Below, one piece after another: positions 1-64,000 of a stretch of 64,000 nt of DNA. Below the pieces are notes generated by a model. It worked only from the letters and a program-made list of their open reading frames with translations, was not told the DNA's origin and did not search any database. The position numbers and the translations under genes were made by a program. Positions within the stretch are counted from its first letter, which is position 1. Each line of letters starts with the position of its first letter. The stretch covers positions 7,831 to 71,830 of the forward strand of contig JANTGF010000002.1 of NCBI GenBank assembly GCA_024763075.1, in the 5' to 3' direction. This stretch comes from Bacteroidales bacterium (GTDB taxonomy: Bacteria > Bacteroidota > Bacteroidia > Bacteroidales > VadinHA17).

Positions 1-1
1 T

Positions 2-1090
2 GCCGATGGTGACCTTTATACATCCCAGTGTGACGGCAGAGGATGGAGATATCCTGACGGGCGACAGCGTGATTTTATGAACAATCATATTTGGAGAATA
101 GCAGGTGGTCCGGATTCAGCTTCCTTTCGGTCTGTTTTTGTTGAGGATGCCCCAGATTACTCAAGAACAGCACAAAAGGAGATCTACGGGCCTATTGTTC
201 AGCCGGATACATGTATCGAATTCCCACCTCCCGAACGACTAGATACCTGGAACTGGTATGCTTACGGTATCGTGTCCATTGATGGGAATATTTATCAGTT
301 TATTTCTCATTGCGGAGAACGGTCGGGATTTGGTTGGTTTGACGGAAGTCAGCTAATCTGGCGACCACAGGGTAAGGAAAAATGGCTTCGTTGGAATGGG
401 TCGGATGCTAATGACCGTAGCAAATGGCTTATTAACGAGGGAGATAATCAGTTATTCTTTTTTGAAGAACCGGATCTTGCTTTTTCCTGGATCACCATCG
501 CACAATTTGGCCAGGATTATCGTGAAAACAAGGATGGATATGTTTACATTTATTCACCTGAAGGCAAGGAGAAGTCAAATCTGCTGAATATGGCCCGGGT
601 AAAAAAGGGAGATATTCTGAACCGTTCCCGGTGGGAGTTTTTTGCTGGATTTGATAATTCCTTAAAAACTCAATGGACAAAGGATATTAGAAAGAGAGGT
701 GTTGTCCACACATTTCCTGAAGGATGGGGGTTCTATTCATGGTCACCGAGCGTAGTGTGGAACAAAGGTTTGGGCCTTTTCATCATGGCAGTCGCTGGAA
801 CACAACGTCCGGGAACAGGTGGAGTACTTGAGAACTATATGCATTATGAACCCGGTGAATTGAGGTTCCTCTGGTCTGAGAATCCCTGGGGGCCATGGAC
901 TGAATTTTACAGGGATGAAAAATGGATCGCTGACGATCCTGAGAACCGGCTCTATCTTCCCCAATTATCTCCCAAATGGATATCTGAAGATGGTAAAAGC
1001 ATGTATATGGTCTTTTCGGATGCCGGACGCAGATATAGTAAGCGTTATTTATGGAATATGCAGAAATTTAGGATCACGTTTGATAAATAA
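2..1090 (+). CDS. Uncharacterised secreted protein, 5' end cut by the window edge; tandem paralog of 1097..2332 (possibly a DUF4185-like beta-propeller, function unknown)
   Basis: The frame is open from nt 2 (ADGDLYTSQCDGRGW...). It aligns with the next gene through shared blocks: NWY.YG..S.DGN.YQFISHC, FDGSQLIWRP, YSPEGK, ARVKK, WGFYSWSPSVVWN and PQL.PKWISEDG. The family guess is from memory of motif style only. Confidence 0.8.
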   Translation, partial: ADGDLYTSQCDGRGWRYPDGRQRDFMNNHIWRIAGGPDSASFRSVFVEDAPDYSRTAQKEIYGPIVQPDTCIEFPPPERLDTWNWYAYGIVSIDGNIYQFISHCGERSGFGWFDGSQLIWRPQGKEKWLRWNGSDANDRSKWLINEGDNQLFFFEEPDLAFSWITIAQFGQDYRENKDGYVYIYSPEGKEKSNLLNMARVKKGDILNRSRWEFFAGFDNSLKTQWTKDIRKRGVVHTFPEGWGFYSWSPSVVWNKGLGLFIMAVAGTQRPGTGGVLENYMHYEPGELRFLWSENPWGPWTEFYRDEKWIADDPENRLYLPQLSPKWISEDGKSMYMVFSDAGRRYSKRYLWNMQKFRITFDK

Positions 1091-1096
1091 ATCAAT

Positions 1097-2332
1097 ATGA
1101 AAAAGATTGGATTATATCTCATTGTTTTTGTTGTAGGAATAACAGCGTGTCAAAAAAGTGGGAAGGTTCCTGTGGGTATTACCTTCAATCAGATGGTGAT
1201 GCGTTCCGGAGACCGTGGTGACAACTGGTTTATGACCTGGGGGGAAGATGGAGCTCTGTATACCAACCAATGTGACGGTAGGGGCTGGATCAACGATGAT
1301 GGAAGTAAGCGTGATTACCATAATAATGTTATCTGGAGGATTCTCGGTGGACCCGGTACCCTGGATTTTAACCCTGAGCCTATACCATACCCTGATTATT
1401 CACGGACTGGTTTTACAGAGATCTACGGGCCTATAATTCCACCGGATTCCAGGATAGAGTTTGTTCCACCAGGAGAACTGAGGGATGGCTGGAACTGGTA
1501 TGGTTACGGGCTGATATCCGTTGACGGTAATATGTATCAGTTTATCTCCCATTGCGCTGAAAAATATGGTTGGGGCTGGTTCGATGGATCCCAACTGATA
1601 TGGAGACCCAAAGGGCAGGACAGATGGCTGCGCTGGAACGGTACAGATGCACATGATCGTGACCGGTGGTTGTTGAATGAAGGAGGCAACCAGCTTATGT
1701 TTTTTCTGGAACCTGATCTGGCATTCTCTTTTATCTCTCTGGTACAATTTGGTAAGGACTATTCGGAAAACAGGGATGGGTATATCTATCTTTATTCACC
1801 TGAGGGTAAAACAAGGTCTTTGAATCTGAATCTGGCACGAGTTAAAAAAGAAGAGATTACCGATCGCACCAAATGGGAATATTTTGTACGACATCTTGAA
1901 AACGGAAATGCAGAATGGATACAGGGAGATTTAACCAAGCGGGGGGTTGTCCACCGATTTCCAAAAGGCTGGGGTTTTTACTCATGGTCTCCTAGCGTGG
2001 TCTGGAATGAAAAACTGGGGCTCTTTATCATGGTGACAGGAGGGACGCAACCTCCGGGATCAGGGGATCCTTTGTCCAATTCTCCACATAACAAATCAGG
2101 CAGCCTTATGTTTTTGTGGGCAAAAAATCCTTGGGGACCCTGGACAAAGTTCTATTTTGAGAAAGAATGGAAAGTTGGAGAAGAAATGAACCGTACCTAT
2201 CTCCCGCAGTTAGCTCCCAAATGGATCTCGGAAGACGGTACAGAAATGTTTGTAGTATTCTCTGACGCGGGAGGCGGACATGGCCCCTATTACAAATGGA
2301 ATATGATTAAAATAAAGATTCTGATGAACTAA
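1097..2332 (+). CDS. Uncharacterised lipoprotein, tandem paralog of the upstream gene (possibly DUF4185-like)
   Basis: Lipoprotein-type signal (VVGITAC/QKSG). Starts 7 nt after the paralog stop. Colinear similarity to 2..1090 along the whole length. Confidence 0.85.
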   Translation: MKKIGLYLIVFVVGITACQKSGKVPVGITFNQMVMRSGDRGDNWFMTWGEDGALYTNQCDGRGWINDDGSKRDYHNNVIWRILGGPGTLDFNPEPIPYPDYSRTGFTEIYGPIIPPDSRIEFVPPGELRDGWNWYGYGLISVDGNMYQFISHCAEKYGWGWFDGSQLIWRPKGQDRWLRWNGTDAHDRDRWLLNEGGNQLMFFLEPDLAFSFISLVQFGKDYSENRDGYIYLYSPEGKTRSLNLNLARVKKEEITDRTKWEYFVRHLENGNAEWIQGDLTKRGVVHRFPKGWGFYSWSPSVVWNEKLGLFIMVTGGTQPPGSGDPLSNSPHNKSGSLMFLWAKNPWGPWTKFYFEKEWKVGEEMNRTYLPQLAPKWISEDGTEMFVVFSDAGGGHGPYYKWNMIKIKILMN

Positions 2333-2657
2333 GAAAGAGAAGTAGCTGAAGCTAAGAAAAGTGTTTAATTGATCATCATTGAAGAAAAATCGATGGGAAA
2401 AAGTAAAATTTAAAAAGCACTTTTGTAAATGAATAATAGAAGTGAAAATCATTGTAATAAGCGAAAGAACAAGAAACAAAATCAAACTATTACGAAAGAA
2501 GATTTTATGATGCTGATTTTGCCTTGATTAAATCATCCTGGTTCGGAAGTTTTGTTGCCGATTGCAGAGAAGAACATACATATGTAAAAACTTATCCATA
2601 TAAAAATAGTTTTGAAGAAATTAACCAACATTCATAAATTTTTAAAATCTGTAAAAA

Positions 2658-3884
2658 ATGAAATCAATAATTTTGAGAAAAAAATTGGGTTCTTATATTT
2701 TGGTCTGTTTTGTAGTTTTAGTGTTTATTTCATCTTGTATTCAGCATAAATCTTCAGTGGAATCCCAAAAAAATAATGACTCCATTGGTCCGGTGGCAGA
2801 ACTTTGCGTTGGGGACTACCTTACGGAAGAAGAAGCAGCTGAAAAACTTCAGGAATATTCAAAGCTTTACAGTAATGCTGATGAATGGAAAGAACGGGCA
2901 AGGAAAATAAAGGAAAATATCTGGAAGGGTGCTGAAATGGATCAGATCCCCAAAGCAGAATGGATCTTTCCTATAAAGCTAACCAAGGGTGCAATACACA
3001 AGATGAATGGATACATTGTAGAAAATCAGGCATTGGAAGTTAAACCCGGGTATTTTATTTATGGAAATTTATATCTGCCTGAAAAAAATGAAGGAAAAAT
3101 GCCTGCTGTACTTTGTCCTCACGGACATTGGTTTGAATCAGGCAATTACGGACGGTTCCGACCTAATTTGCAATATCGCTGTGCTGCACTGGCTCGAATG
3201 GGTGCGGTGGTTTTTACATGGGATATGCTGGGATCAGGAGAGGATCATTTAAATGACCACATGGATCCAAAAGCGGTGCAAAAACAAAGCTATAACTCGA
3301 TTCGGGTATTAGATTATATAAGCTCCCTACCATATGTGGATACGACCAGAATTGCCGTTACAGGAGCCTCTGGAGGAGGCACACAAACCTTCTTATTGGC
3401 TGCACTGGATGACCGGATAGATGTTTCTGTGCCGACGGTAATGGTTTCTGCTCACTTTTTTGGAGGATGTGTTTGTGAAAGTCGTATGCCTATACATAAA
3501 AGGGGAAATTTTGAAACCGATAATGTGGAAATTGCGGCATCTATTTCGCCAAAACCACTTTTACTTATTGCTGATGGGGGAGACTGGACCAAAAATGTAC
3601 CTAAGGTTGAATACCCCTATATAAAGCGTATTTATGATATGTTTGGAGCGGGAGATAATGTGGAATATGCATATTTCCCCAACGAACATCATGATTATGG
3701 ATTTTCTAAGCGTAAAGCGGCTTATTCTTTTCTTGTCAAACACCTCGGGCTGGATTACAGTAAGATCTTGGATCAGAATGGCAAGGTTACGGAATCATCC
3801 ATCACACTTCTGGATACTACATCCCTTAAGGTTTTCCCTGACAGAAGTCTTGTTGTTGATCCACAACATTACAACAATAAGTAA
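2658..3884 (+). CDS. Alpha/beta-hydrolase, acetyl-esterase / dienelactone-hydrolase-like carbohydrate esterase
   Basis: Lipoprotein signal (VFISSC). Nucleophile elbow G-x-S-x-G in VTGASGGGTQTF. PAVLCPHGHW and C-terminal HHDYGF blocks are typical of AXE1/DLH-like esterases. Confidence 0.8.
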   Translation: MKSIILRKKLGSYILVCFVVLVFISSCIQHKSSVESQKNNDSIGPVAELCVGDYLTEEEAAEKLQEYSKLYSNADEWKERARKIKENIWKGAEMDQIPKAEWIFPIKLTKGAIHKMNGYIVENQALEVKPGYFIYGNLYLPEKNEGKMPAVLCPHGHWFESGNYGRFRPNLQYRCAALARMGAVVFTWDMLGSGEDHLNDHMDPKAVQKQSYNSIRVLDYISSLPYVDTTRIAVTGASGGGTQTFLLAALDDRIDVSVPTVMVSAHFFGGCVCESRMPIHKRGNFETDNVEIAASISPKPLLLIADGGDWTKNVPKVEYPYIKRIYDMFGAGDNVEYAYFPNEHHDYGFSKRKAAYSFLVKHLGLDYSKILDQNGKVTESSITLLDTTSLKVFPDRSLVVDPQHYNNK

Positions 3885-3912
3885 GGACATATAATAATAT
3901 GGGTAAAATGGA

Positions 3913-6465
3913 ATGAAATTATTTATTGTTTTAATTGCAGGATTATTGCTCTCTGCCACTCTTTATTGTCAGGATAGTTCCGGCGATCCGAAGCTTATGG
4001 CCCATTGGAAAATGGATGAAACCTCAGGATTTGTCCTGTTTGATTCCAGCGGCAACAGGCTGGACGCTGCACTTCATAATACAGATGCATCAGTGCATAC
4101 CGGGGGTGTATTTGGTAATGGGATATATTTGAATGGAAGTGACCAGGATGCCTCTGTTCTGAATGCCGACCTGCTTAAGTGTACTTCGGTCACGGTTACA
4201 GCCTGGGTGAAATTAGAAATAGGAATTTCTGACTGGAGATGGGTTGCAGGCCATGGCGATAACTATGGGCTTGTGGTAAACCGGTTTGGAAATGGTGGTG
4301 TCTTTTTTTATTTCTATGATGGATCTACCTGGCCGGGTCTGAATGCTGATGGTGTGGATATCAGGGATGGACATTGGCACCATTTAGCAGCTTCCTATAA
4401 CAATATAAGTGGATTTGTCAATCTTTTTCTTGACGGCAAAATGATCAGGAGTGAATACAAAGGGAAAGCGATCGATTACTCAAAGGGAACTCAATTCACA
4501 ATTGGATCCATGATGGGAAACAGAAATTACAAAGGATGGCTGGATGATATTCGGGTATATAACGGCCCCCTCAGCTTAGAAGAGATCAACCGGGTGATGA
4601 ACAATGATGCTCCCGCCCCTGTTATTTCCAATGGATTACCCAGCGGTCATATTCCAACAGGAACAAGGGATACGCTCATTCAGATAGAGACCGATGTTCC
4701 GGCAGACTGTAAATATGATAACAGGCAGGGCGTCCCTTTTAGTGAAATGCAATATCAGTTTTCGATGACCGGAGATACTATGCATTCCTCAAGGGTCACC
4801 GGTCTTGAGGACGATAAAGAATATTCTTTTTACTGCCGTTGCAGGGATGCAAAGGGTTATGTGAACCTGGTGGATTACCCCATTTCTTTCAGCGTGGAAG
4901 ATATGCTTCCTTTGACATCTTCGGATATACCTCTTGTCGTCATTTCAACTGAAGGTGGAGTTTCAATTGTGGATGAACCAAAGGTGACAGCTCATTTAAA
5001 GATTATTGACAATGGGAATAATTCACTCAACCATTTTGCAGATACCGGGAATGTGTATGACGGAAAGATCGGAATCGAAATCCGTGGCGCATATTCTGCA
5101 ACACTTCCACAAAAGCCTTACCTTTTTGAAACCAGGACAGATTCCGGAACTAACAATAATGTGCCTTTGCTGGGTATGCCTGAGGAAAACGACTGGATCC
5201 TACTGGCAAATTACAATGATAAATCGTTCGTTCGCAATTCACTGGCATTTGAACTTTTCAGGAAGATGGGACTTTATGCCCCACGATCCAGATACTGTGA
5301 AGTTTTTATCAATGAAGAATACCAGGGAATATATTTACTTACGGAGAAAATAAAGCGGGACAAGAATAGGGTAGATATTGCCAAACTAAATGAAACTGAC
5401 AATGAAGGTGATCAGTTAACCGGTGGTTACATTATTAAAACGGATTATTATAATAATGATAACAGCTGGGAAAGTAAATACCCACCTTTCGACAATCCTA
5501 CCAAAAAAGTGCACTTTGTTTACTACTACCCAAAAGCCGATAGGATCACCCAGCAACAGAAGGATTACATCCACTATTTTATAGACACTTTCGAGGGGGT
5601 AATGCACAGCGAGACTTTCAATGATCCTGAAACAGGCTATACAGCTTACATATACCGTCAGTCCTTCGTCGACTATTTCCTGATCAGTGAGCTTAGCAGA
5701 AATGTAGATGCATATAAGAAAAGCCGGTATTTTTACAAGGATAAGGATAGCAACGGAGGTAAACTAATCTCTGGTCCGGCGTGGGATTTTGACTGGGCAT
5801 GGAAAAACATTTATGATTGTCCGGTGTTTTCCCGCACCGACGGTTCCGGTTGGTCTTACGAGGCTGGCGCTACGTGCAATCTGGATGTGACCCCACCCAT
5901 GTATATGGTAAGATTACTGGAAGATAAGGATTTTAAGGAAATTCTTGCCAACAGGTATGTATCCTTCCGTAAAACTTTTATGAGTAAAGATTCTATTTTT
6001 CATTTTATAGACTCTGTTGCCTCCTATCTGAGCAAGGCACAAAAAAAACATTACGACTACTGGGAGACCCTTGGGAAAAAAGTCGGAGCTCCGGAAGTGG
6101 AGCCAGCAGCCAAAACCTATGAAGAGGAGGTCCAAAGATTGAAGGACTGGATCAGTTTACGGCTCGCGTGGCTTGATGAAAATATGCCCGGGCAGGAATA
6201 CATCACATCTACGGAGACCGTGAAATCCGGCCAGATATTCCGGGTTTTCCCTAATCCTGCATCCGACCAACTGTATATTGAATCGGACAGAATCATCCAA
6301 ACGGTTACATTTTACAATTTGTCTGGATTGGCTATATTCAGCAGTGGCAACCTAAATACCTATTCTTTTCAAATGAATGTGTCCAATTTTTTGGGGGGAG
6401 TCTATTTAATAAGGGTAGAAACTGTGTCTGGCATGCATAAGATCCTAAAGGTTGTTATACGATAA
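3913..6465 (+). CDS. CotH-family (kinase-like) protein with N-terminal LamG_3 domain, Cys-containing Ig-like module and T9SS C-terminal sorting domain
   Basis: Signal peptide. LamG_3 blocks: AHWKMDETSG, WHHLAASYN, LDDIRVYN. CotH core: DKSFVRNSLAFELFRKMGLYAPRSRYCEVFINEEYQGIYLLTEKIKRDKNRV, PAWDFDWAW. T9SS tail: FRVFPNPASDQLYI...GVYLIRV...KVVIR. Confidence 0.88.
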   Translation: MKLFIVLIAGLLLSATLYCQDSSGDPKLMAHWKMDETSGFVLFDSSGNRLDAALHNTDASVHTGGVFGNGIYLNGSDQDASVLNADLLKCTSVTVTAWVKLEIGISDWRWVAGHGDNYGLVVNRFGNGGVFFYFYDGSTWPGLNADGVDIRDGHWHHLAASYNNISGFVNLFLDGKMIRSEYKGKAIDYSKGTQFTIGSMMGNRNYKGWLDDIRVYNGPLSLEEINRVMNNDAPAPVISNGLPSGHIPTGTRDTLIQIETDVPADCKYDNRQGVPFSEMQYQFSMTGDTMHSSRVTGLEDDKEYSFYCRCRDAKGYVNLVDYPISFSVEDMLPLTSSDIPLVVISTEGGVSIVDEPKVTAHLKIIDNGNNSLNHFADTGNVYDGKIGIEIRGAYSATLPQKPYLFETRTDSGTNNNVPLLGMPEENDWILLANYNDKSFVRNSLAFELFRKMGLYAPRSRYCEVFINEEYQGIYLLTEKIKRDKNRVDIAKLNETDNEGDQLTGGYIIKTDYYNNDNSWESKYPPFDNPTKKVHFVYYYPKADRITQQQKDYIHYFIDTFEGVMHSETFNDPETGYTAYIYRQSFVDYFLISELSRNVDAYKKSRYFYKDKDSNGGKLISGPAWDFDWAWKNIYDCPVFSRTDGSGWSYEAGATCNLDVTPPMYMVRLLEDKDFKEILANRYVSFRKTFMSKDSIFHFIDSVASYLSKAQKKHYDYWETLGKKVGAPEVEPAAKTYEEEVQRLKDWISLRLAWLDENMPGQEYITSTETVKSGQIFRVFPNPASDQLYIESDRIIQTVTFYNLSGLAIFSSGNLNTYSFQMNVSNFLGGVYLIRVETVSGMHKILKVVIR

Positions 6466-6571
6466 TAAGTTTTTTTTTATCTGGGTAGTAATAAAAAGCA
6501 AGCTTGCTTAACATTTCGGGAGATACGTATTATGCGGATGAGCCAAAAAAAGAAGTTATAACAAGGATGTT

Positions 6572-8755
6572 TCATTGTTTCAATAATTCAGATATCATTT
6601 TTTCAATGTTTTCTTCATCGAGTATCATCCATGATAGGTCTTCACGCTGACTGGATAAATGAAAATACCTGTCTTTAACAAAATTTTCGGGCATTTTTAT
6701 AAATCGTGTTTTTGCATAAATCGTTTGCAGGTCTTCCCATGCTTTATGAAATTCATCAATAGAATATTGAATTTCTTTCCTGGCTTCTTTACGGGAATGA
6801 ACATCTGTTGTATCAAATTTATACAGAGACAATAATATTTTCGGATAAGTTACCTGAAAGCGGTTAAGGGCGTTAAACAACTCCCAGTGATAACGGTTTT
6901 TGGTTGAGTTATACAAATATTCATTTAACTTTTCTGATGTATTATTATAGTAGCCTATTATTTTACGTGCAGTTTCTAACCTGTCTGCATATCTTTCCGC
7001 CCACTTTCCCGGTTTGTTTAAATCAGGCATATCAATAAGCAGGGGGGTGAAATCATTTCTGGTGCGTTGTATTTCTTTTTCCTTTTCAGATACCCAGTTT
7101 GCCAGACCAGGGATTTGTGTTAGAGCATTCTGTACATCGGTTTTTTTACCATTTTTGTAAAAAGCATGGGCCCAGAAATCAGCAGATTCAACAAGCATTT
7201 TGTAAATTTTGTAATAATTACTCTCCGCTAAACCGTACTCCCTTTGCATATAAGCTTTATCAAATTCATCCAAAGACTTTAAATCAGGTGACCAGCTATA
7301 TTCAGCCGAGGCAATAAATCCTTTCCAGAAGGTCTCTATATGGGGTGATGCATCATCCCAGGCACAGGTAAGCATCCCTTTTATATTATTTTCATTGGCT
7401 ACAACAGCAAGGCCTTTTAGTGATGCAGGTCCTCCGTCAAGGTCTTTACCAGGCCTTCGTTCATCAAAGGGAAACAGACAACCGATAGTCTGTGCTGCGC
7501 CGGAAACCATTGACTTAAGTCCAAGTTTATTATATAATTTCAAGGCGCTTAAGGTACCGGGTTGATATCCGCCCCAATAGTTCCAACGCATAAACACAGC
7601 ACCTTTGGGATAATCCGAAATAAGATCAATGAATTTTGTTTCCCCATCTGCCCATATTTTTTTATACTCCTCTTTGGTTATTGTATTATCCCAGGCAGTG
7701 CGGTAAAAATCATCGCTTACCTGCTTAAATGGCATATCATCCCAAAAAATTGGCGTCCTTCCATGATTCAATAAAAAATTACTAACTTTTTTTAACCATA
7801 TTAAGTTTAGCTTACCAATTCCATATTTTTGTGCAACAGGTTTGCAACGGGGGCACTGTCCCAGTTCATCAACTTCGTCAGCTCCTATATGAACATATTT
7901 TGAGCCTGGAGTTGCTTCAATTGCATCAAGATATAAATCAAATTGGACATCATAAGTTTCATCCAGCATTGGACAGAAAGCATATTTGCTTTCAGGGTTC
8001 TCACGTAAATGTTTATATTTTTCGTGTTTCAAAATGTATGTGGCATGACCTAGCCCCTGAATAAGAGGCGAGATATCAATGTACCTTTCCTTTGCATACT
8101 CAGTCAGAGCAGCCACCTCCTCAATGCTCATTGATATAGGAGAGGCTACGTCAGGTTGCCTGCGGTATCTAAGCTTATCTTCAAATTCAAATATTACTCC
8201 GTTTATTTTATATCGGGCAAGACGGTCAATCATTTTATAGTAATAATCTATGTGATCTAGTTGATGTCTTAAAGTAATGTGTACTGCCCTGTAAGGTATG
8301 GCAGGATAATCGAGTATTTCGCAGGATGGAATTGTTACATCTTTATCGCGTGAATCTTCAAGAAGTTGCTCAAGAGTTTGACAACCATAAAAAATTCCGG
8401 CTTCTTTTCTTGCTCTTATTTCAATGCCATTTTTCTTTACTGTTAACTTATATCCTTCAGGGTTACTCATTTCGTTAAAAGCAGAATCAATGATTAACGA
8501 AAGTTTTGGGCCTTTTGCACTATTCTCAGGCAGCCGATAAAGAATATCTCCCATTACCGGCCGCGTTGATACTCCTTTCATTTCAAGAGCAGTTAAATCT
8601 CCATACTTTATCCCTTTGGCATCGGTAACTTTGATTTTTTTTGGCTGAGGAATGATTTGGAATTCTACCGGGAATTTGGTTGAATTTTTTAAACTACAAG
8701 ATGAAATAACCAAAGTGATGCTTATTCCGAAAACTATTTTAGTTAATGTATTCAT
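6572..8755 (-). CDS. GH20 beta-N-acetylhexosaminidase lipoprotein
   Basis: Lipoprotein signal (LVISSC). GH20-type TIM-barrel blocks YRAVHITLRH, NGVIFEFED and the catalytic-region motif VHIGADEV. Confidence 0.88.
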   Translation of the reverse strand: MNTLTKIVFGISITLVISSCSLKNSTKFPVEFQIIPQPKKIKVTDAKGIKYGDLTALEMKGVSTRPVMGDILYRLPENSAKGPKLSLIIDSAFNEMSNPEGYKLTVKKNGIEIRARKEAGIFYGCQTLEQLLEDSRDKDVTIPSCEILDYPAIPYRAVHITLRHQLDHIDYYYKMIDRLARYKINGVIFEFEDKLRYRRQPDVASPISMSIEEVAALTEYAKERYIDISPLIQGLGHATYILKHEKYKHLRENPESKYAFCPMLDETYDVQFDLYLDAIEATPGSKYVHIGADEVDELGQCPRCKPVAQKYGIGKLNLIWLKKVSNFLLNHGRTPIFWDDMPFKQVSDDFYRTAWDNTITKEEYKKIWADGETKFIDLISDYPKGAVFMRWNYWGGYQPGTLSALKLYNKLGLKSMVSGAAQTIGCLFPFDERRPGKDLDGGPASLKGLAVVANENNIKGMLTCAWDDASPHIETFWKGFIASAEYSWSPDLKSLDEFDKAYMQREYGLAESNYYKIYKMLVESADFWAHAFYKNGKKTDVQNALTQIPGLANWVSEKEKEIQRTRNDFTPLLIDMPDLNKPGKWAERYADRLETARKIIGYYNNTSEKLNEYLYNSTKNRYHWELFNALNRFQVTYPKILLSLYKFDTTDVHSRKEARKEIQYSIDEFHKAWEDLQTIYAKTRFIKMPENFVKDRYFHLSSQREDLSWMILDEENIEKMISELLKQ

Positions 8756-9124
8756 AAGGATACTTTTATTTATTAAATGTTTGTTATTATTTTTTTCATG
8801 GATCTTTGATCCAATAGTCTTTGCAATAAGACTGCTTCCAAGGTATGTAAGGGCTTTTGAATACCAGAATCACAGGCAGGTGGTTTTTTATGATACGAGC
8901 TGTTGTAATAGCCCAAAAGAGTGATTTTTCCTTTGGCGGTTAACCTCAAAATATATACGCATTCCACCATTTGTAATAAGGAATAAACCAGTATATGAAT
9001 ACTTTTCGAAACAACAAACCTTCTTATGGGTAGAATGAAATATTTACACAAAATGTTTTAATCTGTAGTTTAAAAGATATAAATTACCACTTGTTTGCGA
9101 ATTTAATGAAAAAATCAGAAATAA

Positions 9125-9138
9125 TGTGCACGTGCACA
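9125..9138. promoter_or_regulatory. Putative LacI-family operator, perfect palindrome TGTGCACGTGCACA
   Basis: Perfect 14-bp palindrome with central CG, 167 nt upstream of the PL1 gene start at 9305. The same 14-mer occurs at 16574 and 32128. Imperfect -7-like boxes follow (TATCTTTA 9148..9155, TATCTTTT 9162..9169). Confidence 0.7.
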
Positions 9139-9304
9139 GATTTTTTTTATCTTTACAAAAATATCTTTTTTTAAGATTTTTTATCGTTGGATGCCACCTA
9201 TGGGACATAAGAATATTCGTTAAGAGAAATAAGAAAATAATTATGCCCGGGTCCGGTAAGCAGGCTCAATGAAATTGACTTAATGATTAAAAGGATTAAA
9301 TATT

Positions 9305-11947
9305 ATGAAAAAAATTCAACTAATGAAAGCCAAGAATTTAATTTTGTTGTTTACATTATTATTCGGTGGGTTACAATTTCTTATTGCACAAACAGAAATT
9401 TTTGAAGATTTACTTGACCACCACATAGGTTTTGGACAGAATGTTACCGGAGGCAAAGGTGGTACTGTAATTACTTTAGGCTCTAATGATTTCAACGCTT
9501 TTGTTGCGGCTGTGGAAGGTATTGGTCCCCGTTGGGTTCGTTTTGAACCTGGAAATTACCGAATATTCATCTCCCGTAATGTACATCTAACCTCCGACCT
9601 TACAATTGACGGTCGGGGAGCCAATGTAGTTTTTACCAATGGTAATTCAGTTAATGCGGAATTCCAGGCGGTCAATCAACAAAATATCATAATCCATAAT
9701 GTTACTCTTGATAGTATGGGGATAGGTGATAATGCCGGAGGTGGACTTAATTTTTTTAATGGAACTCATGATGTATGGATCGACCATGTAACTTTCCATC
9801 ACCTGGGTGATGAAGGAGTTGCTTTTGGTTATGATGAGTTTTTTGATCCTGAACCGGATTCCAATACGGGTAAGAACGTAACCCTTAGTTACTGTAAATG
9901 GTACGATACACCTAAAGCTTTACTACTTGGCTGGCATTCTCAAGCAGCCAATAAAGATAAAGATATTTTAATAACTGTTTACCATTGTTATTTTACTGAG
10001 GGGGTTTCCCGTATACCCAATCAAAGAGGTGGTAAAGTACATTTCTTTAATAATGTGGTTGAAAATTGGGGGTGGTCTGCAATTGAGCAAAACAATGGTT
10101 CTGAGTTGCTTGCTGAAAACAACTGGTTTGGGAGTGGTAGTAGCCCGGCAATGAAAAACTTCGGGTATGGTACAGGATATGGTTATTTTGGTCCGGCATG
10201 GACATGCGACATAAATAATGCCGGAAACCCTGATCATGACGGCCCGGGATTTATTTGCGATTCGGTTTTTCAGGCATCTGATTATTATTCATATACCATG
10301 ATGGATCCGGGAGTGGATATGAAAAATGTTGTAATTGATCGGGCTGGACGTCATGCTTCTCCATTGTGGGATTCTGTTCCAGCAGTGTTGTACAAGCTTA
10401 CTACTGAAATAGTTAGTGGCATAGGTACAATCACCCCTGATAGTGGCACTTTTTATCAAAATGAAGTTGTTACCATAGTGGCAAGAGATACCCTGGGATA
10501 TAAATTTTTTGAATGGGGTGGTGATATATCCGGAACCGAAAACCCGGTTAGTTTTATGATGGATACCAGTAAACATGTGACGGCAAGTTTTAACCAAATA
10601 CCTACCTATACATTATCTGTCAGTGTAAATGGGAATGGGCAGGTAACACCGGACACAGGTGTTTATAATCAGGGAGATACAGTTACTTTATTAGCAACAA
10701 CATCTACCGGGTACAAATTTTCTGGTTGGGAAGGTGATGTTAACGATACTGTTAACCCTTTAAAAATTGTAATGGACAGAAACTTTAATATAACTGCCAA
10801 TTTTATTGAATACAATTCCTTACTTGCTTACTGGACGATGGATGAAACAAGCGGAACAATGCTTCACGATTCATCCGGTAATAATAATGCGGTTTTGAAC
10901 AATTCTGATAGTTTAACTTTTGTAGATGGCAAACTTAATGGAGCAGTATATTTTAACGGAAGCAGGAATGCTATCATTACCGCAACATCCATTAAACCTT
11001 TGTCATTAACTGTTGCTGCATATGTAAAGTTACCCAGTGGAACAACGGGGCCTCGAATGGTAACTGCCCATGGTGATAATTTTGGGTTTATCGTTAACCG
11101 ATTTGATAAAGGTGGAGTTACTTTTTTCATATATGATGGCTCAGGTTGGCCTTCTGTATCTTCAACTAACAGTATTCTTGATGGGAAATGGCATCATATA
11201 GCCGCTACTTTTAATAATTCAAATAAAGTTGCAACCATTTATGTAGATGGTGTTTTGGAAGCCAGCAATTCTTTAGCTAGTTCCATCAACTATGTAAAGG
11301 GAAATGATTATTACATTGGTCGGCATATTTCTATAAATGATTGGAATTTTAAAGGTACAATTGATCAGCTACAACTTTATGATCAGGTACTTAACCTTGA
11401 AGATATTCAAAATATGTTGATAATCAGCTATTATACATTATCTATTCATTCAGAGAATGGCACTGTTTCCTCTTCCCCTGAGCAACAACAATACAAAGAA
11501 GGTACTGAAGTTTCACTCACAGCTGTGCCTGCTTCAGGATACCAGTTCGACAGCTGGAGCGGAAATGCATCAGGAACAGATAACCCGATAAACATTACCA
11601 TGGATTCTAACAAAGAAATTACGGCAGTATTTAGTCTTGTTACTACCAGTATTTTGGAACATCAGGTACACCAAACACTACTTATTAAACCTATACCCAA
11701 TCCTATGACCGATCATACAATGATTGGTTATAGGGTACTGGATAATGCTCGTGTCATTTTATCTGTGCATGATATATCAGGAATAGAAGTGAGCCGGTTG
11801 GTGGATGAATTTAAACCGGCGGGCTCCTACTCTATAAACTGGAACGGTTGTGACTTTAATGGTAACAGCTTGTCAAAAGGTATTTACTTTGTGAGACTGA
11901 AGACTGGATCAGGAGTATTCACCAGAAAAGTTATTCTGGTCAGGTAG
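9305..11947 (+). CDS. PL1-family pectate lyase-like enzyme with InlB-B-repeat-like domains, LamG_3 domain and T9SS sorting domain
   Basis: Signal peptide. PL1 blocks: TIDGRGANVVF, HDVWIDHVTF, GDEGVAFGY, SRIPNQRGGKVHFFNNVVENW, AENNWF. Three ~70-aa repeats of the type TL.V..NGNG.V.P..G.Y..G..V.L.A....GY.F..W.GD. LamG block: AYWTMDETSG...WHHIAATFN...IDQLQLYD. T9SS tail: IPNPMTDHTMIGY...GIYFVRL...KVILVR. Confidence 0.9.
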   Translation: MKKIQLMKAKNLILLFTLLFGGLQFLIAQTEIFEDLLDHHIGFGQNVTGGKGGTVITLGSNDFNAFVAAVEGIGPRWVRFEPGNYRIFISRNVHLTSDLTIDGRGANVVFTNGNSVNAEFQAVNQQNIIIHNVTLDSMGIGDNAGGGLNFFNGTHDVWIDHVTFHHLGDEGVAFGYDEFFDPEPDSNTGKNVTLSYCKWYDTPKALLLGWHSQAANKDKDILITVYHCYFTEGVSRIPNQRGGKVHFFNNVVENWGWSAIEQNNGSELLAENNWFGSGSSPAMKNFGYGTGYGYFGPAWTCDINNAGNPDHDGPGFICDSVFQASDYYSYTMMDPGVDMKNVVIDRAGRHASPLWDSVPAVLYKLTTEIVSGIGTITPDSGTFYQNEVVTIVARDTLGYKFFEWGGDISGTENPVSFMMDTSKHVTASFNQIPTYTLSVSVNGNGQVTPDTGVYNQGDTVTLLATTSTGYKFSGWEGDVNDTVNPLKIVMDRNFNITANFIEYNSLLAYWTMDETSGTMLHDSSGNNNAVLNNSDSLTFVDGKLNGAVYFNGSRNAIITATSIKPLSLTVAAYVKLPSGTTGPRMVTAHGDNFGFIVNRFDKGGVTFFIYDGSGWPSVSSTNSILDGKWHHIAATFNNSNKVATIYVDGVLEASNSLASSINYVKGNDYYIGRHISINDWNFKGTIDQLQLYDQVLNLEDIQNMLIISYYTLSIHSENGTVSSSPEQQQYKEGTEVSLTAVPASGYQFDSWSGNASGTDNPINITMDSNKEITAVFSLVTTSILEHQVHQTLLIKPIPNPMTDHTMIGYRVLDNARVILSVHDISGIEVSRLVDEFKPAGSYSINWNGCDFNGNSLSKGIYFVRLKTGSGVFTRKVILVR

Positions 11948-11974
11948 TGAGTTCAATTCTATTTTATTCTGAAG

Positions 11975-14236
11975 TTATTGCAGAACGAATATCTTCTGCG
12001 ATCTTTCGGTCATCGTATTGCCATGAATATCCGTTGCCGTGATCTCAGTTTTGTATGTATTGAATCCTGAGGCAGGTATCTTATAGCTGAATATCATATC
12101 TTCAGCACTCTTGTCCCCATTTTTACCATCATCATACAGCTCAACCTTAAAGACCTTTCCCGGATAATATACCGAAGTGAGATTGGCCGTTACGCTCTTA
12201 ATTTTTGAACCGTCTATAATTCTGGCCTGAATTGTATTGTCGCCAGGAACATTGATCCATTGCAGAATGGGAGGTGTACGGTCATAATCACCTGAAATTT
12301 TGATTCTGACCTGAGAACGAATAAAATGATGAAATGGAGTAGTATCCGGTACTTGATATTTCGTATATATTTCTAACTCATGCTTAGAAGGGCAATCCCC
12401 GGATATCAATATTTCTGAATATTTTGCCGTAGCACCATTCCAGTCAAACTTTGTCCAGGAGTCTGAATGGCGGATACTAATACCAAAAGGGTTTACATAT
12501 TTATCAGTTGTGAATGCTTCTGCTCTGCGTAGCATATCACCGTCTTTAAAGAGGAGGATAACAGATTCTCCAGGGTCTGCTTTTCCGTCTCCGTTCCCAT
12601 GCCCCAGGAAAAGTGTTGTTGTATCAATTGCCGCTTTGGCAACCCTGATCCTTCTGCCATCAGCTATCTCAAACTTGTCTGTTTTGATTATTTTGTACCA
12701 AACCGGAATAACTACATCCTCATTCCATGTTTTTCCCGAAGCGTCAGATATTAATAGTGAAATCTTAAGAGAGGAAGATGTACCATTGCCGGAGGTAATC
12801 CGGAAGGGGATAATCATCTCTTTTATTTCATCTGTTGATAGGTCTCCCAGTTTTGCTTCAGCAACAGAAAATGTTACATGGGGATTATTTGTATGTACCC
12901 TGGCCGTAATATTATGAGCTAACTTTCCGCCTTTGTTTAGCAATTTTATCTTCAAATTCTGTTCTTTCAGAGTAACGGCAACCGGCCTCTGCATCAGTTG
13001 CCATCCGGCCAGTGTGATGTTGGGCCCTGTCTGTCCGGATGTTATTCCTATTTCATGTTTACTCCCCGAAAGAATGATGTGTAATCTCCCCTCATCATCA
13101 CTGCGTACAAGCCGCCGGGTGAGTTTATTGAAATAGTCATCCCTGTCGTGTATGGTGTACAGTTTTCCTTTTTCGTATACGGGTGGTGTGATCATGATAA
13201 CTTCCACATGAGGCATTAAAGGACCACCGGGCAAGTATTCTCTTACTGAACAACGAAATCCTTTGGAGTTAATATTCTCAAGAACCGTAAAACCAGGCAC
13301 TTGTCTGCTGCCACTGATTTTGTATCCCCAGATCTCAAATTTCGGATAGACATCAATATGATTCCAACGGTCAGGTATAGGCAATGGGTTTTTGAAAGTT
13401 TCCATAAACTGATCAAACATGTCTTTCAGCCCAGCAGATACGTGTATCGTATCATAGATACGAAAGCTATAATTATCCATTACATTGCTCCAGATTCTGT
13501 TTACATCTTCGTGGTAGGACCGTATAAAATCTTTGGTGCCATAATGCAGCAATACACGCATTCCACCATAGTTATTGTACATATACTTGTGGCTATATTC
13601 GACCGGAAATTTCAATGACCCTACTTTAAACTCTGTTGATCCGCAGAAATTTCCTGCAGCACACAGTAAATGTGGATATTTACCTCCAATCCACCAGGAC
13701 ATGAACCCACCCATGGATAATCCTGCAATGGCACGGTGTGTCCTGTCGGGAATAGTTCTGTAATGATCATCAATATATTCAACGAGTTCAGGAAAGTAAG
13801 CAGGAAACTGGCGATATGTATTTTGTTCACCTATATTATATGGTCTTCTTTCATATTTTTCCCAGGGCCAGCGATCATAACCGTCGGGTCTTACTACGAT
13901 TACATCATGAGTGGCGACATATTCAGAAATATTGCGGATATTCAGGCTATCTTCATCGGGAAAGGAAGCATCTCTTGTTACCCCGAAATATCGCTGTGAC
14001 CATCCATGATAGTAATAAATTACGGGGTAATGTTTTAATGAATCCTTATAATAGGATGGGGGTAGAAAGATCCTGTAATTTCTAATCTCTCCTAATATTT
14101 CACTATAGTGCCATTTGTCAAGAATGGTAGATTTCTGTGCCTGAAGAAGGGGAATCATGTATAATGTCAGAAATGCAGACAATACCAGGGCTCTGGAGAT
14201 TAGAAAACGGGGATTGGGATGGACAAGTAGTTTCAC
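11975..14236 (-). CDS. Secreted esterase (PF00756 putative-esterase / CE1-like) with long C-terminal beta-rich extension
   Basis: Signal peptide. YPVIYYYHGW and the nucleophile motif AIAGLSMGG. Lies 54 nt downstream of the PL1 gene 14291..16543 on the same strand, so it is probably in the same operon. Confidence 0.82.
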   Translation of the reverse strand: MKLLVHPNPRFLISRALVLSAFLTLYMIPLLQAQKSTILDKWHYSEILGEIRNYRIFLPPSYYKDSLKHYPVIYYYHGWSQRYFGVTRDASFPDEDSLNIRNISEYVATHDVIVVRPDGYDRWPWEKYERRPYNIGEQNTYRQFPAYFPELVEYIDDHYRTIPDRTHRAIAGLSMGGFMSWWIGGKYPHLLCAAGNFCGSTEFKVGSLKFPVEYSHKYMYNNYGGMRVLLHYGTKDFIRSYHEDVNRIWSNVMDNYSFRIYDTIHVSAGLKDMFDQFMETFKNPLPIPDRWNHIDVYPKFEIWGYKISGSRQVPGFTVLENINSKGFRCSVREYLPGGPLMPHVEVIMITPPVYEKGKLYTIHDRDDYFNKLTRRLVRSDDEGRLHIILSGSKHEIGITSGQTGPNITLAGWQLMQRPVAVTLKEQNLKIKLLNKGGKLAHNITARVHTNNPHVTFSVAEAKLGDLSTDEIKEMIIPFRITSGNGTSSSLKISLLISDASGKTWNEDVVIPVWYKIIKTDKFEIADGRRIRVAKAAIDTTTLFLGHGNGDGKADPGESVILLFKDGDMLRRAEAFTTDKYVNPFGISIRHSDSWTKFDWNGATAKYSEILISGDCPSKHELEIYTKYQVPDTTPFHHFIRSQVRIKISGDYDRTPPILQWINVPGDNTIQARIIDGSKIKSVTANLTSVYYPGKVFKVELYDDGKNGDKSAEDMIFSYKIPASGFNTYKTEITATDIHGNTMTERSQKIFVLQ

Positions 14237-14290
14237 AATTCTGGGTTTCGTTATATGGTCATATGAATATTAAATGTAATAAAATATCTG

Positions 14291-16543
14291 TCACAAGTTA
14301 ATGTAAAGTTTGGTTGCTTCTGCTTCGGATCCGTTATTCAGATAAATAAAGTACAAACCACCTGGAAGTCCGGAAGTAATCAGGTCAGCTTCATGGGTGC
14401 CGGAAGCCATGACCGAATTCACCAACGTAGCAACCTTCTTCCCTGTTATATCCAATAATTCAAGAATAACAGGATATTTCCCTGCCGTAACATCATATTT
14501 TATTTTATAACCATAGACCGTAGGGGTGCATCTTAATTTTGTTTTATGAAAACTAATTGTCTCAACTCCAACTCCCGTGAGGCTTTCAACATTTATATCA
14601 TCCCAGTTTGTCAGGAAGGAAGTAGTCCCTACCCCGACTCTGCCTTCAGGAATATTCTCCTCCTCTACCTGAAGGACCTGTGCATTCTGAAAATTCACGG
14701 CAATTGTATTTCCCTGTACCGTTAGCTTCACATCGAACAAACCGTTTCCATGCATATCCACCAGACCGGTATTACCAATTTCTTTTATGGTTCCGTTGGT
14801 GACTTGATAAAGTTTGTTCTTATAACTAATGGTGCTGAACTGCATAAAATAGTAATTATTTTTATCTGTCCATCCAAAAACTAAAGCAGACTCAGATAAT
14901 CCTTGTGTTGTGAAATTTTCTGCTGTTTTAACTTTTGCTGAAAATATAAAATCTTTATAGGTTCGGTCCTTTATCAGGCTATATTCCTGGAGAGTATCCA
15001 GAAAAGCGATGGGCTCAAAATCACTGACATCAATACCATACATATACTTGTGTGCGTCATAATCCAGTACCACGCTCCATCGATAATCGTTTAACGGCTC
15101 CCAATTCAGCGCATCGCCAAGAAAACTCACATCTGGATTAAAAACCGTTCCCCCGTTCACATAAAAATAAAGGAGATAGTCACTTGAATTTGTAACGCCT
15201 GTAGAATTATCCCTGCATTTGCAATAATAGGTATTGTAGCTGCTACCTTGCAGACCTGTGATGCCGGTAGTATGCACCGTGTCGCCAACACTTGTAAAAG
15301 TGTAAGGCATGTTTTCGTAAGCTGTTCCCGGTAAAGTATCATACCTGCAGGTGGCAAAGCTTGCAGTATGAATAGTCAGGGTTGTTTCGCTCATTTCAGG
15401 AGGATATTCTATATTCATAGGAGCTCCCCCTGTAATACATGGTAGGTTGTCGTCAAAAGTTATCCATATTGGATCATCCGATCTCCCAGCATACGTAATT
15501 ACATCCGAGTGCATTAAATCATCCGGTTCCTGCATATCATAACAATAGAATACCCGGGCTTCGAAAACATCCCCGCAGATAAACCCCGAACCGCTGTTTT
15601 CAAAATCCACATCAATGTGATTGTTCCGTTTGCATATTCTTCCTTCTTCAACTCCTGCATAATTCGTTCTGAATGCATGCTCCCCTCCGTTTTGATTATG
15701 ATCCCGGTACCAGCAGTTCTCAATTAACATCTGACCTCCGTTGCCAACATCAGAACCTGCATATCCCCAATTCTCGCATATATTGTTGTAAAAATGTAAT
15801 TTCCCTCCTCGCATTAACGGAATACGGGCAAGCCGTGGATTCGGGCTCCGGTCACCATCAAACCAGCAATGATGAACAGTAATTGTTTGGTCCTGGTCTT
15901 TTGAGGGATCATCGGAATGCCATCCAAACAACAGAGCTTTGGGGGTGTCATACCAGTGACAGTAACTAATGGTAAAATTTTTTCCGGTATTGTCAGCCGG
16001 TATAGGATCCCAGGTCTCATCATAGCCAATAGAAACAGCTTCATCTCCAATATCCCTAAAAGTACAATGGTCAATCCAAATATCATGAGTTCCATTGTAA
16101 AAACAAAGACCCCTTCCATCATTATCACCAATACCTGCATGAATTATGGATATGTTGTGTATAATGATATTGGAGTCATTTACTGCATCGAACTCAAAAT
16201 GTGTTCCCTTATATGTGAAAACCACATTTGCCCCACGTCCGTCAATGGTTAAATTTGAGGATAAATTTACAACTCTCTGTAAGGTTATAGTGTCGACACC
16301 CGGTGCAAAACGTACCCATCTGGCTCCTGTTCCTTCAACAGCATTGGCAAAAGCATTAAAATCATTGGTGGTTAAAGTAATCACATTGCCGCCTTTTCCT
16401 CCGGTCACATGACGGCCAAACCCGGTCCGATGCTCCAGCAGGTCCTCAAACATAGCTGTGCTATCACCCTGTGCAAAAGCAATTTCTGTCCCGTAACTAA
16501 ACAGTAGGATCAATCCAGTAATATAACTTATTATTCGTTTCAT
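14291..16543 (-). CDS. PL1-family pectate lyase-like enzyme with Cys-containing Ig-like module, concanavalin-like domain and T9SS sorting domain
   Basis: Signal peptide. PL1 blocks: TIDGRGANVVF, HDIWIDHCTF, GDEAVSIGY, ARIPLMRGGKLHFYNNICENW, IENCWY. The module TCRYD...GDTVHTTGITGL...YYCKCRD is shared with the CotH protein. T9SS tail: ...ELLDITGKKVATL...GGLYFIYL...KLYINL. Confidence 0.9.
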   Translation of the reverse strand: MKRIISYITGLILLFSYGTEIAFAQGDSTAMFEDLLEHRTGFGRHVTGGKGGNVITLTTNDFNAFANAVEGTGARWVRFAPGVDTITLQRVVNLSSNLTIDGRGANVVFTYKGTHFEFDAVNDSNIIIHNISIIHAGIGDNDGRGLCFYNGTHDIWIDHCTFRDIGDEAVSIGYDETWDPIPADNTGKNFTISYCHWYDTPKALLFGWHSDDPSKDQDQTITVHHCWFDGDRSPNPRLARIPLMRGGKLHFYNNICENWGYAGSDVGNGGQMLIENCWYRDHNQNGGEHAFRTNYAGVEEGRICKRNNHIDVDFENSGSGFICGDVFEARVFYCYDMQEPDDLMHSDVITYAGRSDDPIWITFDDNLPCITGGAPMNIEYPPEMSETTLTIHTASFATCRYDTLPGTAYENMPYTFTSVGDTVHTTGITGLQGSSYNTYYCKCRDNSTGVTNSSDYLLYFYVNGGTVFNPDVSFLGDALNWEPLNDYRWSVVLDYDAHKYMYGIDVSDFEPIAFLDTLQEYSLIKDRTYKDFIFSAKVKTAENFTTQGLSESALVFGWTDKNNYYFMQFSTISYKNKLYQVTNGTIKEIGNTGLVDMHGNGLFDVKLTVQGNTIAVNFQNAQVLQVEEENIPEGRVGVGTTSFLTNWDDINVESLTGVGVETISFHKTKLRCTPTVYGYKIKYDVTAGKYPVILELLDITGKKVATLVNSVMASGTHEADLITSGLPGGLYFIYLNNGSEAEATKLYINL

Positions 16544-16573
16544 TCTAAAGTTTTATAAATAAGTGTAAAAAAA

Positions 16574-16587
16574 TGTGCACGTGCACA
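16574..16587. promoter_or_regulatory. Putative LacI-family operator, perfect palindrome TGTGCACGTGCACA, in a divergent PL1/PL1 intergenic region
   Basis: Perfect 14-bp palindrome located between gene starts 16543 (-) and 16649 (+). It ends 18 nt upstream of a TATCTTTG -7 box. Confidence 0.75.
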
Positions 16588-16605
16588 AATATATGAAAAA
16601 ATTAT

Positions 16606-16613
16606 TATCTTTG
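16606..16613 (+). promoter_or_regulatory. Bacteroidota-type -7 promoter box (TATCTTTG, consensus TAnnTTTG)
   Basis: Exact match to TAnnTTTG, 36 nt upstream of the ATG at 16649. Confidence 0.5.
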
Positions 16614-16648
16614 CAATACCAAAACTACTATAATTTTAATTATCAGTC

Positions 16649-19060
16649 ATGAAACATTTGTATTATATAGCTTTCACTACACTTTTAGCCTGTTGGGGAA
16701 TCCATGTCAGGGTACAAGCTCAGACAGGTCCGTACGAAAACCTACTGGAACATCGTTCTGGGTTTGGAGAGAATGTTACCGGTGGGACAGGAGGAGAGCT
16801 GGTTGTTTTGAACAGCAACGATTTTGAAGCATTTGCTGCGGCGGTGGAAGGCTCATCTCCCCGTTGGGTTCGCTTTGAACCTGGAGTTTATGAAATAAAA
16901 CTGAATCGTGTAGTAAAACCTGGTTCTGATCTGACCATAGACGGGCGTGGGGCAAATGTGACCTTTACCTACCTGGATACAAGGTGGGAGTTTTCCTTTG
17001 TGAATGTACACAATATTATTATTCATAATGTCTCTTTCAAAGAGATCGGCTTCCTGGATGATCCTGAGGTGGAGGCAGGCAGGGGCCTGAATTTTTATAA
17101 TGGCACCCACGATATTTGGATCGATCACTGTACATTCAGCCGTATTGGGGATGAATCCGTGGCATTTGGTTATGATGAATCTTTCAATCCTGCACCTGAT
17201 ACGGGAACAGGGGCAAACGCAACCATCAGCTTCTGCTGGTGGTATGATACACGCAAAGCCATGCTCCTGGGATGGCACTGCGATAATTCAGGGTATGACC
17301 ATGATCTTACACTGACTGTGCACCATTGCTATTTCAACGGACCATCCAGGATTCCAAACCAGCGGGGTGGGAAATGTCATTTGTACAACAATGTGATAGA
17401 AGACTGGGGTTGGTCTGCAGCAGAAAATAACAACGGGGCGCAGTTGCGGATCGAAAATTGCTGGTACCAGCCAGGGGGGAACCGGGATGCCATGAAGAAT
17501 TTTGCATACGGTTGCATGGGATCCGGCTGGATCTGCGAAACCGGAAATGTACTGAATGGTTCAAATAAGGTTGGCCCCGGGTTTAATTGTGACCAGGTAT
17601 TTCAACCGACTGATTACTATACCTACGTGCTTGAGGATCCTGATTCTGTGCTAATAGACTATGTAAAAGCAAAGGCAGGCAGGCAGCCAAGACCTTCATG
17701 GGATAGTTCACCTGTAAAAACATTTAGGTTAACTACAGAAATCGTTTCGGGCAAAGGTTCAGTTGTTCCTGATGAGGGAGTTTATGCGGAAGGAGAGCAG
17801 GTGAGCCTTCGGGCAATTCCAGAACTGGGTTATGCGTTTTCAGAGTGGGGTGGGGATTATTCAGGTTCAGAAAATCCCGTAAATATACGAATAGACACTT
17901 CTGTTCATATCACTGTTTCATTTACGGAGGTGCCTACATATACCTTGTCTACTTCTACCGACGGACATGGCAGGATAAGCCCTGATTCAGGTACATTTAG
18001 TATGGGGGATGAGATAACAATTACTGCGTTTCCTGACCTTGGGTATCTTTTTAATCATTGGGAAGGTGATCTGAGTGGTTCGGAGAACCCGGTAACAATG
18101 GTTATGGACACGGACAAGATGGTGACAGCGGTTTTTTTATCTCATGATCCTTTACAGGCATATTGGCCCATGGATGAGAATTCAGGCAGTATTCTTACAG
18201 ATTCAACCGGGAATGGCAATGATGCCAGTTTAAGCAAAGATGATGGTTCTCAATATATCACAGGGATATCAGGAGTGGCATTATATCTTGATGGGAACAG
18301 AGATGCAAAAGTCACTGCGGCCGATCTACTTACACCTGAATCAGTTACTGTGGCGGCCTACGTAAAAGTGGACATAGGAGTTAGTCAGTGGAGATGGGTG
18401 GCCGGACATGGCGATAATTATGGTCTGGTGGTAAACCGGTTTGATCAGGGAGGATTTTTTTTTTATTATTATAACGGTTCCTCATGGCCTGGCTTGAACG
18501 CAGATAACCAGGATATCCGTGATGGTGAGTGGCACCATATTGCAGGCGGATATGATGCTTCAGATGGGACCATGAGTCTTTTTCTTGATGGAGTTCAGGT
18601 AAAGTCAGGACCTGGTGATGGCCCTATAAAATATAATATCGGGAATGATTTTCACATCGGGTCCATGATGTCTGCGAGATATTTCAAAGGAGCCATTGAT
18701 GAGCTAAGGGTTTATGACCAGCCTCTCAACGAGGAGGCTTTACAATCCCTTCTGGTTACCAATACAGCAGTACCGAACAAAAAAGGGGCATTCAGCTCCG
18801 GTGGTTTTTTCCCAAACCCTTTTGCTGATCAGACAGTGATGTTATATAGGCTGGACAGGTCTGACCATGTCCGGCTTAAAATTTACAATAGTTCTGGGAA
18901 ATTGGTTCGGATGTATGATCAGGGAATGCAGAAGCAAGGAATGCATCGGCTTGTTTGGAACGGAACGGATGACAAGGGCAACAGGCTTCCAACGGGCCTC
19001 TACTTTTATCGGTTAAGGACCGAAAAGGAATCAGAAGGGGGTAAAATTATTATACTTTGA
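16649..19060 (+). CDS. PL1-family pectate lyase-like enzyme with two InlB-B-repeat-like domains, LamG_3 domain and T9SS sorting domain
   Basis: Signal peptide. PL1 blocks: TIDGRGANVTF, HDIWIDHCTF, GDESVAFGY, SRIPNQRGGKCHLYNNVIEDW, IENCWY. LamG block: AYWPMDENSG...WHHIAGGYD...IDELRVYD. T9SS tail: FFPNPFADQTVMLY...GLYFYRL...KIIIL. Confidence 0.9.
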   Translation: MKHLYYIAFTTLLACWGIHVRVQAQTGPYENLLEHRSGFGENVTGGTGGELVVLNSNDFEAFAAAVEGSSPRWVRFEPGVYEIKLNRVVKPGSDLTIDGRGANVTFTYLDTRWEFSFVNVHNIIIHNVSFKEIGFLDDPEVEAGRGLNFYNGTHDIWIDHCTFSRIGDESVAFGYDESFNPAPDTGTGANATISFCWWYDTRKAMLLGWHCDNSGYDHDLTLTVHHCYFNGPSRIPNQRGGKCHLYNNVIEDWGWSAAENNNGAQLRIENCWYQPGGNRDAMKNFAYGCMGSGWICETGNVLNGSNKVGPGFNCDQVFQPTDYYTYVLEDPDSVLIDYVKAKAGRQPRPSWDSSPVKTFRLTTEIVSGKGSVVPDEGVYAEGEQVSLRAIPELGYAFSEWGGDYSGSENPVNIRIDTSVHITVSFTEVPTYTLSTSTDGHGRISPDSGTFSMGDEITITAFPDLGYLFNHWEGDLSGSENPVTMVMDTDKMVTAVFLSHDPLQAYWPMDENSGSILTDSTGNGNDASLSKDDGSQYITGISGVALYLDGNRDAKVTAADLLTPESVTVAAYVKVDIGVSQWRWVAGHGDNYGLVVNRFDQGGFFFYYYNGSSWPGLNADNQDIRDGEWHHIAGGYDASDGTMSLFLDGVQVKSGPGDGPIKYNIGNDFHIGSMMSARYFKGAIDELRVYDQPLNEEALQSLLVTNTAVPNKKGAFSSGGFFPNPFADQTVMLYRLDRSDHVRLKIYNSSGKLVRMYDQGMQKQGMHRLVWNGTDDKGNRLPTGLYFYRLRTEKESEGGKIIIL

Positions 19061-19098
19061 GCAAGAATTTTAAAACTGGTAGTTAATAAAGGCCCGGC

Positions 19099-20244
19099 TC
19101 AGGGCTGAAAATTAAATTGTTGGCTCCTGATCATCTCAAGAGTCTGCCTGATGGTCGGCCGATCTCCCCAGTATTTCCCCCGGTAGATGAGTCTCACTTT
19201 CCCGGCAGGATCGATAATCACTGTGGTGGGTCTGTTGATGTATTCGGAATTAACGGCGAAAGCCAGCAGATCGGCACCAAACCTGGCACCATACGCACCT
19301 GCACGGTCAAGCAGGTGCGGCCACCAGATCTTCCTGGTATATGCATCTATGAAGGAGTCCTTAGAAAACCAGTAGTCTGGTTCCAGTTCTTTGCCCACCA
19401 TTACCCGCCCACGGTAGGTGTCATGCATTTCAAGGCTGAACACGGCCACACCTGCATTTTTGAAATCTTCCTGCATCTCCATCAGATCGTGGAACTCGCC
19501 GTGGCATACGGGACACCAGTCGGCAAAGATCCATATCAGGACCACCCATCGGTCATTTCTGAATGTCGAAAGCTTCCACGACTTTCCCTCGGTGTCCTCA
19601 AGATTAAAATCGGGTGCGGGCTTACCTGCTTGCACTGTATTAAAGGTTTCCTGATCAAGTGCAAGCCAGGCTGAGAGATTTTTCGGAGTAACTCCCATTT
19701 GGTTTTCAATCTGATAAATAGCCAGCTCACTCTGATGGCGCACATCGCGAGAGGGATCATTCTCCTTAAGTGTCCTTAGCAAATTCAGCGAACGTTTTGA
19801 TTCCATCTGACCAAGTGCAATGATAGCCTCTGAACGAACCATTGTAATGCTGTCATTTTTTGCCATGAGTTCCAACTGATCAACAGCGTTTCTTGCACTC
19901 AAAATCCCCAAAACCTTTGCGGTAACCTGACGTACATGCATTGAAGGGTGCAGCAGGCCTTTCTCTATTTCTTCAGTTCCGTTAATTCCTTTCCTGACCA
20001 GGTCCCTCACAGCCAGGGTCCGAACCATCCAGTCTGTATCATTCAAATCAGCTATACCGTCACCATCCAGCGTTCTTTCGATAGTTCTGGAGCATTTGTT
20101 ATTTAAGGGATGAAAAGGGTGGGTAGCCAGCTCATTGAAAACCTGAGGTATGCTTCTGTCGCTCAGGTAATTCATTGTTTTCTTAATGTCAGACATAAAA
20201 AATAAACTCAGTAAAGTTAAAATGATTATTGGTGTAATTCTCAT
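19099..20244 (-). CDS. HEAT-repeat / thioredoxin-fold (AhpC-TSA/redoxin-like, CPVC) protein
   Basis: Start moved to MRITPIIILTLLSLFF (ATG at 20244). The 443-aa ORF in the track would run through the operator pair and has no signal-like N-terminus. HEAT-like repeats: VRTLAVRDL, HVRQVTAKVLG, MVRSEAIIALG, DVRHQSELA. Redoxin block: PAPDFNLEDTEGKSWKLS...WCPVCHGEF. Confidence 0.78.
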   Translation of the reverse strand: MRITPIIILTLLSLFFMSDIKKTMNYLSDRSIPQVFNELATHPFHPLNNKCSRTIERTLDGDGIADLNDTDWMVRTLAVRDLVRKGINGTEEIEKGLLHPSMHVRQVTAKVLGILSARNAVDQLELMAKNDSITMVRSEAIIALGQMESKRSLNLLRTLKENDPSRDVRHQSELAIYQIENQMGVTPKNLSAWLALDQETFNTVQAGKPAPDFNLEDTEGKSWKLSTFRNDRWVVLIWIFADWCPVCHGEFHDLMEMQEDFKNAGVAVFSLEMHDTYRGRVMVGKELEPDYWFSKDSFIDAYTRKIWWPHLLDRAGAYGARFGADLLAFAVNSEYINRPTTVIIDPAGKVRLIYRGKYWGDRPTIRQTLEMIRSQQFNFQP

Positions 20245-20275
20245 TCTTTGATACTGTACTTGTTGGAATTTTTTT

Positions 20276-20289
20276 TGTTCTCGTGAACA
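20276..20289. promoter_or_regulatory. Putative distal operator half of a tandem pair (TGTTCTCGTGAACA)
   Basis: The arms TGTTC/GAACA are reverse complements around a CG-containing centre. It is separated by exactly 8 A/T nt from the proximal site. The same tandem layout occurs at 33606/33628. Confidence 0.6.
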
Positions 20290-20297
20290 TTTTTTTT

Positions 20298-20311
20298 TGT
20301 GCTCGTGCACA
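20298..20311. promoter_or_regulatory. Putative LacI-family operator (TGTGCTCGTGCACA, one mismatch to the palindrome)
   Basis: 13 of 14 positions match TGTGCACGTGCACA. It ends 17 nt upstream of the TATCTTTG box and lies between divergent starts 20244 (-) and 20359 (+). Confidence 0.7.
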
Positions 20312-20328
20312 AAAATAAAAACAATTTC

Positions 20329-20336
20329 TATCTTTG
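20329..20336 (+). promoter_or_regulatory. Bacteroidota-type -7 promoter box (TATCTTTG)
   Basis: Exact TAnnTTTG match, 23 nt upstream of the ATG at 20359. Confidence 0.5.
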
Positions 20337-20358
20337 TCAAAGAATTAAAATCAAAATA

Positions 20359-23316
20359 ATGAAGCAGATGAGAATATTTCTTGTTATTTATATACTGTTT
20401 GGTTTTTTGAATAACATTCAGGGACAGCAAAAGATCAGCCTTAAGGGCAAAGTGAGTGATTCAGGTACAAGTGAGACTCTGGTGGGTGCCAATGTTTATT
20501 TTGAAGGTACGGGGATTGGCACTGTAACAGATGCAGACGGGAATTATTTTTTAAGTGGTTTCCCTCCAGGAGATTACACCCTTGTTGTCTCATACATAGG
20601 ATATGACAGGTATGAGGAACAATTTCGGTTTTCCGACGGGTCATCCATACAAAAAAATTTCCGGCTTAACTACAGCGGGGGAGAGAAACTGGATGAAGTG
20701 GTGGTAACTGCCCAGGCGCAGGGACAGTATAAGGCCATTAACCAGCAACTGTCTGCCAGCGATATCAGATCGGTGGTTTCTTCTGACCGGCTACGGGAAT
20801 TACCCGATGCCAATGCAGCTGAGTCACTTGGGAGATTACCGGGAGTTTCTTTGCAAAGAAGCGGTGGAGAGGGAGAAAAAGTGATAATAAGGGGACTGTC
20901 TCCCAAGTATAATAAAGTCATGGTGGAAGGAATCGAGATTGCGGCTACAGGAAAGGATGACCGCAGTGTAAGTTTGAATACTATTTCGTCTTATTCCCTG
21001 GACGGGATGGAAGTTGTGAAATCAAATACAGCGGATATGGACGGCGACTTTGTGGGAGGAGCTGTAAACTTTAAACTTCGAACTGCTTCACCCGGATTTC
21101 AAACAGAGCTGGGTATGCTGGGTGGCTACAATAATCTGAAAGGAACCTTCAACGATTACAAGTTTGACGGTAGTGTAAGTAATCGTTTTATGGATGACAG
21201 GCTTGGCCTTTTCTTCCATGCAAATTTTGAAAACCGCAACCGTAGCGCCAGTTCTAGGTCCCTCCAAACGGGTTTGTATGGTGATGCAACCAGAGAAGGA
21301 CCCAATGAGGTTTATTTATATCAAATGACACTGAGTGATATTGTACGGTCAAGGAACAGAAAAGGAGGAACGCTCGTCCTGGATTATAAATTGGACAAGG
21401 GAGAAATCCAATTTAAAAACTTTCTGAGTAGCGGACACGACCAGGTGATCCACTATTCAGAGGTACTAAATGTGAGCAATGAGAGGATTCAGCTTGCAAC
21501 AAATGATGTTTTTTCTGAGAGGCTGATGTATAATAATTACCTTTCCTACAAGCAGAAATTTTCAAACCTGAGTATTGATGCGAGTATTTCGCATGCGTAT
21601 TCCGGGGGAAACAACCCCTCCAATCTGAGGTTTAATTTCTACCAGGAATCAGCATTACCAGGTGTCTCTTTCGATCCCCATCCTGATTCCATTATGGTAT
21701 ATAGTGCACTTGACCCGAAGAAAGTCCTGGTCTCCGGATTCAGCGATACAGACAGCCGGACAGAACATCGGCAATTAGAATCTGCTTTAAATCTTGAATG
21801 GGCTTATACTTTATCAAAACAAATAAGCGGATACATAAAAGTCGGAGGAAAATACCGCCATCAACAGCGTTACTACGATCAGAGTTACAGGAGTGCCAAT
21901 CTGACATCCGGGTTCGAGATCAACCTGGGTGTCATTGAAGCTTATCCCGAAATCTTTTCGGGTCATACAACCGACGACGGGAAGTATATCTACTACAGTG
22001 CTTTCATAGATGAATCCTATAATGCGGGAAAATTTTTTGAAGGCAAATATGGAGCTTTTCCCCAGGGAGCAGATGTTCACACCATGCATTTATTTGCCGA
22101 CTATGCACGGCAAAAGTATTCAGGTGATCCGGTATATGCTGCCTGGTATCAGGACAATGCTTTTGAGAATCTGTCCTATGACTATACCGGAAAAGAGGAC
22201 TATTACGCTGGATACCTCATGGGTAGCCTGAATATTGGCTCCATGGTAGAATTTGTCCCGGGTGTGCGGTATGAAGAAAACAATACCCTGTATTCCGGTG
22301 CACAGGGCAACCAGAGTGCATCCGGGCCCCTTTACCTGGAGTACAAATCTTATGTAGTGGATACAGCAAGTCGGAAGAATGATTTCCTGCTCCCTATGAT
22401 CCATTTGAAAATAAAGCCTACACGTTGGTTGATGTTTCATTTAGGTTATACGCATACCCTGTCCCGGCCTAATTTTACAAGCCTGATTCCAAGAATGAAT
22501 ATTTCTGCAGGCCGGAATCCTGTGGTATACCTTAACAATGCAAAATTGAAACCTGAATTTGCGAGAAATATTGATTTTGTCACATCCATACATCAGAATG
22601 TTATTGGCCTGTTTAGCATCAATCTGTTTAGAAAGACCATCTCGGACAAAATATTCTCCACCATTACAAGACCGATCGGGGATGATTGGGAAGAACTCGG
22701 ATTGCCGGAAGCCTTGAGCGGGTACAATTACACTTACCAATACAATGATACGAGCGGTGTCAATTTGAACGGACTGGAACTGGAGTGGCAGACCAATTTC
22801 TGGTATCTTCCCGGAGTCCTCAAAGGCTTGGTGTTGAATATGAATTACACCCACATCTTTTCTGAAGCAACCTATCCTTATGCTTATCTTGATACTATCA
22901 TCAGGGATCCGGATGATCCCTTTAGACAAATTGAGGTATGGAAGGACGAGCCCTACCAGGCCAGGCTGATCAGTCAGCCTTCCGATATCCTCAACCTTTC
23001 TCTCGGGTATGATTACAAGGGCTTTTCGGTGAGAATTTCCATGATGTATACATCTGACATCTTTAAAGGACATGGATTCTATAAGGAACAAACCATGACC
23101 ACCGGAAAATTTATCCGTTTTGACCTGAATGCAAAGCAGAAGCTTCCACATGGCATGATGGTATTCCTCAACTTGAACAATATCAACAATGCCATGGAAT
23201 ATACCTATCAGAAAGGATATGATTACCCCACGTACTATGAATCCTACGGGATGACTGTTGACCTGGGTCTTCGATGGAACTTCAGTTCGATAAAGAATTC
23301 GAATACTAACCAATAA
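20359..23316 (+). CDS. TonB-dependent outer-membrane transporter (CarboxypepD_reg-like N-domain + plug + ~22-strand barrel), not of the canonical SusC/RagA type
   Basis: Start moved to MKQMRIFLVIYILFGFLNNIQGQ (signal peptide). The GTG at 20299 lies inside the operator. N-domain: GKVSDSGTSETLVGANVYFEGTGIGTVTDADGNYFL. Plug: LRELPDANAAESLGRLPGVSLQRSGGEGEKVIIRGLSPKYNKVMVEG. C-terminal barrel ends in ...LGLRWNF. No ...GYGTQ... segment after the N-domain. Confidence 0.9.
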   Translation: MKQMRIFLVIYILFGFLNNIQGQQKISLKGKVSDSGTSETLVGANVYFEGTGIGTVTDADGNYFLSGFPPGDYTLVVSYIGYDRYEEQFRFSDGSSIQKNFRLNYSGGEKLDEVVVTAQAQGQYKAINQQLSASDIRSVVSSDRLRELPDANAAESLGRLPGVSLQRSGGEGEKVIIRGLSPKYNKVMVEGIEIAATGKDDRSVSLNTISSYSLDGMEVVKSNTADMDGDFVGGAVNFKLRTASPGFQTELGMLGGYNNLKGTFNDYKFDGSVSNRFMDDRLGLFFHANFENRNRSASSRSLQTGLYGDATREGPNEVYLYQMTLSDIVRSRNRKGGTLVLDYKLDKGEIQFKNFLSSGHDQVIHYSEVLNVSNERIQLATNDVFSERLMYNNYLSYKQKFSNLSIDASISHAYSGGNNPSNLRFNFYQESALPGVSFDPHPDSIMVYSALDPKKVLVSGFSDTDSRTEHRQLESALNLEWAYTLSKQISGYIKVGGKYRHQQRYYDQSYRSANLTSGFEINLGVIEAYPEIFSGHTTDDGKYIYYSAFIDESYNAGKFFEGKYGAFPQGADVHTMHLFADYARQKYSGDPVYAAWYQDNAFENLSYDYTGKEDYYAGYLMGSLNIGSMVEFVPGVRYEENNTLYSGAQGNQSASGPLYLEYKSYVVDTASRKNDFLLPMIHLKIKPTRWLMFHLGYTHTLSRPNFTSLIPRMNISAGRNPVVYLNNAKLKPEFARNIDFVTSIHQNVIGLFSINLFRKTISDKIFSTITRPIGDDWEELGLPEALSGYNYTYQYNDTSGVNLNGLELEWQTNFWYLPGVLKGLVLNMNYTHIFSEATYPYAYLDTIIRDPDDPFRQIEVWKDEPYQARLISQPSDILNLSLGYDYKGFSVRISMMYTSDIFKGHGFYKEQTMTTGKFIRFDLNAKQKLPHGMMVFLNLNNINNAMEYTYQKGYDYPTYYESYGMTVDLGLRWNFSSIKNSNTNQ

Positions 23317-23328
23317 AACATCTTAATC

Positions 23329-25041
23329 ATGAAACATTTTACACTTACGATCAGAAAGATGCTGCTTTTTTTTGCAGTGTCAGTATTTACCGCCAGTCTG
23401 TTTGCTCAGGGGGATACGCTTCGTCTCACCACGAACGATGACCTTTACGGGACAATATCTTCGGATACGCTTTCCGGAGGAGAGCAGGCCCACAAGGTCT
23501 ATCTGCTTCCTCGGGGCGGGGTCTTTTTTATGGCGCAGACCCTGGTATCCTCTCATGGATTTGAATTGGTCGGAGAACCTGGTCCGGAGGAAACATTTCC
23601 TGCTTATATCCTGCCTTCCAAGAACGAGTCAGGAGGTTACAATTATTTTTATGTGGAAAGCTGGGGGACTGACCAGGAGTATGTTTTTAAAAACCTTATC
23701 ATTCAGGGATGGACCCAGGATGCAGAATCCTCGGGAACCATTAAACCCGGGTTTTTCAGCAGCACACTTCAGAGCCTTGGAACAAGACTAATAGTGGATA
23801 ACTGCATCATCAATGGTTTTGAAGGAGCAATCGGTACAAAAGGGACAGGAACTTATGTGAAAATCACCAACTCCCTGTTCAGGAATATTACAAATTCCAG
23901 CGCAGACTGGTTTGGTATGGCTATCGATGACTGGGAATCTGGATGGCGCGACAGTCTGATTGTGCAGAATTGCACTTTCATGAATATCGGTTGTACAGCG
24001 ATCTATCCTTTTCTCAATCAACACAAGGCAGTGGTGATTGACCACAATACTTTTATTGGCTCAAGACGGATGAACATTTTTACCGGTTTCCAGACCGACG
24101 TGACCATTACAAACAATATTTTCACCGGTGGATGGGCTTCAGGCTATTCCCAGGATTATCGTTTAAAGGATCCTGGTGCCTGGGATTATAATGGCGTAAT
24201 CAATGTAGCACCTATTACTGATCCGAACACTCTTGCGATACTGGCAGATGAATTTGGGCTGGATACTTCTGATGTGGAAGCACAGCGTAAATTCATTGTG
24301 ACAAACAACGTGAACTGGTATCCTGAATTTCTTGTCCAGGCCTGGGATACCCTTGATTATAAGAAATATAACCCAAACACATGTGACCCACAGGTATGGA
24401 TCAAGGATACCTGCCGTAACCAGTTCAACAGAATGCCAGAGTCTGTTGTGGAGGATGCTCTGGGACACCTGAACAGCGATGAGGCCAAAGGTGGAACCTT
24501 CGATCCCGGTTTTGATATGGCATCTGTTGAAAGTGTGTATGATGCCATCATTCAATGGACAGCAGTATACAGGAATGATGACGGGTTTATTCCCTACCAC
24601 CCTAATTTTGATGCAGAAGGGAAAAGATACCAGTTATCGTGGCCCCTGCCGGAGGACTTCAGTTATACGAATACAGATATGCTAACCTACAGTACTACCG
24701 GAGGACCGGTTGGTGATTTGAACTGGTTTGGAGGCCCAACTGGTATACGCGATTCCAGGGCACCCCGTAGTATGGAATTGTCCGTATTTCCAAATCCGTT
24801 CACCAGTAGTACTACGATCAGGTACAGGGTTGAGGAATACTCCCATGTAAGACTTTCTATTTTTGATCTGTCTGGGAAAGAACTTGCAGTACTTGCGAAT
24901 ACCTGGCAGGTAGCAGGTGAGCACAGCGTACAATGGAAAGGAACCCGGGAAAATGGTTTACCTCTTGGAGGAGGTATATACATCTGCAAAATACAAAGTG
25001 GATCACAATCAGCGGTCAGGAAGGTGATCCTGATGGAATAA
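23329..25041 (+). CDS. Right-handed beta-helix repeat protein with T9SS sorting domain, encoded in the SusD position downstream of the TBDT
   Basis: Signal peptide with no lipobox Cys. Asn-ladder-like repeats: NCIINGF, ITNSLFRNI, VQNCTFMNIG, IDHNTFIG, ITNNIFTG. T9SS tail: LSVFPNPFTSSTTIRY...GIYICKI...KVILME. Starts 12 nt after the TBDT stop. Paralog of 27302..29071. Confidence 0.85.
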   Translation: MKHFTLTIRKMLLFFAVSVFTASLFAQGDTLRLTTNDDLYGTISSDTLSGGEQAHKVYLLPRGGVFFMAQTLVSSHGFELVGEPGPEETFPAYILPSKNESGGYNYFYVESWGTDQEYVFKNLIIQGWTQDAESSGTIKPGFFSSTLQSLGTRLIVDNCIINGFEGAIGTKGTGTYVKITNSLFRNITNSSADWFGMAIDDWESGWRDSLIVQNCTFMNIGCTAIYPFLNQHKAVVIDHNTFIGSRRMNIFTGFQTDVTITNNIFTGGWASGYSQDYRLKDPGAWDYNGVINVAPITDPNTLAILADEFGLDTSDVEAQRKFIVTNNVNWYPEFLVQAWDTLDYKKYNPNTCDPQVWIKDTCRNQFNRMPESVVEDALGHLNSDEAKGGTFDPGFDMASVESVYDAIIQWTAVYRNDDGFIPYHPNFDAEGKRYQLSWPLPEDFSYTNTDMLTYSTTGGPVGDLNWFGGPTGIRDSRAPRSMELSVFPNPFTSSTTIRYRVEEYSHVRLSIFDLSGKELAVLANTWQVAGEHSVQWKGTRENGLPLGGGIYICKIQSGSQSAVRKVILME

Positions 25042-25090
25042 GCCAGCTTTCTCCTGCCGGTGAAGGCTGATTTGATTCATAGTGAATTAT

Positions 25091-25130
25091 ACTCCGGATA
25101 TCAATTATTATTTTTGATATCCGGAGTTTT
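25091..25130 (+). terminator. Rho-independent terminator of the TBDT/beta-helix operon
   Basis: Perfect 14-bp stem ACTCCGGATATCAA (25091..25104) / TTGATATCCGGAGT (25114..25127) with a 9-nt loop, followed by TTTT. Confidence 0.8.
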
Positions 25131-25143
25131 ATATGGGAGGTAC

Positions 25144-25966
25144 TCAATTCATTTGCTGTGTCAACGGATTTACAATAATAAAGACAACCCCATGTGCAGG
25201 AACGGTTGAGGAGAATCCTTTCTGCGTGATGTCTTCTTTCGCTGTCCTTATGTTCTTTACCCTGGCCTTCAGCATGGCAGGGTAGCATGTCTCTTCCCAG
25301 CTAACATGCATATTTTGTCCGGAATTACTTTGGTTAAACAAAAAGTGGTTCGCTTTAGGTTTCCAGTTTTTTCTCCCATTCCCAGGGTTTCTGAGTCCCC
25401 CATTCACAAATACTTAGCACCATAGGGCGGCCTGCTGCCTGGATGGCGTCACGAATTAAAGAATAGGAGGCCGGGGCATCCTGGGTGGATGTGTTGCACC
25501 AGTCCACCTTGACGTAGTCCACTTCCCATGCCGCAAACTGACGCATGTCCTGGAATTCATATCCTCTCATACCAGGGCGTCCCTCACAGGTAAGGGTTCC
25601 TGCACAGGAATAGAGTCCGAATTTTAGTCCCAGGGAGTGAATATAGTCAGCAAGCACCTTCATTCCAGATGGAAAACGGTCCGGGTCAGCAATGATGTTA
25701 CCGACAGAATCTCGTCCTGTCTGCCAGCAGTCGTCTATTACCAGGTATTCATACCCACACGCTCTTAGTCCCGAAGCGACCATAATTTCGGCTATTTCCC
25801 TGACCACTTCCTCGCTTACATCGCACCTGAAAGCATTCCAGCTGTTCCATCCCATTGGAGGAGTGGGTGCGAGCTCGTTTATCCGATTCTGACTTGTGAC
25901 TGATCCGGATATGGACAGCCCCAGGAAAATCAGTATTAAACTTCTTATGAGCGATTTGATATGCAA
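25144..25966 (-). pseudogene. GH27 alpha-galactosidase pseudogene (internal deletion plus frame break)
   Basis: The N-terminal 203 aa (25355..25966) carry GH27 blocks: PPMGWNSWNAF, YLVIDDCWQ, LKFGLYS, DYVKVDWC, SICEWG. The frame then stops. The overlapping frame 25144..25407 encodes only the C-terminal beta-sandwich (NWKPKANHFLFNQSNSG...VSW...VPAHGVVFIIVNP). The ~130-140 aa normally between them, including the WNDPDML acid/base region, are absent. The frames meet at an A6 run (GAGAAAAAACTGG). Confidence 0.7.
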
Positions 25967-25968
25967 GG

Positions 25969-27219
25969 TTAGGGACCCCTCTTTTCAATGCGAATCTCTC
26001 CATGCTCACGGGTATATTTTAAGAGTTCAACGCCAGCCAGGATCACTGCGCCAAAACCCACATCATTCTGACGCTGAGCACGGGTATAGTAATAATTCAG
26101 ATCATCCTGGATGCCTGTACCCATACAATTTTGGTTGATCGTTCCACGATCTGATGCACTCATTAAACCTTTCCATCCGTTGCCTGCAATGGTAATGTAT
26201 CTGGCTGGCAGGATACCCTGATTGACAGCAAAGGCTATCGCATAGGTAAACATAGCCGTACCTGAAGTTTCCAGATATGAATCTTCCTTGTCCAATAATT
26301 GGTGCCAATGACCTGATTTGCTTTGATATCCGGCTACACCCAGGATCTGGCGAATCAGGTTATTTTTTACTTTTTCCCATCCAGGATGATTCTTCGGAAG
26401 GAATTTCAACAACTCCACCTGCGCCATGATGATCCACCCATTCACCCGGGACCAATGTGCAACGGAGTGTTTCTCAATATCACTGTACCATCCATGGTAG
26501 TATAGCTGGGCATGTTCATCCCACAAATATTTAGTAAACAGGAGTACCTGTTTTACGGCCTCATCGAAATATTTTCGTTCACCGGTAAGATTACCCATTC
26601 TGGCTAAAAAAGGCACGCTCATATAAAGGTCATCTCCCCAGATGGTCTTGTCTGTAGGGAAATCCCGGCAATAGGTGCCATCATCCAGCCTGTACATGTC
26701 ATTAATCATAAAATCTGCTGCATTATTGATGTAATCCAGAGCATCATTTCGTTCCCTCAGATGATAAACATCTATTATACTGGCACCCATAGCCCCACAG
26801 TCATCAAGCTGTTCAAAAACAAACATCTGACCAAATGGATAGCTCCATTTATTCCTTCCATTGGCTTTGCCTTTGAAATAGGGGGAATTGTTGAAGATGA
26901 AATCATAATTTTTTAAACTATAATCAATGTCCCTCCGGTCATTAAGCACCTCACCGAGTTCTAGCATACCTATATTTACGACGCCATTATGATACTCCCA
27001 ACGTGATAGATGGTTAATGAACCATATCTCGCTGAAGGGGTTTAAATTCGCAGCACTGTTATAAACCTTGCCGGTTTTGTAATCCACAAACCCCCTGATA
27101 TTGTCATGAACAACAACGTCTGCAATCTGCCTTAGATCTTTTTCAAACTGAATAGAATCCTGGGCTATGACCAGATGTCCGCTTAAAATATATACGATTA
27201 TGAAAATGATCCTTTTCAT
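25969..27219 (-). CDS. GH105/GH88-family unsaturated (rhamno)galacturonyl/glucuronyl hydrolase
   Basis: Signal peptide. YteR-like blocks: IWGDDLYMSVPFLARMG, YYHGWYSD, HWSRVNGWIIMAQVELL, ETSGTAMFTYAIA. Confidence 0.85.
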   Translation of the reverse strand: MKRIIFIIVYILSGHLVIAQDSIQFEKDLRQIADVVVHDNIRGFVDYKTGKVYNSAANLNPFSEIWFINHLSRWEYHNGVVNIGMLELGEVLNDRRDIDYSLKNYDFIFNNSPYFKGKANGRNKWSYPFGQMFVFEQLDDCGAMGASIIDVYHLRERNDALDYINNAADFMINDMYRLDDGTYCRDFPTDKTIWGDDLYMSVPFLARMGNLTGERKYFDEAVKQVLLFTKYLWDEHAQLYYHGWYSDIEKHSVAHWSRVNGWIIMAQVELLKFLPKNHPGWEKVKNNLIRQILGVAGYQSKSGHWHQLLDKEDSYLETSGTAMFTYAIAFAVNQGILPARYITIAGNGWKGLMSASDRGTINQNCMGTGIQDDLNYYYTRAQRQNDVGFGAVILAGVELLKYTREHGEIRIEKRGP

Positions 27220-27239
27220 GAAAATATTCTTAAGATTGT

Positions 27240-27276
27240 AAAAAAGGAGTGATAATTAAGAGTATTACCACTCCTT
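27240..27276 (-). terminator. Rho-independent terminator-like hairpin after the second beta-helix gene
   Basis: On the minus strand: AAGGAGTG (complement of 27269..27276), a 17-nt loop, CACTCCTT (complement of 27244..27251), then T6. It sits between the stop at 27302 and the GH105 start at 27219. Confidence 0.6.
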
Positions 27277-27301
27277 ATACTTAATTTATTAGATTATAAA
27301 A

Positions 27302-29071
27302 CTACTTCAACTTGATCATTTTATTGATCTTTGAGGATACACCATTTTGTAATCTATAAATATAGATTCCACCGGGTAATGCCTGGCCAGAGTCGTCTGT
27401 CCCATTCCAATGGATTGTGTATTCACCGGGTACTTGTTGTTCCCTAACTAAAACGGTAACCTCTTTTCCTGAAATATCATAAACTGAAAGTTCTACTGGT
27501 GCCGCATGTTCGATTCGATAATAAATAGTAGTCGATCCTGTAAACGGATTCGGAAAATTTGTTAAAGTTTCAGTGGCAAGCTCCTTCGGGTGTTTTATAC
27601 CAGTTACATTCTCGAACCAATTCAGGTCACCGAGGGGTAGTCCGTCCGTTCCTGCTGTTTTTAAAGTTTCATTTGTATAAGCATAGTTTTCCGGTAAAGG
27701 CCATGCAAGCTGAAATTCTTTCCCCGGATCATCAATGTTTGTCAAATAGGGGGTCCAACCAGGCTGATTCCGAAATCCGTCCAGCCAGGTAATCATTGGA
27801 TTAAACACCCTGTCAATTACAGCCTGATCAAATCCCGGATCGAAAGTACTTGTCTTTGCATCCTCAGAGCCCATATGCCCATATGTGTTTTCCACTACAC
27901 ACATGGGAGCCATTTTAAATAAAGCTGAATCAAGATAAGTCATACTAATGTAAGGAACCTCAGCTCCACCATCCTCATCAATTGTATCCCAGGCCTCAAT
28001 GAGTTGCTTGGGCCAGTATATACAGTTGTTCCTGATTGTCCATGTACGCTGGCTGTGGGCAGCCCTCAACCCTCCGGTAGTATCTATGCCAAGAACATCG
28101 TGCATGGGGCCCAGTGCATCGATACCAATGGGATACATACTGTACACCGAACCTGCCTCATATCGGCCGGGGTTGTATATGACTGTATCATAAACAGAAG
28201 AGGAATCCTGGTAATATTGTTCATACCTGGATTTCGGTATGCCTGAGGATTCCCATCCTACAAACATATTATTGGTAATCGTTACATTTGCCTGGAAGCC
28301 GGCGAAAACACAACCCCTGGTAGTACCAAAGAATGTATTGTGATTAATGATAATTGCTTTACTAATTTCACCCCAGTAACCAATAATACCACTATTGCCA
28401 ATGTTTGACATGGTATTGTTTTCAAATATCAAGCTATCACGCCATCCACCACCTGTGGAACTCCATCCGGCATACAATGCACCCCCGGACCAGTCATCGG
28501 ATGGTGTACGGTTATTCCTGAAATTACAGTTAGTGATCTTTACATACTGACCGTTGCCTAAGGAACTTAATGTATTGTTACCACCTCCGTTAAAAACGCA
28601 GTTGTCAAGAATTATCCGGGCATTATCGCCAACCATGTCAACCAGTCCTTTCACTGCTACTCCGGTTGAGATTCCATCGCTTGTAAGGAATTGGAAAATG
28701 ATGTTTTTTGCAGTAAACACCTGGCCAACTCCTTCGCAATGGAACCAACGAGACACATATTCATTGTTTCCTGATTTTCTAGGTAAAACAAATGGAGGAA
28801 CGCCATCCCCCTCTTCACCTAACAGTGTGATATCATCATTTACATTGATGATGTCAGTTAAAAAATAAACTCCACCCTGGGAGAGTACAAAAACGTGGTT
28901 GTTTAGCATTCCGCTATTATCCATTTCTGCTCCAACTACCTCAAAAAGGTCGGCTCCATTGGAGACGAAAACAGTATCGTTTTGTGCAGAGACATTCAGA
29001 ACACCTACTAATGCCATAATATGCAAAGCAGTTGTCCAGGCTTTCATTTTTACAGTAAATAGTTTTTTCAT
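27302..29071 (-). CDS. Right-handed beta-helix repeat protein with T9SS sorting domain (paralog of 23329..25041), downstream of the second TBDT
   Basis: Signal peptide. Beta-helix repeats: NCVFNGGGNN, ITNCNFRNN, FENNTMSNIGN, INHNTFFG, ITNNMFVG. Shared partner-specific blocks: FQLAWPLPENYAYTN, GDLNWF. T9SS tail: NFPNPFTGSTTIYY...GIYIYRL...KMIKLK. Starts 38 nt after the TBDT stop. Confidence 0.85.
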   Translation of the reverse strand: MKKLFTVKMKAWTTALHIMALVGVLNVSAQNDTVFVSNGADLFEVVGAEMDNSGMLNNHVFVLSQGGVYFLTDIINVNDDITLLGEEGDGVPPFVLPRKSGNNEYVSRWFHCEGVGQVFTAKNIIFQFLTSDGISTGVAVKGLVDMVGDNARIILDNCVFNGGGNNTLSSLGNGQYVKITNCNFRNNRTPSDDWSGGALYAGWSSTGGGWRDSLIFENNTMSNIGNSGIIGYWGEISKAIIINHNTFFGTTRGCVFAGFQANVTITNNMFVGWESSGIPKSRYEQYYQDSSSVYDTVIYNPGRYEAGSVYSMYPIGIDALGPMHDVLGIDTTGGLRAAHSQRTWTIRNNCIYWPKQLIEAWDTIDEDGGAEVPYISMTYLDSALFKMAPMCVVENTYGHMGSEDAKTSTFDPGFDQAVIDRVFNPMITWLDGFRNQPGWTPYLTNIDDPGKEFQLAWPLPENYAYTNETLKTAGTDGLPLGDLNWFENVTGIKHPKELATETLTNFPNPFTGSTTIYYRIEHAAPVELSVYDISGKEVTVLVREQQVPGEYTIHWNGTDDSGQALPGGIYIYRLQNGVSSKINKMIKLK

Positions 29072-29109
29072 AATACTTAGTTTTAAAAGGTGAATAAATA
29101 AATTATCAG

Positions 29110-32067
29110 TTATTGTTTTTTATTGAGATTCCATCGCAAGCCAATGTCAATGGTCATACCATATTGTTCAGTATGTGTGGGATAATCCTTTCCCAGGGAA
29201 AATACGGTGTCTTCAGCATTGTTGATGTTATTAAAATTAGTGAAAAGCACCAATCCATAGGGTAATTTCTGTGTAGCCGATATGTCAAATCTGAGGTAGG
29301 ATCCTGTAATGGTTCGCATTTTTATAACATAGGCGGTTCCCCGGAAAACATTATCCTGGTACCTCATGGAAGTACGTATAGAAAATCCTTTATAATCGTA
29401 GCCGAGTGATAAGTTCAGGATATGAGAAGGTTGGTCGATAAGCCTTGATTGATAAGGATGGTCATAAAAAACTGTTGTATCCGGTGTCCATGGATTATTA
29501 TCGTGATCGAAAGACTCGGCATGTCCGGCAGGATAGGTGGCCCTGGACTTAAGAAAGGTGTAGTTTGCTGAGAATACAAGTCCTTTCAGTGCACCGGGAA
29601 GATACCAAAAAGAAGTTTGCCAGTCCAGTTCAATCCCGTCGATCTTTACTCCGAAAGTATCGTTATAATGCCAGTTGTAACTATATCCACTGAAAATTTC
29701 TGGCACATCAAATTCCAGATATCGTTCGCCCACTTTTTTTGTGTAATCCCTAAAGATTTTATTCTCAACCCTCTTACTAAAAAGGTTTATGTTTAACAAA
29801 CCTACATAATTGTTATGAATAGAAGCAACAAGGTCAATATTTTTTGATAATTCCGGTTCAAGGTTTATATTATTAATGACCAGTTTTGGGTCAGAGGTAT
29901 TTTGATCACCGTAATCCTGACGGGGTATGATCCAATTGAAGTTTGGTCTGGAAAGCGTATGAGTATAGGCCAAATGGAACTGCAACCACTTAAGAGGTTT
30001 GATTTTAAGATGGATCATAGGAAGTAAAAATTGATTTTCCCTGGTAGTAGTGACCAATGTGTCGCCAACATACCTGTTGTAATCAGGACCCGATTGTAAT
30101 GAATTTCCCTGGTGGGCAGTGTAAATAGTCCGATTCTGTTCAAGACGCAATCCTGGATTAAACTCAACGATCTCGCCAAAATTAAATGGAGTCATAATAT
30201 AGAAGCCAAGATAATTTTCTGTACCATAGTAATTGTGTGTGAGAGATTGGTACATGTCATGGCGCAGGTAAGGTAGGTTGTGGGGTACCGTATCTCTGAT
30301 TTTGAAATAGTCTTCCATTAAATAATGCTCTAGATGTTTCAGTTTCTCAATATCGGTTCCAGGAGCCCAGTCTTCAAACTTTCCGCCAAAAAAACGGTCT
30401 GAATCATAATTGGGATCTATAAAATATGTATAATTAATATATGCTTCATCTTCGATTTCTCCATCTTCGAATAGCTCTCTGTTGTCTGCAATGTAGTCAC
30501 GTCCCAGTTTTTGACCGGCAGTGACAAGATTTGCATTCCATAGATCATAACTAAACTCTCTTTTTAAATGCCTGTATCTCCCACCGATTTTTAATTTGCC
30601 GCTTACGGACTGGTTTTGAAACAAATTCCATTCCAGGTTCATGTCGGCCTGATATTGTCTGTGTTTTGTTGTCGCAGGTGAATGTGAGAAACCAATTGTC
30701 CTTGTCCGGTTAACATCAAAATTACTATAATTCATGATAGAGTCAGGATCAACGTTATCCGGTACCTGGTCCATCGCATTGTCATGTGAAAAACCGAAAT
30801 TCATGCTTTCAGGGTTATTTGATCCTGAAAATGAATGTGACACTTGTCCGTCAATCTTAACTGCACCAAATTCTTTTTCAAAAGAAAGAACATTATTCAG
30901 AACTTTTTGATTATTAATCATATAATTGGTGTTTAAAGAAATGTACCTGGCCTTTGTAGGAAATGCCTGACTGTATGTCTTTGTTTCTTCAAGTCGCTGT
31001 GAATAGAAATTCTTAAGTTTAATAGAACCATTTCTGAGTGGATAATCAATAACCAGGGTGGCATTGTACCTGTTGGTTCTTCTTAACTGATCGCTAAGTG
31101 ATTCCTGGTATATGGTTATATCGCTTGTATCAATTCCGCTGTTGTACGGATAAACACCTATTTCACGTATATGTGCACTCCTGTTCCTGTTCTCGGCCTG
31201 GCCCATAAGAAAAATTCCCAATTTATTATTAAAGAATCTATTGCTTAAACTGCCCATAAAGATGTAGTCATTAAATGTATTTTTTAGATAATTATAGCTG
31301 CCCTGAGCCATTGCTTCGGCATGAAAACCTTTAGGAGCAGACCTAAGCCTGAAATTTACTGCACCACCGATGAAATCTCCTTCCATATCTGCTGTTGGTG
31401 ACTTAACCACTTCTATACCTTCAAGTGAATAGGCTGAAATACCAGACAGGCTGACACTTCTATCGTTAGCATCTGTTGATGCAAGCTCTACTCCGTCAAC
31501 CATAACCTTCGTGTATTTTGGTGATAGACCACGTACGATCACTTTATTTCCCTCTCCTCCTGTCCTTTGTAATGAAATACCAGGTAACCTGCTTAAAGAT
31601 TCAGCTGCATTGGCATCAGGTAACTCCCTGATACGGTCGGAAGATACTACATTCTTAATGTTACCAGCTGCCAATTGTTGGTTAATGGCTTTATATTGTC
31701 CCTTGGCCTGGGCTGTCACTTTTACTTCCTCAAGATTCTTGCCTCCGCTGAAACTAAGTTGGATATTTTTTTCCACTTGTATGCCTGCAGTAATATTTAT
31801 CTGTTCCTGATAACTTTCATATCCGATATAAGAAGTGACTAGTGTATATTCCCCATTTGGTATTTTGGTTATCAAATAATTTCCTTTTGCGTCGGTAACA
31901 GCACCGATGCTGGTTCCTTTTAAATAAACATTTGCTCCGATTAATGCCTCCTTTGTCGTCTTGTCCGTGACAGACCCTGTTAAAGTAGCATTGGTTTGAG
32001 CCAGAACGGACAATGAATGCAAAGTAATGGAAAAGAAAAAAATCCAGATGGTGAGTAAAGATTTCAT
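29110..32067 (-). CDS. TonB-dependent outer-membrane transporter, paralog of 20359..23316
   Basis: Start moved to MKSLLTIWIFFFSITLHSLSVLAQ (ATG at 32067). The track start at 32142 lies inside the operator. Colinear with the other TBDT: GSVTDKTTKEALIGANVYLKGTSIGAVTDAKGNY; IRELPDANAAESLSRLPGISLQRTGGEGNKVIVRGLSPKYTKVMVDG; ends ...IGLRWNL. Confidence 0.9.
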   Translation of the reverse strand: MKSLLTIWIFFFSITLHSLSVLAQTNATLTGSVTDKTTKEALIGANVYLKGTSIGAVTDAKGNYLITKIPNGEYTLVTSYIGYESYQEQINITAGIQVEKNIQLSFSGGKNLEEVKVTAQAKGQYKAINQQLAAGNIKNVVSSDRIRELPDANAAESLSRLPGISLQRTGGEGNKVIVRGLSPKYTKVMVDGVELASTDANDRSVSLSGISAYSLEGIEVVKSPTADMEGDFIGGAVNFRLRSAPKGFHAEAMAQGSYNYLKNTFNDYIFMGSLSNRFFNNKLGIFLMGQAENRNRSAHIREIGVYPYNSGIDTSDITIYQESLSDQLRRTNRYNATLVIDYPLRNGSIKLKNFYSQRLEETKTYSQAFPTKARYISLNTNYMINNQKVLNNVLSFEKEFGAVKIDGQVSHSFSGSNNPESMNFGFSHDNAMDQVPDNVDPDSIMNYSNFDVNRTRTIGFSHSPATTKHRQYQADMNLEWNLFQNQSVSGKLKIGGRYRHLKREFSYDLWNANLVTAGQKLGRDYIADNRELFEDGEIEDEAYINYTYFIDPNYDSDRFFGGKFEDWAPGTDIEKLKHLEHYLMEDYFKIRDTVPHNLPYLRHDMYQSLTHNYYGTENYLGFYIMTPFNFGEIVEFNPGLRLEQNRTIYTAHQGNSLQSGPDYNRYVGDTLVTTTRENQFLLPMIHLKIKPLKWLQFHLAYTHTLSRPNFNWIIPRQDYGDQNTSDPKLVINNINLEPELSKNIDLVASIHNNYVGLLNINLFSKRVENKIFRDYTKKVGERYLEFDVPEIFSGYSYNWHYNDTFGVKIDGIELDWQTSFWYLPGALKGLVFSANYTFLKSRATYPAGHAESFDHDNNPWTPDTTVFYDHPYQSRLIDQPSHILNLSLGYDYKGFSIRTSMRYQDNVFRGTAYVIKMRTITGSYLRFDISATQKLPYGLVLFTNFNNINNAEDTVFSLGKDYPTHTEQYGMTIDIGLRWNLNKKQ

Positions 32068-32101
32068 TTGATAAAATTTATTTATTTTTTCAATTACTGA
32101 A

Positions 32102-32109
32102 CAAATATA
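32102..32109 (-). promoter_or_regulatory. Bacteroidota-type -7 promoter box (TATATTTG on the minus strand)
   Basis: Exact TAnnTTTG match, 35 nt upstream of the start at 32067 and 18 nt from the operator. Confidence 0.5.
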
Positions 32110-32127
32110 TGATTTTTTTTTGTATAT

Positions 32128-32141
32128 TGTGCACGTGCACA
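32128..32141. promoter_or_regulatory. Putative LacI-family operator, perfect palindrome (extends to 18 bp ATTGTGCACGTGCACAAT, 32126..32143)
   Basis: Perfect palindrome in the divergent region between TBDT start 32067 (-) and LacI-family gene start 32310 (+). Confidence 0.75.
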
Positions 32142-32309
32142 ATATTTTTTATTTTTCTGCATTCTTATTTAGATATGTTATAAATAAATTATACTTTTAC
32201 GTATTTTTTAATTGAAAAAGGTTTAATGATGTGGATGTAAAGAATATTTAGTTATTAGAAACAGCTAATAAAAACTAGAACATTATGAGAATAATCACAA
32301 CCAACTAAA

Positions 32310-33353
32310 ATGAAACAGGAATATACGCTTCAGGATATTGCAGATATGGCCCAAGTCTCAAGAGGTACTGTGGACAGGGTGATACACGGTAGAGGTAAAG
32401 TGTCAAAAGACACCTACAAAAAGATCAGATATGTACTTGATAAAATCAGTTATAAACCAAACATGATTGCCAGGTCCCTGCGAAAGGGGGTATTGTTCAA
32501 GATTGCTGTACTGATGCCGGATTATAATTATGAAATCTATTGGAAACCTGCCGTGAAGGGTGTTGAGGATGCTAAAAATGAGTATTCGATATTTGGCATT
32601 AAGATTGATACATTTTTATTCAATCCGAATAAATTTCAAAGTTTTAGGCAGATGTACATTTCAATTCTGGATAAGAATTATAGTGCTGTGCTCGTTGCTC
32701 CGTTTTTTTTCCGCGAATCACTGGATTTTTTTAAAAAATGTATTGAAATTGGTTTACCTGTTTTTACGTTTAATGCCCAACTGGACAATGAATGTATTGT
32801 GTCTCATGTAGGACAGGATCTGATTAGTAGTGGGCAAACTGTTGCTAGTCTGTTGTACAAGATATTTGGAAAGACAGCTGAGTTTTTAATTGTGCATATT
32901 AAAGAGAATGTTGAAAATTCAAAACATATGCAGGAAAAAGAGCAAGGTTTCAGAAATTTTTGTGTTTCAGTCGGTATGCCAAAAAAATCGGTACATGTTC
33001 AAAATATTAATAATATTAAAGATTTAAATAAACAACTTTTATCCTATTTGAGTGACCATCCGCAAATAAAAGGTATTTGTGTATCAACTTCAAAGGTGTG
33101 GATGGTTGCTGAAACATTGCATAATCATTCAGAGAAACCTCTATTGGTCGGATATGATTTGTTAGAACCGAATGTAAAATATCTCAGATCCGGCCAAATT
33201 GATATTCTGATCTACCAGAATCCATACCAGCAATCATCACTTTCTATTTCAAACATAATTGATTATCTGATGGTTGATAAAAAGGTCCAGAAAAAATATT
33301 TGCTACCCATAGAAATAGTAATTAAGGAGAATCTGGATACTTTTTTAGGTTGA
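32310..33353 (+). CDS. LacI-family transcriptional regulator
   Basis: N-terminal HTH_LacI block YTLQDIADMAQVSRGTVDRVIHGRGKVSKDTYKKIRYVLDKISYKPNMIARSLRKG, followed by a periplasmic-binding-protein-like sugar-binding core of ~280 aa. Confidence 0.9.
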   Translation: MKQEYTLQDIADMAQVSRGTVDRVIHGRGKVSKDTYKKIRYVLDKISYKPNMIARSLRKGVLFKIAVLMPDYNYEIYWKPAVKGVEDAKNEYSIFGIKIDTFLFNPNKFQSFRQMYISILDKNYSAVLVAPFFFRESLDFFKKCIEIGLPVFTFNAQLDNECIVSHVGQDLISSGQTVASLLYKIFGKTAEFLIVHIKENVENSKHMQEKEQGFRNFCVSVGMPKKSVHVQNINNIKDLNKQLLSYLSDHPQIKGICVSTSKVWMVAETLHNHSEKPLLVGYDLLEPNVKYLRSGQIDILIYQNPYQQSSLSISNIIDYLMVDKKVQKKYLLPIEIVIKENLDTFLG

Positions 33354-33605
33354 TGGAGGCATATTTGGCAGGTGGTTAATTTATATCCTCAGGTATTTCC
33401 AGGTCAGGATTATTGCTTTTTATCTGATTTTCTTCATTTTTAGGCCTTTTATTATTGGGTTAAGAAAAACTTTTGTGATAAATTGATCTCAGATGGGTTT
33501 TTTATGGGCTATTTTCCCTTATATATATAATGGTGTAATCTTCACACTATTCATGCTTTTTTATAGAAATTGGATGTAGGTATTTTTATTTTAATTAAGA
33601 AAAAT

Positions 33606-33619
33606 CGTGCTCGTGAACA
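33606..33619. promoter_or_regulatory. Putative distal operator of a tandem pair (CGTGCTCGTGAACA)
   Basis: Related to the 20276 site (..T.CTCGTGAACA). An 8-nt A/T spacer separates it from the proximal site. Confidence 0.55.
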
Positions 33620-33627
33620 ATTTTTAA

Positions 33628-33641
33628 TGTGCTCGTGCACG
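33628..33641. promoter_or_regulatory. Putative LacI-family operator (TGTGCTCGTGCACG)
   Basis: 12 of 14 positions match the palindrome. It ends 18 nt upstream of the TATATTTG box. Confidence 0.65.
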
Positions 33642-33659
33642 TTTTTAAAATATTTTTCA

Positions 33660-33667
33660 TATATTTG
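33660..33667 (+). promoter_or_regulatory. Bacteroidota-type -7 promoter box (TATATTTG)
   Basis: Exact TAnnTTTG match, 88 nt upstream of the ATG at 33755. Confidence 0.5.
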
Positions 33668-33754
33668 AAAATTGAAATGTATTGACAAGGAGTTCTTCGG
33701 TTTTGTCTTTGCCAATAACATGTTGTAACTATTTTTAACTTAACACAAAAGCCT

Positions 33755-36700
33755 ATGAAAACAAAAAATTTCTACACAAGGACAATCCTTGTAATGATTG
33801 GATTCCTGGTAGGGTTCAGTCAAACTGCCAGCCCCCAGGGAGCTCATTTAAAAGCTCATTGGAAGCTGGATGAAACTTCTGGCATTGTTGCTGAAGATGC
33901 AACCATGAACGGTTTTGATGTCTCGTTGAACAATACAACAGATACAAACTGGGTTGCAGGATACAACGGTGGGAGTTTACTGCTAAATGGTGCTAACCAG
34001 GACGGATCAATTGCAGCACCAGCATCAGACGCCTTTAAAATGCAATCCTTCTCTGTTGCAGCCTGGGTTAGGAATAATGCTCCTATGGATAAGTGGGGTG
34101 AATGGATCATTAGTCACGGGGACAACTGGGGATTGTATGTGAAACAAGATTTAGGTACACAATTCTACATCCATCATTCAACCGGCTGGGCAGGAACCGT
34201 GGGGATGGACTCAACCGTTTGGCAGGACAATGCATGGCACCATGTGGCTGCAACCTATGATGCAGAAACGGGCATGGCACAGGTTTATCGCGATGGAATG
34301 CTTGTAGGTGAAGACAGTATCGGGGTTATTGATTACTCAATGGGAGATGGTATTACCATTGGATCTATGGCCGGAGGCCGTAATTGGGATGGTAACCTGG
34401 ATGATGTTCGGGTATATGACGGAGTTTTATCTTCAACAGAGGTGCAAGGCATCGTATCAGAGTCTTCTCTGGTTGCATATTATAAACTTGATGAAAGCTC
34501 AGGTACCGTAGCTTCAGATGCCAGCAGTAACGGTTTTGATGTACTATTGAACAATACAACAGATACAAACTGGGTTGCAGGATACAAAGGCGGTAGTTTG
34601 CTGCTGAACGGTGCTAATCAAGACGGATCAATTGCAGCACCAGCATCAGATGTCTTTAAAATGCAATCCTTCTCTGTTTCAGCCTGGGTTAGGAATAATG
34701 CTCCTATGGATAAGTGGGGTGAATGGATCATTGGCCACGGGGACAATTGGGGATTGTATGTGCACGAGAATTTAGGAATACAATTCTACATCCATCATTC
34801 AACCGGCTGGGCAGGAACCGTAGGTATGGACTCAACCGTATGGCAGGACAATGCATGGCATCATGTGGCTGCATCCTATGATGCGGAAACAGGCATGGCA
34901 CAGGTATATCGAGATGGAATGCTTGTAGGTGAGGACAGTATCGGGGTTATTGATTATTCAATGGGAGATGGTTTTACAATCGGTTCTATGAGTGGTGGAC
35001 GTAACTGGGATGGAAATATTGATGAGGTGCGTATTTTTAAAAATGTGATCACACCTGCTGATGTGAAAAACATTATTGCAGAAAGTGGCTTGTTAGCCCA
35101 TTGGAAACTTGATGAAACCTCTGGCAATGTAGCATCCGATGTCAGTGATAACGGTTTTGATGTAACATTGAACAATACTACAGATACAAACTGGGTTGCC
35201 GGATACAAAGGCGGTAGTTTGTTGCTGAACGGCGTTGATCAGGACGGATCAATTGCAGCACCAGCATCAGATGCCTTTAAAATGCAATCCTTTTCTGTTG
35301 CAGCCTGGGTTAGGAATAATGCTCCTATGGATAAGTGGGGTGAATGGATCATTAGTCACGGGGACAACTGGGGATTGTATGTAAAACAAGATTTAGGTAC
35401 ACAATTTTACATCCATCATTCAACCGGCTGGGCAGGAACCGTGGGGATGGACTCCACTGTTTGGCAGGACAATTCATGGCACCATGTGGCTGCAACCTAT
35501 GATGCAGAAACGGGCATGGCACAGGTTTATCGTGATGGAATGCTTGTAGGTGAGGACAGTATCGGAGTTATTGATTACTCAATGGGAGATGGTATTACCG
35601 TTGGATCCATGGCTGGGGGTCGCAATTGGGATGGTAATCTGGATGATATCAGGGTTTACAATCTTGTGCTTGATCAGGATCAAATCAGAAACCTTGCCGG
35701 CTTTGAACCAATTGAGGAGAAGAAGCTTATAGTTTATTGGCCCTTCCAACAGACATCTGATACAATAGCTTATGATGAATCAGAAAACATTTATGATCTT
35801 CCGCTTGTCAATACAGATGATTCAAACTGGGAGATTGATTTTACCATTGGCAAGAGTTTAAAGCTTGACGGTGTTGAGGAATACGGAGTGTTGGATTCAA
35901 TCACATCTCTCAATTTTCATCAACCCACTTTTTCTATTGTCAATTATATCAAAATGGCTCCCGGATCGATCACTGACTGGTCCAGGATAGCAGGATTTGG
36001 AGATGCCTATGGTTTTAATGTGAACGAGGAAGGTAAACTGGGATTATGGTGCAACTTTGGAAGTGGCTGGCATGGCTCCTATGCCGATATGCCCACACTG
36101 GCTGATGGAAAATGGCACCAGGTTGCTATGACCCATGATGATGAGACTGGGAATATATTTTACCTTGATGGAGAAGTTGTACTTATCCAGGATTGGAGTG
36201 ATACAGATGGGAACCAGATCGAGTATCCGGGTAATTCATTATTTGTGGTCGGGGCTGTGGATAACGGTTATGCATTTAATAATCCACTTCCAGCCAACCT
36301 GAATGATATGATGATCTTCTCAGGTGTGCTCAGCCAAACTGAAATCCAGGATATGATGAAGAAACTTGGAGGTGCTACCCTTGTTGCTCATTATACAATG
36401 GATGGTGCTGCCGGAGACTCTGTTATTGTTGATGATTCAGGTAATGGCTTTGATGTACCTTTAGTTAATGGCACTGATTCTTCATGGGAACCTGGGGTTG
36501 TCGACGGAAGCCTTGCTTTGAATGGTACTGACCAATATGGGTTATTAGCAGCTCCTGCTTCAGCACCTTTCGCACTTCAGTCATTCACTATCTCAGCATA
36601 TGTTAAACTTGATGAAAATGCGCCCGGTTGGTCATGGGTAGCCGGTTATGGTGATAACTACGGCCTTGTTTTAAACCGCGACGGGAAAGGTAGCCTTATG

Positions 36701-37507
36701 TTGTATGTACATACTGCAGACGGATGGCCTGATCTAAGGTATGAGGGTGTTGATTTAAGAGATGGTTACTGGCATAATATAGCTGCTACTTATGATGCTA
36801 CCGGAGGTGGTGTTGTAAATCTTTATCTCGAAGGTGAGTTAGTTGCAGTTGATACTATTGGCGGGCCTATCGATTTCTCTCAACTTGATATGTTTAATAT
36901 AGGCTGTATGAATGGTGATAGACTGTTCCCTGGATCTATAGATGATCTTAGAATCTATGCAGAAGTCAGAACTCAGGAGCAGATCAAGGAAAACATTGCG
37001 CAACGATTTACCTTGACAACTCAGGTTACCGGTAATGGTTCTGTTAATCCTGACAGCGGACAGTTCTATAACAATGATATCATAACTATTACTGCAATAC
37101 CGGATGATGGTTGGGAATTCAAAGAATGGGATCCATTTGCAGGAACCATTGGCGGGAGTAGCAACCCGGTTGATGTAACTGTACATGTTAACATTATTGC
37201 TGCAGCCGTTTTTGAAGCAGCCACTGGAATTAAACCGGAGGAACAAGCTGCGGATTTTGCCGTTTACCCGAATCCATTCTCAGACCGGCTGAATATCCGT
37301 TATGAACTGGTTCAGAAGGAACAGGTAACGATTGCCATATATGATGTACTTGGTAAAGAGGTTAAAATCCTGGTTGATCAGATTGAACAACCTGGTTCCT
37401 ATACCATTACATGGGATGGAATGAATGCTACTTCGAATGGGATATATTACCTGAAAGCCCGTGTCGGTTCGGATGTTCATACACAAAAGATTATTTTGAG
37501 CCGTTAG
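33755..37507 (+). CDS. Non-catalytic multi-LamG_3 (5 domains) surface protein with InlB-B-repeat-like domain and T9SS sorting domain
   Basis: Signal peptide. Five units of the form HWKLDETSG...NGFDV.LNN...WHHVAATYD...LDDVRVYD. One unit FTLTTQVTGNGSVNPDSGQFY...GWEFKEWD. T9SS tail: FAVYPNPFSDRLNIRY...GIYYLKA...KIILSR. No recognisable catalytic domain. Confidence 0.9.
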   Translation: MKTKNFYTRTILVMIGFLVGFSQTASPQGAHLKAHWKLDETSGIVAEDATMNGFDVSLNNTTDTNWVAGYNGGSLLLNGANQDGSIAAPASDAFKMQSFSVAAWVRNNAPMDKWGEWIISHGDNWGLYVKQDLGTQFYIHHSTGWAGTVGMDSTVWQDNAWHHVAATYDAETGMAQVYRDGMLVGEDSIGVIDYSMGDGITIGSMAGGRNWDGNLDDVRVYDGVLSSTEVQGIVSESSLVAYYKLDESSGTVASDASSNGFDVLLNNTTDTNWVAGYKGGSLLLNGANQDGSIAAPASDVFKMQSFSVSAWVRNNAPMDKWGEWIIGHGDNWGLYVHENLGIQFYIHHSTGWAGTVGMDSTVWQDNAWHHVAASYDAETGMAQVYRDGMLVGEDSIGVIDYSMGDGFTIGSMSGGRNWDGNIDEVRIFKNVITPADVKNIIAESGLLAHWKLDETSGNVASDVSDNGFDVTLNNTTDTNWVAGYKGGSLLLNGVDQDGSIAAPASDAFKMQSFSVAAWVRNNAPMDKWGEWIISHGDNWGLYVKQDLGTQFYIHHSTGWAGTVGMDSTVWQDNSWHHVAATYDAETGMAQVYRDGMLVGEDSIGVIDYSMGDGITVGSMAGGRNWDGNLDDIRVYNLVLDQDQIRNLAGFEPIEEKKLIVYWPFQQTSDTIAYDESENIYDLPLVNTDDSNWEIDFTIGKSLKLDGVEEYGVLDSITSLNFHQPTFSIVNYIKMAPGSITDWSRIAGFGDAYGFNVNEEGKLGLWCNFGSGWHGSYADMPTLADGKWHQVAMTHDDETGNIFYLDGEVVLIQDWSDTDGNQIEYPGNSLFVVGAVDNGYAFNNPLPANLNDMMIFSGVLSQTEIQDMMKKLGGATLVAHYTMDGAAGDSVIVDDSGNGFDVPLVNGTDSSWEPGVVDGSLALNGTDQYGLLAAPASAPFALQSFTISAYVKLDENAPGWSWVAGYGDNYGLVLNRDGKGSLMLYVHTADGWPDLRYEGVDLRDGYWHNIAATYDATGGGVVNLYLEGELVAVDTIGGPIDFSQLDMFNIGCMNGDRLFPGSIDDLRIYAEVRTQEQIKENIAQRFTLTTQVTGNGSVNPDSGQFYNNDIITITAIPDDGWEFKEWDPFAGTIGGSSNPVDVTVHVNIIAAAVFEAATGIKPEEQAADFAVYPNPFSDRLNIRYELVQKEQVTIAIYDVLGKEVKILVDQIEQPGSYTITWDGMNATSNGIYYLKARVGSDVHTQKIILSR
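33854..35716 (+). repeat. Three in-frame tandem 621-bp (207-codon) LamG repeat units inside the CDS
   Basis: Units start at 33854 (AHWKLDE), 34475 (AYYKLDE) and 35096 (AHWKLDE). The period is exactly 621 bp. The cores are near-identical at nucleotide level and the edges are more diverged. Confidence 0.9.
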
Positions 37508-37535
37508 ATTAAAGTATTTATTTCTTTTATAAGAC

Positions 37536-37572
37536 AAAAACCTCCAGGGTATTTAACTCTGGAGGTTTTTTT
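37536..37572 (+). terminator. Rho-independent terminator of the LamG-array gene
   Basis: Stem CCTCCAG (37541..37547) / CTGGAGG (37559..37565), flanked by an A-run and a T7 run, with an 11-nt loop. Starts 29 nt after the stop codon. Confidence 0.85.
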
Positions 37573-37812
37573 AACTTCACTTTTTTAGTTTTATTACAGA
37601 AAATATTTACTTCGGTTATATATTTGTCCTATTTTGTGCTAACAAATTTTATCGAATTACAATTGTCATGCAGATTGCTCGTATTTGAGCCAAAATTTAC
37701 ACTAAATTGTTATTGAGTTAATTAATAAGAATGAACTTTTTTGTTTTAGCTATTAAAAATACTGGATAAATGCACTGGATATGAGCTTGGACATTCTTAA
37801 TAATAGTCCATG

Positions 37813-38832
37813 CTAAATATGTTCAATAATTTTTAATCCGCAATTTTTGCACTTTCCCTGCTGGTCAAGTCCGCTGGTCCATGTTTTGTAACCATTACGT
37901 ACAATTACTTCAGAATTGCATACTGGACACAAAGTATTATTTCCCATGGCAGGATCGGCCACATTTCCGAGATAGACATATTTCAGGTACTTTTTGGCAA
38001 TTTTGTAAAACCCACTTAGCTTTTTCACTTCCGTAGGAGGGAGGCTTACCTTGAAATGAGGGTAATACCTGGATAAATGCAATACCGTATTTTCACCTGT
38101 TTCCAATGCGATCCATTCCACCATCTTTTCAAAAACCACAGGATCATCATTCAGGGTAGGGATAACCAGGTTGGTAATTTCAAGATGCTTTCCTGCTTTG
38201 TGAATTGTCTTAATGGTTTCTTTTACCGGTTCAAGGGATGAGGAGGTGTGTTTTTTGTAAAAATCTTCTGTAAAACCTTTCAGATCGATATTAAAAGCAT
38301 CGGTAAATTCTATCATTTCCCTACCGGGAGTTTCGTTGATAAAACCATTGGACACCATTACATTTTTCAGTCCGGCTTTTTCTGCCACCTTTGCCACATC
38401 CCGCACATATTCAAACCAGATGACGGGTTCGTTATAAGTGTAGGCAATTCCTATATTCCCTTTTATATCCAGAGCTTCATTAATAATCTCCTGTGGATCA
38501 GTGAGTGCTTTTCTTTCGGGGTCTCTGATTCCATTTTGTGATATATCACTGTTCTGGCAAAAGCTGCATTTCAGGTTACAACCGAAAGTTCCGATGGACA
38601 GAACTCCCTGTCCAGGGTAAAAATGATACAGTGGTTTTTTTTCAACAGGATCGAAATGCAGGGCAGAAAGCACTGCATAATTTTCAGCATAAAGTATTCC
38701 CTCAATGTTTCTCCTGACCAGGCAAATTCCGGTCTTTCCGGGTTTTATAATACAGTTATGCGGACAAAGGGTGCATTTTACAATGCTGTTTTCCTTTTTC
38801 TCATACCAGGAGGCCTCAGTGAATGTTTCCAT
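37813..38832 (-). CDS. amrS: AmmeMemoRadiSam-system radical SAM enzyme (PFL-activase-like)
   Basis: WYEKKENSIVKCTLCPHNCIIKPGKTGICLVRRN, FDPVEKKPLYHFYPG, and the radical SAM cluster motif GCNLKCSFCQNSDIS. C-terminal Cys pairs: CPVCNS...CKNCG. Confidence 0.85.
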   Translation of the reverse strand: METFTEASWYEKKENSIVKCTLCPHNCIIKPGKTGICLVRRNIEGILYAENYAVLSALHFDPVEKKPLYHFYPGQGVLSIGTFGCNLKCSFCQNSDISQNGIRDPERKALTDPQEIINEALDIKGNIGIAYTYNEPVIWFEYVRDVAKVAEKAGLKNVMVSNGFINETPGREMIEFTDAFNIDLKGFTEDFYKKHTSSSLEPVKETIKTIHKAGKHLEITNLVIPTLNDDPVVFEKMVEWIALETGENTVLHLSRYYPHFKVSLPPTEVKKLSGFYKIAKKYLKYVYLGNVADPAMGNNTLCPVCNSEVIVRNGYKTWTSGLDQQGKCKNCGLKIIEHI

Positions 38833-38973
38833 TTTTCATCCATTTCCTTTATTAATAAAAAATGTTTCGCACTTAAAGGTAGTAATATGATATTTAAAAA
38901 GTTAAAAATCCATAACTAAATTATACCCATGATAATTAATTACTTAATATTTCCATTTTTGAACTTTTTACAT

Positions 38974-39074
38974 TGTGATACTTTATGCATTCCTTAGTGT
39001 TCCTTAGTGGTAATAAAGAGTTTCCAATTTTAACCACTAAGGTCCTAAAGGATATCACAAAGGACTCACTAAGG
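38974..39074. repeat. Cluster of the octamer CCTTAGTG (x2) and its complement CACTAAGG (x2) forming an imperfect hairpin
   Basis: CCTTAGTG at 38992 and 39002. CACTAAGG at 39035 and 39067. CCTTAGTGGT (39002..39011) pairs with ACCACTAAGG (39033..39042). The outer TGTGATA (38974..38980) pairs with TATCACA (39053..39059). Confidence 0.4.
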
Positions 39075-39231
39075 TCAACAATCTTAATATCAATATATTA
39101 TGCCAAACTACTTTACCTGCAAAACATTAATTAATAATTAAACCTTTTACTAAAAATCGACATTCAATTTTCATTATTACATATGAATAATGTATTTAAC
39201 CATACTTGTAATTTTTTAACCAGTTTTTTCT

Positions 39232-41154
39232 TTATTCAAACCGGAGTCTTAACTCTTCAATGCTTTCAGGCGAACCAACTATAGTCAGTGTATCTCCAAT
39301 CCTCAGCCGGGTATAGCCGGTAGAAATAATATTATGCCCTCTTCTCCGGGTTGAAAGGATCAGTACATCGGGCGGGAGGTGCAATTTTCGCAGAGTCAAT
39401 CCATGAATATCAGGATTCCGTATGACAATATCTGCCGTATCCTGACTTTCTTCCATACCCAGCAGCAAGGAAGTAGCCATGGGTGAACGTACCAGATGAT
39501 CCATCAAACTGACAATGGCTGTATTAGGCTCAACGATCAGTGCATCCAGTTTATGAAATTTTTTAAGATATTCACGGTCATTCAATCTGACGATCAGTTC
39601 CGGAGTGCCGAAGAATTCATAGGCAATTTCGCATATTTTCAGATTTTCTTCATCTTTTTTTAGGGTAACAATGGCATCAGCTTCCCCTGCTCCTATTTTT
39701 TCAAGTTCTTCACGGGATATCTTGCTGATGTATTTTATTCCAATATTCTTTATCCCCGGATCAGGAATATTTTTCCGTCTGGATGCAATAACCGCTTTCC
39801 AGCCATGATTAGCTAATTGGCGTGCAAGTGTAAGTGATTGATGTTCATACCCAAATATGATGGCTTCCAATGGTCCTGCATGTGATTTATGAGTAGCCCT
39901 GCAATGGCTTTCCTTTACGAGTTGTATGGCCCATTTCATTAATGGAGGACCAATGATCTGGTTCAAAACAATAACGGAAACAAAAATGGAAGCAAAATTT
40001 TCTCCCCAGTCCGGATATTTATTGGCTATCACAGTTATTAAACCGAGGCTCATACCTGCCTGGGATACAAATGGCATCCATCCGATCCGGTTATACCGCT
40101 GGGGATCTCCTCCCAGTGTACCGCCTACCCAGCCGCCAATTATCAGCGTTAATATCCGCAGGAATACAAGCATTAGTGTTACTTCCCAGGTTCTAATGAT
40201 CACATCTACGGAAATAGATGAGCCGATCAGGGTAAAAAAGGCAACATAAACAATTGGAATTGCATCATGAATGATTTTTTGGAACTCTCTTCTGAATGGA
40301 GAATAATTAGTAAGAAGTACACTTGCGATAATACCCACAAGCAAAGGTTCAATATAAAAATGCAGTTTTAAATAATTTTCCGTAAGCAGATTTAATCCCA
40401 GGGCAATAAAATGGATGCTCCATCCTCCTCCAAGAATAATGATTGCCTTAATTAAAGTATTTGTCCGGAATGATAAAATCCATCTGAGAAACAGATACAA
40501 CAGATAGCTGATTCCAAATGAAACAATAAGCTCTAAAAAAATAAGCAGTATTGTGTGGAACGAGAAGCCATTATCTGTTAGCAGGGAGTCAACCAGTGAA
40601 ATAACAATAGCAAACAGAATTACCACCAGAAAATCCGTTAAAACGGTAACTCCCAGAACCATTCTTGTAAATGGCCCTTTTGCTCTGAGTTCATTGATTA
40701 CAGCAATTACCGAGGCCGGTGATCTCGCAACGAAAATAGTTCCTGCAAAGGTGGAAATGGCAATTCTTACAAAAAGGTCGGAAGTAAGGTTGAAAACGGG
40801 TAAGCCGGTTAGAAAGAACACCCCCAGACTTCCCAGTACAAAAGAGATGACAATCTGACCTGATGTCATCCACCGGATGCTTTTCATCCTGCTTCTTAAC
40901 TCAGCAAAATAAAGTTCAGAACCGGCGGCAAAAGCGATAAACGGAAGCGCAATATGATCAATAAAATGGAGCCTGCTGATGGATTGCCGGCTTACCATTC
41001 CAAGTACTTCCGGACCCACAATCATACCCATCAGTAAAAGACCGGTAATCAGGGGTAATTTAATATACAAAACCAGCTTAGCTATTTGATTCGAGGATAC
41101 AAGAATGATTCCGAAAACCAGTGTAATGATTAAGATATCTGTAACTATCTGCAT
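39232..41154 (-). CDS. CPA2-family cation:proton antiporter with C-terminal RCK (TrkA-N/TrkA-C) domains
   Basis: About 12 hydrophobic segments of Na_H_exchanger type. A Rossmann-like IIFGYEHQSLTLARQLANHGWKAVI segment. TrkA-C-like end RLRIGDTLTIVGSPESIEEL. Confidence 0.85.
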   Translation of the reverse strand: MQIVTDILIITLVFGIILVSSNQIAKLVLYIKLPLITGLLLMGMIVGPEVLGMVSRQSISRLHFIDHIALPFIAFAAGSELYFAELRSRMKSIRWMTSGQIVISFVLGSLGVFFLTGLPVFNLTSDLFVRIAISTFAGTIFVARSPASVIAVINELRAKGPFTRMVLGVTVLTDFLVVILFAIVISLVDSLLTDNGFSFHTILLIFLELIVSFGISYLLYLFLRWILSFRTNTLIKAIIILGGGWSIHFIALGLNLLTENYLKLHFYIEPLLVGIIASVLLTNYSPFRREFQKIIHDAIPIVYVAFFTLIGSSISVDVIIRTWEVTLMLVFLRILTLIIGGWVGGTLGGDPQRYNRIGWMPFVSQAGMSLGLITVIANKYPDWGENFASIFVSVIVLNQIIGPPLMKWAIQLVKESHCRATHKSHAGPLEAIIFGYEHQSLTLARQLANHGWKAVIASRRKNIPDPGIKNIGIKYISKISREELEKIGAGEADAIVTLKKDEENLKICEIAYEFFGTPELIVRLNDREYLKKFHKLDALIVEPNTAIVSLMDHLVRSPMATSLLLGMEESQDTADIVIRNPDIHGLTLRKLHLPPDVLILSTRRRGHNIISTGYTRLRIGDTLTIVGSPESIEELRLRFE

Positions 41155-41407
41155 GTTTAAAAAAAGCTACTCATTTGTATTAAATAAGTAAAATTACATT
41201 TGATAAGGTTTGGTAAATTAACAAAAAATCAAATTTATTACAATTTAATTTAAGTTTCCCAGCTGAATTTAGTTATATTAATAACTATATATATGCATAA
41301 AATTACTAATTTTAGGGGCTTTTATGCTGGTTGGGTTATTTTTGGTGTTATTTCTATCCTTTGTGAAACACACAATTATTGTAAAATTTTTTTAAACTTC
41401 ACAAATA

Positions 41408-42187
41408 ATGAAAATTAAATATGTTCTTCTACTGGTTTTTGGTGTTCTTTTTTCTTTTTCTGTTTTGGTTGATTGCATTCATAAAAAGGACAAATCGAAT
41501 GAGAATCAGGACTCTGCTTCTGAAATAGCAATGCCGGTTGAAAAGCAGCCGAATACACTGACTGAAGCCGAGAAAGCGGATGGCTGGAAGCTTTTATTTA
41601 ATGGTAAAACTACCAAAGGCTGGAGAGCATTTAATAAGGAAAGTATTGGTTCGGGCTGGGCTGTTGAAGGCGATTGCCTTGTGGCGCCCGGAAAAGGCGG
41701 AGATATTGGCGGAGATGTTGTTAGTGAAGAACAGTTTGAGAATTTTGATCTGAAACTGGAATGGAAAGTGACCAAAGGGGGAAACAGTGGTATCTTTTTT
41801 CATGTGCTGGAAGGCGATTACCCTGCAGTTTATGCTACGGGTCCGGAATATCAACTGATTGATGATATCGGCTTTCCTGCAAAACTGGAAGACTGGCAGA
41901 CCACCGGAGCAAACTATGCAATGGATCCCCCTGAAAATGCACAGATTAAACCGGCCGGTGAGTGGAATACATCTGAAATTACTGTAAATGGTCCTCATGT
42001 AGTTCATTATTTGAACGGAGTGAAAGTTGTGGAATATGACTTATGGACGAAAGAATGGGAAGAAAAAGTGAAAAACAGTAAATGGAAAGATTATCCTGAT
42101 TATGGAAAAGCAAAAAAAGGGCATTTAGGATTACAGGATCACGGAAACAAAATCTATTTTAGAAATATTAAGATAAAAGAACTTTAA
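41408..42187 (+). CDS. DUF1080 (PF06439, 3-keto-disaccharide-hydrolase-like) lipoprotein
   Basis: Signal peptide with Cys. GWKLLFNGKTTKGWRAF, GNSGIFFHV, PEYQLIDD, GHLGLQDHGNKIYFRNIKIKEL. Confidence 0.85.
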   Translation: MKIKYVLLLVFGVLFSFSVLVDCIHKKDKSNENQDSASEIAMPVEKQPNTLTEAEKADGWKLLFNGKTTKGWRAFNKESIGSGWAVEGDCLVAPGKGGDIGGDVVSEEQFENFDLKLEWKVTKGGNSGIFFHVLEGDYPAVYATGPEYQLIDDIGFPAKLEDWQTTGANYAMDPPENAQIKPAGEWNTSEITVNGPHVVHYLNGVKVVEYDLWTKEWEEKVKNSKWKDYPDYGKAKKGHLGLQDHGNKIYFRNIKIKEL

Positions 42188-42234
42188 TTGTTTTCTTTGC
42201 TTTGTAACTTTCTTAACCAACTAAAATTATCAAA

Positions 42235-42879
42235 ATGAAAAAATTATTATCATTTTCACGTATGGCTATTGTCCTTTCAGGGCTTATATGGCTTTCTTCT
42301 TTTACGGATACCGTTGAATACGGCAATTATAAAAAAGATAAAAAATGGGTCTCCCTTTTTAACGGGAAAGACCTTTCAGGCTGGAAAATTCATGGTACGG
42401 AGTTGTGGTTTGTAAAGGACGGAAAACTTATTTGTGAAAGTGGTCCGGATAAGAAGTACGGATACCTTGCCACAGAGAAGAAATTTAAGGATTTTGAATT
42501 GAAGCTCGAATTCCTTCAGGAGGCAAACGGGAATAGCGGAGTATTTTTTCGTTCTTCACTGGATGGTACAAAAATTTCCGGATGGCAGGTAGAGGTTGCT
42601 CCTCCGGGACATGATACAGGAGGTATTTATGAATCTTATGGCAGGGGATGGCTGGTTAAAATTCCGGATGAAAAGGAAAATATTCTGAAAATGGGCGAAT
42701 GGAACCAGTTGAAAGTGAGAGTGGTGGGTGATAATGTGAAAACCTGGCTGAATGGAGTGCAGATGGTTGATTTTAATGATGAGAAAATTGGTCAGGCCGT
42801 AGGGGTTATTGCTTTGCAAATTCATTCCGGCGGTGGGATCAAAGTGAGCTGGAAAAATATTTTTATTAAAGAACTCTGA
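42235..42879 (+). CDS. DUF1080 (3-keto-disaccharide-hydrolase-like) secreted protein
   Basis: WVSLFNGKDLSGWKIHG, GNSGVFFRS, IALQIHSGGGIKVSWKNIFIKEL. Confidence 0.85.
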   Translation: MKKLLSFSRMAIVLSGLIWLSSFTDTVEYGNYKKDKKWVSLFNGKDLSGWKIHGTELWFVKDGKLICESGPDKKYGYLATEKKFKDFELKLEFLQEANGNSGVFFRSSLDGTKISGWQVEVAPPGHDTGGIYESYGRGWLVKIPDEKENILKMGEWNQLKVRVVGDNVKTWLNGVQMVDFNDEKIGQAVGVIALQIHSGGGIKVSWKNIFIKEL

Positions 42880-42964
42880 AAAAGTAACTACAAAATTTCA
42901 GGCTGAATTTTAATTGTATAAACAAATAAACCATACTTGAATTTAACTTAATAATAAAAAAATT

Positions 42965-45610
42965 ATGAAAACACGAATGTGCAAACCCTTTTTGTTTCTT
43001 TTTGTTTTAGGATTCATAGTTTCATTTCAATCTTTTGCTCAGAAAACCAGTTTTACTACTCCTGAAAGCTATTTTGGCTTCTCCCCGGGAACAGACAGAA
43101 AGATGTTTGATTATGAGGAGCTTATATCTTATTTGAAAAAACTGGATGAAGAATCTCCGAGATTGAAACTGGTAGAGATTGGCAAATCCCCCATGGGGAA
43201 ACCAATGTATATTGCATTCCTTTCAGATGAGAAAAATATAAATAATCTGGAACCATTGCGCAGGATAAACAGGGAACTGGCTTTGAACCCTTCATTAACA
43301 GATGCAGAAAGAGAAGAAATGGCAAAAGACGGAAGAGTGTTTGTACTGGCAACCTTATCAATGCATTCCGGGGAGGTCGGACCTTCACAGTCTGCACCAC
43401 TGGTTGCCTACAAACTTGCAACTGCAGATTCTCCAGAACTTACAGGCTGGTTAAAAGATGTGGTTTATATGATGGTTCCCAGCCATAATCCTGACGGGAT
43501 GGATATGGTCGTACATAATTATAAAAAATACGTGGGTACAAAATATGAGGGTGCATCTTTGCCCCGTGTTTATCATAAATACGTGGGGCATGACAATAAC
43601 CGTGACTTTGTAATTCTTACACAGGAAGATACCCGTGCTATTGCCAGGATTTATAACCAGACATGGCTTCCCCAGGTAATGGTTGAGAAACATCAGATGG
43701 GTTCTACAGGTACCCGGTATTTTGTTCCGCCGAACCACGACCCCATAGCTGAAAATGTTGATGCCGGATTGTGGACCTGGGTTGGGATTTTTGGCCAGAA
43801 TATGCAGAATGATATGACCAATGCCGGCCTGGCAGGGGTTTCGCAACATTATATATTTGATAATTACTGGCCGGGTTCTACAGAAACTTGTTTGTGGAAT
43901 AATGTAATTGCTTTCTTAACCGAATGTGCGAGCGCCCGGGAAGCAACTCCCATATATGTTGAACCAAATGAACTCTCGGTTGGAGGGAAAGGCTTGTCTG
44001 AATATAAGAAAAGTATCAATATGCCTCTTCCATGGGAAGGCGGCTGGTGGAGGCTGGGTGATATAGTTGAATATGAAATCACCTCTACTATGTCCATCCT
44101 TAAAACAGCTTCATTGCATAAGGAAAAGATACTGAAATTCAGAAATGATATGTGCCGGCGGGAAATTCAAAAGGGCCTTACAAAGGCTCCTTATTATTAT
44201 GTCATACCAAAGAAACAGCATGATGAAAGTGAATTGGTGGATATGATCAACCTGATCAGAAGTCATGGAATTGATGTTTTTACCCTTAAATCTGATTATT
44301 TATTAAATGGCAGACAGTTTCTGGCAGGGGATTTTGTAGTTCCTTTGGCTCAACCATACAGGGCATTGATCAAGGAAATTCTGGAAAAACAAAAATATCC
44401 GGTCAGGCATTATACTCCCGGCGGGGAAATGATGAAACCCTATGACATTACCAGCTGGTCACTGCCGCTTCACAGGCAGGTTACTTCTTATGAAATTGAA
44501 ACCCGTGATAAAGGGCTGGAAGCGGATATTCAGAAAGTTGAAAATGATATAAATCTCGCAGGTGCTTATCCCGGAGATTTTAAATCTGCAATGTTCAGTG
44601 TAAATGATAATGCTGGTTTTAAGGCTGCATTTATCGCACTGGAGCAGGGGATTCCGGTCTCCAGACTGACTGCGGATGCTGCAATAGATGGGAAAGTTTT
44701 GCCCAAAGGAAGTTTTGTCATTCAGAATTCGAAGAAATCATCGGATACCTGGAAAATTATTCAGGATGAAATTAAAATTATGCCGGTTTTCTATAATGGG
44801 AATGAAGAATTGAAGTTAGAGGAAGTGAATGCCCCCAGAATTGCACTGGTTGAAACTTATTTCCATGATATGGATGCAGGTTGGACCCGTTATATTTTTG
44901 ATACATACCATATTAAGTTTACTGTATTACATCCGGGTGAAATTGAAAGCACCGACCTCTCAGGTAAATTTGATGTGTTGATCTTTCCGGATGATTCGAA
45001 ATCCATGTTAATGGAAGGGAAATGGGGTAGGAATGGTCAGTACAGTATGAGCCGGTATGCTCCTGAATATGTGAAAGGGTTGGGGAAAAAGGGTCTTGAG
45101 AAAGTGTTGACATACATTGATGATGGAGGACTCGTTCTATCCTGGGGGCAATCCACAGCATTGTTCGAAGGCCTTCATAAAATTACAAAGGGAAAAGAAA
45201 AAGAGGAATTTCAGCTGCCATTCAGGGATATTTCATCCTCTCTTCAGAAAGACGGACTTTATGTGGCAGGGTCACTGATGAAAATTTCCCTGGTAAAAGA
45301 CAACTCTTTAACACTCGGGCTTCCCCCAGAGATTGGAATCTTTTCAAGAGGAAGACCTGTGTTTGCTACTTCTGTGCCCATATTTGATATGGATCGCAGG
45401 GTAATTGGCCACTATGCGGATGAAAATGTGCTGATGAGTGGCTATGTCAGCCACCCGGAAAAACTTTACGATAAAGGTGCAATGGTATGGATCAAAAAAG
45501 GAAAAGGCCAGTTGGTACTTTATGGCTTTAGTCCGCAGTTTAGGGCTTCTACACAAGCTTCTTTCAAGTTGTTGTTTAATGCATTTTTTTTAACACCTGT
45601 TCAAAATTAA
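42965..45610 (+). CDS. M14-family zinc carboxypeptidase-like protein with large C-terminal extension
   Basis: Signal peptide. HxxE zinc motif in SMHSGEVG. PSHNPDG and HDNNRDF blocks. Confidence 0.82.
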   Translation: MKTRMCKPFLFLFVLGFIVSFQSFAQKTSFTTPESYFGFSPGTDRKMFDYEELISYLKKLDEESPRLKLVEIGKSPMGKPMYIAFLSDEKNINNLEPLRRINRELALNPSLTDAEREEMAKDGRVFVLATLSMHSGEVGPSQSAPLVAYKLATADSPELTGWLKDVVYMMVPSHNPDGMDMVVHNYKKYVGTKYEGASLPRVYHKYVGHDNNRDFVILTQEDTRAIARIYNQTWLPQVMVEKHQMGSTGTRYFVPPNHDPIAENVDAGLWTWVGIFGQNMQNDMTNAGLAGVSQHYIFDNYWPGSTETCLWNNVIAFLTECASAREATPIYVEPNELSVGGKGLSEYKKSINMPLPWEGGWWRLGDIVEYEITSTMSILKTASLHKEKILKFRNDMCRREIQKGLTKAPYYYVIPKKQHDESELVDMINLIRSHGIDVFTLKSDYLLNGRQFLAGDFVVPLAQPYRALIKEILEKQKYPVRHYTPGGEMMKPYDITSWSLPLHRQVTSYEIETRDKGLEADIQKVENDINLAGAYPGDFKSAMFSVNDNAGFKAAFIALEQGIPVSRLTADAAIDGKVLPKGSFVIQNSKKSSDTWKIIQDEIKIMPVFYNGNEELKLEEVNAPRIALVETYFHDMDAGWTRYIFDTYHIKFTVLHPGEIESTDLSGKFDVLIFPDDSKSMLMEGKWGRNGQYSMSRYAPEYVKGLGKKGLEKVLTYIDDGGLVLSWGQSTALFEGLHKITKGKEKEEFQLPFRDISSSLQKDGLYVAGSLMKISLVKDNSLTLGLPPEIGIFSRGRPVFATSVPIFDMDRRVIGHYADENVLMSGYVSHPEKLYDKGAMVWIKKGKGQLVLYGFSPQFRASTQASFKLLFNAFFLTPVQN

Positions 45611-45629
45611 AATTTAACTGTCTGAAATT

Positions 45630-46124
45630 ATGAGTAGTATATCAAAATCAATAAGTTATTCCAAAGGGCAGCTTTCGATGCTGGTTACTTTGAGGGTATT
45701 AATAGGCTGGCATTTTCTATACGAAGGATTTACAAAACTTGCAAATCCGGACTGGTCTTCCATCGGTTTCTTACTGGATTCAAAGGGCCCGTTTGCAGGT
45801 CTTTTCCAGGGACTGGCCAATAGCCCGGGTATGCTGAATACAGTGGACTTTCTGAATGTTTACGGTTTAATAGCCATCGGATTAGGCTTGATTCTGGGCG
45901 CTTTAACCAGACCGGCCATCATTGCAGGAATTGTGCTTTTGGTCTTTTATTATTTATCCCACCCTCCTTTTGTGGGGATTACTTATGCAGCACCTACTGA
46001 AGGTAAGTATCTGTGGGTAAACAAAAATCTGATTGAAATGATTGCCCTGGCGGTATTGTATGTATTTCCAACAGGAAGGATCATTGGGCTGGACCGATTG
46101 TTTTTTGGAAGTACGGAGAATTAA
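45630..46124 (+). CDS. DoxX-family integral membrane protein
   Basis: Four hydrophobic segments. N-terminal LRVLIGWHFLYEGFTKL is typical of DoxX. It lies 19 nt after the M14 gene and 30 nt before the Tat-signal oxidoreductase. Confidence 0.72.
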   Translation: MSSISKSISYSKGQLSMLVTLRVLIGWHFLYEGFTKLANPDWSSIGFLLDSKGPFAGLFQGLANSPGMLNTVDFLNVYGLIAIGLGLILGALTRPAIIAGIVLLVFYYLSHPPFVGITYAAPTEGKYLWVNKNLIEMIALAVLYVFPTGRIIGLDRLFFGSTEN

Positions 46125-46154
46125 ATTTTCTATATTTTAAAAGTAGAATAAAAG

Positions 46155-47729
46155 ATGACAATGGAAAGTGATAAAAATGAATTAAACAAACCCGGGAAAT
46201 CCCGTCGTGATATAATAAAAAGCCTTGCAACTGTACCGGTGCTTGGGGCTTTTGCCTATGGTTATTATAAGAAAAAGAAGTTTGACAGGAATATAAATGC
46301 CGCTATTCTGGATGACCTTGGAATGGACCAGGGAGCTCCCAAACATGCAGTTTCTGCTTCTTCTGGTGGAAAAAAGATAAGGATAGGGATCATTGGTTAT
46401 GGTATCAGGGGTACACAGCTGATGAAAGGAGCCGGTTTTGTCCATCCCGACTGGATTGATTCCATCCGGAGAGCGCATGAAAAAAATCCGGCAGACAAAC
46501 GCTATCCCGAATATCTGGAACAGGAAGATCTGAATATCGAGGTAAATGGTGTTTGTGATATTTTTGATATCCGGGCGGAAAGAGCATTGGATGCAGCAGG
46601 AAATGTGGGAAGGAAAGGCACGGAAGCCGGACGGGAACATAAGGCAAAGCGTTATTTAACTTATAAGGAATTATTGGCTGCACCCGATATTGATGCGGTG
46701 ATCATCGCAGCCCCCGATCACTGGCACGGACCGATAACCATTGAGGCTGCAAGGAACGGTAAGCATGTTTATTGTGAAAAGCCTATGACCTGGACGGTTG
46801 AAGAAACCTATGTGGTAAGGGAAGAAGTTAAAAAGAACAACATTGTATTTCAGTTGGGCCACCAGGGACGTCAGACGGAGAGTTATTTTAAGGCAAGAGA
46901 GGCCATTCAAAAGAATCTTCTTGGGGATATTTCATTAATTGAAGTTACTACAAACAGAAATACCCCCAATGGTGCCTGGGTTTATCCTATCCATCCGGAT
47001 GCCAGCCCTGAAAATATAGACTGGAAACAATTTATCGGACAGGCACCATGGCATGATTTTAGTCTGGAAAGATTTTTCAGGTGGAGGTGCTGGTGGGATT
47101 ACAGTACCGGGCTCTCAGGAGACCTGTTGACACATGAATACGATGCTATGAATCAGATACTTGACCTGGGAATTCCCAGATATGCCTCTTCCTCAGGTGG
47201 AATCTATTATTTTAAGGACGGACGAACCGTACCTGATGTTTTGCAAACCGTATTTGAGTTTCCGGATAAAGACCTGAGTATGTTGTACAGCGCCTCACTG
47301 GCCAGCAGTAAGAAAAGAGGGAAGGTGATCATGGGGCATGATGCAAACATGGAACTGGGTCAGAGTCTTACCATTATGGCCGATAGGAACTCTACCAGGT
47401 ATGCAGAGAAAATAAAAGATAAAGTGATAGATCTTTCCCGGCCGATTTACTCTTACATTCCGGGTCGTAAAAACGTGGATGCCGTCTCCTCTGCCACTGA
47501 GCAGTATTTTGCAGGCAGGGGGTTACTCTATACATACAGAAACGGACGCAGGGTAGATACTACTCATTTGCATATTAAGGAGTGGTTGGAGGCTATCCGG
47601 TCCGGAGGAAAAACAAGTTGTAACATCGACAGGGGATTTGAAGAAGCAATCACAGCCCATATGGGAACAATTGCTTATCGTGAAGGAAGGAGAACAGAAT
47701 GGGATGCTGATAATGAAAAAATAATATAA
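46155..47729 (+). CDS. Tat-exported Gfo/Idh/MocA-family oxidoreductase (glycoside 3-dehydrogenase-like)
   Basis: Twin-arginine motif SRRDIIKSLATVPVLGAFA. Rossmann segment IRIGIIGYGIRG. DAVIIAAPDHWH and YCEKPM blocks. Confidence 0.85.
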   Translation: MTMESDKNELNKPGKSRRDIIKSLATVPVLGAFAYGYYKKKKFDRNINAAILDDLGMDQGAPKHAVSASSGGKKIRIGIIGYGIRGTQLMKGAGFVHPDWIDSIRRAHEKNPADKRYPEYLEQEDLNIEVNGVCDIFDIRAERALDAAGNVGRKGTEAGREHKAKRYLTYKELLAAPDIDAVIIAAPDHWHGPITIEAARNGKHVYCEKPMTWTVEETYVVREEVKKNNIVFQLGHQGRQTESYFKAREAIQKNLLGDISLIEVTTNRNTPNGAWVYPIHPDASPENIDWKQFIGQAPWHDFSLERFFRWRCWWDYSTGLSGDLLTHEYDAMNQILDLGIPRYASSSGGIYYFKDGRTVPDVLQTVFEFPDKDLSMLYSASLASSKKRGKVIMGHDANMELGQSLTIMADRNSTRYAEKIKDKVIDLSRPIYSYIPGRKNVDAVSSATEQYFAGRGLLYTYRNGRRVDTTHLHIKEWLEAIRSGGKTSCNIDRGFEEAITAHMGTIAYREGRRTEWDADNEKII

Positions 47730-47857
47730 TTCTGAATATTGGTTTTTAATCTTTTCAGTTCGTTTTTTAAAATTGATTTAAAATAACTAAATTTATTTTC
47801 TTATTTTATTCCGGCTATAGCATTAAATGATTTATTTCTAAACTTAAACTTTCAACC

Positions 47858-48700
47858 ATGTCATCAAGAAGAAATTTTATCAAAAAAACTTCTCTGTTAA
47901 CAGCAGGGAGTATGGTCCTTCCTTTAAGCTCATTTAAACCGGCAAAAAGTGCCCCCTATGGTTTGATCCTTTATACCGTCAGAAATGAAATGGATAAGGA
48001 TGTAATGGGTACCCTTGAAAAAGTGGCTTCAGTTGGCTATGAAGCCCTGGAAGCTGCTAATTACTCAAATGGCCTTTTTTACGGAATGAAACCAGCAGCA
48101 TTTAGAAAAGCAGTGGAGTCTTTTGGGATGAAACTTCTGAGCAGTCATAATGGTGTGACTGAAGAAAATCTTGAACGAACTGCCGGAGATGCGGCGGAAG
48201 CCGGTTTGAAATATGTGGTAAAACCGTCGTTTCATGCAAAAACCATTGATGATTTTAAAAGAGGAGCGGAGAGCTTTAATAAATTTGGAGAGAGATTTAA
48301 CAGAGAAGGAATCCGGTTTGGATATCACAATCATTCATTTGAATTTGAGAAAATTGATGATGTCATTCCTTACGATGTTTTGCTTGAAAATACAGATCCT
48401 TCACTGGTTTGCATGGAGCTGGATTTGTACTGGATCAAAAAGGGAGGCTTTGAACCCTGGGAATATTTTGAGAAGTTCCCGGGCAGGTTTGAACTCTGGC
48501 ATGTGAAAGACATGAAGGAAAAAGGGAAACAGGAATTTACGGAAGTAGGGAACGGAATCATCGATTTTAAAAAGATCTTTTTCCTGAAAAACCTTGCCGG
48601 GATGAAAAATTATTTTGTTGAAGAGGATACCTGTAAAGATTATCCGCCACTGGAGAGTATAAAGATAAGCCTGGATTACATTAAAAAAATGGGTTTTTAA
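47858..48700 (+). CDS. Tat-exported xylose-isomerase-like TIM-barrel (sugar phosphate isomerase/epimerase family) protein
   Basis: Twin-arginine motif MSSRRNFIKKTSLLTAGS. AP_endonuc_2-type blocks: GYEALE, FGYHNHSFEF, MELDLYW, WHVKD. Confidence 0.85.
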   Translation: MSSRRNFIKKTSLLTAGSMVLPLSSFKPAKSAPYGLILYTVRNEMDKDVMGTLEKVASVGYEALEAANYSNGLFYGMKPAAFRKAVESFGMKLLSSHNGVTEENLERTAGDAAEAGLKYVVKPSFHAKTIDDFKRGAESFNKFGERFNREGIRFGYHNHSFEFEKIDDVIPYDVLLENTDPSLVCMELDLYWIKKGGFEPWEYFEKFPGRFELWHVKDMKEKGKQEFTEVGNGIIDFKKIFFLKNLAGMKNYFVEEDTCKDYPPLESIKISLDYIKKMGF

Positions 48701-48823
48701 TCCGCCTTATTCATGCTATATGCTTTAATAAAGTCGGAATTCTCAGATCCATGTCTGCCCCGGCATGCTGCAACATTGTAATAGGGCGAACTATTCCCGG
48801 CCTCACCTCATTTGGCGCTGCTA

Positions 48824-48849
48824 CATCGAGGGGGCATGCCCCCTCGATG
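48824..48849. repeat. Perfect 26-nt GC-rich palindrome CATCGAGGGGGCATGCCCCCTCGATG
   Basis: 11-bp arms around a self-complementary CATG centre, in an intergenic GC-rich patch. Confidence 0.85.
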
Positions 48850-48880
48850 AGTGGACCATCACCGGATTCATCACCTTCTT

Positions 48881-48906
48881 CATCAAGGGGGCATGCCCCC
48901 TTGATG
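48881..48906. repeat. Perfect 26-nt GC-rich palindrome CATCAAGGGGGCATGCCCCCTTGATG
   Basis: Same element as 48824..48849, with a G:C to A:T change present on both arms (compensatory). Confidence 0.85.
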
Positions 48907-48994
48907 AATTGAGGAATACCCCGGAGTGGTTTAGCTCTTGATTTGCATTAAAATCATAGTGGTAATAATAATTTGAATTAAAGTACCAATAATC

Positions 48995-49699
48995 ATGGAA
49001 TTGAATATGAAGAGAATTGTTTGTAATAGTGAGGTAATAAATAAAAGTGAATATATAAAAGGAAGCCTGATTCGTGAATCCATTTTTGAGTTAATTAAAA
49101 GTCACAACCCTGATTTTACTGAAAATTGCTATATCCTTAAAGATGAGGTGACTAAATACAGGGAAATGCATCTGAAAAGACTTATTAAGCAGGAGAGAGG
49201 TAGTTTTGATAAATTGGACACCGAGGTTATAAGTGCGATATCAAATAAGGATGTAATTTCGGATAATATTGAAAGTGACCTGGAAAAGGGTTTTTCCTTT
49301 GGACAAAGAGTGGCAGATAAGGTGGCCGAGTTTGGAGGAAGCTGGTATTTTATATTTTCTTTTGCAATTTTTCTTTTTCTATGGATGGCTGTAAATGTCT
49401 GGATATTGGTATCTAAACCATTTGACCCATATCCTTTTATTCTCCTGAATCTGATTCTTTCCACACTTGCAGCCATTCAGGCTCCAATCATTATGATGAG
49501 TCAAAACCGGCAGGAAGATAAAGACAGAAAAAGGGGAGAAAATGACTACAAAATCAACTTGAAAGCAGAATTGGAAATTAAACTGCTGCATGAAAAAATT
49601 GATCATTTGATACTTTCGCAAAATAAGCGACAAATGGAAACTCAGGAATTACAAATTGATTATCTTGAGGAGATTATTGAAAAATTGAATAAAAAATAA
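48995..49699 (+). CDS. DUF1003-family membrane protein
   Basis: FGQRVADKVAEFGGSWYFIFSF, two TM segments, PYPFILLNLILSTLAAIQAPIIMMSQNRQ and a coiled C-terminus. Confidence 0.72.
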   Translation: MELNMKRIVCNSEVINKSEYIKGSLIRESIFELIKSHNPDFTENCYILKDEVTKYREMHLKRLIKQERGSFDKLDTEVISAISNKDVISDNIESDLEKGFSFGQRVADKVAEFGGSWYFIFSFAIFLFLWMAVNVWILVSKPFDPYPFILLNLILSTLAAIQAPIIMMSQNRQEDKDRKRGENDYKINLKAELEIKLLHEKIDHLILSQNKRQMETQELQIDYLEEIIEKLNKK

Positions 49700-49705
49700 T
49701 TTGAA

Positions 49706-50551
49706 ATGAACGACAGCCGGCATTTCCTGGAACAAATATTAAACTACAGGATTTTTGATTTTGGAGAGTATGAATTAACAGTAAACAAGTTAATAACTAT
49801 TTTAATAATTATTCTGGTAACCAGAGTGTTGTTATGGTTAGTTAAGAAAACATTGAATAATGCACGAAGATTTAAAACGATTGAAAAAGGAAATCTTTAT
49901 TCTTTGATACAAATAATCAGTTACACGGTCTGGGTAATTGCGATAATTATTATTCTTGATACCTTAGGTTTGAAAATTACCGTATTATTGACCGGATCTG
50001 CTGCTCTCCTTGTGGGTGTTGGTCTTGGGTTGCAGCAGACCTTTAATGATTTTATTTCGGGAATAATTTTATTGCTTGAGGGCAAAACAAAAGTTGGTGA
50101 TGTGCTGGAAGTGGACGGGGATGTTTTGATGCTTAAAAAAATAGGGTTGAGAACATCAGAAGGAATAAACCGCGATGATATTGCAGTAATCATTCCAAAT
50201 TCAAAGATTATTAATGACAAAGTGATTAACTGGAGCCATCAATCAAGGAAAACACGCTTCAGGATTAATGTTGGGGTAGCTTATGGTAGTGATGTTGATC
50301 TTGTTGTAAAAATTCTTGAGGAAAGTGCACTGGAACATCCTGCCATATCTGATAAGGAGTCAATAGAAGCTAGATTTACAGATTTTGGGAATTCATCGTT
50401 GAATTTTCAGCTTCTTTTTTTTAGCCGGAACATTTTTAGAATTGAAAAGGTGAAAAGCGATATCCGGAAAATCATTAATCGCAAATTTAATGAAACGGGA
50501 ATTACTATTCCTTTTCCTCAAATGGATGTTTATTTGAAATCAGATAAATAA
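49706..50551 (+). CDS. MscS-family mechanosensitive channel
   Basis: Three TM segments followed by GSAALLVGVGLGLQQTFNDFISGIILLLEGKTKVGDVLEVDG and a beta-domain. Confidence 0.85.
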   Translation: MNDSRHFLEQILNYRIFDFGEYELTVNKLITILIIILVTRVLLWLVKKTLNNARRFKTIEKGNLYSLIQIISYTVWVIAIIIILDTLGLKITVLLTGSAALLVGVGLGLQQTFNDFISGIILLLEGKTKVGDVLEVDGDVLMLKKIGLRTSEGINRDDIAVIIPNSKIINDKVINWSHQSRKTRFRINVGVAYGSDVDLVVKILEESALEHPAISDKESIEARFTDFGNSSLNFQLLFFSRNIFRIEKVKSDIRKIINRKFNETGITIPFPQMDVYLKSDK

Positions 50552-50667
50552 AAGTAAAAGCGAAAATAGAAAAAAAGAACTACACTTTTCCTTCAGATTT
50601 AATTTCTGATATTAAAAACAGACTGAAAACATTAAGCGGTCAGATAAACGGGATTGTAAAAATGTGA
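50548..50667 (+). pseudogene. N-terminal fragment of a CsoR/RcnR-family metal-sensing repressor gene
   Basis: Open frame KVKAKIEKKNYTFPSDLISDIKNRLKTLSGQINGIVKM-stop matches the CsoR N-terminal helix pattern (..RLKRIEGQ..GI..M). There is no ATG start, and the frame ends where the metal-binding region should begin. Confidence 0.5.
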
Positions 50668-50912
50668 GAGCCTGTGGTACGAATAATTGTCCGGTAGGTA
50701 TTGCAACCCAAAAAGTTAATCTTAGAAACAGGCTGATCATAGAGTCTTCTGCCAGGTACCTGCATATTTTTTTTACAGCGTCAAATGCATTGATTAAAGT
50801 TATTGCCCGGTCATGTGGATATGATAATATTCAAGAATTCAACATCAGTGACTTATCCACTTTTAATTATGACATCCACAGGATGACTTGGATTAAGTAT
50901 GCAGGAGTTTAG
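50664..50912 (+). pseudogene. C-terminal fragment of a glutamate-synthase-related FMN-domain (GltB-like) gene
   Basis: ACGTNNCPVGIATQKVNLRNRL is the conserved C-terminal block of ~500-aa GltS-FMN family proteins. Only 82 codons are present, with a GTG start abutting the CsoR fragment stop. Confidence 0.6.
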
Positions 50913-51072
50913 TGATTGCAGCCCATTCATAACTTCATGAAATCTTCTGTCATTAGCCGGCAATTTGAAGGTGATCCGAATCATTCATTAGGTACCATTT
51001 ATTTCTTAATACACAATTTCATAATTGAAAGGAGTGGATTCTGACCGAAAAAATGTATTTTAGTGGAAATAA

Positions 51073-51195
51073 TTTGGACAGAATGGAAATTTTCGGAACT
51101 TATATGAGTTTATTTTAGAAACCGATCAAATGATTTATCAACTCTACGATTTGAAAAAAGAGGAAATTGCCATTGTAGATAATTCAATCAGATAA
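51073..51195 (+). pseudogene. C-terminal fragment of a restriction-modification methyltransferase/type IIG enzyme gene
   Basis: The 40-codon frame ends ...LYEFILETDQMIYQLYDLKKEEIAIVDNSIR-stop. This is the characteristic ..D.(L/M)(V/I)Y.LY.L..EEI.IV(E/D) tail of such enzymes. An in-frame stop lies immediately upstream. Confidence 0.5.
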
Positions 51196-51198
51196 TAC

Positions 51199-52587
51199 AT
51201 GAGAAGACGTAAATTCATCCAAACCACAGGTAGCTTTGCTGTACTCGTTAGTGGTACGGGAATGGTCGCCTGCCAAAATATCTTTAAAGATAAAAGTGAA
51301 AGGGAACTGAAAACCTGGTCTGTTGCTGCTTTTAAGCGCTTTGCTGAGATTTGGAATTTTAATGATTTCTGGAAAAGAGGTAATACCTTTGATGCCTGCC
51401 TTACTTTTGTAGATGCTATACATCATCAGTGGCCGGACGACCCGGAAATCAAAGCCATGCAAACAAGTGTGGTGAAGATGCTGGAGGAGAATCTTATTTT
51501 TTTCAATCAGTTTGACCCTGGTGATCTGTGGGCTGATGATTTTGGATGGTGGGGCCTGATGGCGCTTAATGCAAGGAGACATCTGCTACGGATGGGAGAA
51601 TCAGAACTCGCGGATAAATACCTCCGGCTTTCTACGGATCTGTGCTGGGAATATAAAAAGAATACTGCCTATGACAATACTCCGGATGCAAAACCCGTTC
51701 CCCACGGATGCAGAAACGGTGATGCCAAAGGAGTCAGTAAAGGGGTGAAGAATACCGTTACCAATGTTTTGCTGTTTTTGCTTTCTTCCAGGATTTACCG
51801 ATTGACACTGGCAGAAAATATTAAGGATAATGAAAAGTATCTGGATATGGCATACCGGCAATGGATCTGGTTTAATAGCTGGTTTGAACTTGAAAAATAT
51901 GAATATCTGAAAAAAATACCAACTTCCGGGGCATTGGTGCAGGAACGCCCTATGGCTGTATTTGAAGGTTCTGATTATATGGATAAAACTCATCCTCCGT
52001 GGGCAGAGGGCTGGGTATGGACAGGTGATCAGGGAATGCTGCTGGCAGCACTTACCGATATGCTGGCAGTGCGGAAGGAGCTGACCGAATGGATGGGCAA
52101 AAACGACATGGACCCGGATTTTGATCCTGTAGTTTTTGAAAAGAAAATTCACCGGTATATTTCCCTGATTGTCAATGGAATCAAAACTGCATTGGTCAGT
52201 GATACAGATGGTATTATCAGAGAAGCTCCCTGCAAGTCAGGTTTCGGACCAAGGCATGGTAATGATTATCTGGCAGGCCGGGGCATCATGATGCGCTATC
52301 TTGGCGTTTTGGAAGCAAAATCTTTACCCGGACCGGATATGCGTGAGCATATAAAAGCCACAGCTGAAGCAATCTGGGAAACGAGGGATGTGCTAAATAA
52401 TCAGTTTCAACCTGAGTTTACCACAATGGAAAATGATAAATTGTATATTGAGCAGTTCAGGAAACTCTGGGGTCTTGCAGATGATGTTGTGAAGTGGGAT
52501 ATTTCAAAAATGAAAGAGCAGAATAAATTCGGGGTTTGTCAGTCCATTGGGCTGGATGCACTAGGGGCGGCGATCAGGTTACTTTAG
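51199..52587 (+). CDS. Tat-signal (alpha/alpha)6 glycoside-hydrolase-like protein, GH76-like
   Basis: [25 protein letters not shown] (twin-arginine plus possible lipobox). GH76-style blocks: [57 protein letters not shown]. Confidence 0.6.
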
Positions 52588-52783
52588 GTTCTTATTTCTA
52601 ATATTTGTGTATTATTTGGAAAGGAATTACAAAATACAAATGATAAAAAATAAATAAATTCCGATGGGAAAATTCAAAGCAGATTTCGTACTTATTATTT
52701 TAAAAAGCCTTTTTTACATAATATAAAATTACTACAAATTTGCAGATAATATTTATTATCTCTATTTTTATACATTCTAAATT

Positions 52784-52818
52784 ACAGTGTTTTACAGATT
52801 GTTTTAACACTGTTTTTT
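52784..52818 (+). terminator. Orphan terminator-like hairpin
   Basis: ACAGTGTT (52784..52791) / AACACTGT (52806..52813) with a 14-nt loop, followed by T-run 52813..52818. It lies ~200 nt after the nearest upstream stop and ~34 nt before the next start. Confidence 0.45.
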
Positions 52819-52851
52819 AGCTAAACTTTAACCTGAATGTTCAATATTGTC

Positions 52852-53868
52852 ATGAAGAAAATTACCCTGATACTTACACTTTTGCTTGCCACTGTAGTAA
52901 TTTATGCTCAACCCGATTCCCTGATATTCAAGTCCGGAACGTATATGGTAGGGGAGGTGAAAACCATGGACCGCGGTGTTGTTACGGTAGAAACGCCTTA
53001 TAGTGACAGTGATTTTAAAATTGAGTGGGATGGTATAAGTGAAATCTATACTAAGACCTACTTTCTGATAACATTGAGTAATGGAAGCCGGTACAATGGT
53101 ACACTTGGAATGTCGGAACCAGAAAGAATTATCATTTACACTGATGATGGAAAACAAATAGAAACTATTTTTGAGGATATTGTATTTCTTGACGATAGGG
53201 ATAAGGGATTTTGGAGTCAGTTGTATTTTTCTTTTGATGTTGGCCTGGATTTGACCAAAGCCAATAATTTCAGGCAGTTTTCAGTGCGAAGTAACCTGGG
53301 CTACACAGCAAAGCGATGGAATTTGGATGGAACTTATAACACCTTGTACTCATCACAAAATGAAACCGAAGATATCAACAGGTCAGATGGAGGTTTTAGT
53401 TATAAATATTTTCTTCCAAAAGACTGGTATCCGCTTGTATCTATTGATTTTCTGTCCAGTTCAGAGCAACAGTTACAACTGAGAACCACGGGAAAACTGG
53501 GTATGGGGAAGTATGTAATTCACACCAATCGTACCTATTGGGGATTTTCCGGAGGTGCGAACTATAACAATGAAAATTTCTTGGATGATACACCGGATAG
53601 ACAAAGTTGGGAAGGTTTTTTTGGGACAGAATTGAACTTGTTTGATATTGGAGATTTAAACTTATTTACTAAACTCCTGGCATATCCAAGCTTCACTGAA
53701 TCAGGAAGATGGCGTGCTGATTTTAGTTTTGATGCCAGGTATGAGATGCCTTTTGATGATGATTTCTATCTTAAACTTGGTTTAACTTTTAACTATGATA
53801 ATCGTCCGGTTGAAGGTGCTACTGATATAGATTATGTAATCCATACCGGCTTTGGCTGGTCCTGGTAA
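52852..53868 (+). CDS. DUF481-like outer-membrane beta-barrel protein
   Basis: Start taken at MKKITLILTLLLATVVIYAQ. N-terminal DSLIFKSGTYMVGEVKTMDRGVVTVETPYSD..FKIEWDGISEI is DUF481-style. Alternating beta-strand pattern, ending in aromatic ...GFGWSW. Confidence 0.68.
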   Translation: MKKITLILTLLLATVVIYAQPDSLIFKSGTYMVGEVKTMDRGVVTVETPYSDSDFKIEWDGISEIYTKTYFLITLSNGSRYNGTLGMSEPERIIIYTDDGKQIETIFEDIVFLDDRDKGFWSQLYFSFDVGLDLTKANNFRQFSVRSNLGYTAKRWNLDGTYNTLYSSQNETEDINRSDGGFSYKYFLPKDWYPLVSIDFLSSSEQQLQLRTTGKLGMGKYVIHTNRTYWGFSGGANYNNENFLDDTPDRQSWEGFFGTELNLFDIGDLNLFTKLLAYPSFTESGRWRADFSFDARYEMPFDDDFYLKLGLTFNYDNRPVEGATDIDYVIHTGFGWSW

Positions 53869-54076
53869 TTACCCAGACACCTAAAAAACAAATAAATACA
53901 CGCTGATTTCTGTCTGATTCATGAGGGTGAATAATGCTGAAAGAAGTATTACTTTTGTTCTTGTAACAGATCATATTTAACCAGTCATTTCGAACCTTAG
54001 GTACGCCGGTGAGAAATCTGTTATAATTCCAGGATTTCTCAGTCATACTTCCCTGCCTGATGGCCAATAAGCAAGC

Positions 54077-55261
54077 TCAGTTCTCTAATTCAGGGCTTAC
54101 AAAGGGAATCCATTTTTTACTGCTTTTGGTTGATTCAAGTACGGTCTTAATAAAAGCCATGCCTCTTATACCATCTGCAACATCAGGAAAGTCGTAACTT
54201 CCGGTTTCTGAATTTTTTCCTTCAATATGATTTGTAACGGCCCGGGCAAACTCAAGATAAATATTTGCAAAAGCCTCAATAAAACCCTCCGGATGGCCTG
54301 CCGGAAGTCGGCAGTTTCTTTTTGCAATTTCTGAAAGACCGGGAGCGTTATTTCCGGCCCGGAGGATCTGCAAGGGTTTGTCTGTCCATCTTACTGTCAG
54401 GGAGTTGGGTTCCATTTGTGCCCATTCCAGTCCTCCCTTTTCTCCATACACTTTTATTTTCAGGTTATTTTCTTCCCCTGTACTCACCTGGCTGGCTATG
54501 AATGCACCCCTGGCCCCGTTACTGAAACGCAATAAAATATTGTCATCGTCATCCATTTTTCGCCCTTTTACCAGGGTGCTTAATTCGGCATTGACTTCAG
54601 AAACTTCGAGTCCGGTAATATATTCAATCAGGTTTTCAGCATGTGTTCCTACGTCTCCCATGGTAAGTACATTACCGGTTATTTCAGGATCAGATCTCCA
54701 GGCTGCCTGTTTATGACCGGTTCGTTCCATCAGGGTTGCCAGCCAGCCTTGCGGATATTCAACCACAACTTTTCTTAATTCTCCCAGAGCTCCTCCCCGG
54801 GCCATTTCACCGGCCTGTTTTACCATGGGGTATCCGGTGTAATTATGAGTTAACATAAAAATCAGGCCGGTTTCTTTAACAAGACTTCCCAGTTCCATGG
54901 CTTCACCCAGATTGGCTGTCATGGGTTTATCACAAACCACATGAAAACCATTTTCAAGTGCAAATTTGGCCTGTGGGAAATGCTGGTTGTTTGGAGTTAC
55001 AATCGTAACAAAATCCATTCTTTCGTCCTTAGGAAGGTTTTTTTCTCCAATGATCATTTCCTGGTAGCTGTCATAAACCCTTTTTTTCGGGAGGTGAAGT
55101 ATACGCCCGGTTTCTTCAGATCGCTGAGGTGAACTACTAAAAGCACCACAAATCAGTTCAATCTGGCTGTCCATAATGGCAGCTTTCCTATGGATATCTC
55201 CGATAAATGCACCTTCTGATCCTCCGATCATTCCCATTCTGAGTTTTCTGTTTATGTCCAT
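54077..55261 (-). CDS. Cytoplasmic Gfo/Idh/MocA-family oxidoreductase
   Basis: No signal peptide. Rossmann LRMGMIGGSEGAFIG. DFVTIVTPNNQHF and VVCDKPM blocks. Confidence 0.85.
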   Translation of the reverse strand: MDINRKLRMGMIGGSEGAFIGDIHRKAAIMDSQIELICGAFSSSPQRSEETGRILHLPKKRVYDSYQEMIIGEKNLPKDERMDFVTIVTPNNQHFPQAKFALENGFHVVCDKPMTANLGEAMELGSLVKETGLIFMLTHNYTGYPMVKQAGEMARGGALGELRKVVVEYPQGWLATLMERTGHKQAAWRSDPEITGNVLTMGDVGTHAENLIEYITGLEVSEVNAELSTLVKGRKMDDDDNILLRFSNGARGAFIASQVSTGEENNLKIKVYGEKGGLEWAQMEPNSLTVRWTDKPLQILRAGNNAPGLSEIAKRNCRLPAGHPEGFIEAFANIYLEFARAVTNHIEGKNSETGSYDFPDVADGIRGMAFIKTVLESTKSSKKWIPFVSPELEN

Positions 55262-55517
55262 TTTTTATAAAGATTTTACGTTTGTTTGAATATTTATTGA
55301 AAAAAATGCTGCATAACTAATCCGATAAAGTTACAATTATTATGAAATACTACGGAAGGTTTCTATCATTTGTGAAAATCTGAAAGTTTTAATAGAAATT
55401 TTGTCCACAACCTCAATTAATTGTTACTTCTTAAATAAATGTTAAGAAAAAATTATAAATTTGGAGTTCGGTTTAATTGGAAAGTAAACATTTTTAACCT
55501 AATTAAAATATTGTATT

Positions 55518-57005
55518 ATGGGCAAAATTAAGAAAGAAAAAGAAATCTCCCGTCGGAGTTTCGTAGGTAAAACCATGGCTGCTACGGCAGGTTTTACAAT
55601 TTTACCATCATTTGTGGTAAGTGGTTTAGGTCATAAAGCCCCAAGTGATAAACTGAATATTGCAGGTGTCGGAATCGGAGGTATGGGTTTCAGCAACCTT
55701 AAGAAAATGGAGACCGAAAATATTGTTGGTCTTTGTGATGTTGACTGGAAATATGCTGACCGGGTTTTTAAGCATTTTCCGAAAGCTCAGAAATTCAGGG
55801 ATTTCAGAAAAATGTATGATGAAATTGGGAAATCAATTGATGCTGTGGTGGTAGCTACTGCTGACCATACACATGCCATTGTTGCTGCGCATGCAATTAC
55901 CATGGGAAAGCATGTTTATGTACAGAAACCTTTAACTCATACGGTCTATGAATCACGTTTGCTCACAAAACTGGCGGAAAAATATAAAGTAGCCACCCAG
56001 ATGGGAAATCAGGGTTCTTCAGGTGAGGGTGTGAACCTTACAACCGAATGGATGGCTAATAATGAAATTGGTGAGGTTACCCGGGTAGAGGCTTTTACAG
56101 ACCGACCCATCTGGCCCCAGGGACTTCCACGCCCTGATGCAATGAATGTTCCGGAAACACTGGACTGGAACCTCTTCATAGGACCTGCCCCCATGCGCCC
56201 TTATAATGCAATTTACACACCCTGGAACTGGCGTGGCTGGTGGGACTTTGGAACGGGTGCACTGGGTGATATGGCATGCCATATTTTGCATCCTGTATTT
56301 GTGGGTCTGGATCTGGGTTATCCCGTTAAAGCACAAGGAAGCTCCACAATGTTATTGAGTGATTCGGCTCCAAATGCTGAAATGGTTACGCTAACTTTTC
56401 CACAACGAAAACCGGCAAAGAAAATGAAAATGAAACTGCCACAGGTTGAAGTTACCTGGTATGATGGAGGACTGAAACCAAACAAACCCGATGGCTGGCC
56501 TGACGGAAAAGAAATGAATAATGCTGGTGGCGGTGTAATTTTCCATGGAACAAAAGATAAACTTATCTGTGGATGCTATGGGAAAGATCCATGGTTATTA
56601 TCAGGAAGAGTACCCGATGCTCCAAAATTCAGAAGGAGAGTCAAAACATCTCATGAGCAGGACTGGATAAGAGCATGTAAGGAAAGCCCGGAAAACCGTG
56701 TAGAAACAGCTTCTCCTTTTAAAGAGGCCGGACCATTCAATGAAATGGTGGTTATGGGAGTTCTCGCTGTTCGCCTGCAAACCTTGAATAAACAATTGGA
56801 TTGGGATGGTCAGAATATGACATTTACCAATATTAACGACAAAGATGAGATTAAAATTATCAAGAAAGATAATTTTAGTATCCATGATGGTCACCCCACT
56901 TTCCATAAGGACTGGACAGATCCTGTGCCTGCAAAAGATTTTGCTGCAGGCTTGATCAAACATAATTATAGAGATGGATGGTCATTACCGGAGATGCCGA
57001 AATAA
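55518..57005 (+). CDS. Tat-exported Gfo/Idh/MocA-family oxidoreductase (glycoside 3-dehydrogenase-like)
   Basis: Twin-arginine motif ISRRSFVGKTMAATAGFTILPS. LNIAGVGIGGMG, DAVVVATADHTHA and VYVQKPL blocks. Confidence 0.85.
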   Translation: MGKIKKEKEISRRSFVGKTMAATAGFTILPSFVVSGLGHKAPSDKLNIAGVGIGGMGFSNLKKMETENIVGLCDVDWKYADRVFKHFPKAQKFRDFRKMYDEIGKSIDAVVVATADHTHAIVAAHAITMGKHVYVQKPLTHTVYESRLLTKLAEKYKVATQMGNQGSSGEGVNLTTEWMANNEIGEVTRVEAFTDRPIWPQGLPRPDAMNVPETLDWNLFIGPAPMRPYNAIYTPWNWRGWWDFGTGALGDMACHILHPVFVGLDLGYPVKAQGSSTMLLSDSAPNAEMVTLTFPQRKPAKKMKMKLPQVEVTWYDGGLKPNKPDGWPDGKEMNNAGGGVIFHGTKDKLICGCYGKDPWLLSGRVPDAPKFRRRVKTSHEQDWIRACKESPENRVETASPFKEAGPFNEMVVMGVLAVRLQTLNKQLDWDGQNMTFTNINDKDEIKIIKKDNFSIHDGHPTFHKDWTDPVPAKDFAAGLIKHNYRDGWSLPEMPK

Positions 57006-57038
57006 TTATTTATGAGTTGAATTAATAAAATGTAGTAT

Positions 57039-57809
57039 ATGAAAACAAAAAGTTTAATTATCGTTCTTAGTTTATTGGTATTACCTGTACTTCCGGGTTG
57101 TAAATCAACTTCAAAACTTGCAGGTAATAAAAAAAATGAACCTGTAAATGCTTTAACCAAAAAGGAAAAGGATGAAGGTTGGGAATTACTGTTTGATGGC
57201 AAAACATCCGATGGATGGAGAGGCTATAAGAAAGATCATTTTCCAAACGGATGGCAGGTTGTTGACGGAACACTGCATTGTATTGGTTCCGGCCGGGGTG
57301 AAGCAGGCAGCAAAGAAGGCGGTGATATTATTTATAATAAAGAATTTCAGAACTTTGACCTGAAGCTGGAATGGAAAATTTCAGAAGGTGGAAATTCAGG
57401 GATCTTTTATCTGGGGCAGGAAACCATGGACCATATTTATGAAACAGCACCGGAAATGCAGGTATTGGATAATGAAAGGCATCCGGATGCAAAACTGGGA
57501 AAGGACGGGAACCGGCAGGCGGGATCACTTTATGACCTGATTCCTGCAAATCCGCAAAATGCGAAACCGGCTGGTGAGTGGAATTCAGTTGAAATAATTG
57601 TCTATAAGGGAACAGTCGTGCACAAAATGAATGGTAAAACCGTTTTGGAATACCATCTATGGACACCTGAATGGAATAAACTTGTGGCAGGAAGTAAATT
57701 CCCAAAGCTGAATCCTGACTGGGCAGATGTTTCCCCGAAAGGTTATGTCGGACTGCAGGATCATGGCGATGATGTATGGTACAGGGACATTAAAATCAAA
57801 GAGCTTTAG
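57039..57809 (+). CDS. DUF1080 (3-keto-disaccharide-hydrolase-like) lipoprotein
   Basis: Lipobox LPGC. GWELLFDGKTSDGWRGY, GNSGIFYLG, PEMQVLDN, GYVGLQDHGDDVWYRDIKIKEL. Confidence 0.85.
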   Translation: MKTKSLIIVLSLLVLPVLPGCKSTSKLAGNKKNEPVNALTKKEKDEGWELLFDGKTSDGWRGYKKDHFPNGWQVVDGTLHCIGSGRGEAGSKEGGDIIYNKEFQNFDLKLEWKISEGGNSGIFYLGQETMDHIYETAPEMQVLDNERHPDAKLGKDGNRQAGSLYDLIPANPQNAKPAGEWNSVEIIVYKGTVVHKMNGKTVLEYHLWTPEWNKLVAGSKFPKLNPDWADVSPKGYVGLQDHGDDVWYRDIKIKEL

Positions 57810-57846
57810 AAATTTTTTCTGAGGTTTTAACTGTAAATTATTTTTA

Positions 57847-58755
57847 ATGAATTTTAATCGTAGAGATTTTATTAAAAGAGCAGGTCTGGCAGGTTCAGGT
57901 CTGCTCTTTTTGCCATCACTGTTGAATGCCCGTAATTTGCAAGGTGAATTGTTCTTTAAGATTTCCCTGGCGGAATGGTCCCTTCACAGGATGCTTAGAT
58001 CAGGAGATCTGACAAATATGAGATTTCCTGAATATGCCCTGAAAAATTTTGATATCCATGCCGTTGAGTACGTAAGCACTTTTTTTGAGAATACGGAAAA
58101 AGAGTATCTGGAAGAGTTGAAAAGTCGTACGAATGAACTGGGGGTCAGAAATGTACTTATCATGGTTGATGCGGAAGGTAACCTGGGTGAGTTAAACCAT
58201 AAAAAAAGAACAACGGCAGTTGAAAACCATTTCCGATGGGTTGATTCAGCAAAATACCTGGGATGCCATTCCATTCGGGTAAATGCCCGCGGAAAAGGAT
58301 CTCCGGATGAAGTTGCTGATGCTGCGGTGAAAGGGCTGGGTGATCTTGCAAAGTATGCAGCCGGGAAAGAAATAAACGTAATTGTGGAAAATCATGGAGG
58401 AATTTCTTCAAATGGACAGTGGCTGAGTTCTGTTATTCAGAGGGTTGGTATGGATAATTGTGGCACCCTTCCGGATTTTGGCAATTTTAGAATCAGCAAA
58501 ACCGAGGAGTATGACCGCTACAAAGGTGTAAAGGAGCTTATGCCCTTTGCTAAAGGAGTAAGCGCAAAGTCTCATGATTTTAATGATGCAGGAGCAGAGA
58601 TCCATACGAATTTTTATAAAATGCTAAAAATTGTGAAAGACTCCGGCTACAGGAGTTTTATAGGTATAGAATACGAAGGAAGTGGTTTGTCAGAAGATGA
58701 GGGCATTAGAGCAACCAAACAATTACTGGAGAAAGTCGGAAAGGAATTGTCTTAA
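57847..58755 (+). CDS. Tat-exported xylose-isomerase-like TIM-barrel protein
   Basis: Twin-arginine motif NRRDFIKRAGLAGSGLLFLPS. HAVEYVS, SIRVNA, VIVENHGG and IGIEYEG blocks. Confidence 0.85.
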   Translation: MNFNRRDFIKRAGLAGSGLLFLPSLLNARNLQGELFFKISLAEWSLHRMLRSGDLTNMRFPEYALKNFDIHAVEYVSTFFENTEKEYLEELKSRTNELGVRNVLIMVDAEGNLGELNHKKRTTAVENHFRWVDSAKYLGCHSIRVNARGKGSPDEVADAAVKGLGDLAKYAAGKEINVIVENHGGISSNGQWLSSVIQRVGMDNCGTLPDFGNFRISKTEEYDRYKGVKELMPFAKGVSAKSHDFNDAGAEIHTNFYKMLKIVKDSGYRSFIGIEYEGSGLSEDEGIRATKQLLEKVGKELS

Positions 58756-58781
58756 CCTGTTTTATCAATTTAAAATCCTTG

Positions 58782-59147
58782 CTAAACCACGGAATCCTCA
58801 AACCATTCCACAATTTTCTGATCGGCTTTGCTTTTATGCTCATTTGTAATGCTCCCTGCAATTGCAGCCAGGGCCGAAGCAATGGCTCCGGCATCATCGG
58901 CATAACCAGCAAAAGGTGTGATGTCGGGGATGGCATCAAAAGGAAAAATAAGATACCCAAGACTGGCAAGGATCACCCCTTTGGCCCATGAGGGTGTTTG
59001 TTTGTCAACACCCACGTAATACAAAATCAGTGCACTGTGAAGGGTCTTATTTCCAATTTGCTTTGCGTATTTTTTTATCTTATCCCAGAATGATTTTTCC
59101 GAGTAGTGTTTCGCGTAATTATCTTCCATCTGATGTTTGGGTTTCAA
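58782..59147 (-). CDS. DUF1232 (YkvA-like) membrane protein
   Basis: SFWDKIKKYAK...ALILYYV...LGYLIFPFDAIPDITPFAGYADDAGAI is the DUF1232 signature. Confidence 0.7.
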   Translation of the reverse strand: MKPKHQMEDNYAKHYSEKSFWDKIKKYAKQIGNKTLHSALILYYVGVDKQTPSWAKGVILASLGYLIFPFDAIPDITPFAGYADDAGAIASALAAIAGSITNEHKSKADQKIVEWFEDSVV

Positions 59148-59183
59148 TAAGCCGGGAAATAAATCCTGGCCAGTACGAAGAAT

Positions 59184-59591
59184 TTATATTACAAATTCTG
59201 TAACCCAGAAATCATGTTTGTTGCAAAAACTGGTAGCAAAAAATCTTCCACTATGTTTTTCCGGTAGCTTAAAAGTTGAAATTGCGGCCTCATCTTCAGG
59301 GTAAAATGTTTTTTCACCGATTACCTCACCTGAATCGGATACGAGTGTGTGCCTTACAATATAATGTTTGGTACTCATAATGTGATCTGTATTAAGCGTC
59401 ACTTCCTGACCTTTGATCGTAACCTTAGGAGCATGTCCGCCAACCTTTTCAGACCATTTACCCGGATCTTTTGAAGTGTAAATTACTCCCGGAAAAGAAA
59501 TGTTACCTTTTGATGTAGCAAATGCTGATTTTGAAATGACAGCTCCCGATGCCACCAACAACGTAGTTTTTAAAAAGTTCCTTTTGTTCAT
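59184..59591 (-). CDS. Tat-signal superoxide-reductase-like (desulfoferrodoxin Fe-binding domain) protein
   Basis: Start taken at MNKRNFLKTTLLVASGAVISKSAFA. SOR centre-II ligand pattern: GHAPKV, DHIMSTKHYI, FCNKHDFW. Confidence 0.68.
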   Translation of the reverse strand: MNKRNFLKTTLLVASGAVISKSAFATSKGNISFPGVIYTSKDPGKWSEKVGGHAPKVTIKGQEVTLNTDHIMSTKHYIVRHTLVSDSGEVIGEKTFYPEDEAAISTFKLPEKHSGRFFATSFCNKHDFWVTEFVI

Positions 59592-59849
59592 AACTGTATT
59601 ATTTAAGATAAGTTTGTCTGCTAAATTCATGAAAAATTAGATAATTTCCAACTTTGTTTGATGTTAATTTACTTATCAGTAATTTTTGCATTAAAATTCC
59701 AGGAGTTTTCAGATACAAAATATGCTTTTGTTTACTTGATTTTCATTGTTGTTTATTTTAATAAAATATTTAAGTATTTTATGGAAAAGAACAGCCTTTC
59801 TTATATATTTGCCAGTAGTAACAAAATTAAAACCTAAACCTTTTTAGCC

Positions 59850-61967
59850 ATGAAAAAATTAATTGTTTTCCTGTTAGCTATAATTTGGCTAACCTCTTGT
59901 AACACAAATAATAATAATCAGATGGACGAGAAAAATCCTTTTTACAGTGTTTATCAGACGCCTTTTCAGGTTCCTCCCTTTGATCAGATTAAGCAGGAAC
60001 ATTATCTCCCGGCCTTTAAGGAAGGTATTGCACAACATGAAAAAGAAATTGAGGCGATAGTTTCAGATAGCAAGGAACCGGATTTTGAAAACACCATTCT
60101 TGCCCTGGACGAAAGTGGCGAATTACTGACAAAAGTTTCTTCAGTCTTTTACAATCAGATGTCGGTGAATACCAACCCGGAAATGCAAAAGATCGCCAGG
60201 GAGGTTTCTCCTTTGGTTTCTGCCCACAGTGATAACATCTTATTGAATGCTGAATTATTTAAAAGGATAAAGTCGGTAAATGACCGGAAGGAAGAACTGA
60301 ACCTGAATACGGAACAAGAAAGATTATTGGACAAAACTTATAAAGACTTTGTTCGCGGAGGTGCCAATTTATCAGATGATGAGAAAGATAAATTACGGAA
60401 AATCAATGAAAAGCTTTCTCTTCTTTCATTAAAATTTGGTGAAAATGTATTGTCTGAAACCAATAAGTTTAATTTGGTGATTGATAAAAAAGAGGATCTT
60501 AAGGGCCTTCCGTCATCAGTTATTGCCATGGCTGCAGAGACTGCTAAAAATACAGGTGATGACGGGAAGTGGGTTTTTACAATCCAAAAACCCAGTATGA
60601 TTCCGTTTTTGCAATACGCAGATAACAGAGCTCTCAGAGAAAAGATTTTCAAGGCATACATCAATAAGGGAGATCATAATGACGAGCTTGATAATAAAAA
60701 GAATGTTTCTGACATTGTTTCCCTGAGGGTTGAGAAAGCAAATCTGATGGGCTATAAAACCCATGCGGATTTTATTCTGGAAGAAAATATGGCCAAAAAT
60801 CCTCAGAATGTATATGACTTGCTTAATAAAGTAATGAATGCCGCGCTTCCGGTTGCTAAGAAAGAGGCTGCTGATTTACAAAAGATGATCAAAAATGAAG
60901 GTGGAGATTTTAAATTAATGCCATGGGACTGGTGGTATTATGCCGAAAAACTAAGGAAACAAAAATATGATCTGGATGAAGCTGAGCTGAGACCCTATTT
61001 TGAGATTGGAAATGTTAGAAAAGGTTTGTTCTCAGTTGTAAATAAATTGTACGGTTTGCAGTTTGTTGCATTGGATAATATCCCAATACCTCACCCGGAT
61101 GCAATGGCTTTTGAGGTAAAAGAGTCTGACGGATCGCACGTGGGCATCCTTTACATGGATTTTTATCCACGGGAAAGCAAGAGAGGGGGAGCATGGATGA
61201 ATAACTACCGTGAACAGTATGTTAAGGACGGGCAAAAAGTGTATCCGGTAATCACTACTGTATTTAACTTTACCAAACCATCAGGAGATGAACCGGCACT
61301 CCTGAGCTTTGAAGAGGTCAGTACCATGTACCATGAGTTCGGACATGCTTTACACGGTCTGTTATCCAATTGTACTTATGCAGGAGTTTCTGGTACAAAC
61401 GTTTCCAGGGATTTTGTTGAGCTGCCTTCACAAATAATGGAAAACTGGGCCTCCGCTCCTGAGAATATTAAATTGTATGCAAAACATTATAAAACCGGAG
61501 AAACAATTCCTGATGAATTGATTAAAAAGCTTGTGAACAGTAGTCATTTTAACCAGGGTTTTGTAACTGTTGAGTATCTTTCTGCCTCTTTCCTGGATAT
61601 GGACTGGCATACGGTAAAGAAACCACAGGAATTTGATGTAAACGGTTTTGAGAAAAAATCCATGGATAATATCGGGCTGATACCTGAAATTGTAGTACGA
61701 TACAGGAGTACCTATTTTAATCATATTTTTTCAGGTGGATATTCTGCAGGTTACTATGGATATATCTGGGCTGAGGTACTGGATGCAGATGCCTTTGAGG
61801 CCTTTAAAGAAACCGGTGATATTTTTGATAAAAAAACAGCAACGGCTTTCCGGAAGAACATTCTTGAAAAAGGAGATACCGAAGATCCTATGGTTTTGTA
61901 TGTGAACTTCAGAGGTTCAGAACCGGGAACAGAACCCTTATTAAGGCGCAGGGGATTATTAAGATAA
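59850..61967 (+). CDS. dcp: M3-family peptidyl-dipeptidase Dcp (lipoprotein)
   Basis: Lipobox LTSC. N-terminal NPF...TPFQVPPFDQIKQEHYLPAF. Zinc motif YHEFGHALHG, with downstream E in VELPSQIMENW. Confidence 0.88.
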   Translation: MKKLIVFLLAIIWLTSCNTNNNNQMDEKNPFYSVYQTPFQVPPFDQIKQEHYLPAFKEGIAQHEKEIEAIVSDSKEPDFENTILALDESGELLTKVSSVFYNQMSVNTNPEMQKIAREVSPLVSAHSDNILLNAELFKRIKSVNDRKEELNLNTEQERLLDKTYKDFVRGGANLSDDEKDKLRKINEKLSLLSLKFGENVLSETNKFNLVIDKKEDLKGLPSSVIAMAAETAKNTGDDGKWVFTIQKPSMIPFLQYADNRALREKIFKAYINKGDHNDELDNKKNVSDIVSLRVEKANLMGYKTHADFILEENMAKNPQNVYDLLNKVMNAALPVAKKEAADLQKMIKNEGGDFKLMPWDWWYYAEKLRKQKYDLDEAELRPYFEIGNVRKGLFSVVNKLYGLQFVALDNIPIPHPDAMAFEVKESDGSHVGILYMDFYPRESKRGGAWMNNYREQYVKDGQKVYPVITTVFNFTKPSGDEPALLSFEEVSTMYHEFGHALHGLLSNCTYAGVSGTNVSRDFVELPSQIMENWASAPENIKLYAKHYKTGETIPDELIKKLVNSSHFNQGFVTVEYLSASFLDMDWHTVKKPQEFDVNGFEKKSMDNIGLIPEIVVRYRSTYFNHIFSGGYSAGYYGYIWAEVLDADAFEAFKETGDIFDKKTATAFRKNILEKGDTEDPMVLYVNFRGSEPGTEPLLRRRGLLR

Positions 61968-61976
61968 CTGCGTCTG

Positions 61977-62555
61977 TTATTTTTTCAGGCTGCTTTTCCA
62001 TGAGCGCAAAAGAGCCAGGTTTTTTTCGGCATTTTCAGCACTGTAAATAAATTTACCATCGGGCATCATTTCTGTGATCGTTTTTTCATTATTTTCAGCT
62101 GCCCATTCCATCAGTGGTGAAAGGACCTGACTAAATGCTTGCTGTGTCTCCGGCATGGTATTGGCCTGAAGATGTTTTATTAATCCATCATGAAAAATAA
62201 ATTTTACCGTATAAAAAGCTTCACCAATTTCTGCAGTTTTTAACCAGTCATTTGTTTCAGTTAAATTACATACTACCGTATCTCCACGAGTGATAATGTT
62301 ACTAATTGTCATGTGAATATTCATTACACTATCGTACTTTGTAATATTGCGTATCTGGTCTTTCCCAAAAAGAGAAAAGTTCCCGGCAACTTCGAAAACT
62401 GCATCATCGGCATACAATGAAACTATTTCTTCAACTTTGTGGGTGTTATAGGTCTCAGGATACCGTTTTGCCAGATCCGCCGGGTCAGTGGAGCAGGAAA
62501 ATACTATTCCTGATAATACAGTAATGATCAAAAAAAGACTTCTGTATTTGCTCAC
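61977..62555 (-). CDS. SnoaL/NTF2-like lipoprotein, function unknown
   Basis: Lipobox VFSC. EIVSLYADDAVFEV is typical of SnoaL-like folds. Family call is weak. Confidence 0.55.
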   Translation of the reverse strand: MSKYRSLFLIITVLSGIVFSCSTDPADLAKRYPETYNTHKVEEIVSLYADDAVFEVAGNFSLFGKDQIRNITKYDSVMNIHMTISNIITRGDTVVCNLTETNDWLKTAEIGEAFYTVKFIFHDGLIKHLQANTMPETQQAFSQVLSPLMEWAAENNEKTITEMMPDGKFIYSAENAEKNLALLRSWKSSLKK

Positions 62556-62594
62556 TTTATTTCAGTTTTTTGAATTTTCTTATCAACCGATAGT

Positions 62595-63275
62595 TTAAGA
62601 ATATTTTCCGGGATAAAGTTTGTCAGCCCTCTTGCTCCGGAAAATCTCCTTTGTTTTAACATCCATCATACTTAATTTTCCACCCCAGCCTGCACCCGTA
62701 TCCATTAACCATACTTCACAGGCATGGATGGGCTTTTTAGAGCCGAAGTTCAGGGTAGGAGTGTGGCCAACATAAATCTCCTTATACCTTGTGATCTGAA
62801 CCTCTTTCTGTTTCGATTTTCTTTGGATGGCATTGTAGGCAAGACTCCGGTCCCAAAGCAAGTGACTGAGATCCTGTTTTTTCAAAGGAAGATTTATGTT
62901 AATTCCTCCATGAACAAACAATTTCCTTTTTTGCAGGTAATAAAGGCTGGCATCTTGTAAGAGCTTAATATGCTTGCCGGGCATACCTTTTGGGTAGGCC
63001 TTCAGGGTGGTTGCTGCACCCTGATCTTTCCAGATTTTAGAAATTTTCCCGGTTCTGTACCATTCCAGCGCCAAATAGTCATGATTTCCTAAAATATAGA
63101 TAAGATTCTTTATTTCCAATAGCAGGTCGAAAACTTTGTTAACTTCCGGTCCGCGGTCACAAACGTCACCAAGGCAGATAAGCTTGTCTTTTTCAAAATT
63201 GAACTCTGCTTTTTTCAGGCATTGTTTAAAAGCCTTATAAGCTCCGTGAATATCTCCGATTACAAAAGTACGCAT
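62595..63275 (-). CDS. Calcineurin-like metallophosphoesterase (Ser/Thr phosphatase/ApaH-like)
   Basis: VIGDIHG, LGDVCDRGPE, GNHD and VHGG motifs in canonical order. Confidence 0.82.
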   Translation of the reverse strand: MRTFVIGDIHGAYKAFKQCLKKAEFNFEKDKLICLGDVCDRGPEVNKVFDLLLEIKNLIYILGNHDYLALEWYRTGKISKIWKDQGAATTLKAYPKGMPGKHIKLLQDASLYYLQKRKLFVHGGININLPLKKQDLSHLLWDRSLAYNAIQRKSKQKEVQITRYKEIYVGHTPTLNFGSKKPIHACEVWLMDTGAGWGGKLSMMDVKTKEIFRSKRADKLYPGKYS

Positions 63276-63277
63276 GA

Positions 63278-63862
63278 TTAATTTTGTTCAGGACTGCCTT
63301 TTAAGCCTATTTCTTCAGCTACTTCCCTCATGCCCATAATGGTGTCCTGAATAATTCCGGATAGTTCCATATTCAGCATCTCGGCTCCCTGCTCAATAAC
63401 CTCCCGGTTTACACCTGCTGCAAATCTTTTGTCTTTCCATTTTTTCCTTACCGATTTAACTTTCATATCCAGTACACTTTTTGAGGGCCTGACCAGTGCA
63501 GATGTAGTTACCAGTCCGGTCAGTTCATCAATGGTAAAAAGCACTTTCTCAAGCTGAGTTTCCGGTTTTACATCGGTAACAATACCAAAACCATGACTCA
63601 TTACCGCCCTGATATAATCTTCCGGCCAGTTTTCCTTTTCCAGGATTTCTTTGGTTTTTGCACAGTGCTTGTCCGGATATTTTTCATAATCCAGATCATG
63701 AACCAAACCAATTATTCCCCACTTTTCTTCATCTTCATTGAATTTTCGTGCCATATATCTCATAACCCCTTCAACAGCCAGGGCATGCTTTGTAAGACTT
63801 TCAGATTGATTGTATTTTCTGAAAAGAATCCAGGCCTCTTCCCGTGTAGGTATTTTCTCCAT
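63278..63862 (-). CDS. HD-domain (HDIG-type) phosphohydrolase
   Basis: H...HD motif (HALAVEGVM...GLVHDLDY). Starts 2 nt after the downstream gene boundary, so probably co-transcribed with the phosphoesterase. Confidence 0.8.
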   Translation of the reverse strand: MEKIPTREEAWILFRKYNQSESLTKHALAVEGVMRYMARKFNEDEEKWGIIGLVHDLDYEKYPDKHCAKTKEILEKENWPEDYIRAVMSHGFGIVTDVKPETQLEKVLFTIDELTGLVTTSALVRPSKSVLDMKVKSVRKKWKDKRFAAGVNREVIEQGAEMLNMELSGIIQDTIMGMREVAEEIGLKGSPEQN

Positions 63863-64000
63863 GAATGCAAATTAATAGTTAAAGCTTTCTTTTATTTTAG
63901 TGCATATCAAAGTTGCCGCTTCACACAAATTGGAATATTTTGTAAGCGCTAATTTACAACTTAATATTGAAAACGCTATTATGGAGATTATATTTTAGCC

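Follow-up and report, generated by a model that had tools for sequence, protein, structure and literature searches.

A predicted LacI-family regulon of PL1-like lyase and SusD-less TonB-dependent transporter genes in a Bacteroidales bacterium

The seven copies of a CG-centred 14-bp palindrome (TGTGCACGTGCACA) in a 64,000-nt stretch of Bacteroidales DNA, hereafter the window, in all probability serve as operators for a LacI-family protein, the product of the gene at 32310..33353 (+), and would together define one regulon. This assignment is based on computed site statistics, promoter geometry, the protein family of the regulator, the co-occurrence of motif and regulator, their co-variation and conserved synteny.

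Exact copies of TGTGCACGTGCACA start at positions 9125, 16574 and 32128, and degenerate copies at 20276 (3 mismatches), 20298 (1), 33606 (3) and 33628 (2), which reproduces the set described in an earlier note on this DNA; all seven are intergenic. The sole extra match with up to 3 mismatches, at 16999, is located within a coding region, and shuffled sequences contained on average 1.18 and at most 4 such matches, with 8 matches being reached in 0 of 100 shuffles. In a PWM scan of the 64 kb, for which the matrix had been trained on the same seven sites that were then scored, these reached 24.2-31.8 bits compared to 5.5 bits for the runner-up position. The single sites are O1 (9125..9138, 27.9 bits), O2 (16574..16587, 30.3 bits) and O4 (32124..32145, 31.8 bits), the first two being perfect 14-bp palindromes, while the palindrome around the core of O4 (32128-32141), previously given as 18 bp, is perfect over 22 bp (ATATTGTGCACGTGCACAATAT). 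The other four form two tandem pairs, O3-distal (TGTTCTCGTGAACA, 20276..20289, 24.2 bits) with O3-proximal (TGTGCTCGTGCACA, 20298..20311, 28.8 bits) and O5-distal (CGTGCTCGTGAACA, 33606..33619, 26.1 bits) with O5-proximal (TGTGCTCGTGCACG, 33628..33641, 27.1 bits), in which the centres are 22 bp apart and 8 A/T bases separate the 14-mers. Operator and -7 box are the only features common to the five regulatory regions, and since the flanks are without homology, the sites are not copies of one duplicated segment. The sites are even palindromes with a CG at the centre and lie in promoter regions, as is characteristic of LacI/GalR-family operators (PMC4052901).

Exact TAnnTTTG boxes are located 17-18 nt from the proximal site in four of the five regions, which confirms the geometry reported before (P ~6e-9, given the intergenic box density of the window). 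These are TATCTTTG at 16606..16613 (+), 18 nt past O2, the predicted promoter of a PL1-like lyase gene (16649..19060, +; LamG and T9SS domain); TATCTTTG at 20329..20336 (+), 17 nt past O3-proximal, for a TonB-dependent transporter (TBDT; 20359..23316, +) and its partner, a beta-helix protein with a T9SS sorting domain (23329..25041, +); TATATTTG at 32102..32109 (-), 18 nt from O4, for a leftward TBDT/beta-helix/GH105-like operon; and TATATTTG at 33660..33667 (+), 18 nt past O5-proximal, for the LamG-array gene, which encodes a five-LamG protein with a T9SS sorting domain (33755..37507, +). The resulting placement of the operators over the -33 region is consistent with the suggested repression by promoter occlusion. 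The minus strand carries two further exact -7 boxes, TATATTTG at 16586..16593 and TATTTTTG at 20310..20317, which share their overlap of 2 nt with the end of O2 and of O3-proximal, respectively (P ~9e-5), and therefore the divergent units are covered as well. Given the first box, O2, which is common to both divergent units, then covers the start-site region of the leftward unit composed of a PL1-like lyase (14291..16543, -) and an esterase-domain protein as its second gene (11975..14236, -), whose putative operator control gains support from this overlap. The second box, with both O3 sites downstream of it, is the predicted promoter of a gene for a HEAT-repeat and AhpC/TSA (redoxin) protein with a signal peptide (19099..20244, -), and it likewise supports the possible control of this gene, a probable regulon member. 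At O1, no exact plus-strand -7 box was found at 17-18 nt; the site is located 166 nt upstream of the third PL1-like gene (9305..11947, +; LamG, InlB-B repeats and T9SS sorting domain) and 369 nt from a divergent GH20 hexosaminidase-like gene (6572..8755, -), the membership of which is uncertain.

The protein at 32310..33353 is indeed a LacI-family regulator, with matches to HTH_LacI (PF00356, residues 6-51, 47.2 bits, cutoff 27) and to the type-I periplasmic-binding-protein-like effector domain Peripla_BP_4 (PF13407, residues 65-320, 105.9 bits). Its nearest solved structure is a putative LacI-family regulator (3gbv, E = 4.5e-30), and none of the 17 families listed in an NCBIfam scan (no NagR model among them) was matched at equivalog level. 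In the LacI family, a hinge-helix leucine inserts at the central CpG. The hinge of the window's regulator ('PNMIARSL' / 'YKPNMIARSLRKG'), which includes Leu57, aligns with the CcpA hinge ('YRPNAVARGLASK'), and P50, N51, A54 and L57 are invariant among 36 homologues. Judged from its length alone, the protein would lack a C-terminal tetramerisation segment. Self-repression, which had been considered possible, is plausible by conservation, although the 168 nt between O4 and the ATG of lacI fall at the upper extreme for the family, and no lacI promoter was identified.

When up to one mismatch was allowed, the 1.40 Mb surrounding 80 LacI orthologues, taken from throughout the Bacteroidota, contained 128 matches to the operator model TGTGYWCGWRCACA, compared to 0-4 in shuffles, whereby these sites, like the co-variation described below, were drawn from related genomes and hence do not represent independent events. 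Although ORFs hold 89% of the bases, 119 of the 128 sites (93%) are non-coding. The LacI orthologue is the only gene common to all 80 loci, the motif is located just upstream of it in 50, and 47 of 53 adjacent site pairs are spaced by 21-23 bp. As shown by the studies on LacI Y17/Q18, the first recognition-helix residues set half-site specificity. Among the orthologues, the first residue of this helix co-varies with half-site positions 5-6, i.e. the inner operator bases: R goes with CA/CT (28/30), K with CT/TT (148/156) and I with TA (8/8). In the closest relatives, L090 and L092, whose LacI proteins are 56-57% identical to the window's regulator, the regulator is flanked by orthologues of the TBDT gene (57-58%) and of the beta-helix gene (47-48%), and a site is located between the genes. 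From this we conclude that the proposed tie between the palindromes and the LacI gene is strongly supported by comparative evidence, which links the motif to the orthologue group. In some relatives (L002/L003 and L090/L092) two paralogues share the motif, and a second paralogue elsewhere in the genome could share or own the sites of the window. A single scan revealed at least 543 relatives of the regulator across Bacteroidota, and LacI-type proteins are already among the listed PUL regulators (PMC7641319; PMC3878776); the earlier note therefore overstated the case in calling a LacI-run locus uncommon.

The gene calls made before proved right for the three PL1-like genes, the two TBDT/beta-helix operons, the LamG-array gene and the HEAT/AhpC gene. 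The leftward operon at O4 starts with a paralogous TBDT (29110..32067, -), which is the one related to the LacI-adjoining transporters of L090 and L092, followed by a beta-helix T9SS protein (27302..29071, -; model pLDDT 85.5, weak fold match to PL6 lyases), a PF07470 (GH88/GH105) unsaturated-uronyl hydrolase-like protein (25969..27219, -) and, as the last gene, a truncated GH27-like (Melibiase_2) ORF (25355..25966, -). Both transporters are of the TIGR01782 TonB-Xanth-Caul type (358 bits, cutoff 310) and fall below the cutoff for SusC/RagA (TIGR04056, 80 bits vs 368, spanning the N-terminus and plug only), no regulon gene matched a SusD family, and each TBDT is followed by a beta-helix T9SS protein. 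An interpretation of the transporters as SusC/SusD thus had to be abandoned, and a canonical Bacteroidota PUL was rejected, since both a SusC/RagA-type transporter and an adjacent SusD-like lipoprotein are missing.

The core targets of the orthologues are a nucleotidyltransferase and an APH/GHMP (anomeric) kinase (37 loci), a NagB-II-like deaminase (25), a NagP-like MFS protein (24) and GalE (13); GH109, GH89 and ROK genes are present in the loci of the closest relatives, and metagenomes contain the same operator-to-box geometry upstream of APH kinase, ROK kinase and Tat-signal GFO oxidoreductase genes. Since these targets are of the amino-sugar type, we infer an N-acetylhexosamine-type sugar or derivative as inducer, with a roughly even chance of being correct, whereas a galacturonide or KDG is less probable; this inference spans 40-57% identity and a regulon content that differs strongly across lineages. 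The window is without NagP, NagB or kinase genes, and therefore the specificity may have shifted.

An alternative of limited but real weight is that the regulon is as described but belongs to a pectin system, with a repressor sensing galacturonide/KDG-type products. All three PL1-like genes match Pfam Pectate_lyase_4 (PF00544), the PF07470 protein is nearest to GH105-type structures (3k11, YteR), the regulon includes an esterase, a regulated operon of L090 contains a Pel9A-like beta-helix gene, and LacI-family hexuronate regulators are present in Bacteroides (PMC3878776). However, PF00544 is matched with modest scores (62-72 bits), and among proteins of solved structure, VexL (6fi2; 2.9e-16), a lyase of poly-GalNAcA, the Vi antigen (PMC6003464), is the best relative of the PL1-like lyase at 14291..16543, ahead of PelC (9e-12). 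Moreover, the 64-kb window contains no kduI/kduD/uxa/kdg, GH28, CE8 or CE12 genes, and hexuronate genes are located beside the regulator in none of the orthologue loci examined. Together with the amino-sugar-type targets of the orthologues, this argues against the pectin substrate and the galacturonide or KDG effectors that had been named for this locus.

A more speculative and rather improbable extension of the amino-sugar reading is that an ancestral N-acetylhexosamine-sensing LacI was rewired onto a SusD-less T9SS system of PL1-like lyases, esterase and TBDT plus beta-helix protein for an acidic amino-sugar polymer. The target would then be not plant pectin but, for example, a poly-GalNAcA resembling the Vi antigen, or a different capsule or EPS of bacterial origin, and the beta-helix protein would act as a lyase or as a surface glycan binder replacing SusD. 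If true, this would represent a glycan-foraging module of a type previously undescribed in the phylum.

That another transcription factor, e.g. of the Crp/Fnr type (TGTG-N6-CACA), binds the palindrome and that lacI is merely one of its targets is very unlikely. The TGTG...CACA outer arms look like Crp half-sites, and a Crp-like global sugar regulon has been predicted in Bacteroides (PMC3878776), but the arms are spaced 2 bp closer than in Crp sites, they enclose a CG centre (G at position 8 in 128/128 sites, C at position 7 in 122/128), and both the shared LacI orthologue with its upstream sites and the co-variation of its recognition helix with the inner bases point to LacI as the binder. Hardly credible are RNA hairpins (terminators or attenuators with T runs) or copies of a repeated extragenic element, since, although a terminator scan flagged 9125-9138 and 16574-16587 (5-bp stem and T run) and folding yields -6 to -10 kcal/mol, most sites are upstream of the -7 box and therefore not transcribed from those promoters, perfect palindromes account for only 23 of the 128 sites in related loci, stem pairing is not conserved (positions 5/10 complementary in 65/128, with 37 C-A mismatches), Rfam matches are absent and, as described above, the flanks share no homology.

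For the LacI-run circuit, we infer binding, repression and cooperativity from the sequence as follows. Without inducer, the 32310-33353 protein would occupy the CG-centred sites as a dimer, and O3 and O5 would each be bound by two dimers on one DNA face, 22 bp apart. RNA polymerase would be blocked either because the operator, with 17-18 nt between its end and the downstream -7 box, covers the -33 region or, at the divergent promoters of O2 and O3, because the operator overlaps with the -7 box and the start site. A sugar inducer would free the repressor from the operators. The predicted regulon comprises seven to eight transcription units at 9.1-37.5 kb. Three of these are PL1-like lyase units, of which one includes the esterase gene, and two are the TBDT/beta-helix operons, of which one also encodes the GH105/88-like hydrolase; the others are the genes for the LamG-array and HEAT/AhpC proteins and probably lacI itself.

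The circuit is clean but conventional, its mechanism being textbook LacI-type repression. Databases list cytoplasmic one-component repressors for polysaccharide systems of Bacteroidota, but to our knowledge these have rarely been dissected. The study on AusR states that PUL regulatory mechanisms have been characterised in few cases only (PMC7641319). Our analysis supplies a model of the operator, TGTGYWCGWRCACA, which is often found as tandem sites spaced by 21-23 bp, defines the promoter geometry and provides a residue that determines specificity as well as a phylum-wide orthologue group with a regulon shifting from amino-sugar salvage to lyase/TBDT modules. This makes a compact system for regulon rewiring and for substrate prediction where T9SS lyases and SusD-less TBDT modules are as yet uncharacterised.

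Among known systems, the GlcNAc CUT system of Xanthomonas campestris, which is run by the LacI-family NagR together with NagQ, resembles the predicted circuit in that a monosaccharide-released LacI-type repressor controls several TBDT and glycan-degrading operons from multiple promoters (PMC4173781). Its TBDTs are likewise of the non-SusC type TIGR01782 TonB-Xanth-Caul, and the orthologue group of the window's regulator also controls NagP-like and NagB-II-like genes. As in a CUT locus (PMC4173781), TBDT and degradative enzyme genes are clustered with a cytoplasmic regulator, but the operator-linked genes in the window include no inner-membrane transporter or cytoplasmic catabolic gene, both of which are present in orthologue loci of other lineages. 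The window further differs in its phylum, Bacteroidota, with TAnnTTTG promoters, in T9SS-secreted lyases in place of glycoside hydrolases and in a beta-helix T9SS partner of every TBDT. The predicted LacI-family regulons of Bacteroides (KdgR BT0487, UxaR BT0824, UxuR BT1434 and UxmR BT3613; PMC3878776, PMC4052901) share phylum, regulator family, palindromic operators and comparative-genomics inference with the one proposed here, and some include extracellular enzymes; those regulators adjoin uxa/uxu/kdg hexuronate genes, whereas the orthologues of the window's regulator adjoin amino-sugar-type genes, plus lyases and TBDTs in its own lineage. AusR of Zobellia galactanivorans, a GntR-family protein, is a cytoplasmic one-component repressor of a polysaccharide-lyase system, an alginate PUL (PMC7641319), as proposed here, and both regulators are from environmental Bacteroidota and are neither HTCS, SusR nor ECF; AusR differs in family and operator and controls a canonical SusC/SusD PUL, as shown experimentally (PMC7641319). 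Unlike classical LacI, the window's regulator has a Peripla_BP_4-type effector domain, and where classical LacI uses distant auxiliary operators, the operators here are arranged in tandem, with a spacing of 21-23 bp. With LacI, PurR and CcpA it shares the HTH and hinge helix and the even 14-22 bp palindrome, and the R/K/I co-variation mirrors the half-site specificity of classical LacI.

At up to three mismatches, TGTGCACGTGCACA matches eight places in the window, which include three exact copies (9125, 16574 and 32128), four degenerate copies (20276, 20298, 33606 and 33628) and a match at 16999 with 3 mismatches within a coding region; dinucleotide shuffles averaged 1.18 matches and never reached 8. 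A position weight matrix built from the seven sites scored them at 24–32 bits, whereas no other position exceeded 5.5 bits, a gap that is unusually clean. Reading the five operator regions (O1 at 9125, O2 at 16574, O3 at 20276 and 20298, O4 at 32128, O5 at 33606 and 33628) bore out what an earlier note had observed from the sequence, namely that all seven sites are intergenic and that in both tandem pairs the centres are 22 bp apart and 8 A/T bases separate the sites. The palindrome at 32128 is indeed perfect, but it spans 22 bp (32124–32145) and not the 18 bp noted; the observation as a whole is confirmed. Since an alignment of all five regions revealed the operator and a downstream TAnnTTTG as their only common elements, we conclude that the sites are not copies of one duplicated segment.

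TAnnTTTG is the -7 element of Bacteroidota promoters, and the published promoter consensus places the -33 element about 19–21 bp upstream of it. Exact boxes at 16606 (+), 20329 (+), 32102 (−) and 33660 (+) are located 17–18 nt from the proximal operator, as had been reported, and given the box density in the intergenic DNA of the window such an arrangement in four out of five regions has a probability of about 6e-9. From the consensus it follows that the operators occupy the -33 position. Two additional exact boxes on the opposite strand, which had been overlooked, each overlap an operator by its final two bases (16586–16593 (−) and 20310–20317 (−); P about 9e-5) and are placed to drive the divergent PL1 plus esterase unit and the HEAT/AhpC gene, respectively. 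Promoters at these two boxes would have their start-site region beneath an operator, so that at O2 and at O3 a single operator region would serve two divergent promoters. On the plus strand, O1 is accompanied by near-matches to the -7 box only, no promoter of lacI was identified in the window, and a sigma-70-type promoter scan of the window was uninformative for this organism. The intergenic region that holds O1 is unusually long (8756–9304, 549 bp) and separates the first of the PL1-like genes from a GH20-like gene. On the minus strand, TATTTTTG occurs at 9156–9163, 17 nt rightwards of O1; a leftward transcript driven by it would have a leader of ~390 nt and carry the operator at about +12 to +25. 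The GH20-like gene, divergent from O1, is an uncertain candidate for the regulon.

Together the five operator regions serve all transcription units from 9.1 to 37.5 kb. According to Pfam and NCBIfam, these units encode three PL1-like proteins (PF00544, 62–72 bits), two of which carry LamG domains, InlB-B repeats and T9SS sorting domains, the esterase of the PL1 plus esterase unit, a HEAT and AhpC/TSA protein, two paralogous TonB-dependent transporters (TBDTs; 20359–23316 (+) and 29110–32067 (−)), each with a beta-helix T9SS protein encoded after it, a GH88/GH105-type protein (PF07470) nearest to GH105-type structures, a truncated GH27-like ORF, the LacI-family regulator (32310–33353 (+); PF00356 and PF13407) and a T9SS-domain protein bearing five LamG domains. 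Among solved structures, VexL is the best relative of the PL1-like lyase (2.9e-16, versus 9e-12 for PelC). Both TBDTs belong to TIGR01782 ('TonB-Xanth-Caul'; 358 bits, above the cutoff) and reach only 80 bits as SusC/RagA, far below the cutoff, while Pfam and NCBIfam detected no SusD in the cluster. By these features the cluster is no canonical PUL, and its description as an uncommon polysaccharide locus of this kind is not supported as stated.

Each TBDT forms one operon with its beta-helix partner of ~570–590 aa (20359–25041 (+) and 27302–32067 (−)), and the pair recurs adjoining LacI orthologues in two loci of close relatives (L090, 4740–9604; L092, 4150–9059). The partner family is uncharacterised: its 278 homologues, some from Melioribacter and Balneolaceae and some with CBM35, are all annotated as 'hypothetical'. 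A structural model (pLDDT 85.5) matched PL6 alginate lyases best, yet weakly (TM about 0.3), and a sequence search against the PDB gave no match. The GH27-like (Melibiase_2) ORF within 25042–25966 comprises 203 aa, covers profile positions 1–170 of 284, has no continuation in any frame over the next 313 bp and is probably what remains of a truncated gene where the operon ends.

The decisive evidence for the predicted link between regulator and operator is comparative. A single-protein search of genome contigs for regulator loci gave no match, unlike an alignment-based search, which yielded 80 orthologue loci from among at least 543 relatives (Marinilabiliales, Flavobacteriaceae, Cytophagales and others; 1.40 Mb in all; regulators 35–56% identical). 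Allowing up to one mismatch, the relaxed motif TGTGYWCGWRCACA occurs 128 times in these loci versus 0–4 times in shuffles, and 119 of these sites are non-coding, though ORFs hold 89% of the bases. A site is located shortly upstream of the regulator gene in 50 of the 80 loci, and for 47 of 53 adjacent pairs the distance between sites is 21–23 bp. Furthermore, the first recognition-helix residue (x in VS-x-GTVDRV), a position which sets operator specificity in LacI itself, tracks the inner half-site bases: R (residue 18), which the window protein shares with its nearest relatives, pairs with CA/CT, K (found in 33 loci, most of them Flavobacteriaceae) with CT/TT in 148/156 half-sites, and I with TA in 8/8. 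The leucine in the regulator's hinge (PNMIARSL) lines up with that of the CcpA hinge and does not vary among 36 homologues. In L090 and L092 the regulator (56–57% identical) is likewise flanked by an orthologous TBDT (57–58%) and an orthologous beta-helix T9SS protein (47–48%), with one motif site between the flanking genes and another after lacI. Motif counts, spacing, co-variation and synteny make the assignment of the operators to the regulator, and the membership of the TBDT/beta-helix genes, about as firm as computation allows. The proposal that the LacI protein is the predicted regulator of the motif is hence supported by co-occurrence, co-variation and conserved synteny, and we consider its link to the operators, together with repression by promoter occlusion, well supported and very probable.

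Operator-to-box offsets in the orthologue loci cluster by lineage (19–29, 35, 38–40 and 56 nt), which indicates that the 17–18 nt geometry is specific to the lineage of the window and not universal. Many Flavobacteriaceae loci (L012–L043 and others) have an exact TAnnTTTG 13–15 nt before the regulator ATG, implying that the 5' leader is very short or missing; the distance from operator to box in these loci is 19–29 or 35/56 nt and not 17–18 nt.

Even palindromes with a central CG follow the rule for the LacI family (PMC4052901), and a Crp-like protein is an unlikely alternative binder of these palindromes in view of the invariant central CG, the arm spacing and the co-occurrence and co-variation of the motif with the LacI gene. 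A terminator scan, which flagged the palindromes at 9125–9138 and 16574–16587, and modest folding energies suggest RNA hairpins or terminators; this reading fails because pairing is not conserved, perfect palindromes making up only 23 of the 128 related sites and positions 5 and 10 being complementary in 65, and a -7 box lies downstream of most sites. No Rfam family matched anywhere in the window. A restriction or methylation site (overlapping GTGCAC/CACGTG) was dropped since only the inner bases vary between lineages, with the outer arms and CG kept.

Of two short Logan contigs that match the window's own contig, L001 (5 kb) and L089, the latter extends the operator scan by about 2.5 kb and contains no sites. 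Two LacI paralogues with the same operator motif, about 55–57% identical to the window regulator, coexist in one assembly or sample (L002/L003 in MAG062; L090/L092 in ERZ23498500), which makes cross-regulation possible; the genome of the window could hold a second paralogue as well. The window esterase at 2658–3884 (AXE1/GCE-like) is 62–64% identical to esterases directly upstream of both paralogues in MAG062. Those are preceded by motif sites and the window homologue is not, an example of regulon turnover. Just upstream of the regulon, 3913–6465 encodes a secreted protein with LamG, CotH kinase and T9SS sorting domains and has no operator. Two adjacent proteins at 77–2332 (337 and 411 aa; faint DUF4185/DUF5005 matches only) are possible glycoside-hydrolase-like beta-propellers. 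A cluster at 41408–58755 without operator sites encodes three 3-keto-disaccharide hydrolases, GFO/IDH/MocA oxidoreductases (one matching a BT_2158-like glycoside 3-dehydrogenase), DoxX and AP_endonuc_2, and looks like a glycoside-3-oxidation type pathway; its DoxX gene (45630–46124) is 51% identical to a motif-linked gene of MAG062 (L002, 6601–7068).

To define the conserved core, all ORFs of the 80 loci were clustered and those in operons downstream of sites were selected. In 37 loci this core includes a nucleotidyltransferase together with a sugar kinase of APH or GHMP type; 25 have a 640-aa protein resembling glucosamine-6-phosphate deaminase (NF002557, 1032 bits), 24 an MFS transporter with NagP as best match and 13 GalE, and some loci have SusC/SusD among the site-linked genes. 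In the nearest relatives, regulated genes encode two proteins of GH109, the alpha-N-acetylgalactosaminidase family, GH89 NAGLU, a ROK kinase, a DegT aminotransferase, GFO oxidoreductases, a PL9-like protein and PfkB. A metagenome scan for an operator followed after 18–19 nt by TAnnTTTG gave 22 matches. Most arose by chance within TG-rich repeats, and those of genuine appearance are limited to L095, L104/L108, L110/L113 and L116; the three genuine-looking promoters precede an APH kinase and a ROK kinase, each with tandem operators, and a Tat-signal GFO oxidoreductase. No kdu/uxa/kdg genes are paired with the regulator in the orthologue loci, and the 64-kb window contains no kdu/uxa/kdg, GH28 or CE8 genes. 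The pectin/galacturonide reading is thus not supported as stated, given these absences and the amino-sugar-type targets of the orthologues. The inducer may, at about even chance, be an N-acetylhexosamine-type sugar or derivative, which is likelier than a galacturonide or KDG, itself a doubtful candidate. Because this reasoning crosses 40–57% identity and large regulon differences, we treat it as a lead rather than a result. As substrate we infer a uronic-acid polymer; pectin is possible, not established.

The mechanism is that of a standard LacI-type repressor/operator regulon, and the regulator family is widespread, so that the earlier claim of an uncommon system is overstated. In the searchable literature we found neither this orthologue group nor its motif described; LacI regulons have been predicted for hexuronates in Bacteroides (PMC3878776, PMC4052901), and PUL regulators on record include LacI-type proteins (PMC7641319). 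Mildly unusual is the output side, with SusD-less TBDTs and a T9SS beta-helix partner of an uncharacterised family, as is the way in which an amino-sugar regulator appears to have been rewired to secreted lyases. Overall, the cluster resembles Xanthomonas CUT loci (PMC4173781), its closest characterised analogue in architecture being the GlcNAc CUT system, where several TBDTs and glycosidase operons answer to NagR, a LacI-type regulator (PMC4173781).

Follow-up and report, generated by a model that had tools for sequence, protein, structure and literature searches.

DoxD of thiosulfate:quinone oxidoreductase provides a quinone precedent for proteins of the DoxD/DoxX type. Another is BtdS (PMC10084136), a DoxX/D protein that serves as small subunit to BtdLS, a membrane-bound dehydrogenase of hydroxyhydroquinone. 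Among periplasmic Gfo/Idh/MocA enzymes, two are believed to regenerate the NAD(P) they carry through reduction of a second sugar and to work without an electron outlet: glucose-fructose oxidoreductase (GFOR) of Zymomonas and the BT2158 enzyme (PMC8121099). These two are the closest characterised periplasmic relatives of the oxidoreductase considered here, GfoL, which makes it unsafe to assume, as the preliminary description of this locus did, that a periplasmic dehydrogenase must have such an outlet. No paper linking DoxX with Gfo/Idh/MocA proteins was found.

The window analysed (64,000 nt from a Bacteroidales bacterium) contains the features listed in Table 1. All six open reading frames originally proposed for the + strand between 41408 and 48700 were found, and every family assignment made for them was matched in Pfam. 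They are separated by 47, 85, 19, 30, and 128 nt, in order, with exactly 30 nt from the DoxX stop codon to the start of the oxidoreductase; export signals are present on all six.

Table 1. Features of the DoxX-GfoL region and of the BT2158-type region in the same window.
Feature	Position	Strand	Length or basis
DUF1080 / 3-keto-disaccharide hydrolase family protein (DUF1080a)	41408..42187	+	259 aa; PF06439
Second DUF1080 protein	42235..42879	+	214 aa; PF06439
M14-like peptidase	42965..45610	+	881 aa; Peptidase_M14
DoxX-family membrane protein, proposed dehydrogenase membrane subunit	45630..46124	+	164 aa; Pfam DoxX
GfoL, Gfo/Idh/MocA dehydrogenase of distinct clade	46155..47729	+	524 aa; PF01408/PF19051
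Putative twin-arginine signal-anchor of GfoL, residues 16-42, SRRDIIKSLATVPVLGAFAYGYYKKKK	46200..46280	+	motif conservation in orthologues
Tat-signal xylose-isomerase-like TIM barrel	47858..48700	+	280 aa; PF01261
Gfo/Idh/MocA oxidoreductase without signal, cytoplasmic	54077..55261	-	394 aa; NCBIfam partial matches
Canonical BT_2158-family glycoside 3-dehydrogenase, ordinary Tat signal	55518..57005	+	NCBIfam NF058561
DUF1080 partner of canonical dehydrogenase	57039..57809	+	phmmer vs DUF1080a, E 3e-56
Second Tat-signal TIM barrel	57847..58755	+	302 aa; PF01261, E 1.4e-19

Synteny was scanned both ways, from DoxX in species genomes and from GfoL in metagenomes, and informative loci were counted. 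Starting from DoxX, an adjacent Gfo gene with the same N-terminal RR-helix was found in 78/78 informative loci: in 75 the next gene downstream, on the same strand, was GfoL, and in the remaining three (Vicinamibacteria) the gene just upstream encoded another type of Gfo that shares the RR-helix. Starting from GfoL, DoxX was directly upstream in all 74 informative loci. Over the two directions (about 150 independent loci) the adjacency is far beyond chance, an obligate two-way synteny across phyla, and the co-occurrence predicted in the preliminary description is thus borne out. The pair occurs in at least six phyla (Bacteroidota, Acidobacteriota, Gemmatimonadota, Latescibacterota, Marinisomatota, and Calditrichota), and also in the human-gut species Parabacteroides distasonis. 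The flanks vary: no third gene is conserved, and hence no partner with flavin, haem, or Fe-S. The two genes DoxX and GfoL, rather than the whole seven-kb set, are proposed as the functional unit.

The other genes of the set are found next to the pair at lower frequencies. An M14 gene is directly upstream of DoxX in just 2 of 106 loci (2%), and otherwise only in the close relatives L003, L070, L086, and L145; the peptidase encoded here has a Sec signal and a visible HSGE (HxxE) motif, but matches only the N-terminal half of the Pfam model (positions 2-136 of 286, E 2e-13) and has no relative in the PDB. It is probably incidental to the system. The DUF1080 genes (directly upstream in 17/106 loci, 16%) are frequent accessories, not core members. 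DUF1080a, with a lipoprotein-like signal (…LVDC), matches PF06439, "3-keto-disaccharide hydrolase," with E 1e-51, and 3u1x (E 1.5e-56) and 8tda (E 5e-41) in the PDB; in the tandem protein 4jqt it corresponds to the C-terminal half, and the second protein (PF06439, E 1e-42; Sec-type signal) to the N-terminal half (E 4e-27). The TIM barrel (SRRNFIK at residues 3-9; PF01261, E 5e-11) is likewise a frequent accessory, being the next gene after GfoL in 25/117 loci (21%); it matches PDB entries 8tct, 8tcd, and 8tcs with E values of about 1e-46 to 8e-46 and is homologous to 3-keto-glycoside pathway enzymes. A DUF1080 or TIM gene is present in the flanks of 33 of the 54 loci with both flanks available (61%), and the link to 3-keto-glycoside families drawn earlier is real. 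Both are absent nearby in the other roughly 40%, and a glycoside is therefore not a necessary substrate.

A further set of genes, missed in the preliminary description, lies at 55518-58755 in the window: a BT_2158-family enzyme, matching NF058561 over its full length (890.6 bits, cut-off 750), a DUF1080 protein, and a Tat-signal TIM barrel with the N-terminus NRRDFIKRAGLAGSG. Downstream of DoxX and GfoL, a homologue of this enzyme is present in 30/78 loci; its pairing with DUF1080 (the Gfo495-DUF1080 pair) recurs in many, and the TIM type is present in 18 related loci. The 394-aa Gfo protein on the other strand has partial NCBIfam matches to levoglucosan and xylose dehydrogenases, and similar genes of 350-395 aa recur near the pair.

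The six genes at 41408-48700 might nonetheless form a single periplasmic oxidative glycoside-cleavage operon, M14 included, with the 524-aa enzyme acting as a glycoside 3-dehydrogenase and the DUF1080 and TIM proteins as the cleaving enzymes. They are co-directional, closely spaced, and supplied throughout with export signals; the families correspond to those of the BT2156-BT2159 set; and one other locus (L003) has the same arrangement, with three (L070, L086, and L088) sharing it in part. This seems improbable, given that conservation is limited to DoxX and GfoL, with the other families directly adjoining them in the minority of loci counted above, and that the true BT_2158-family enzyme, with a DUF1080 protein and TIM barrel of its own, is encoded 8 kb downstream. 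GfoL itself scores only 133 bits against the BT_2158_fam model (cut-off 750) and is not the BT2158-type enzyme, nor are the six genes one conserved module.

GfoL does resemble these enzymes at a greater distance. It matches the Pfam GFO_IDH_MocA family (E 2e-16), and its catalytic motifs are intact, with GxGxxG (G78, G81, G83), EKP (E208, K209, P210), and D323/H327 invariant or nearly so. Alignment to BT2158-like enzymes with hhalign (probability 100, 28% identity over residues 12-375) indicates homology, with inserts specific to GfoL. The AF2 model gives target-normalised TM-scores of 0.70-0.78 against Gfo/Idh/MocA enzymes acting on sugar rings, and among its Foldseek hits are NanOx, YjhC, and NAD-dependent glycoside hydrolases, in which NAD is regenerated within each cycle. 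GfoL would oxidise a sugar or glycoside at a hydroxyl of the ring, most likely that at C3.

The N-terminus of GfoL is distinctive. SRRDIIK (residues 16-22) begins a segment strongly conserved among 149 orthologues (RR 100%, K at +5 90%, P at +11 95%, G at +14 95%, K at +23 88%), while the Tat signals of the co-located BT2158-like and TIM proteins are ordinary, variable, and far less conserved. No consistent AxA cleavage site was found in the orthologues. By a crude hydrophobicity sum the helix ranks as the least favourable of those compared; a median net charge of +4 follows it, and residues 17-55 form one continuous helix in the AF2 model. Experiments have defined weak hydrophobicity with basic residues after the helix, a Sec-avoidance feature, as the mark of membrane helices that depend on Tat (PMC5449189), and the GfoL RR-helix resembles these in both respects. 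SRRDIIK is probably part of a retained membrane helix rather than of a cleaved signal peptide.

The DoxX protein matches its Pfam profile with 32.6 bits (cut-off 23.6) and is modelled by AF2 as four long helices (pLDDT 76.6); its charge distribution predicts an N-in/C-in topology with conserved loops 1 and 3 outside. Identity is at least 59-60% among the best 120 of its 3009 homologues, and R22, H28, Y31, E32, K36, W42, N76, and E136 are polar residues conserved family-wide. H111 is substituted in one fusion protein, P0249, a point against the quinone-linked reading given below. Of the best 150 DoxX cluster representatives, 28 are natural fusions and consist of DoxX, a linker, the same RR-helix with its motif in the same register as in GfoL, and a further domain, which may be an FMN-dependent dehydrogenase (P0329, PF01070, E 6e-110), DUF362 (P0347), or an unassigned domain of about 330 aa. 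In these related proteins the RR-helix is fused as a fifth helix, so that the RR motif and the C-terminus of DoxX must share one side of the membrane, by the positive-inside rule the cytoplasmic one. The RR segment of GfoL is proposed to be likewise an uncleaved fifth membrane helix, docking on DoxX.

Basic residues on both sides of this helix, with a net +4 after it, would by a simple positive-inside rule also allow GfoL to face the cytoplasm, with the RR segment a re-entrant or N-out anchor (its hydrophobic stretch is short, with conserved Pro and Gly) and the pair a cytoplasm-side dehydrogenase. This is highly improbable: the Tat consensus Z-R-R-x-hydrophobic-hydrophobic-K is exact and invariant, and the RR motif follows a charged N-terminal tail that can be as long as 82 residues; basic residues behind a weakly hydrophobic helix are the documented trait of Tat insertion; the conserved DoxX loops are placed outside by the same rule; and the relatives and neighbours of GfoL are exported proteins. 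RR-helix conservation, charge distribution, and the Tat-helix signature all favour the periplasmic location originally suggested, as a predicted orientation.

The conserved pairing, the signal-anchor, and the helix fusions together suggest that DoxX very probably serves as membrane subunit to a dehydrogenase facing the periplasm, presumably in physical complex with it. As the best explanation overall (probability roughly 0.45), DoxX and GfoL would form a two-subunit membrane-bound dehydrogenase with DoxX-linked quinone reoxidation. GfoL would fold around NAD(P) in the cytoplasm; the Tat system would recognise SRRDIIK and move it across the membrane, where its signal helix (residues ~19-38), weakly hydrophobic and with the basic cluster behind, would escape cleavage and so keep the enzyme tethered, docking on the DoxX bundle as a fifth helix. 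The catalytic domain would oxidise a sugar or glycoside ring hydroxyl, most likely C3, with the product feeding the neighbouring TIM-barrel and DUF1080 enzymes of a 3-keto-glycoside route. DoxX would present menaquinone on the periplasmic side, at a polar site made up of H28/E32/K36 in helix 1 together with the conserved loops, and the quinone would re-oxidise the bound NAD(P)H. With no flavin, haem, or Fe-S partner encoded, the hydride would have to go straight from the nucleotide to quinone, which counts against this scheme. For this transfer from the bound cofactor through DoxX, the chances seem a little short of even.

DoxX might instead serve as a mere docking or assembly partner for the GfoL helix, carrying no electrons, with GfoL a membrane-tethered but redox-neutral enzyme, either reducing a keto-sugar with the same bound cofactor, as proposed for BT2158 and GFOR, or regenerating its NAD in one catalytic cycle. 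The closest characterised periplasmic relatives work without an outlet (PMC8121099), and the Foldseek matches and the lack of a conserved redox partner fit as well. The only solved DoxX-fold protein found, NACHO/TMEM35A (a weak match, E 0.53, TM 0.49/0.59), serves in assembly, not in redox chemistry. This possibility is unlikely, if not greatly so, as a single uncleaved helix would suffice for an anchor, and it leaves unexplained both the DoxX polar stripe (R22, H28, E32, K36) and periplasmic loops, conserved across sub-families with different catalytic partners, and the fusion to an FMN-dependent alpha-hydroxy-acid dehydrogenase, a class that to our knowledge always depends on an external acceptor. 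Nor does it seem probable that the pair handles, instead of a soluble glycoside, a lipophilic substrate which DoxX binds or delivers, whether embedded in the membrane, such as the head group of a glycolipid, or resembling a quinol, such as a hydroquinone (compare BtdLS). Membrane tethering would suit such a substrate, BtdLS oxidises hydroxyhydroquinone with the help of a DoxX/D subunit, and some 40% of loci have no glycoside-pathway neighbour; the nearest relatives of GfoL in sequence and structure are all sugar-ring enzymes, however, and TIM or DUF1080 genes flank about 60% of the loci with both flanks available, so that we give this idea little credence.

The pairing of DoxX with GfoL suggests a previously undescribed membrane-bound periplasmic dehydrogenase, one that may pass electrons from sugars to the quinone pool.

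The six genes that the preliminary description had grouped at 41408-48700 are present where it placed them, all on the plus strand and separated by gaps of 47, 85, 19, 30, and 128 nt, and Pfam upholds each of its family assignments (see table). The two twin-arginine motifs it had read, SRRDIIK in the Gfo/Idh/MocA oxidoreductase (GfoL below) and SRRNFIK in the TIM barrel, were also found, and the oxidoreductase does start 30 nt past the end of the DoxX gene. Read from the sequence, the signal of the first DUF1080 protein is lipoprotein-like, and those of the second and of the M14 protein are of Sec type. Promoter and terminator counts were at the level of shuffled sequence, in a scan that had no model of Bacteroidota promoters. 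The two DUF1080 proteins, whose relatives include 8tda, 8rr2, and 4jqt, are predicted hydrolases; the function of the TIM barrel is likewise predicted, from its match to 8tct, 8tcd, and 8tcs.

Features of the window considered here, with the evidence for their assignment
Feature	Coordinates	Strand	Evidence
Secreted protein, 1250 aa	33755-37507		several near-identical repeats of ~220 aa, visible in translation
Radical-SAM gene	37813-38832	-	
DUF1080 (“3-keto-disaccharide hydrolase”), first (DUF1080a)	41408-42187	+	Pfam PF06439, 175.8 bits (cut-off 26.8)
DUF1080 (“3-keto-disaccharide hydrolase”), second	42235-42879	+	Pfam PF06439, 146.4 bits (cut-off 26.8)
Protein of 881 aa, N-terminal half of M14 domain	42965-45610	+	Pfam
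DoxX, 164 aa	45630-46124	+	Pfam PF07681, 32.6 bits (gathering cut-off 23.6), residues 18-107
Gfo/Idh/MocA enzyme GfoL, 524 aa	46155-47729	+	Pfam PF01408, 61.3 bits (cut-off 24)
Xylose-isomerase-like TIM barrel, 280 aa	47858-48700	+	Pfam PF01261, 43.3 bits (cut-off 31.1); PDB 8tct/8tcd/8tcs, E 3e-46 to 8e-46, residues 46-277
GH76-like protein, 462 aa	51199-52587		twin-arginine and lipobox-like N-terminus
Signal-less Gfo	54077-55261	-	
BT_2158-family glycoside 3-dehydrogenase	55518-57005		NF058561, 890.6 bits (cut-off 750), full length
Lipoprotein DUF1080	57039-57809		
Tat TIM barrel	57847-58755		

What is conserved is narrower than the six-gene set that had been proposed: it consists of DoxX and GfoL. 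The proposal had been staked on DoxX being found beside Tat-type Gfo/Idh/MocA genes in other genomes, and this pairing was upheld when tested in both directions. An alignment of DoxX homologues scanned against one genome per species gave at least 595 matching stretches. The loci compared are the 80 top matches of each scan, and therefore a biased sample; for DoxX, these 80 come from Bacteroidota, Acidobacteriota (Aminicenantes and Vicinamibacteria), Gemmatimonadota, Latescibacterota, Marinisomatota, and Calditrichota. Where enough downstream DNA was available, a GfoL orthologue lies immediately downstream of DoxX on the same strand in 75 of 78 loci, mostly with a gap of less than 40 nt; these orthologues are 515-595 aa long when complete, and score 540-930 bits. 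The remaining three, all Vicinamibacteria, have a different Gfo of ~480 aa immediately upstream of DoxX, bearing the same N-terminal motif as GfoL (LDRRDVLLGLSTVPALGLFGYAWRKQ). In the reverse direction, a GfoL alignment scanned against metagenomes found DoxX directly upstream in every locus with room for it (74/74), the single locus scored as lacking it being an ORF-overlap artefact. Parabacteroides distasonis has the pair too, in the gene order Gfo496-DUF1080-DoxX-GfoL. Clustering of all flanking ORFs yielded no third conserved gene, and no conserved cytochrome, flavoprotein, or Fe-S partner. DoxX and GfoL thus very probably form an obligate functional pair (probability about 0.9).

The DUF1080 genes and the TIM barrel are accessories of this pair, not part of its core. 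As raw counts in the retrieved loci, not relative to genome background, a TIM barrel directly follows GfoL in 25 of 117 and a DUF1080 gene directly precedes DoxX in 17 of 106; downstream of the pair, DUF1080 genes occur in 38 of 78 loci and a BT2158-like Gfo of ~495 aa in 30, and at least one DUF1080 or TIM gene flanks the pair in 33 of the 54 loci with both flanks. The M14 gene can be ruled out as a member of the conserved unit, being directly upstream in just 2 of 106.

The first of the adjacent DUF1080 genes corresponds to the C-terminal half of 4jqt, a tandem-DUF1080 structure, and the second to its N-terminal half; in seven other loci (L004, L021, L034, L068, L098, L103, L129) DoxX is directly preceded by a single double-DUF1080 gene of 425-456 aa, as if one gene had been split or two had been fused. 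One locus (L001:10212-12326) has genes for ApbE, a flavin transferase, and a ferredoxin-like 4Fe-4S protein after the pair, and no other such locus was seen. In 11 loci (including L002 and L030) the pair has a radical-SAM gene of ~337 aa upstream of it, on the other strand; in the window this gene is some 7 kb upstream. Its recurrence may reflect no more than common descent within the Bacteroidales.

GfoL has the expected features of its family: the glycines of the GxGxxG motif (G78, G81, G83) and, in the EKP motif, E208/K209 are invariant across phyla, P210 of the latter motif is invariant among closer relatives, and C134, D135, and D323/H327 vary little or not at all across phyla; the Cys-Asp pair C134/D135 is taken to be where the second Rossmann strand ends. 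Its AF2 model (mean pLDDT 74.6) matches sugar-ring oxidoreductases with target-normalised TM-scores of 0.70-0.78, among them scyllo-inositol dehydrogenase, YjhC, NanOx, DgpA, levoglucosan dehydrogenase, and NAD-dependent glycoside hydrolases; the best PDB matches by sequence are 8tdf and 8tdh. Homology to the BT2158-like enzymes of the same loci is clear (profile comparison, probability 100, E 1.6e-40), at 28% identity over about 300 aligned residues, within residues 12-375 of GfoL. However, GfoL has specific inserts at about 93-127 and 146-163, and its C-terminal third does not align with these enzymes. Against NCBIfam NF058561 (BT_2158 family glycoside 3-dehydrogenase) it scores 133.2 bits over residues 162-373, short of the full-length threshold of 750, and so is not a member of that family. 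By these comparisons GfoL is a clade separate from the BT2158 type.

DoxX belongs to a very large family still termed poorly characterised (PMC10084136). Its AF2 model has four long helices (12-38, 66-89, 93-110, and 132-145), and its charges (+1.1 at the N-terminus, +2.4 at the C-terminus, -1.2 in loop 1, and -0.9 in loop 3) suggest that both termini are cytoplasmic, with the conserved loops outside. These outer loops and a polar stripe on helix 1 (H28, E32, K36) are conserved across sub-families. No PDB fold matches the model significantly (best E-value 0.48); NACHO/TMEM35A and, more weakly, vitamin-K gamma-carboxylase come closest in shape, as leads only. Haem binding by way of H28 and H111 was considered and dropped, since H111 is replaced by Tyr in the fusion protein P0249. 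Eight relatives (P0322, P0337, P0345, P0353, P0363, P0368, P0381, and P0382) match the query in two stretches, which suggests that an unassigned segment of ~250-300 aa has been inserted after helix 1 and before helices 2-4, at the place predicted to be outer loop 1.

Members of this DoxX clade are labelled “thiosulfate dehydrogenase [quinone] large subunit” by JGI. Neither a DoxA partner nor a sulfur-oxidation context turned up near DoxX, and identity with the DoxD of thiosulfate:quinone oxidoreductase was rejected, there being no PF04173 match and no adjacent DoxA; the name looks like an unsupported over-annotation.

The N-terminus of GfoL suggests how the two proteins might be connected. SRRDIIK agrees with the Tat consensus (S/T)-R-R-x-F-L-K before a hydrophobic stretch, export itself being predicted, and in 149 orthologues the segment that contains this motif (the RR-helix, residues 16-42 in GfoL) reads RR-D-h-L-K-G-L-A-T-V-P-V-L-G-A-F-A-Y-G-x-Y-(K/R)4, with RR conserved in 100%, K(+5) in 90%, P(+11) in 95%, G(+14) in 95%, and K(+23) in 88%. 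In the same loci, the Tat signals of the BT2158-like enzymes and TIM barrels are of the ordinary kind: their hydrophobic region is different, rich in Ala, Thr, and Gly, and lacks the P(+11)/G(+14) motif. Across GfoL orthologues there is no consistent signal-peptidase AxA site after the helix, and in the AF2 model a single helix spans residues 17-55. Helices inserted by Tat rather than Sec are marked by an RR motif directly before them, weak hydrophobicity, and positive charges after (Tooke et al., 2017, PMC5449189). The RR-helix has all of these: RR at -2, a crude Hessa-scale sum of +6.9 (the least favourable among the membrane helices compared), and a median net charge of +4 over the following 12 residues. 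The GfoL “signal peptide” is therefore apparently a conserved, uncleaved membrane helix, and DoxX and GfoL are probably joined physically in a membrane complex whose Tat anchor is uncleaved, although with less assurance than attaches to the pairing itself. The Aminicenantes-type GfoL (593 aa; L035, L044, L049) has, in addition, an extremely lysine-rich tail of ~80 residues before the RR motif; some contigs of these loci are labelled “Eubacteriales,” probably a binning error.

Natural fusions bear on the same question. A full HMMER search with the DoxX query against 1.84 billion cluster representatives gave 1900 matches at E ≤ 1e-3, and 28 of the best 150 are longer proteins: DoxX occupies about residues 1-160, and after a short linker comes the same RR-helix in the same register (e.g., SLDRRDFLTNLAGIPVLGALAAA and PKSRREMIKNIAFLPFAGGFAWAYA). 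The C-terminal domain is an FMN-dependent dehydrogenase in P0329 (PF01070, E 6e-110) and P0290, and DUF362 in P0347; the commonest, found in P0249 and others and also in L022:2443-3981, is a domain of ~330 aa without family assignment, and further fusion representatives include P0258, P0266, P0275, and about 20 more. Neither Pfam nor the PDB gave a match for this ~330-aa domain (Pfam at E ≤ 10 gives chance-level hits only); its C-terminal “LAGGAI…GADFIEVG” stretch looks like an FMN-binding TIM-barrel motif. DoxX fused to GfoL itself was not found in about 150 loci or the top 150 representatives. The fusions place the RR motif and the DoxX C-terminus on one side of the membrane, and imply that the RR-helix is kept and that cofactor-bearing enzymes of several kinds make use of the module; together with the charge topology of DoxX, they imply that the window pair shares this five-helix architecture, the break between its two genes falling after helix 4 and before the RR-helix.

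A mechanism can be proposed on this basis. GfoL loaded with NAD(P) would be exported by Tat and stay anchored, its RR-helix docking on DoxX; it would oxidise a hydroxyl of a sugar or glycoside, most likely at C3, and menaquinone would re-oxidise the bound cofactor by way of DoxX. This last step, in which DoxX takes the part of quinone link that the preliminary description had offered as a candidate, we rate at somewhat under even odds. FMN-dependent dehydrogenases of the fused class need an external acceptor, which favours it indirectly, as does the conservation of the DoxX helix-1 stripe and outer loops across sub-families. So do two precedents (PMC10084136): DoxD is a subunit of thiosulfate:quinone oxidoreductase, and BtdS is the DoxX/D small subunit of a membrane-bound hydroxyhydroquinone dehydrogenase. 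Several points tell against it: no redox cofactor that could serve as an intermediate is encoded; the known relatives are thought to balance their own redox cycle (PMC8121099); among the structural relatives, several restore NAD internally; and the sole solved DoxX-fold protein found, NACHO/TMEM35A, is an assembly factor. More tentative still is a wider possibility, that DoxX plus a Tat-inserted RR-helix is a general, hitherto unrecognised membrane module wiring cofactor-loaded periplasmic dehydrogenases to the quinone pool; its partners would be NAD(P)-bound Gfo/Idh/MocA enzymes when the genes are split, and FMN-dependent alpha-hydroxy-acid dehydrogenases, DUF362, or the ~330-aa domain in the fusions.

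Several known systems have parts in common with this pair. Bacteroides thetaiotaomicron BT2156-BT2159 (PMC8121099; related PDB entries are 8tct, 8tcd, 8tcs, 8tda, 8tdf, and 8tdh) combines a Tat-signal Gfo/Idh/MocA enzyme, a xylose-isomerase-like TIM barrel, and DUF1080, with all components periplasmic, as is predicted here from the signals. GfoL is homologous to the BT2158 type, and a true BT_2158-family enzyme is encoded in the window as well, but GfoL differs in its separate clade, extra inserts, and C-terminal third, in its conserved and apparently uncleaved signal-anchor, and, from the system as described, in its obligate DoxX partner. Zymomonas mobilis GFOR is a Tat-exported Gfo/Idh/MocA enzyme that carries non-dissociable NAD(P) into the periplasm (cited in PMC8121099). 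GfoL shares its family and, by prediction, its Tat export; GFOR, however, is soluble, with a cleaved signal, a redox cycle balanced by a second sugar, and no membrane subunit. The FAD-dependent glucoside 3-dehydrogenases LacABC and ThuAB oxidise glycosides at C3 in the periplasm and pass electrons to the respiratory chain (PMC8121099), but their catalytic families are unrelated, and their link is a cytochrome c rather than a DoxX subunit.

On the membrane side, DoxDA of Acidianus ambivalens includes a four-helix DoxD/DoxX-type protein, summarised in PMC10084136 as a subunit of a quinone-reducing membrane oxidoreductase; the present pair differs in having no DoxA partner and no PF04173 match, and in its unrelated substrate and catalytic subunit. 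BtdLS of Aromatoleum anaerobium (PMC10084136) is a membrane-bound dehydrogenase of two subunits, the small one a four-helix DoxX/D protein, but acts on an aromatic hydroquinone. In layout there is a likeness to the dual Sec/Tat proteins (PMC5449189), in which RR directly precedes a last helix of low hydrophobicity, positive charges follow, and the domain that carries the cofactor is outside. This is exactly the layout of the DoxX fusions (four helices, RR-helix, domain), and of the window pair in two genes, although the cofactors here would be NAD(P) or FMN instead of metal centres; DoxX-based proteins are not among the families in that paper, in which “DoxX” occurs 0 times. By analogy, DoxX-GfoL may work in the manner of Tat-delivered periplasmic oxidoreductases on a small quinone-reactive membrane subunit. 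In full-text literature searches, no paper was found that mentions both DoxX and either Gfo or MocA in any pertinent way.

Beyond 41408-48700, a canonical 3-keto-glycoside module is predicted from its gene content at 54077-58755. Between the two lies the GH76-like gene, which is kept at the same place in locus L003, with a sulfatase after it there. At the other end of the region, the C-terminus of the repeat-containing 1250-aa protein looks like a type-IX-secretion sorting tail, a feature that would indicate that the window comes from a member of the Bacteroidota.

In periplasmic Gfo/Idh/MocA enzymes the cofactor is non-exchangeable, and how it is kept oxidised has been left open for gut Bacteroides (PMC8121099). 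Strict pairing, a conserved signal-anchor, and natural fusions turn this re-oxidation and the role of DoxX into one testable hypothesis. The reach of the system extends over at least 595 matching stretches, at one genome per species, and to Parabacteroides distasonis; the pair is of interest as widespread, directly testable, and present in a culturable human-gut bacterium. If quinone coupling proved false, the pair would still stand as a new membrane enzyme encoded by two genes, and the fusions as a new class of candidates for dual Sec/Tat insertion. If true, it would provide a new link between extracytoplasmic sugar oxidation and anaerobic respiration, and a path from NAD(P)H to quinone that needs no flavin. 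Should the general-module reading also hold, the large and poorly understood DoxX family would gain a biochemical role, and Bacteroidota, including P. distasonis, along with several other phyla, would respire on sugars oxidised outside the cytoplasm, with menaquinone as the electron acceptor.
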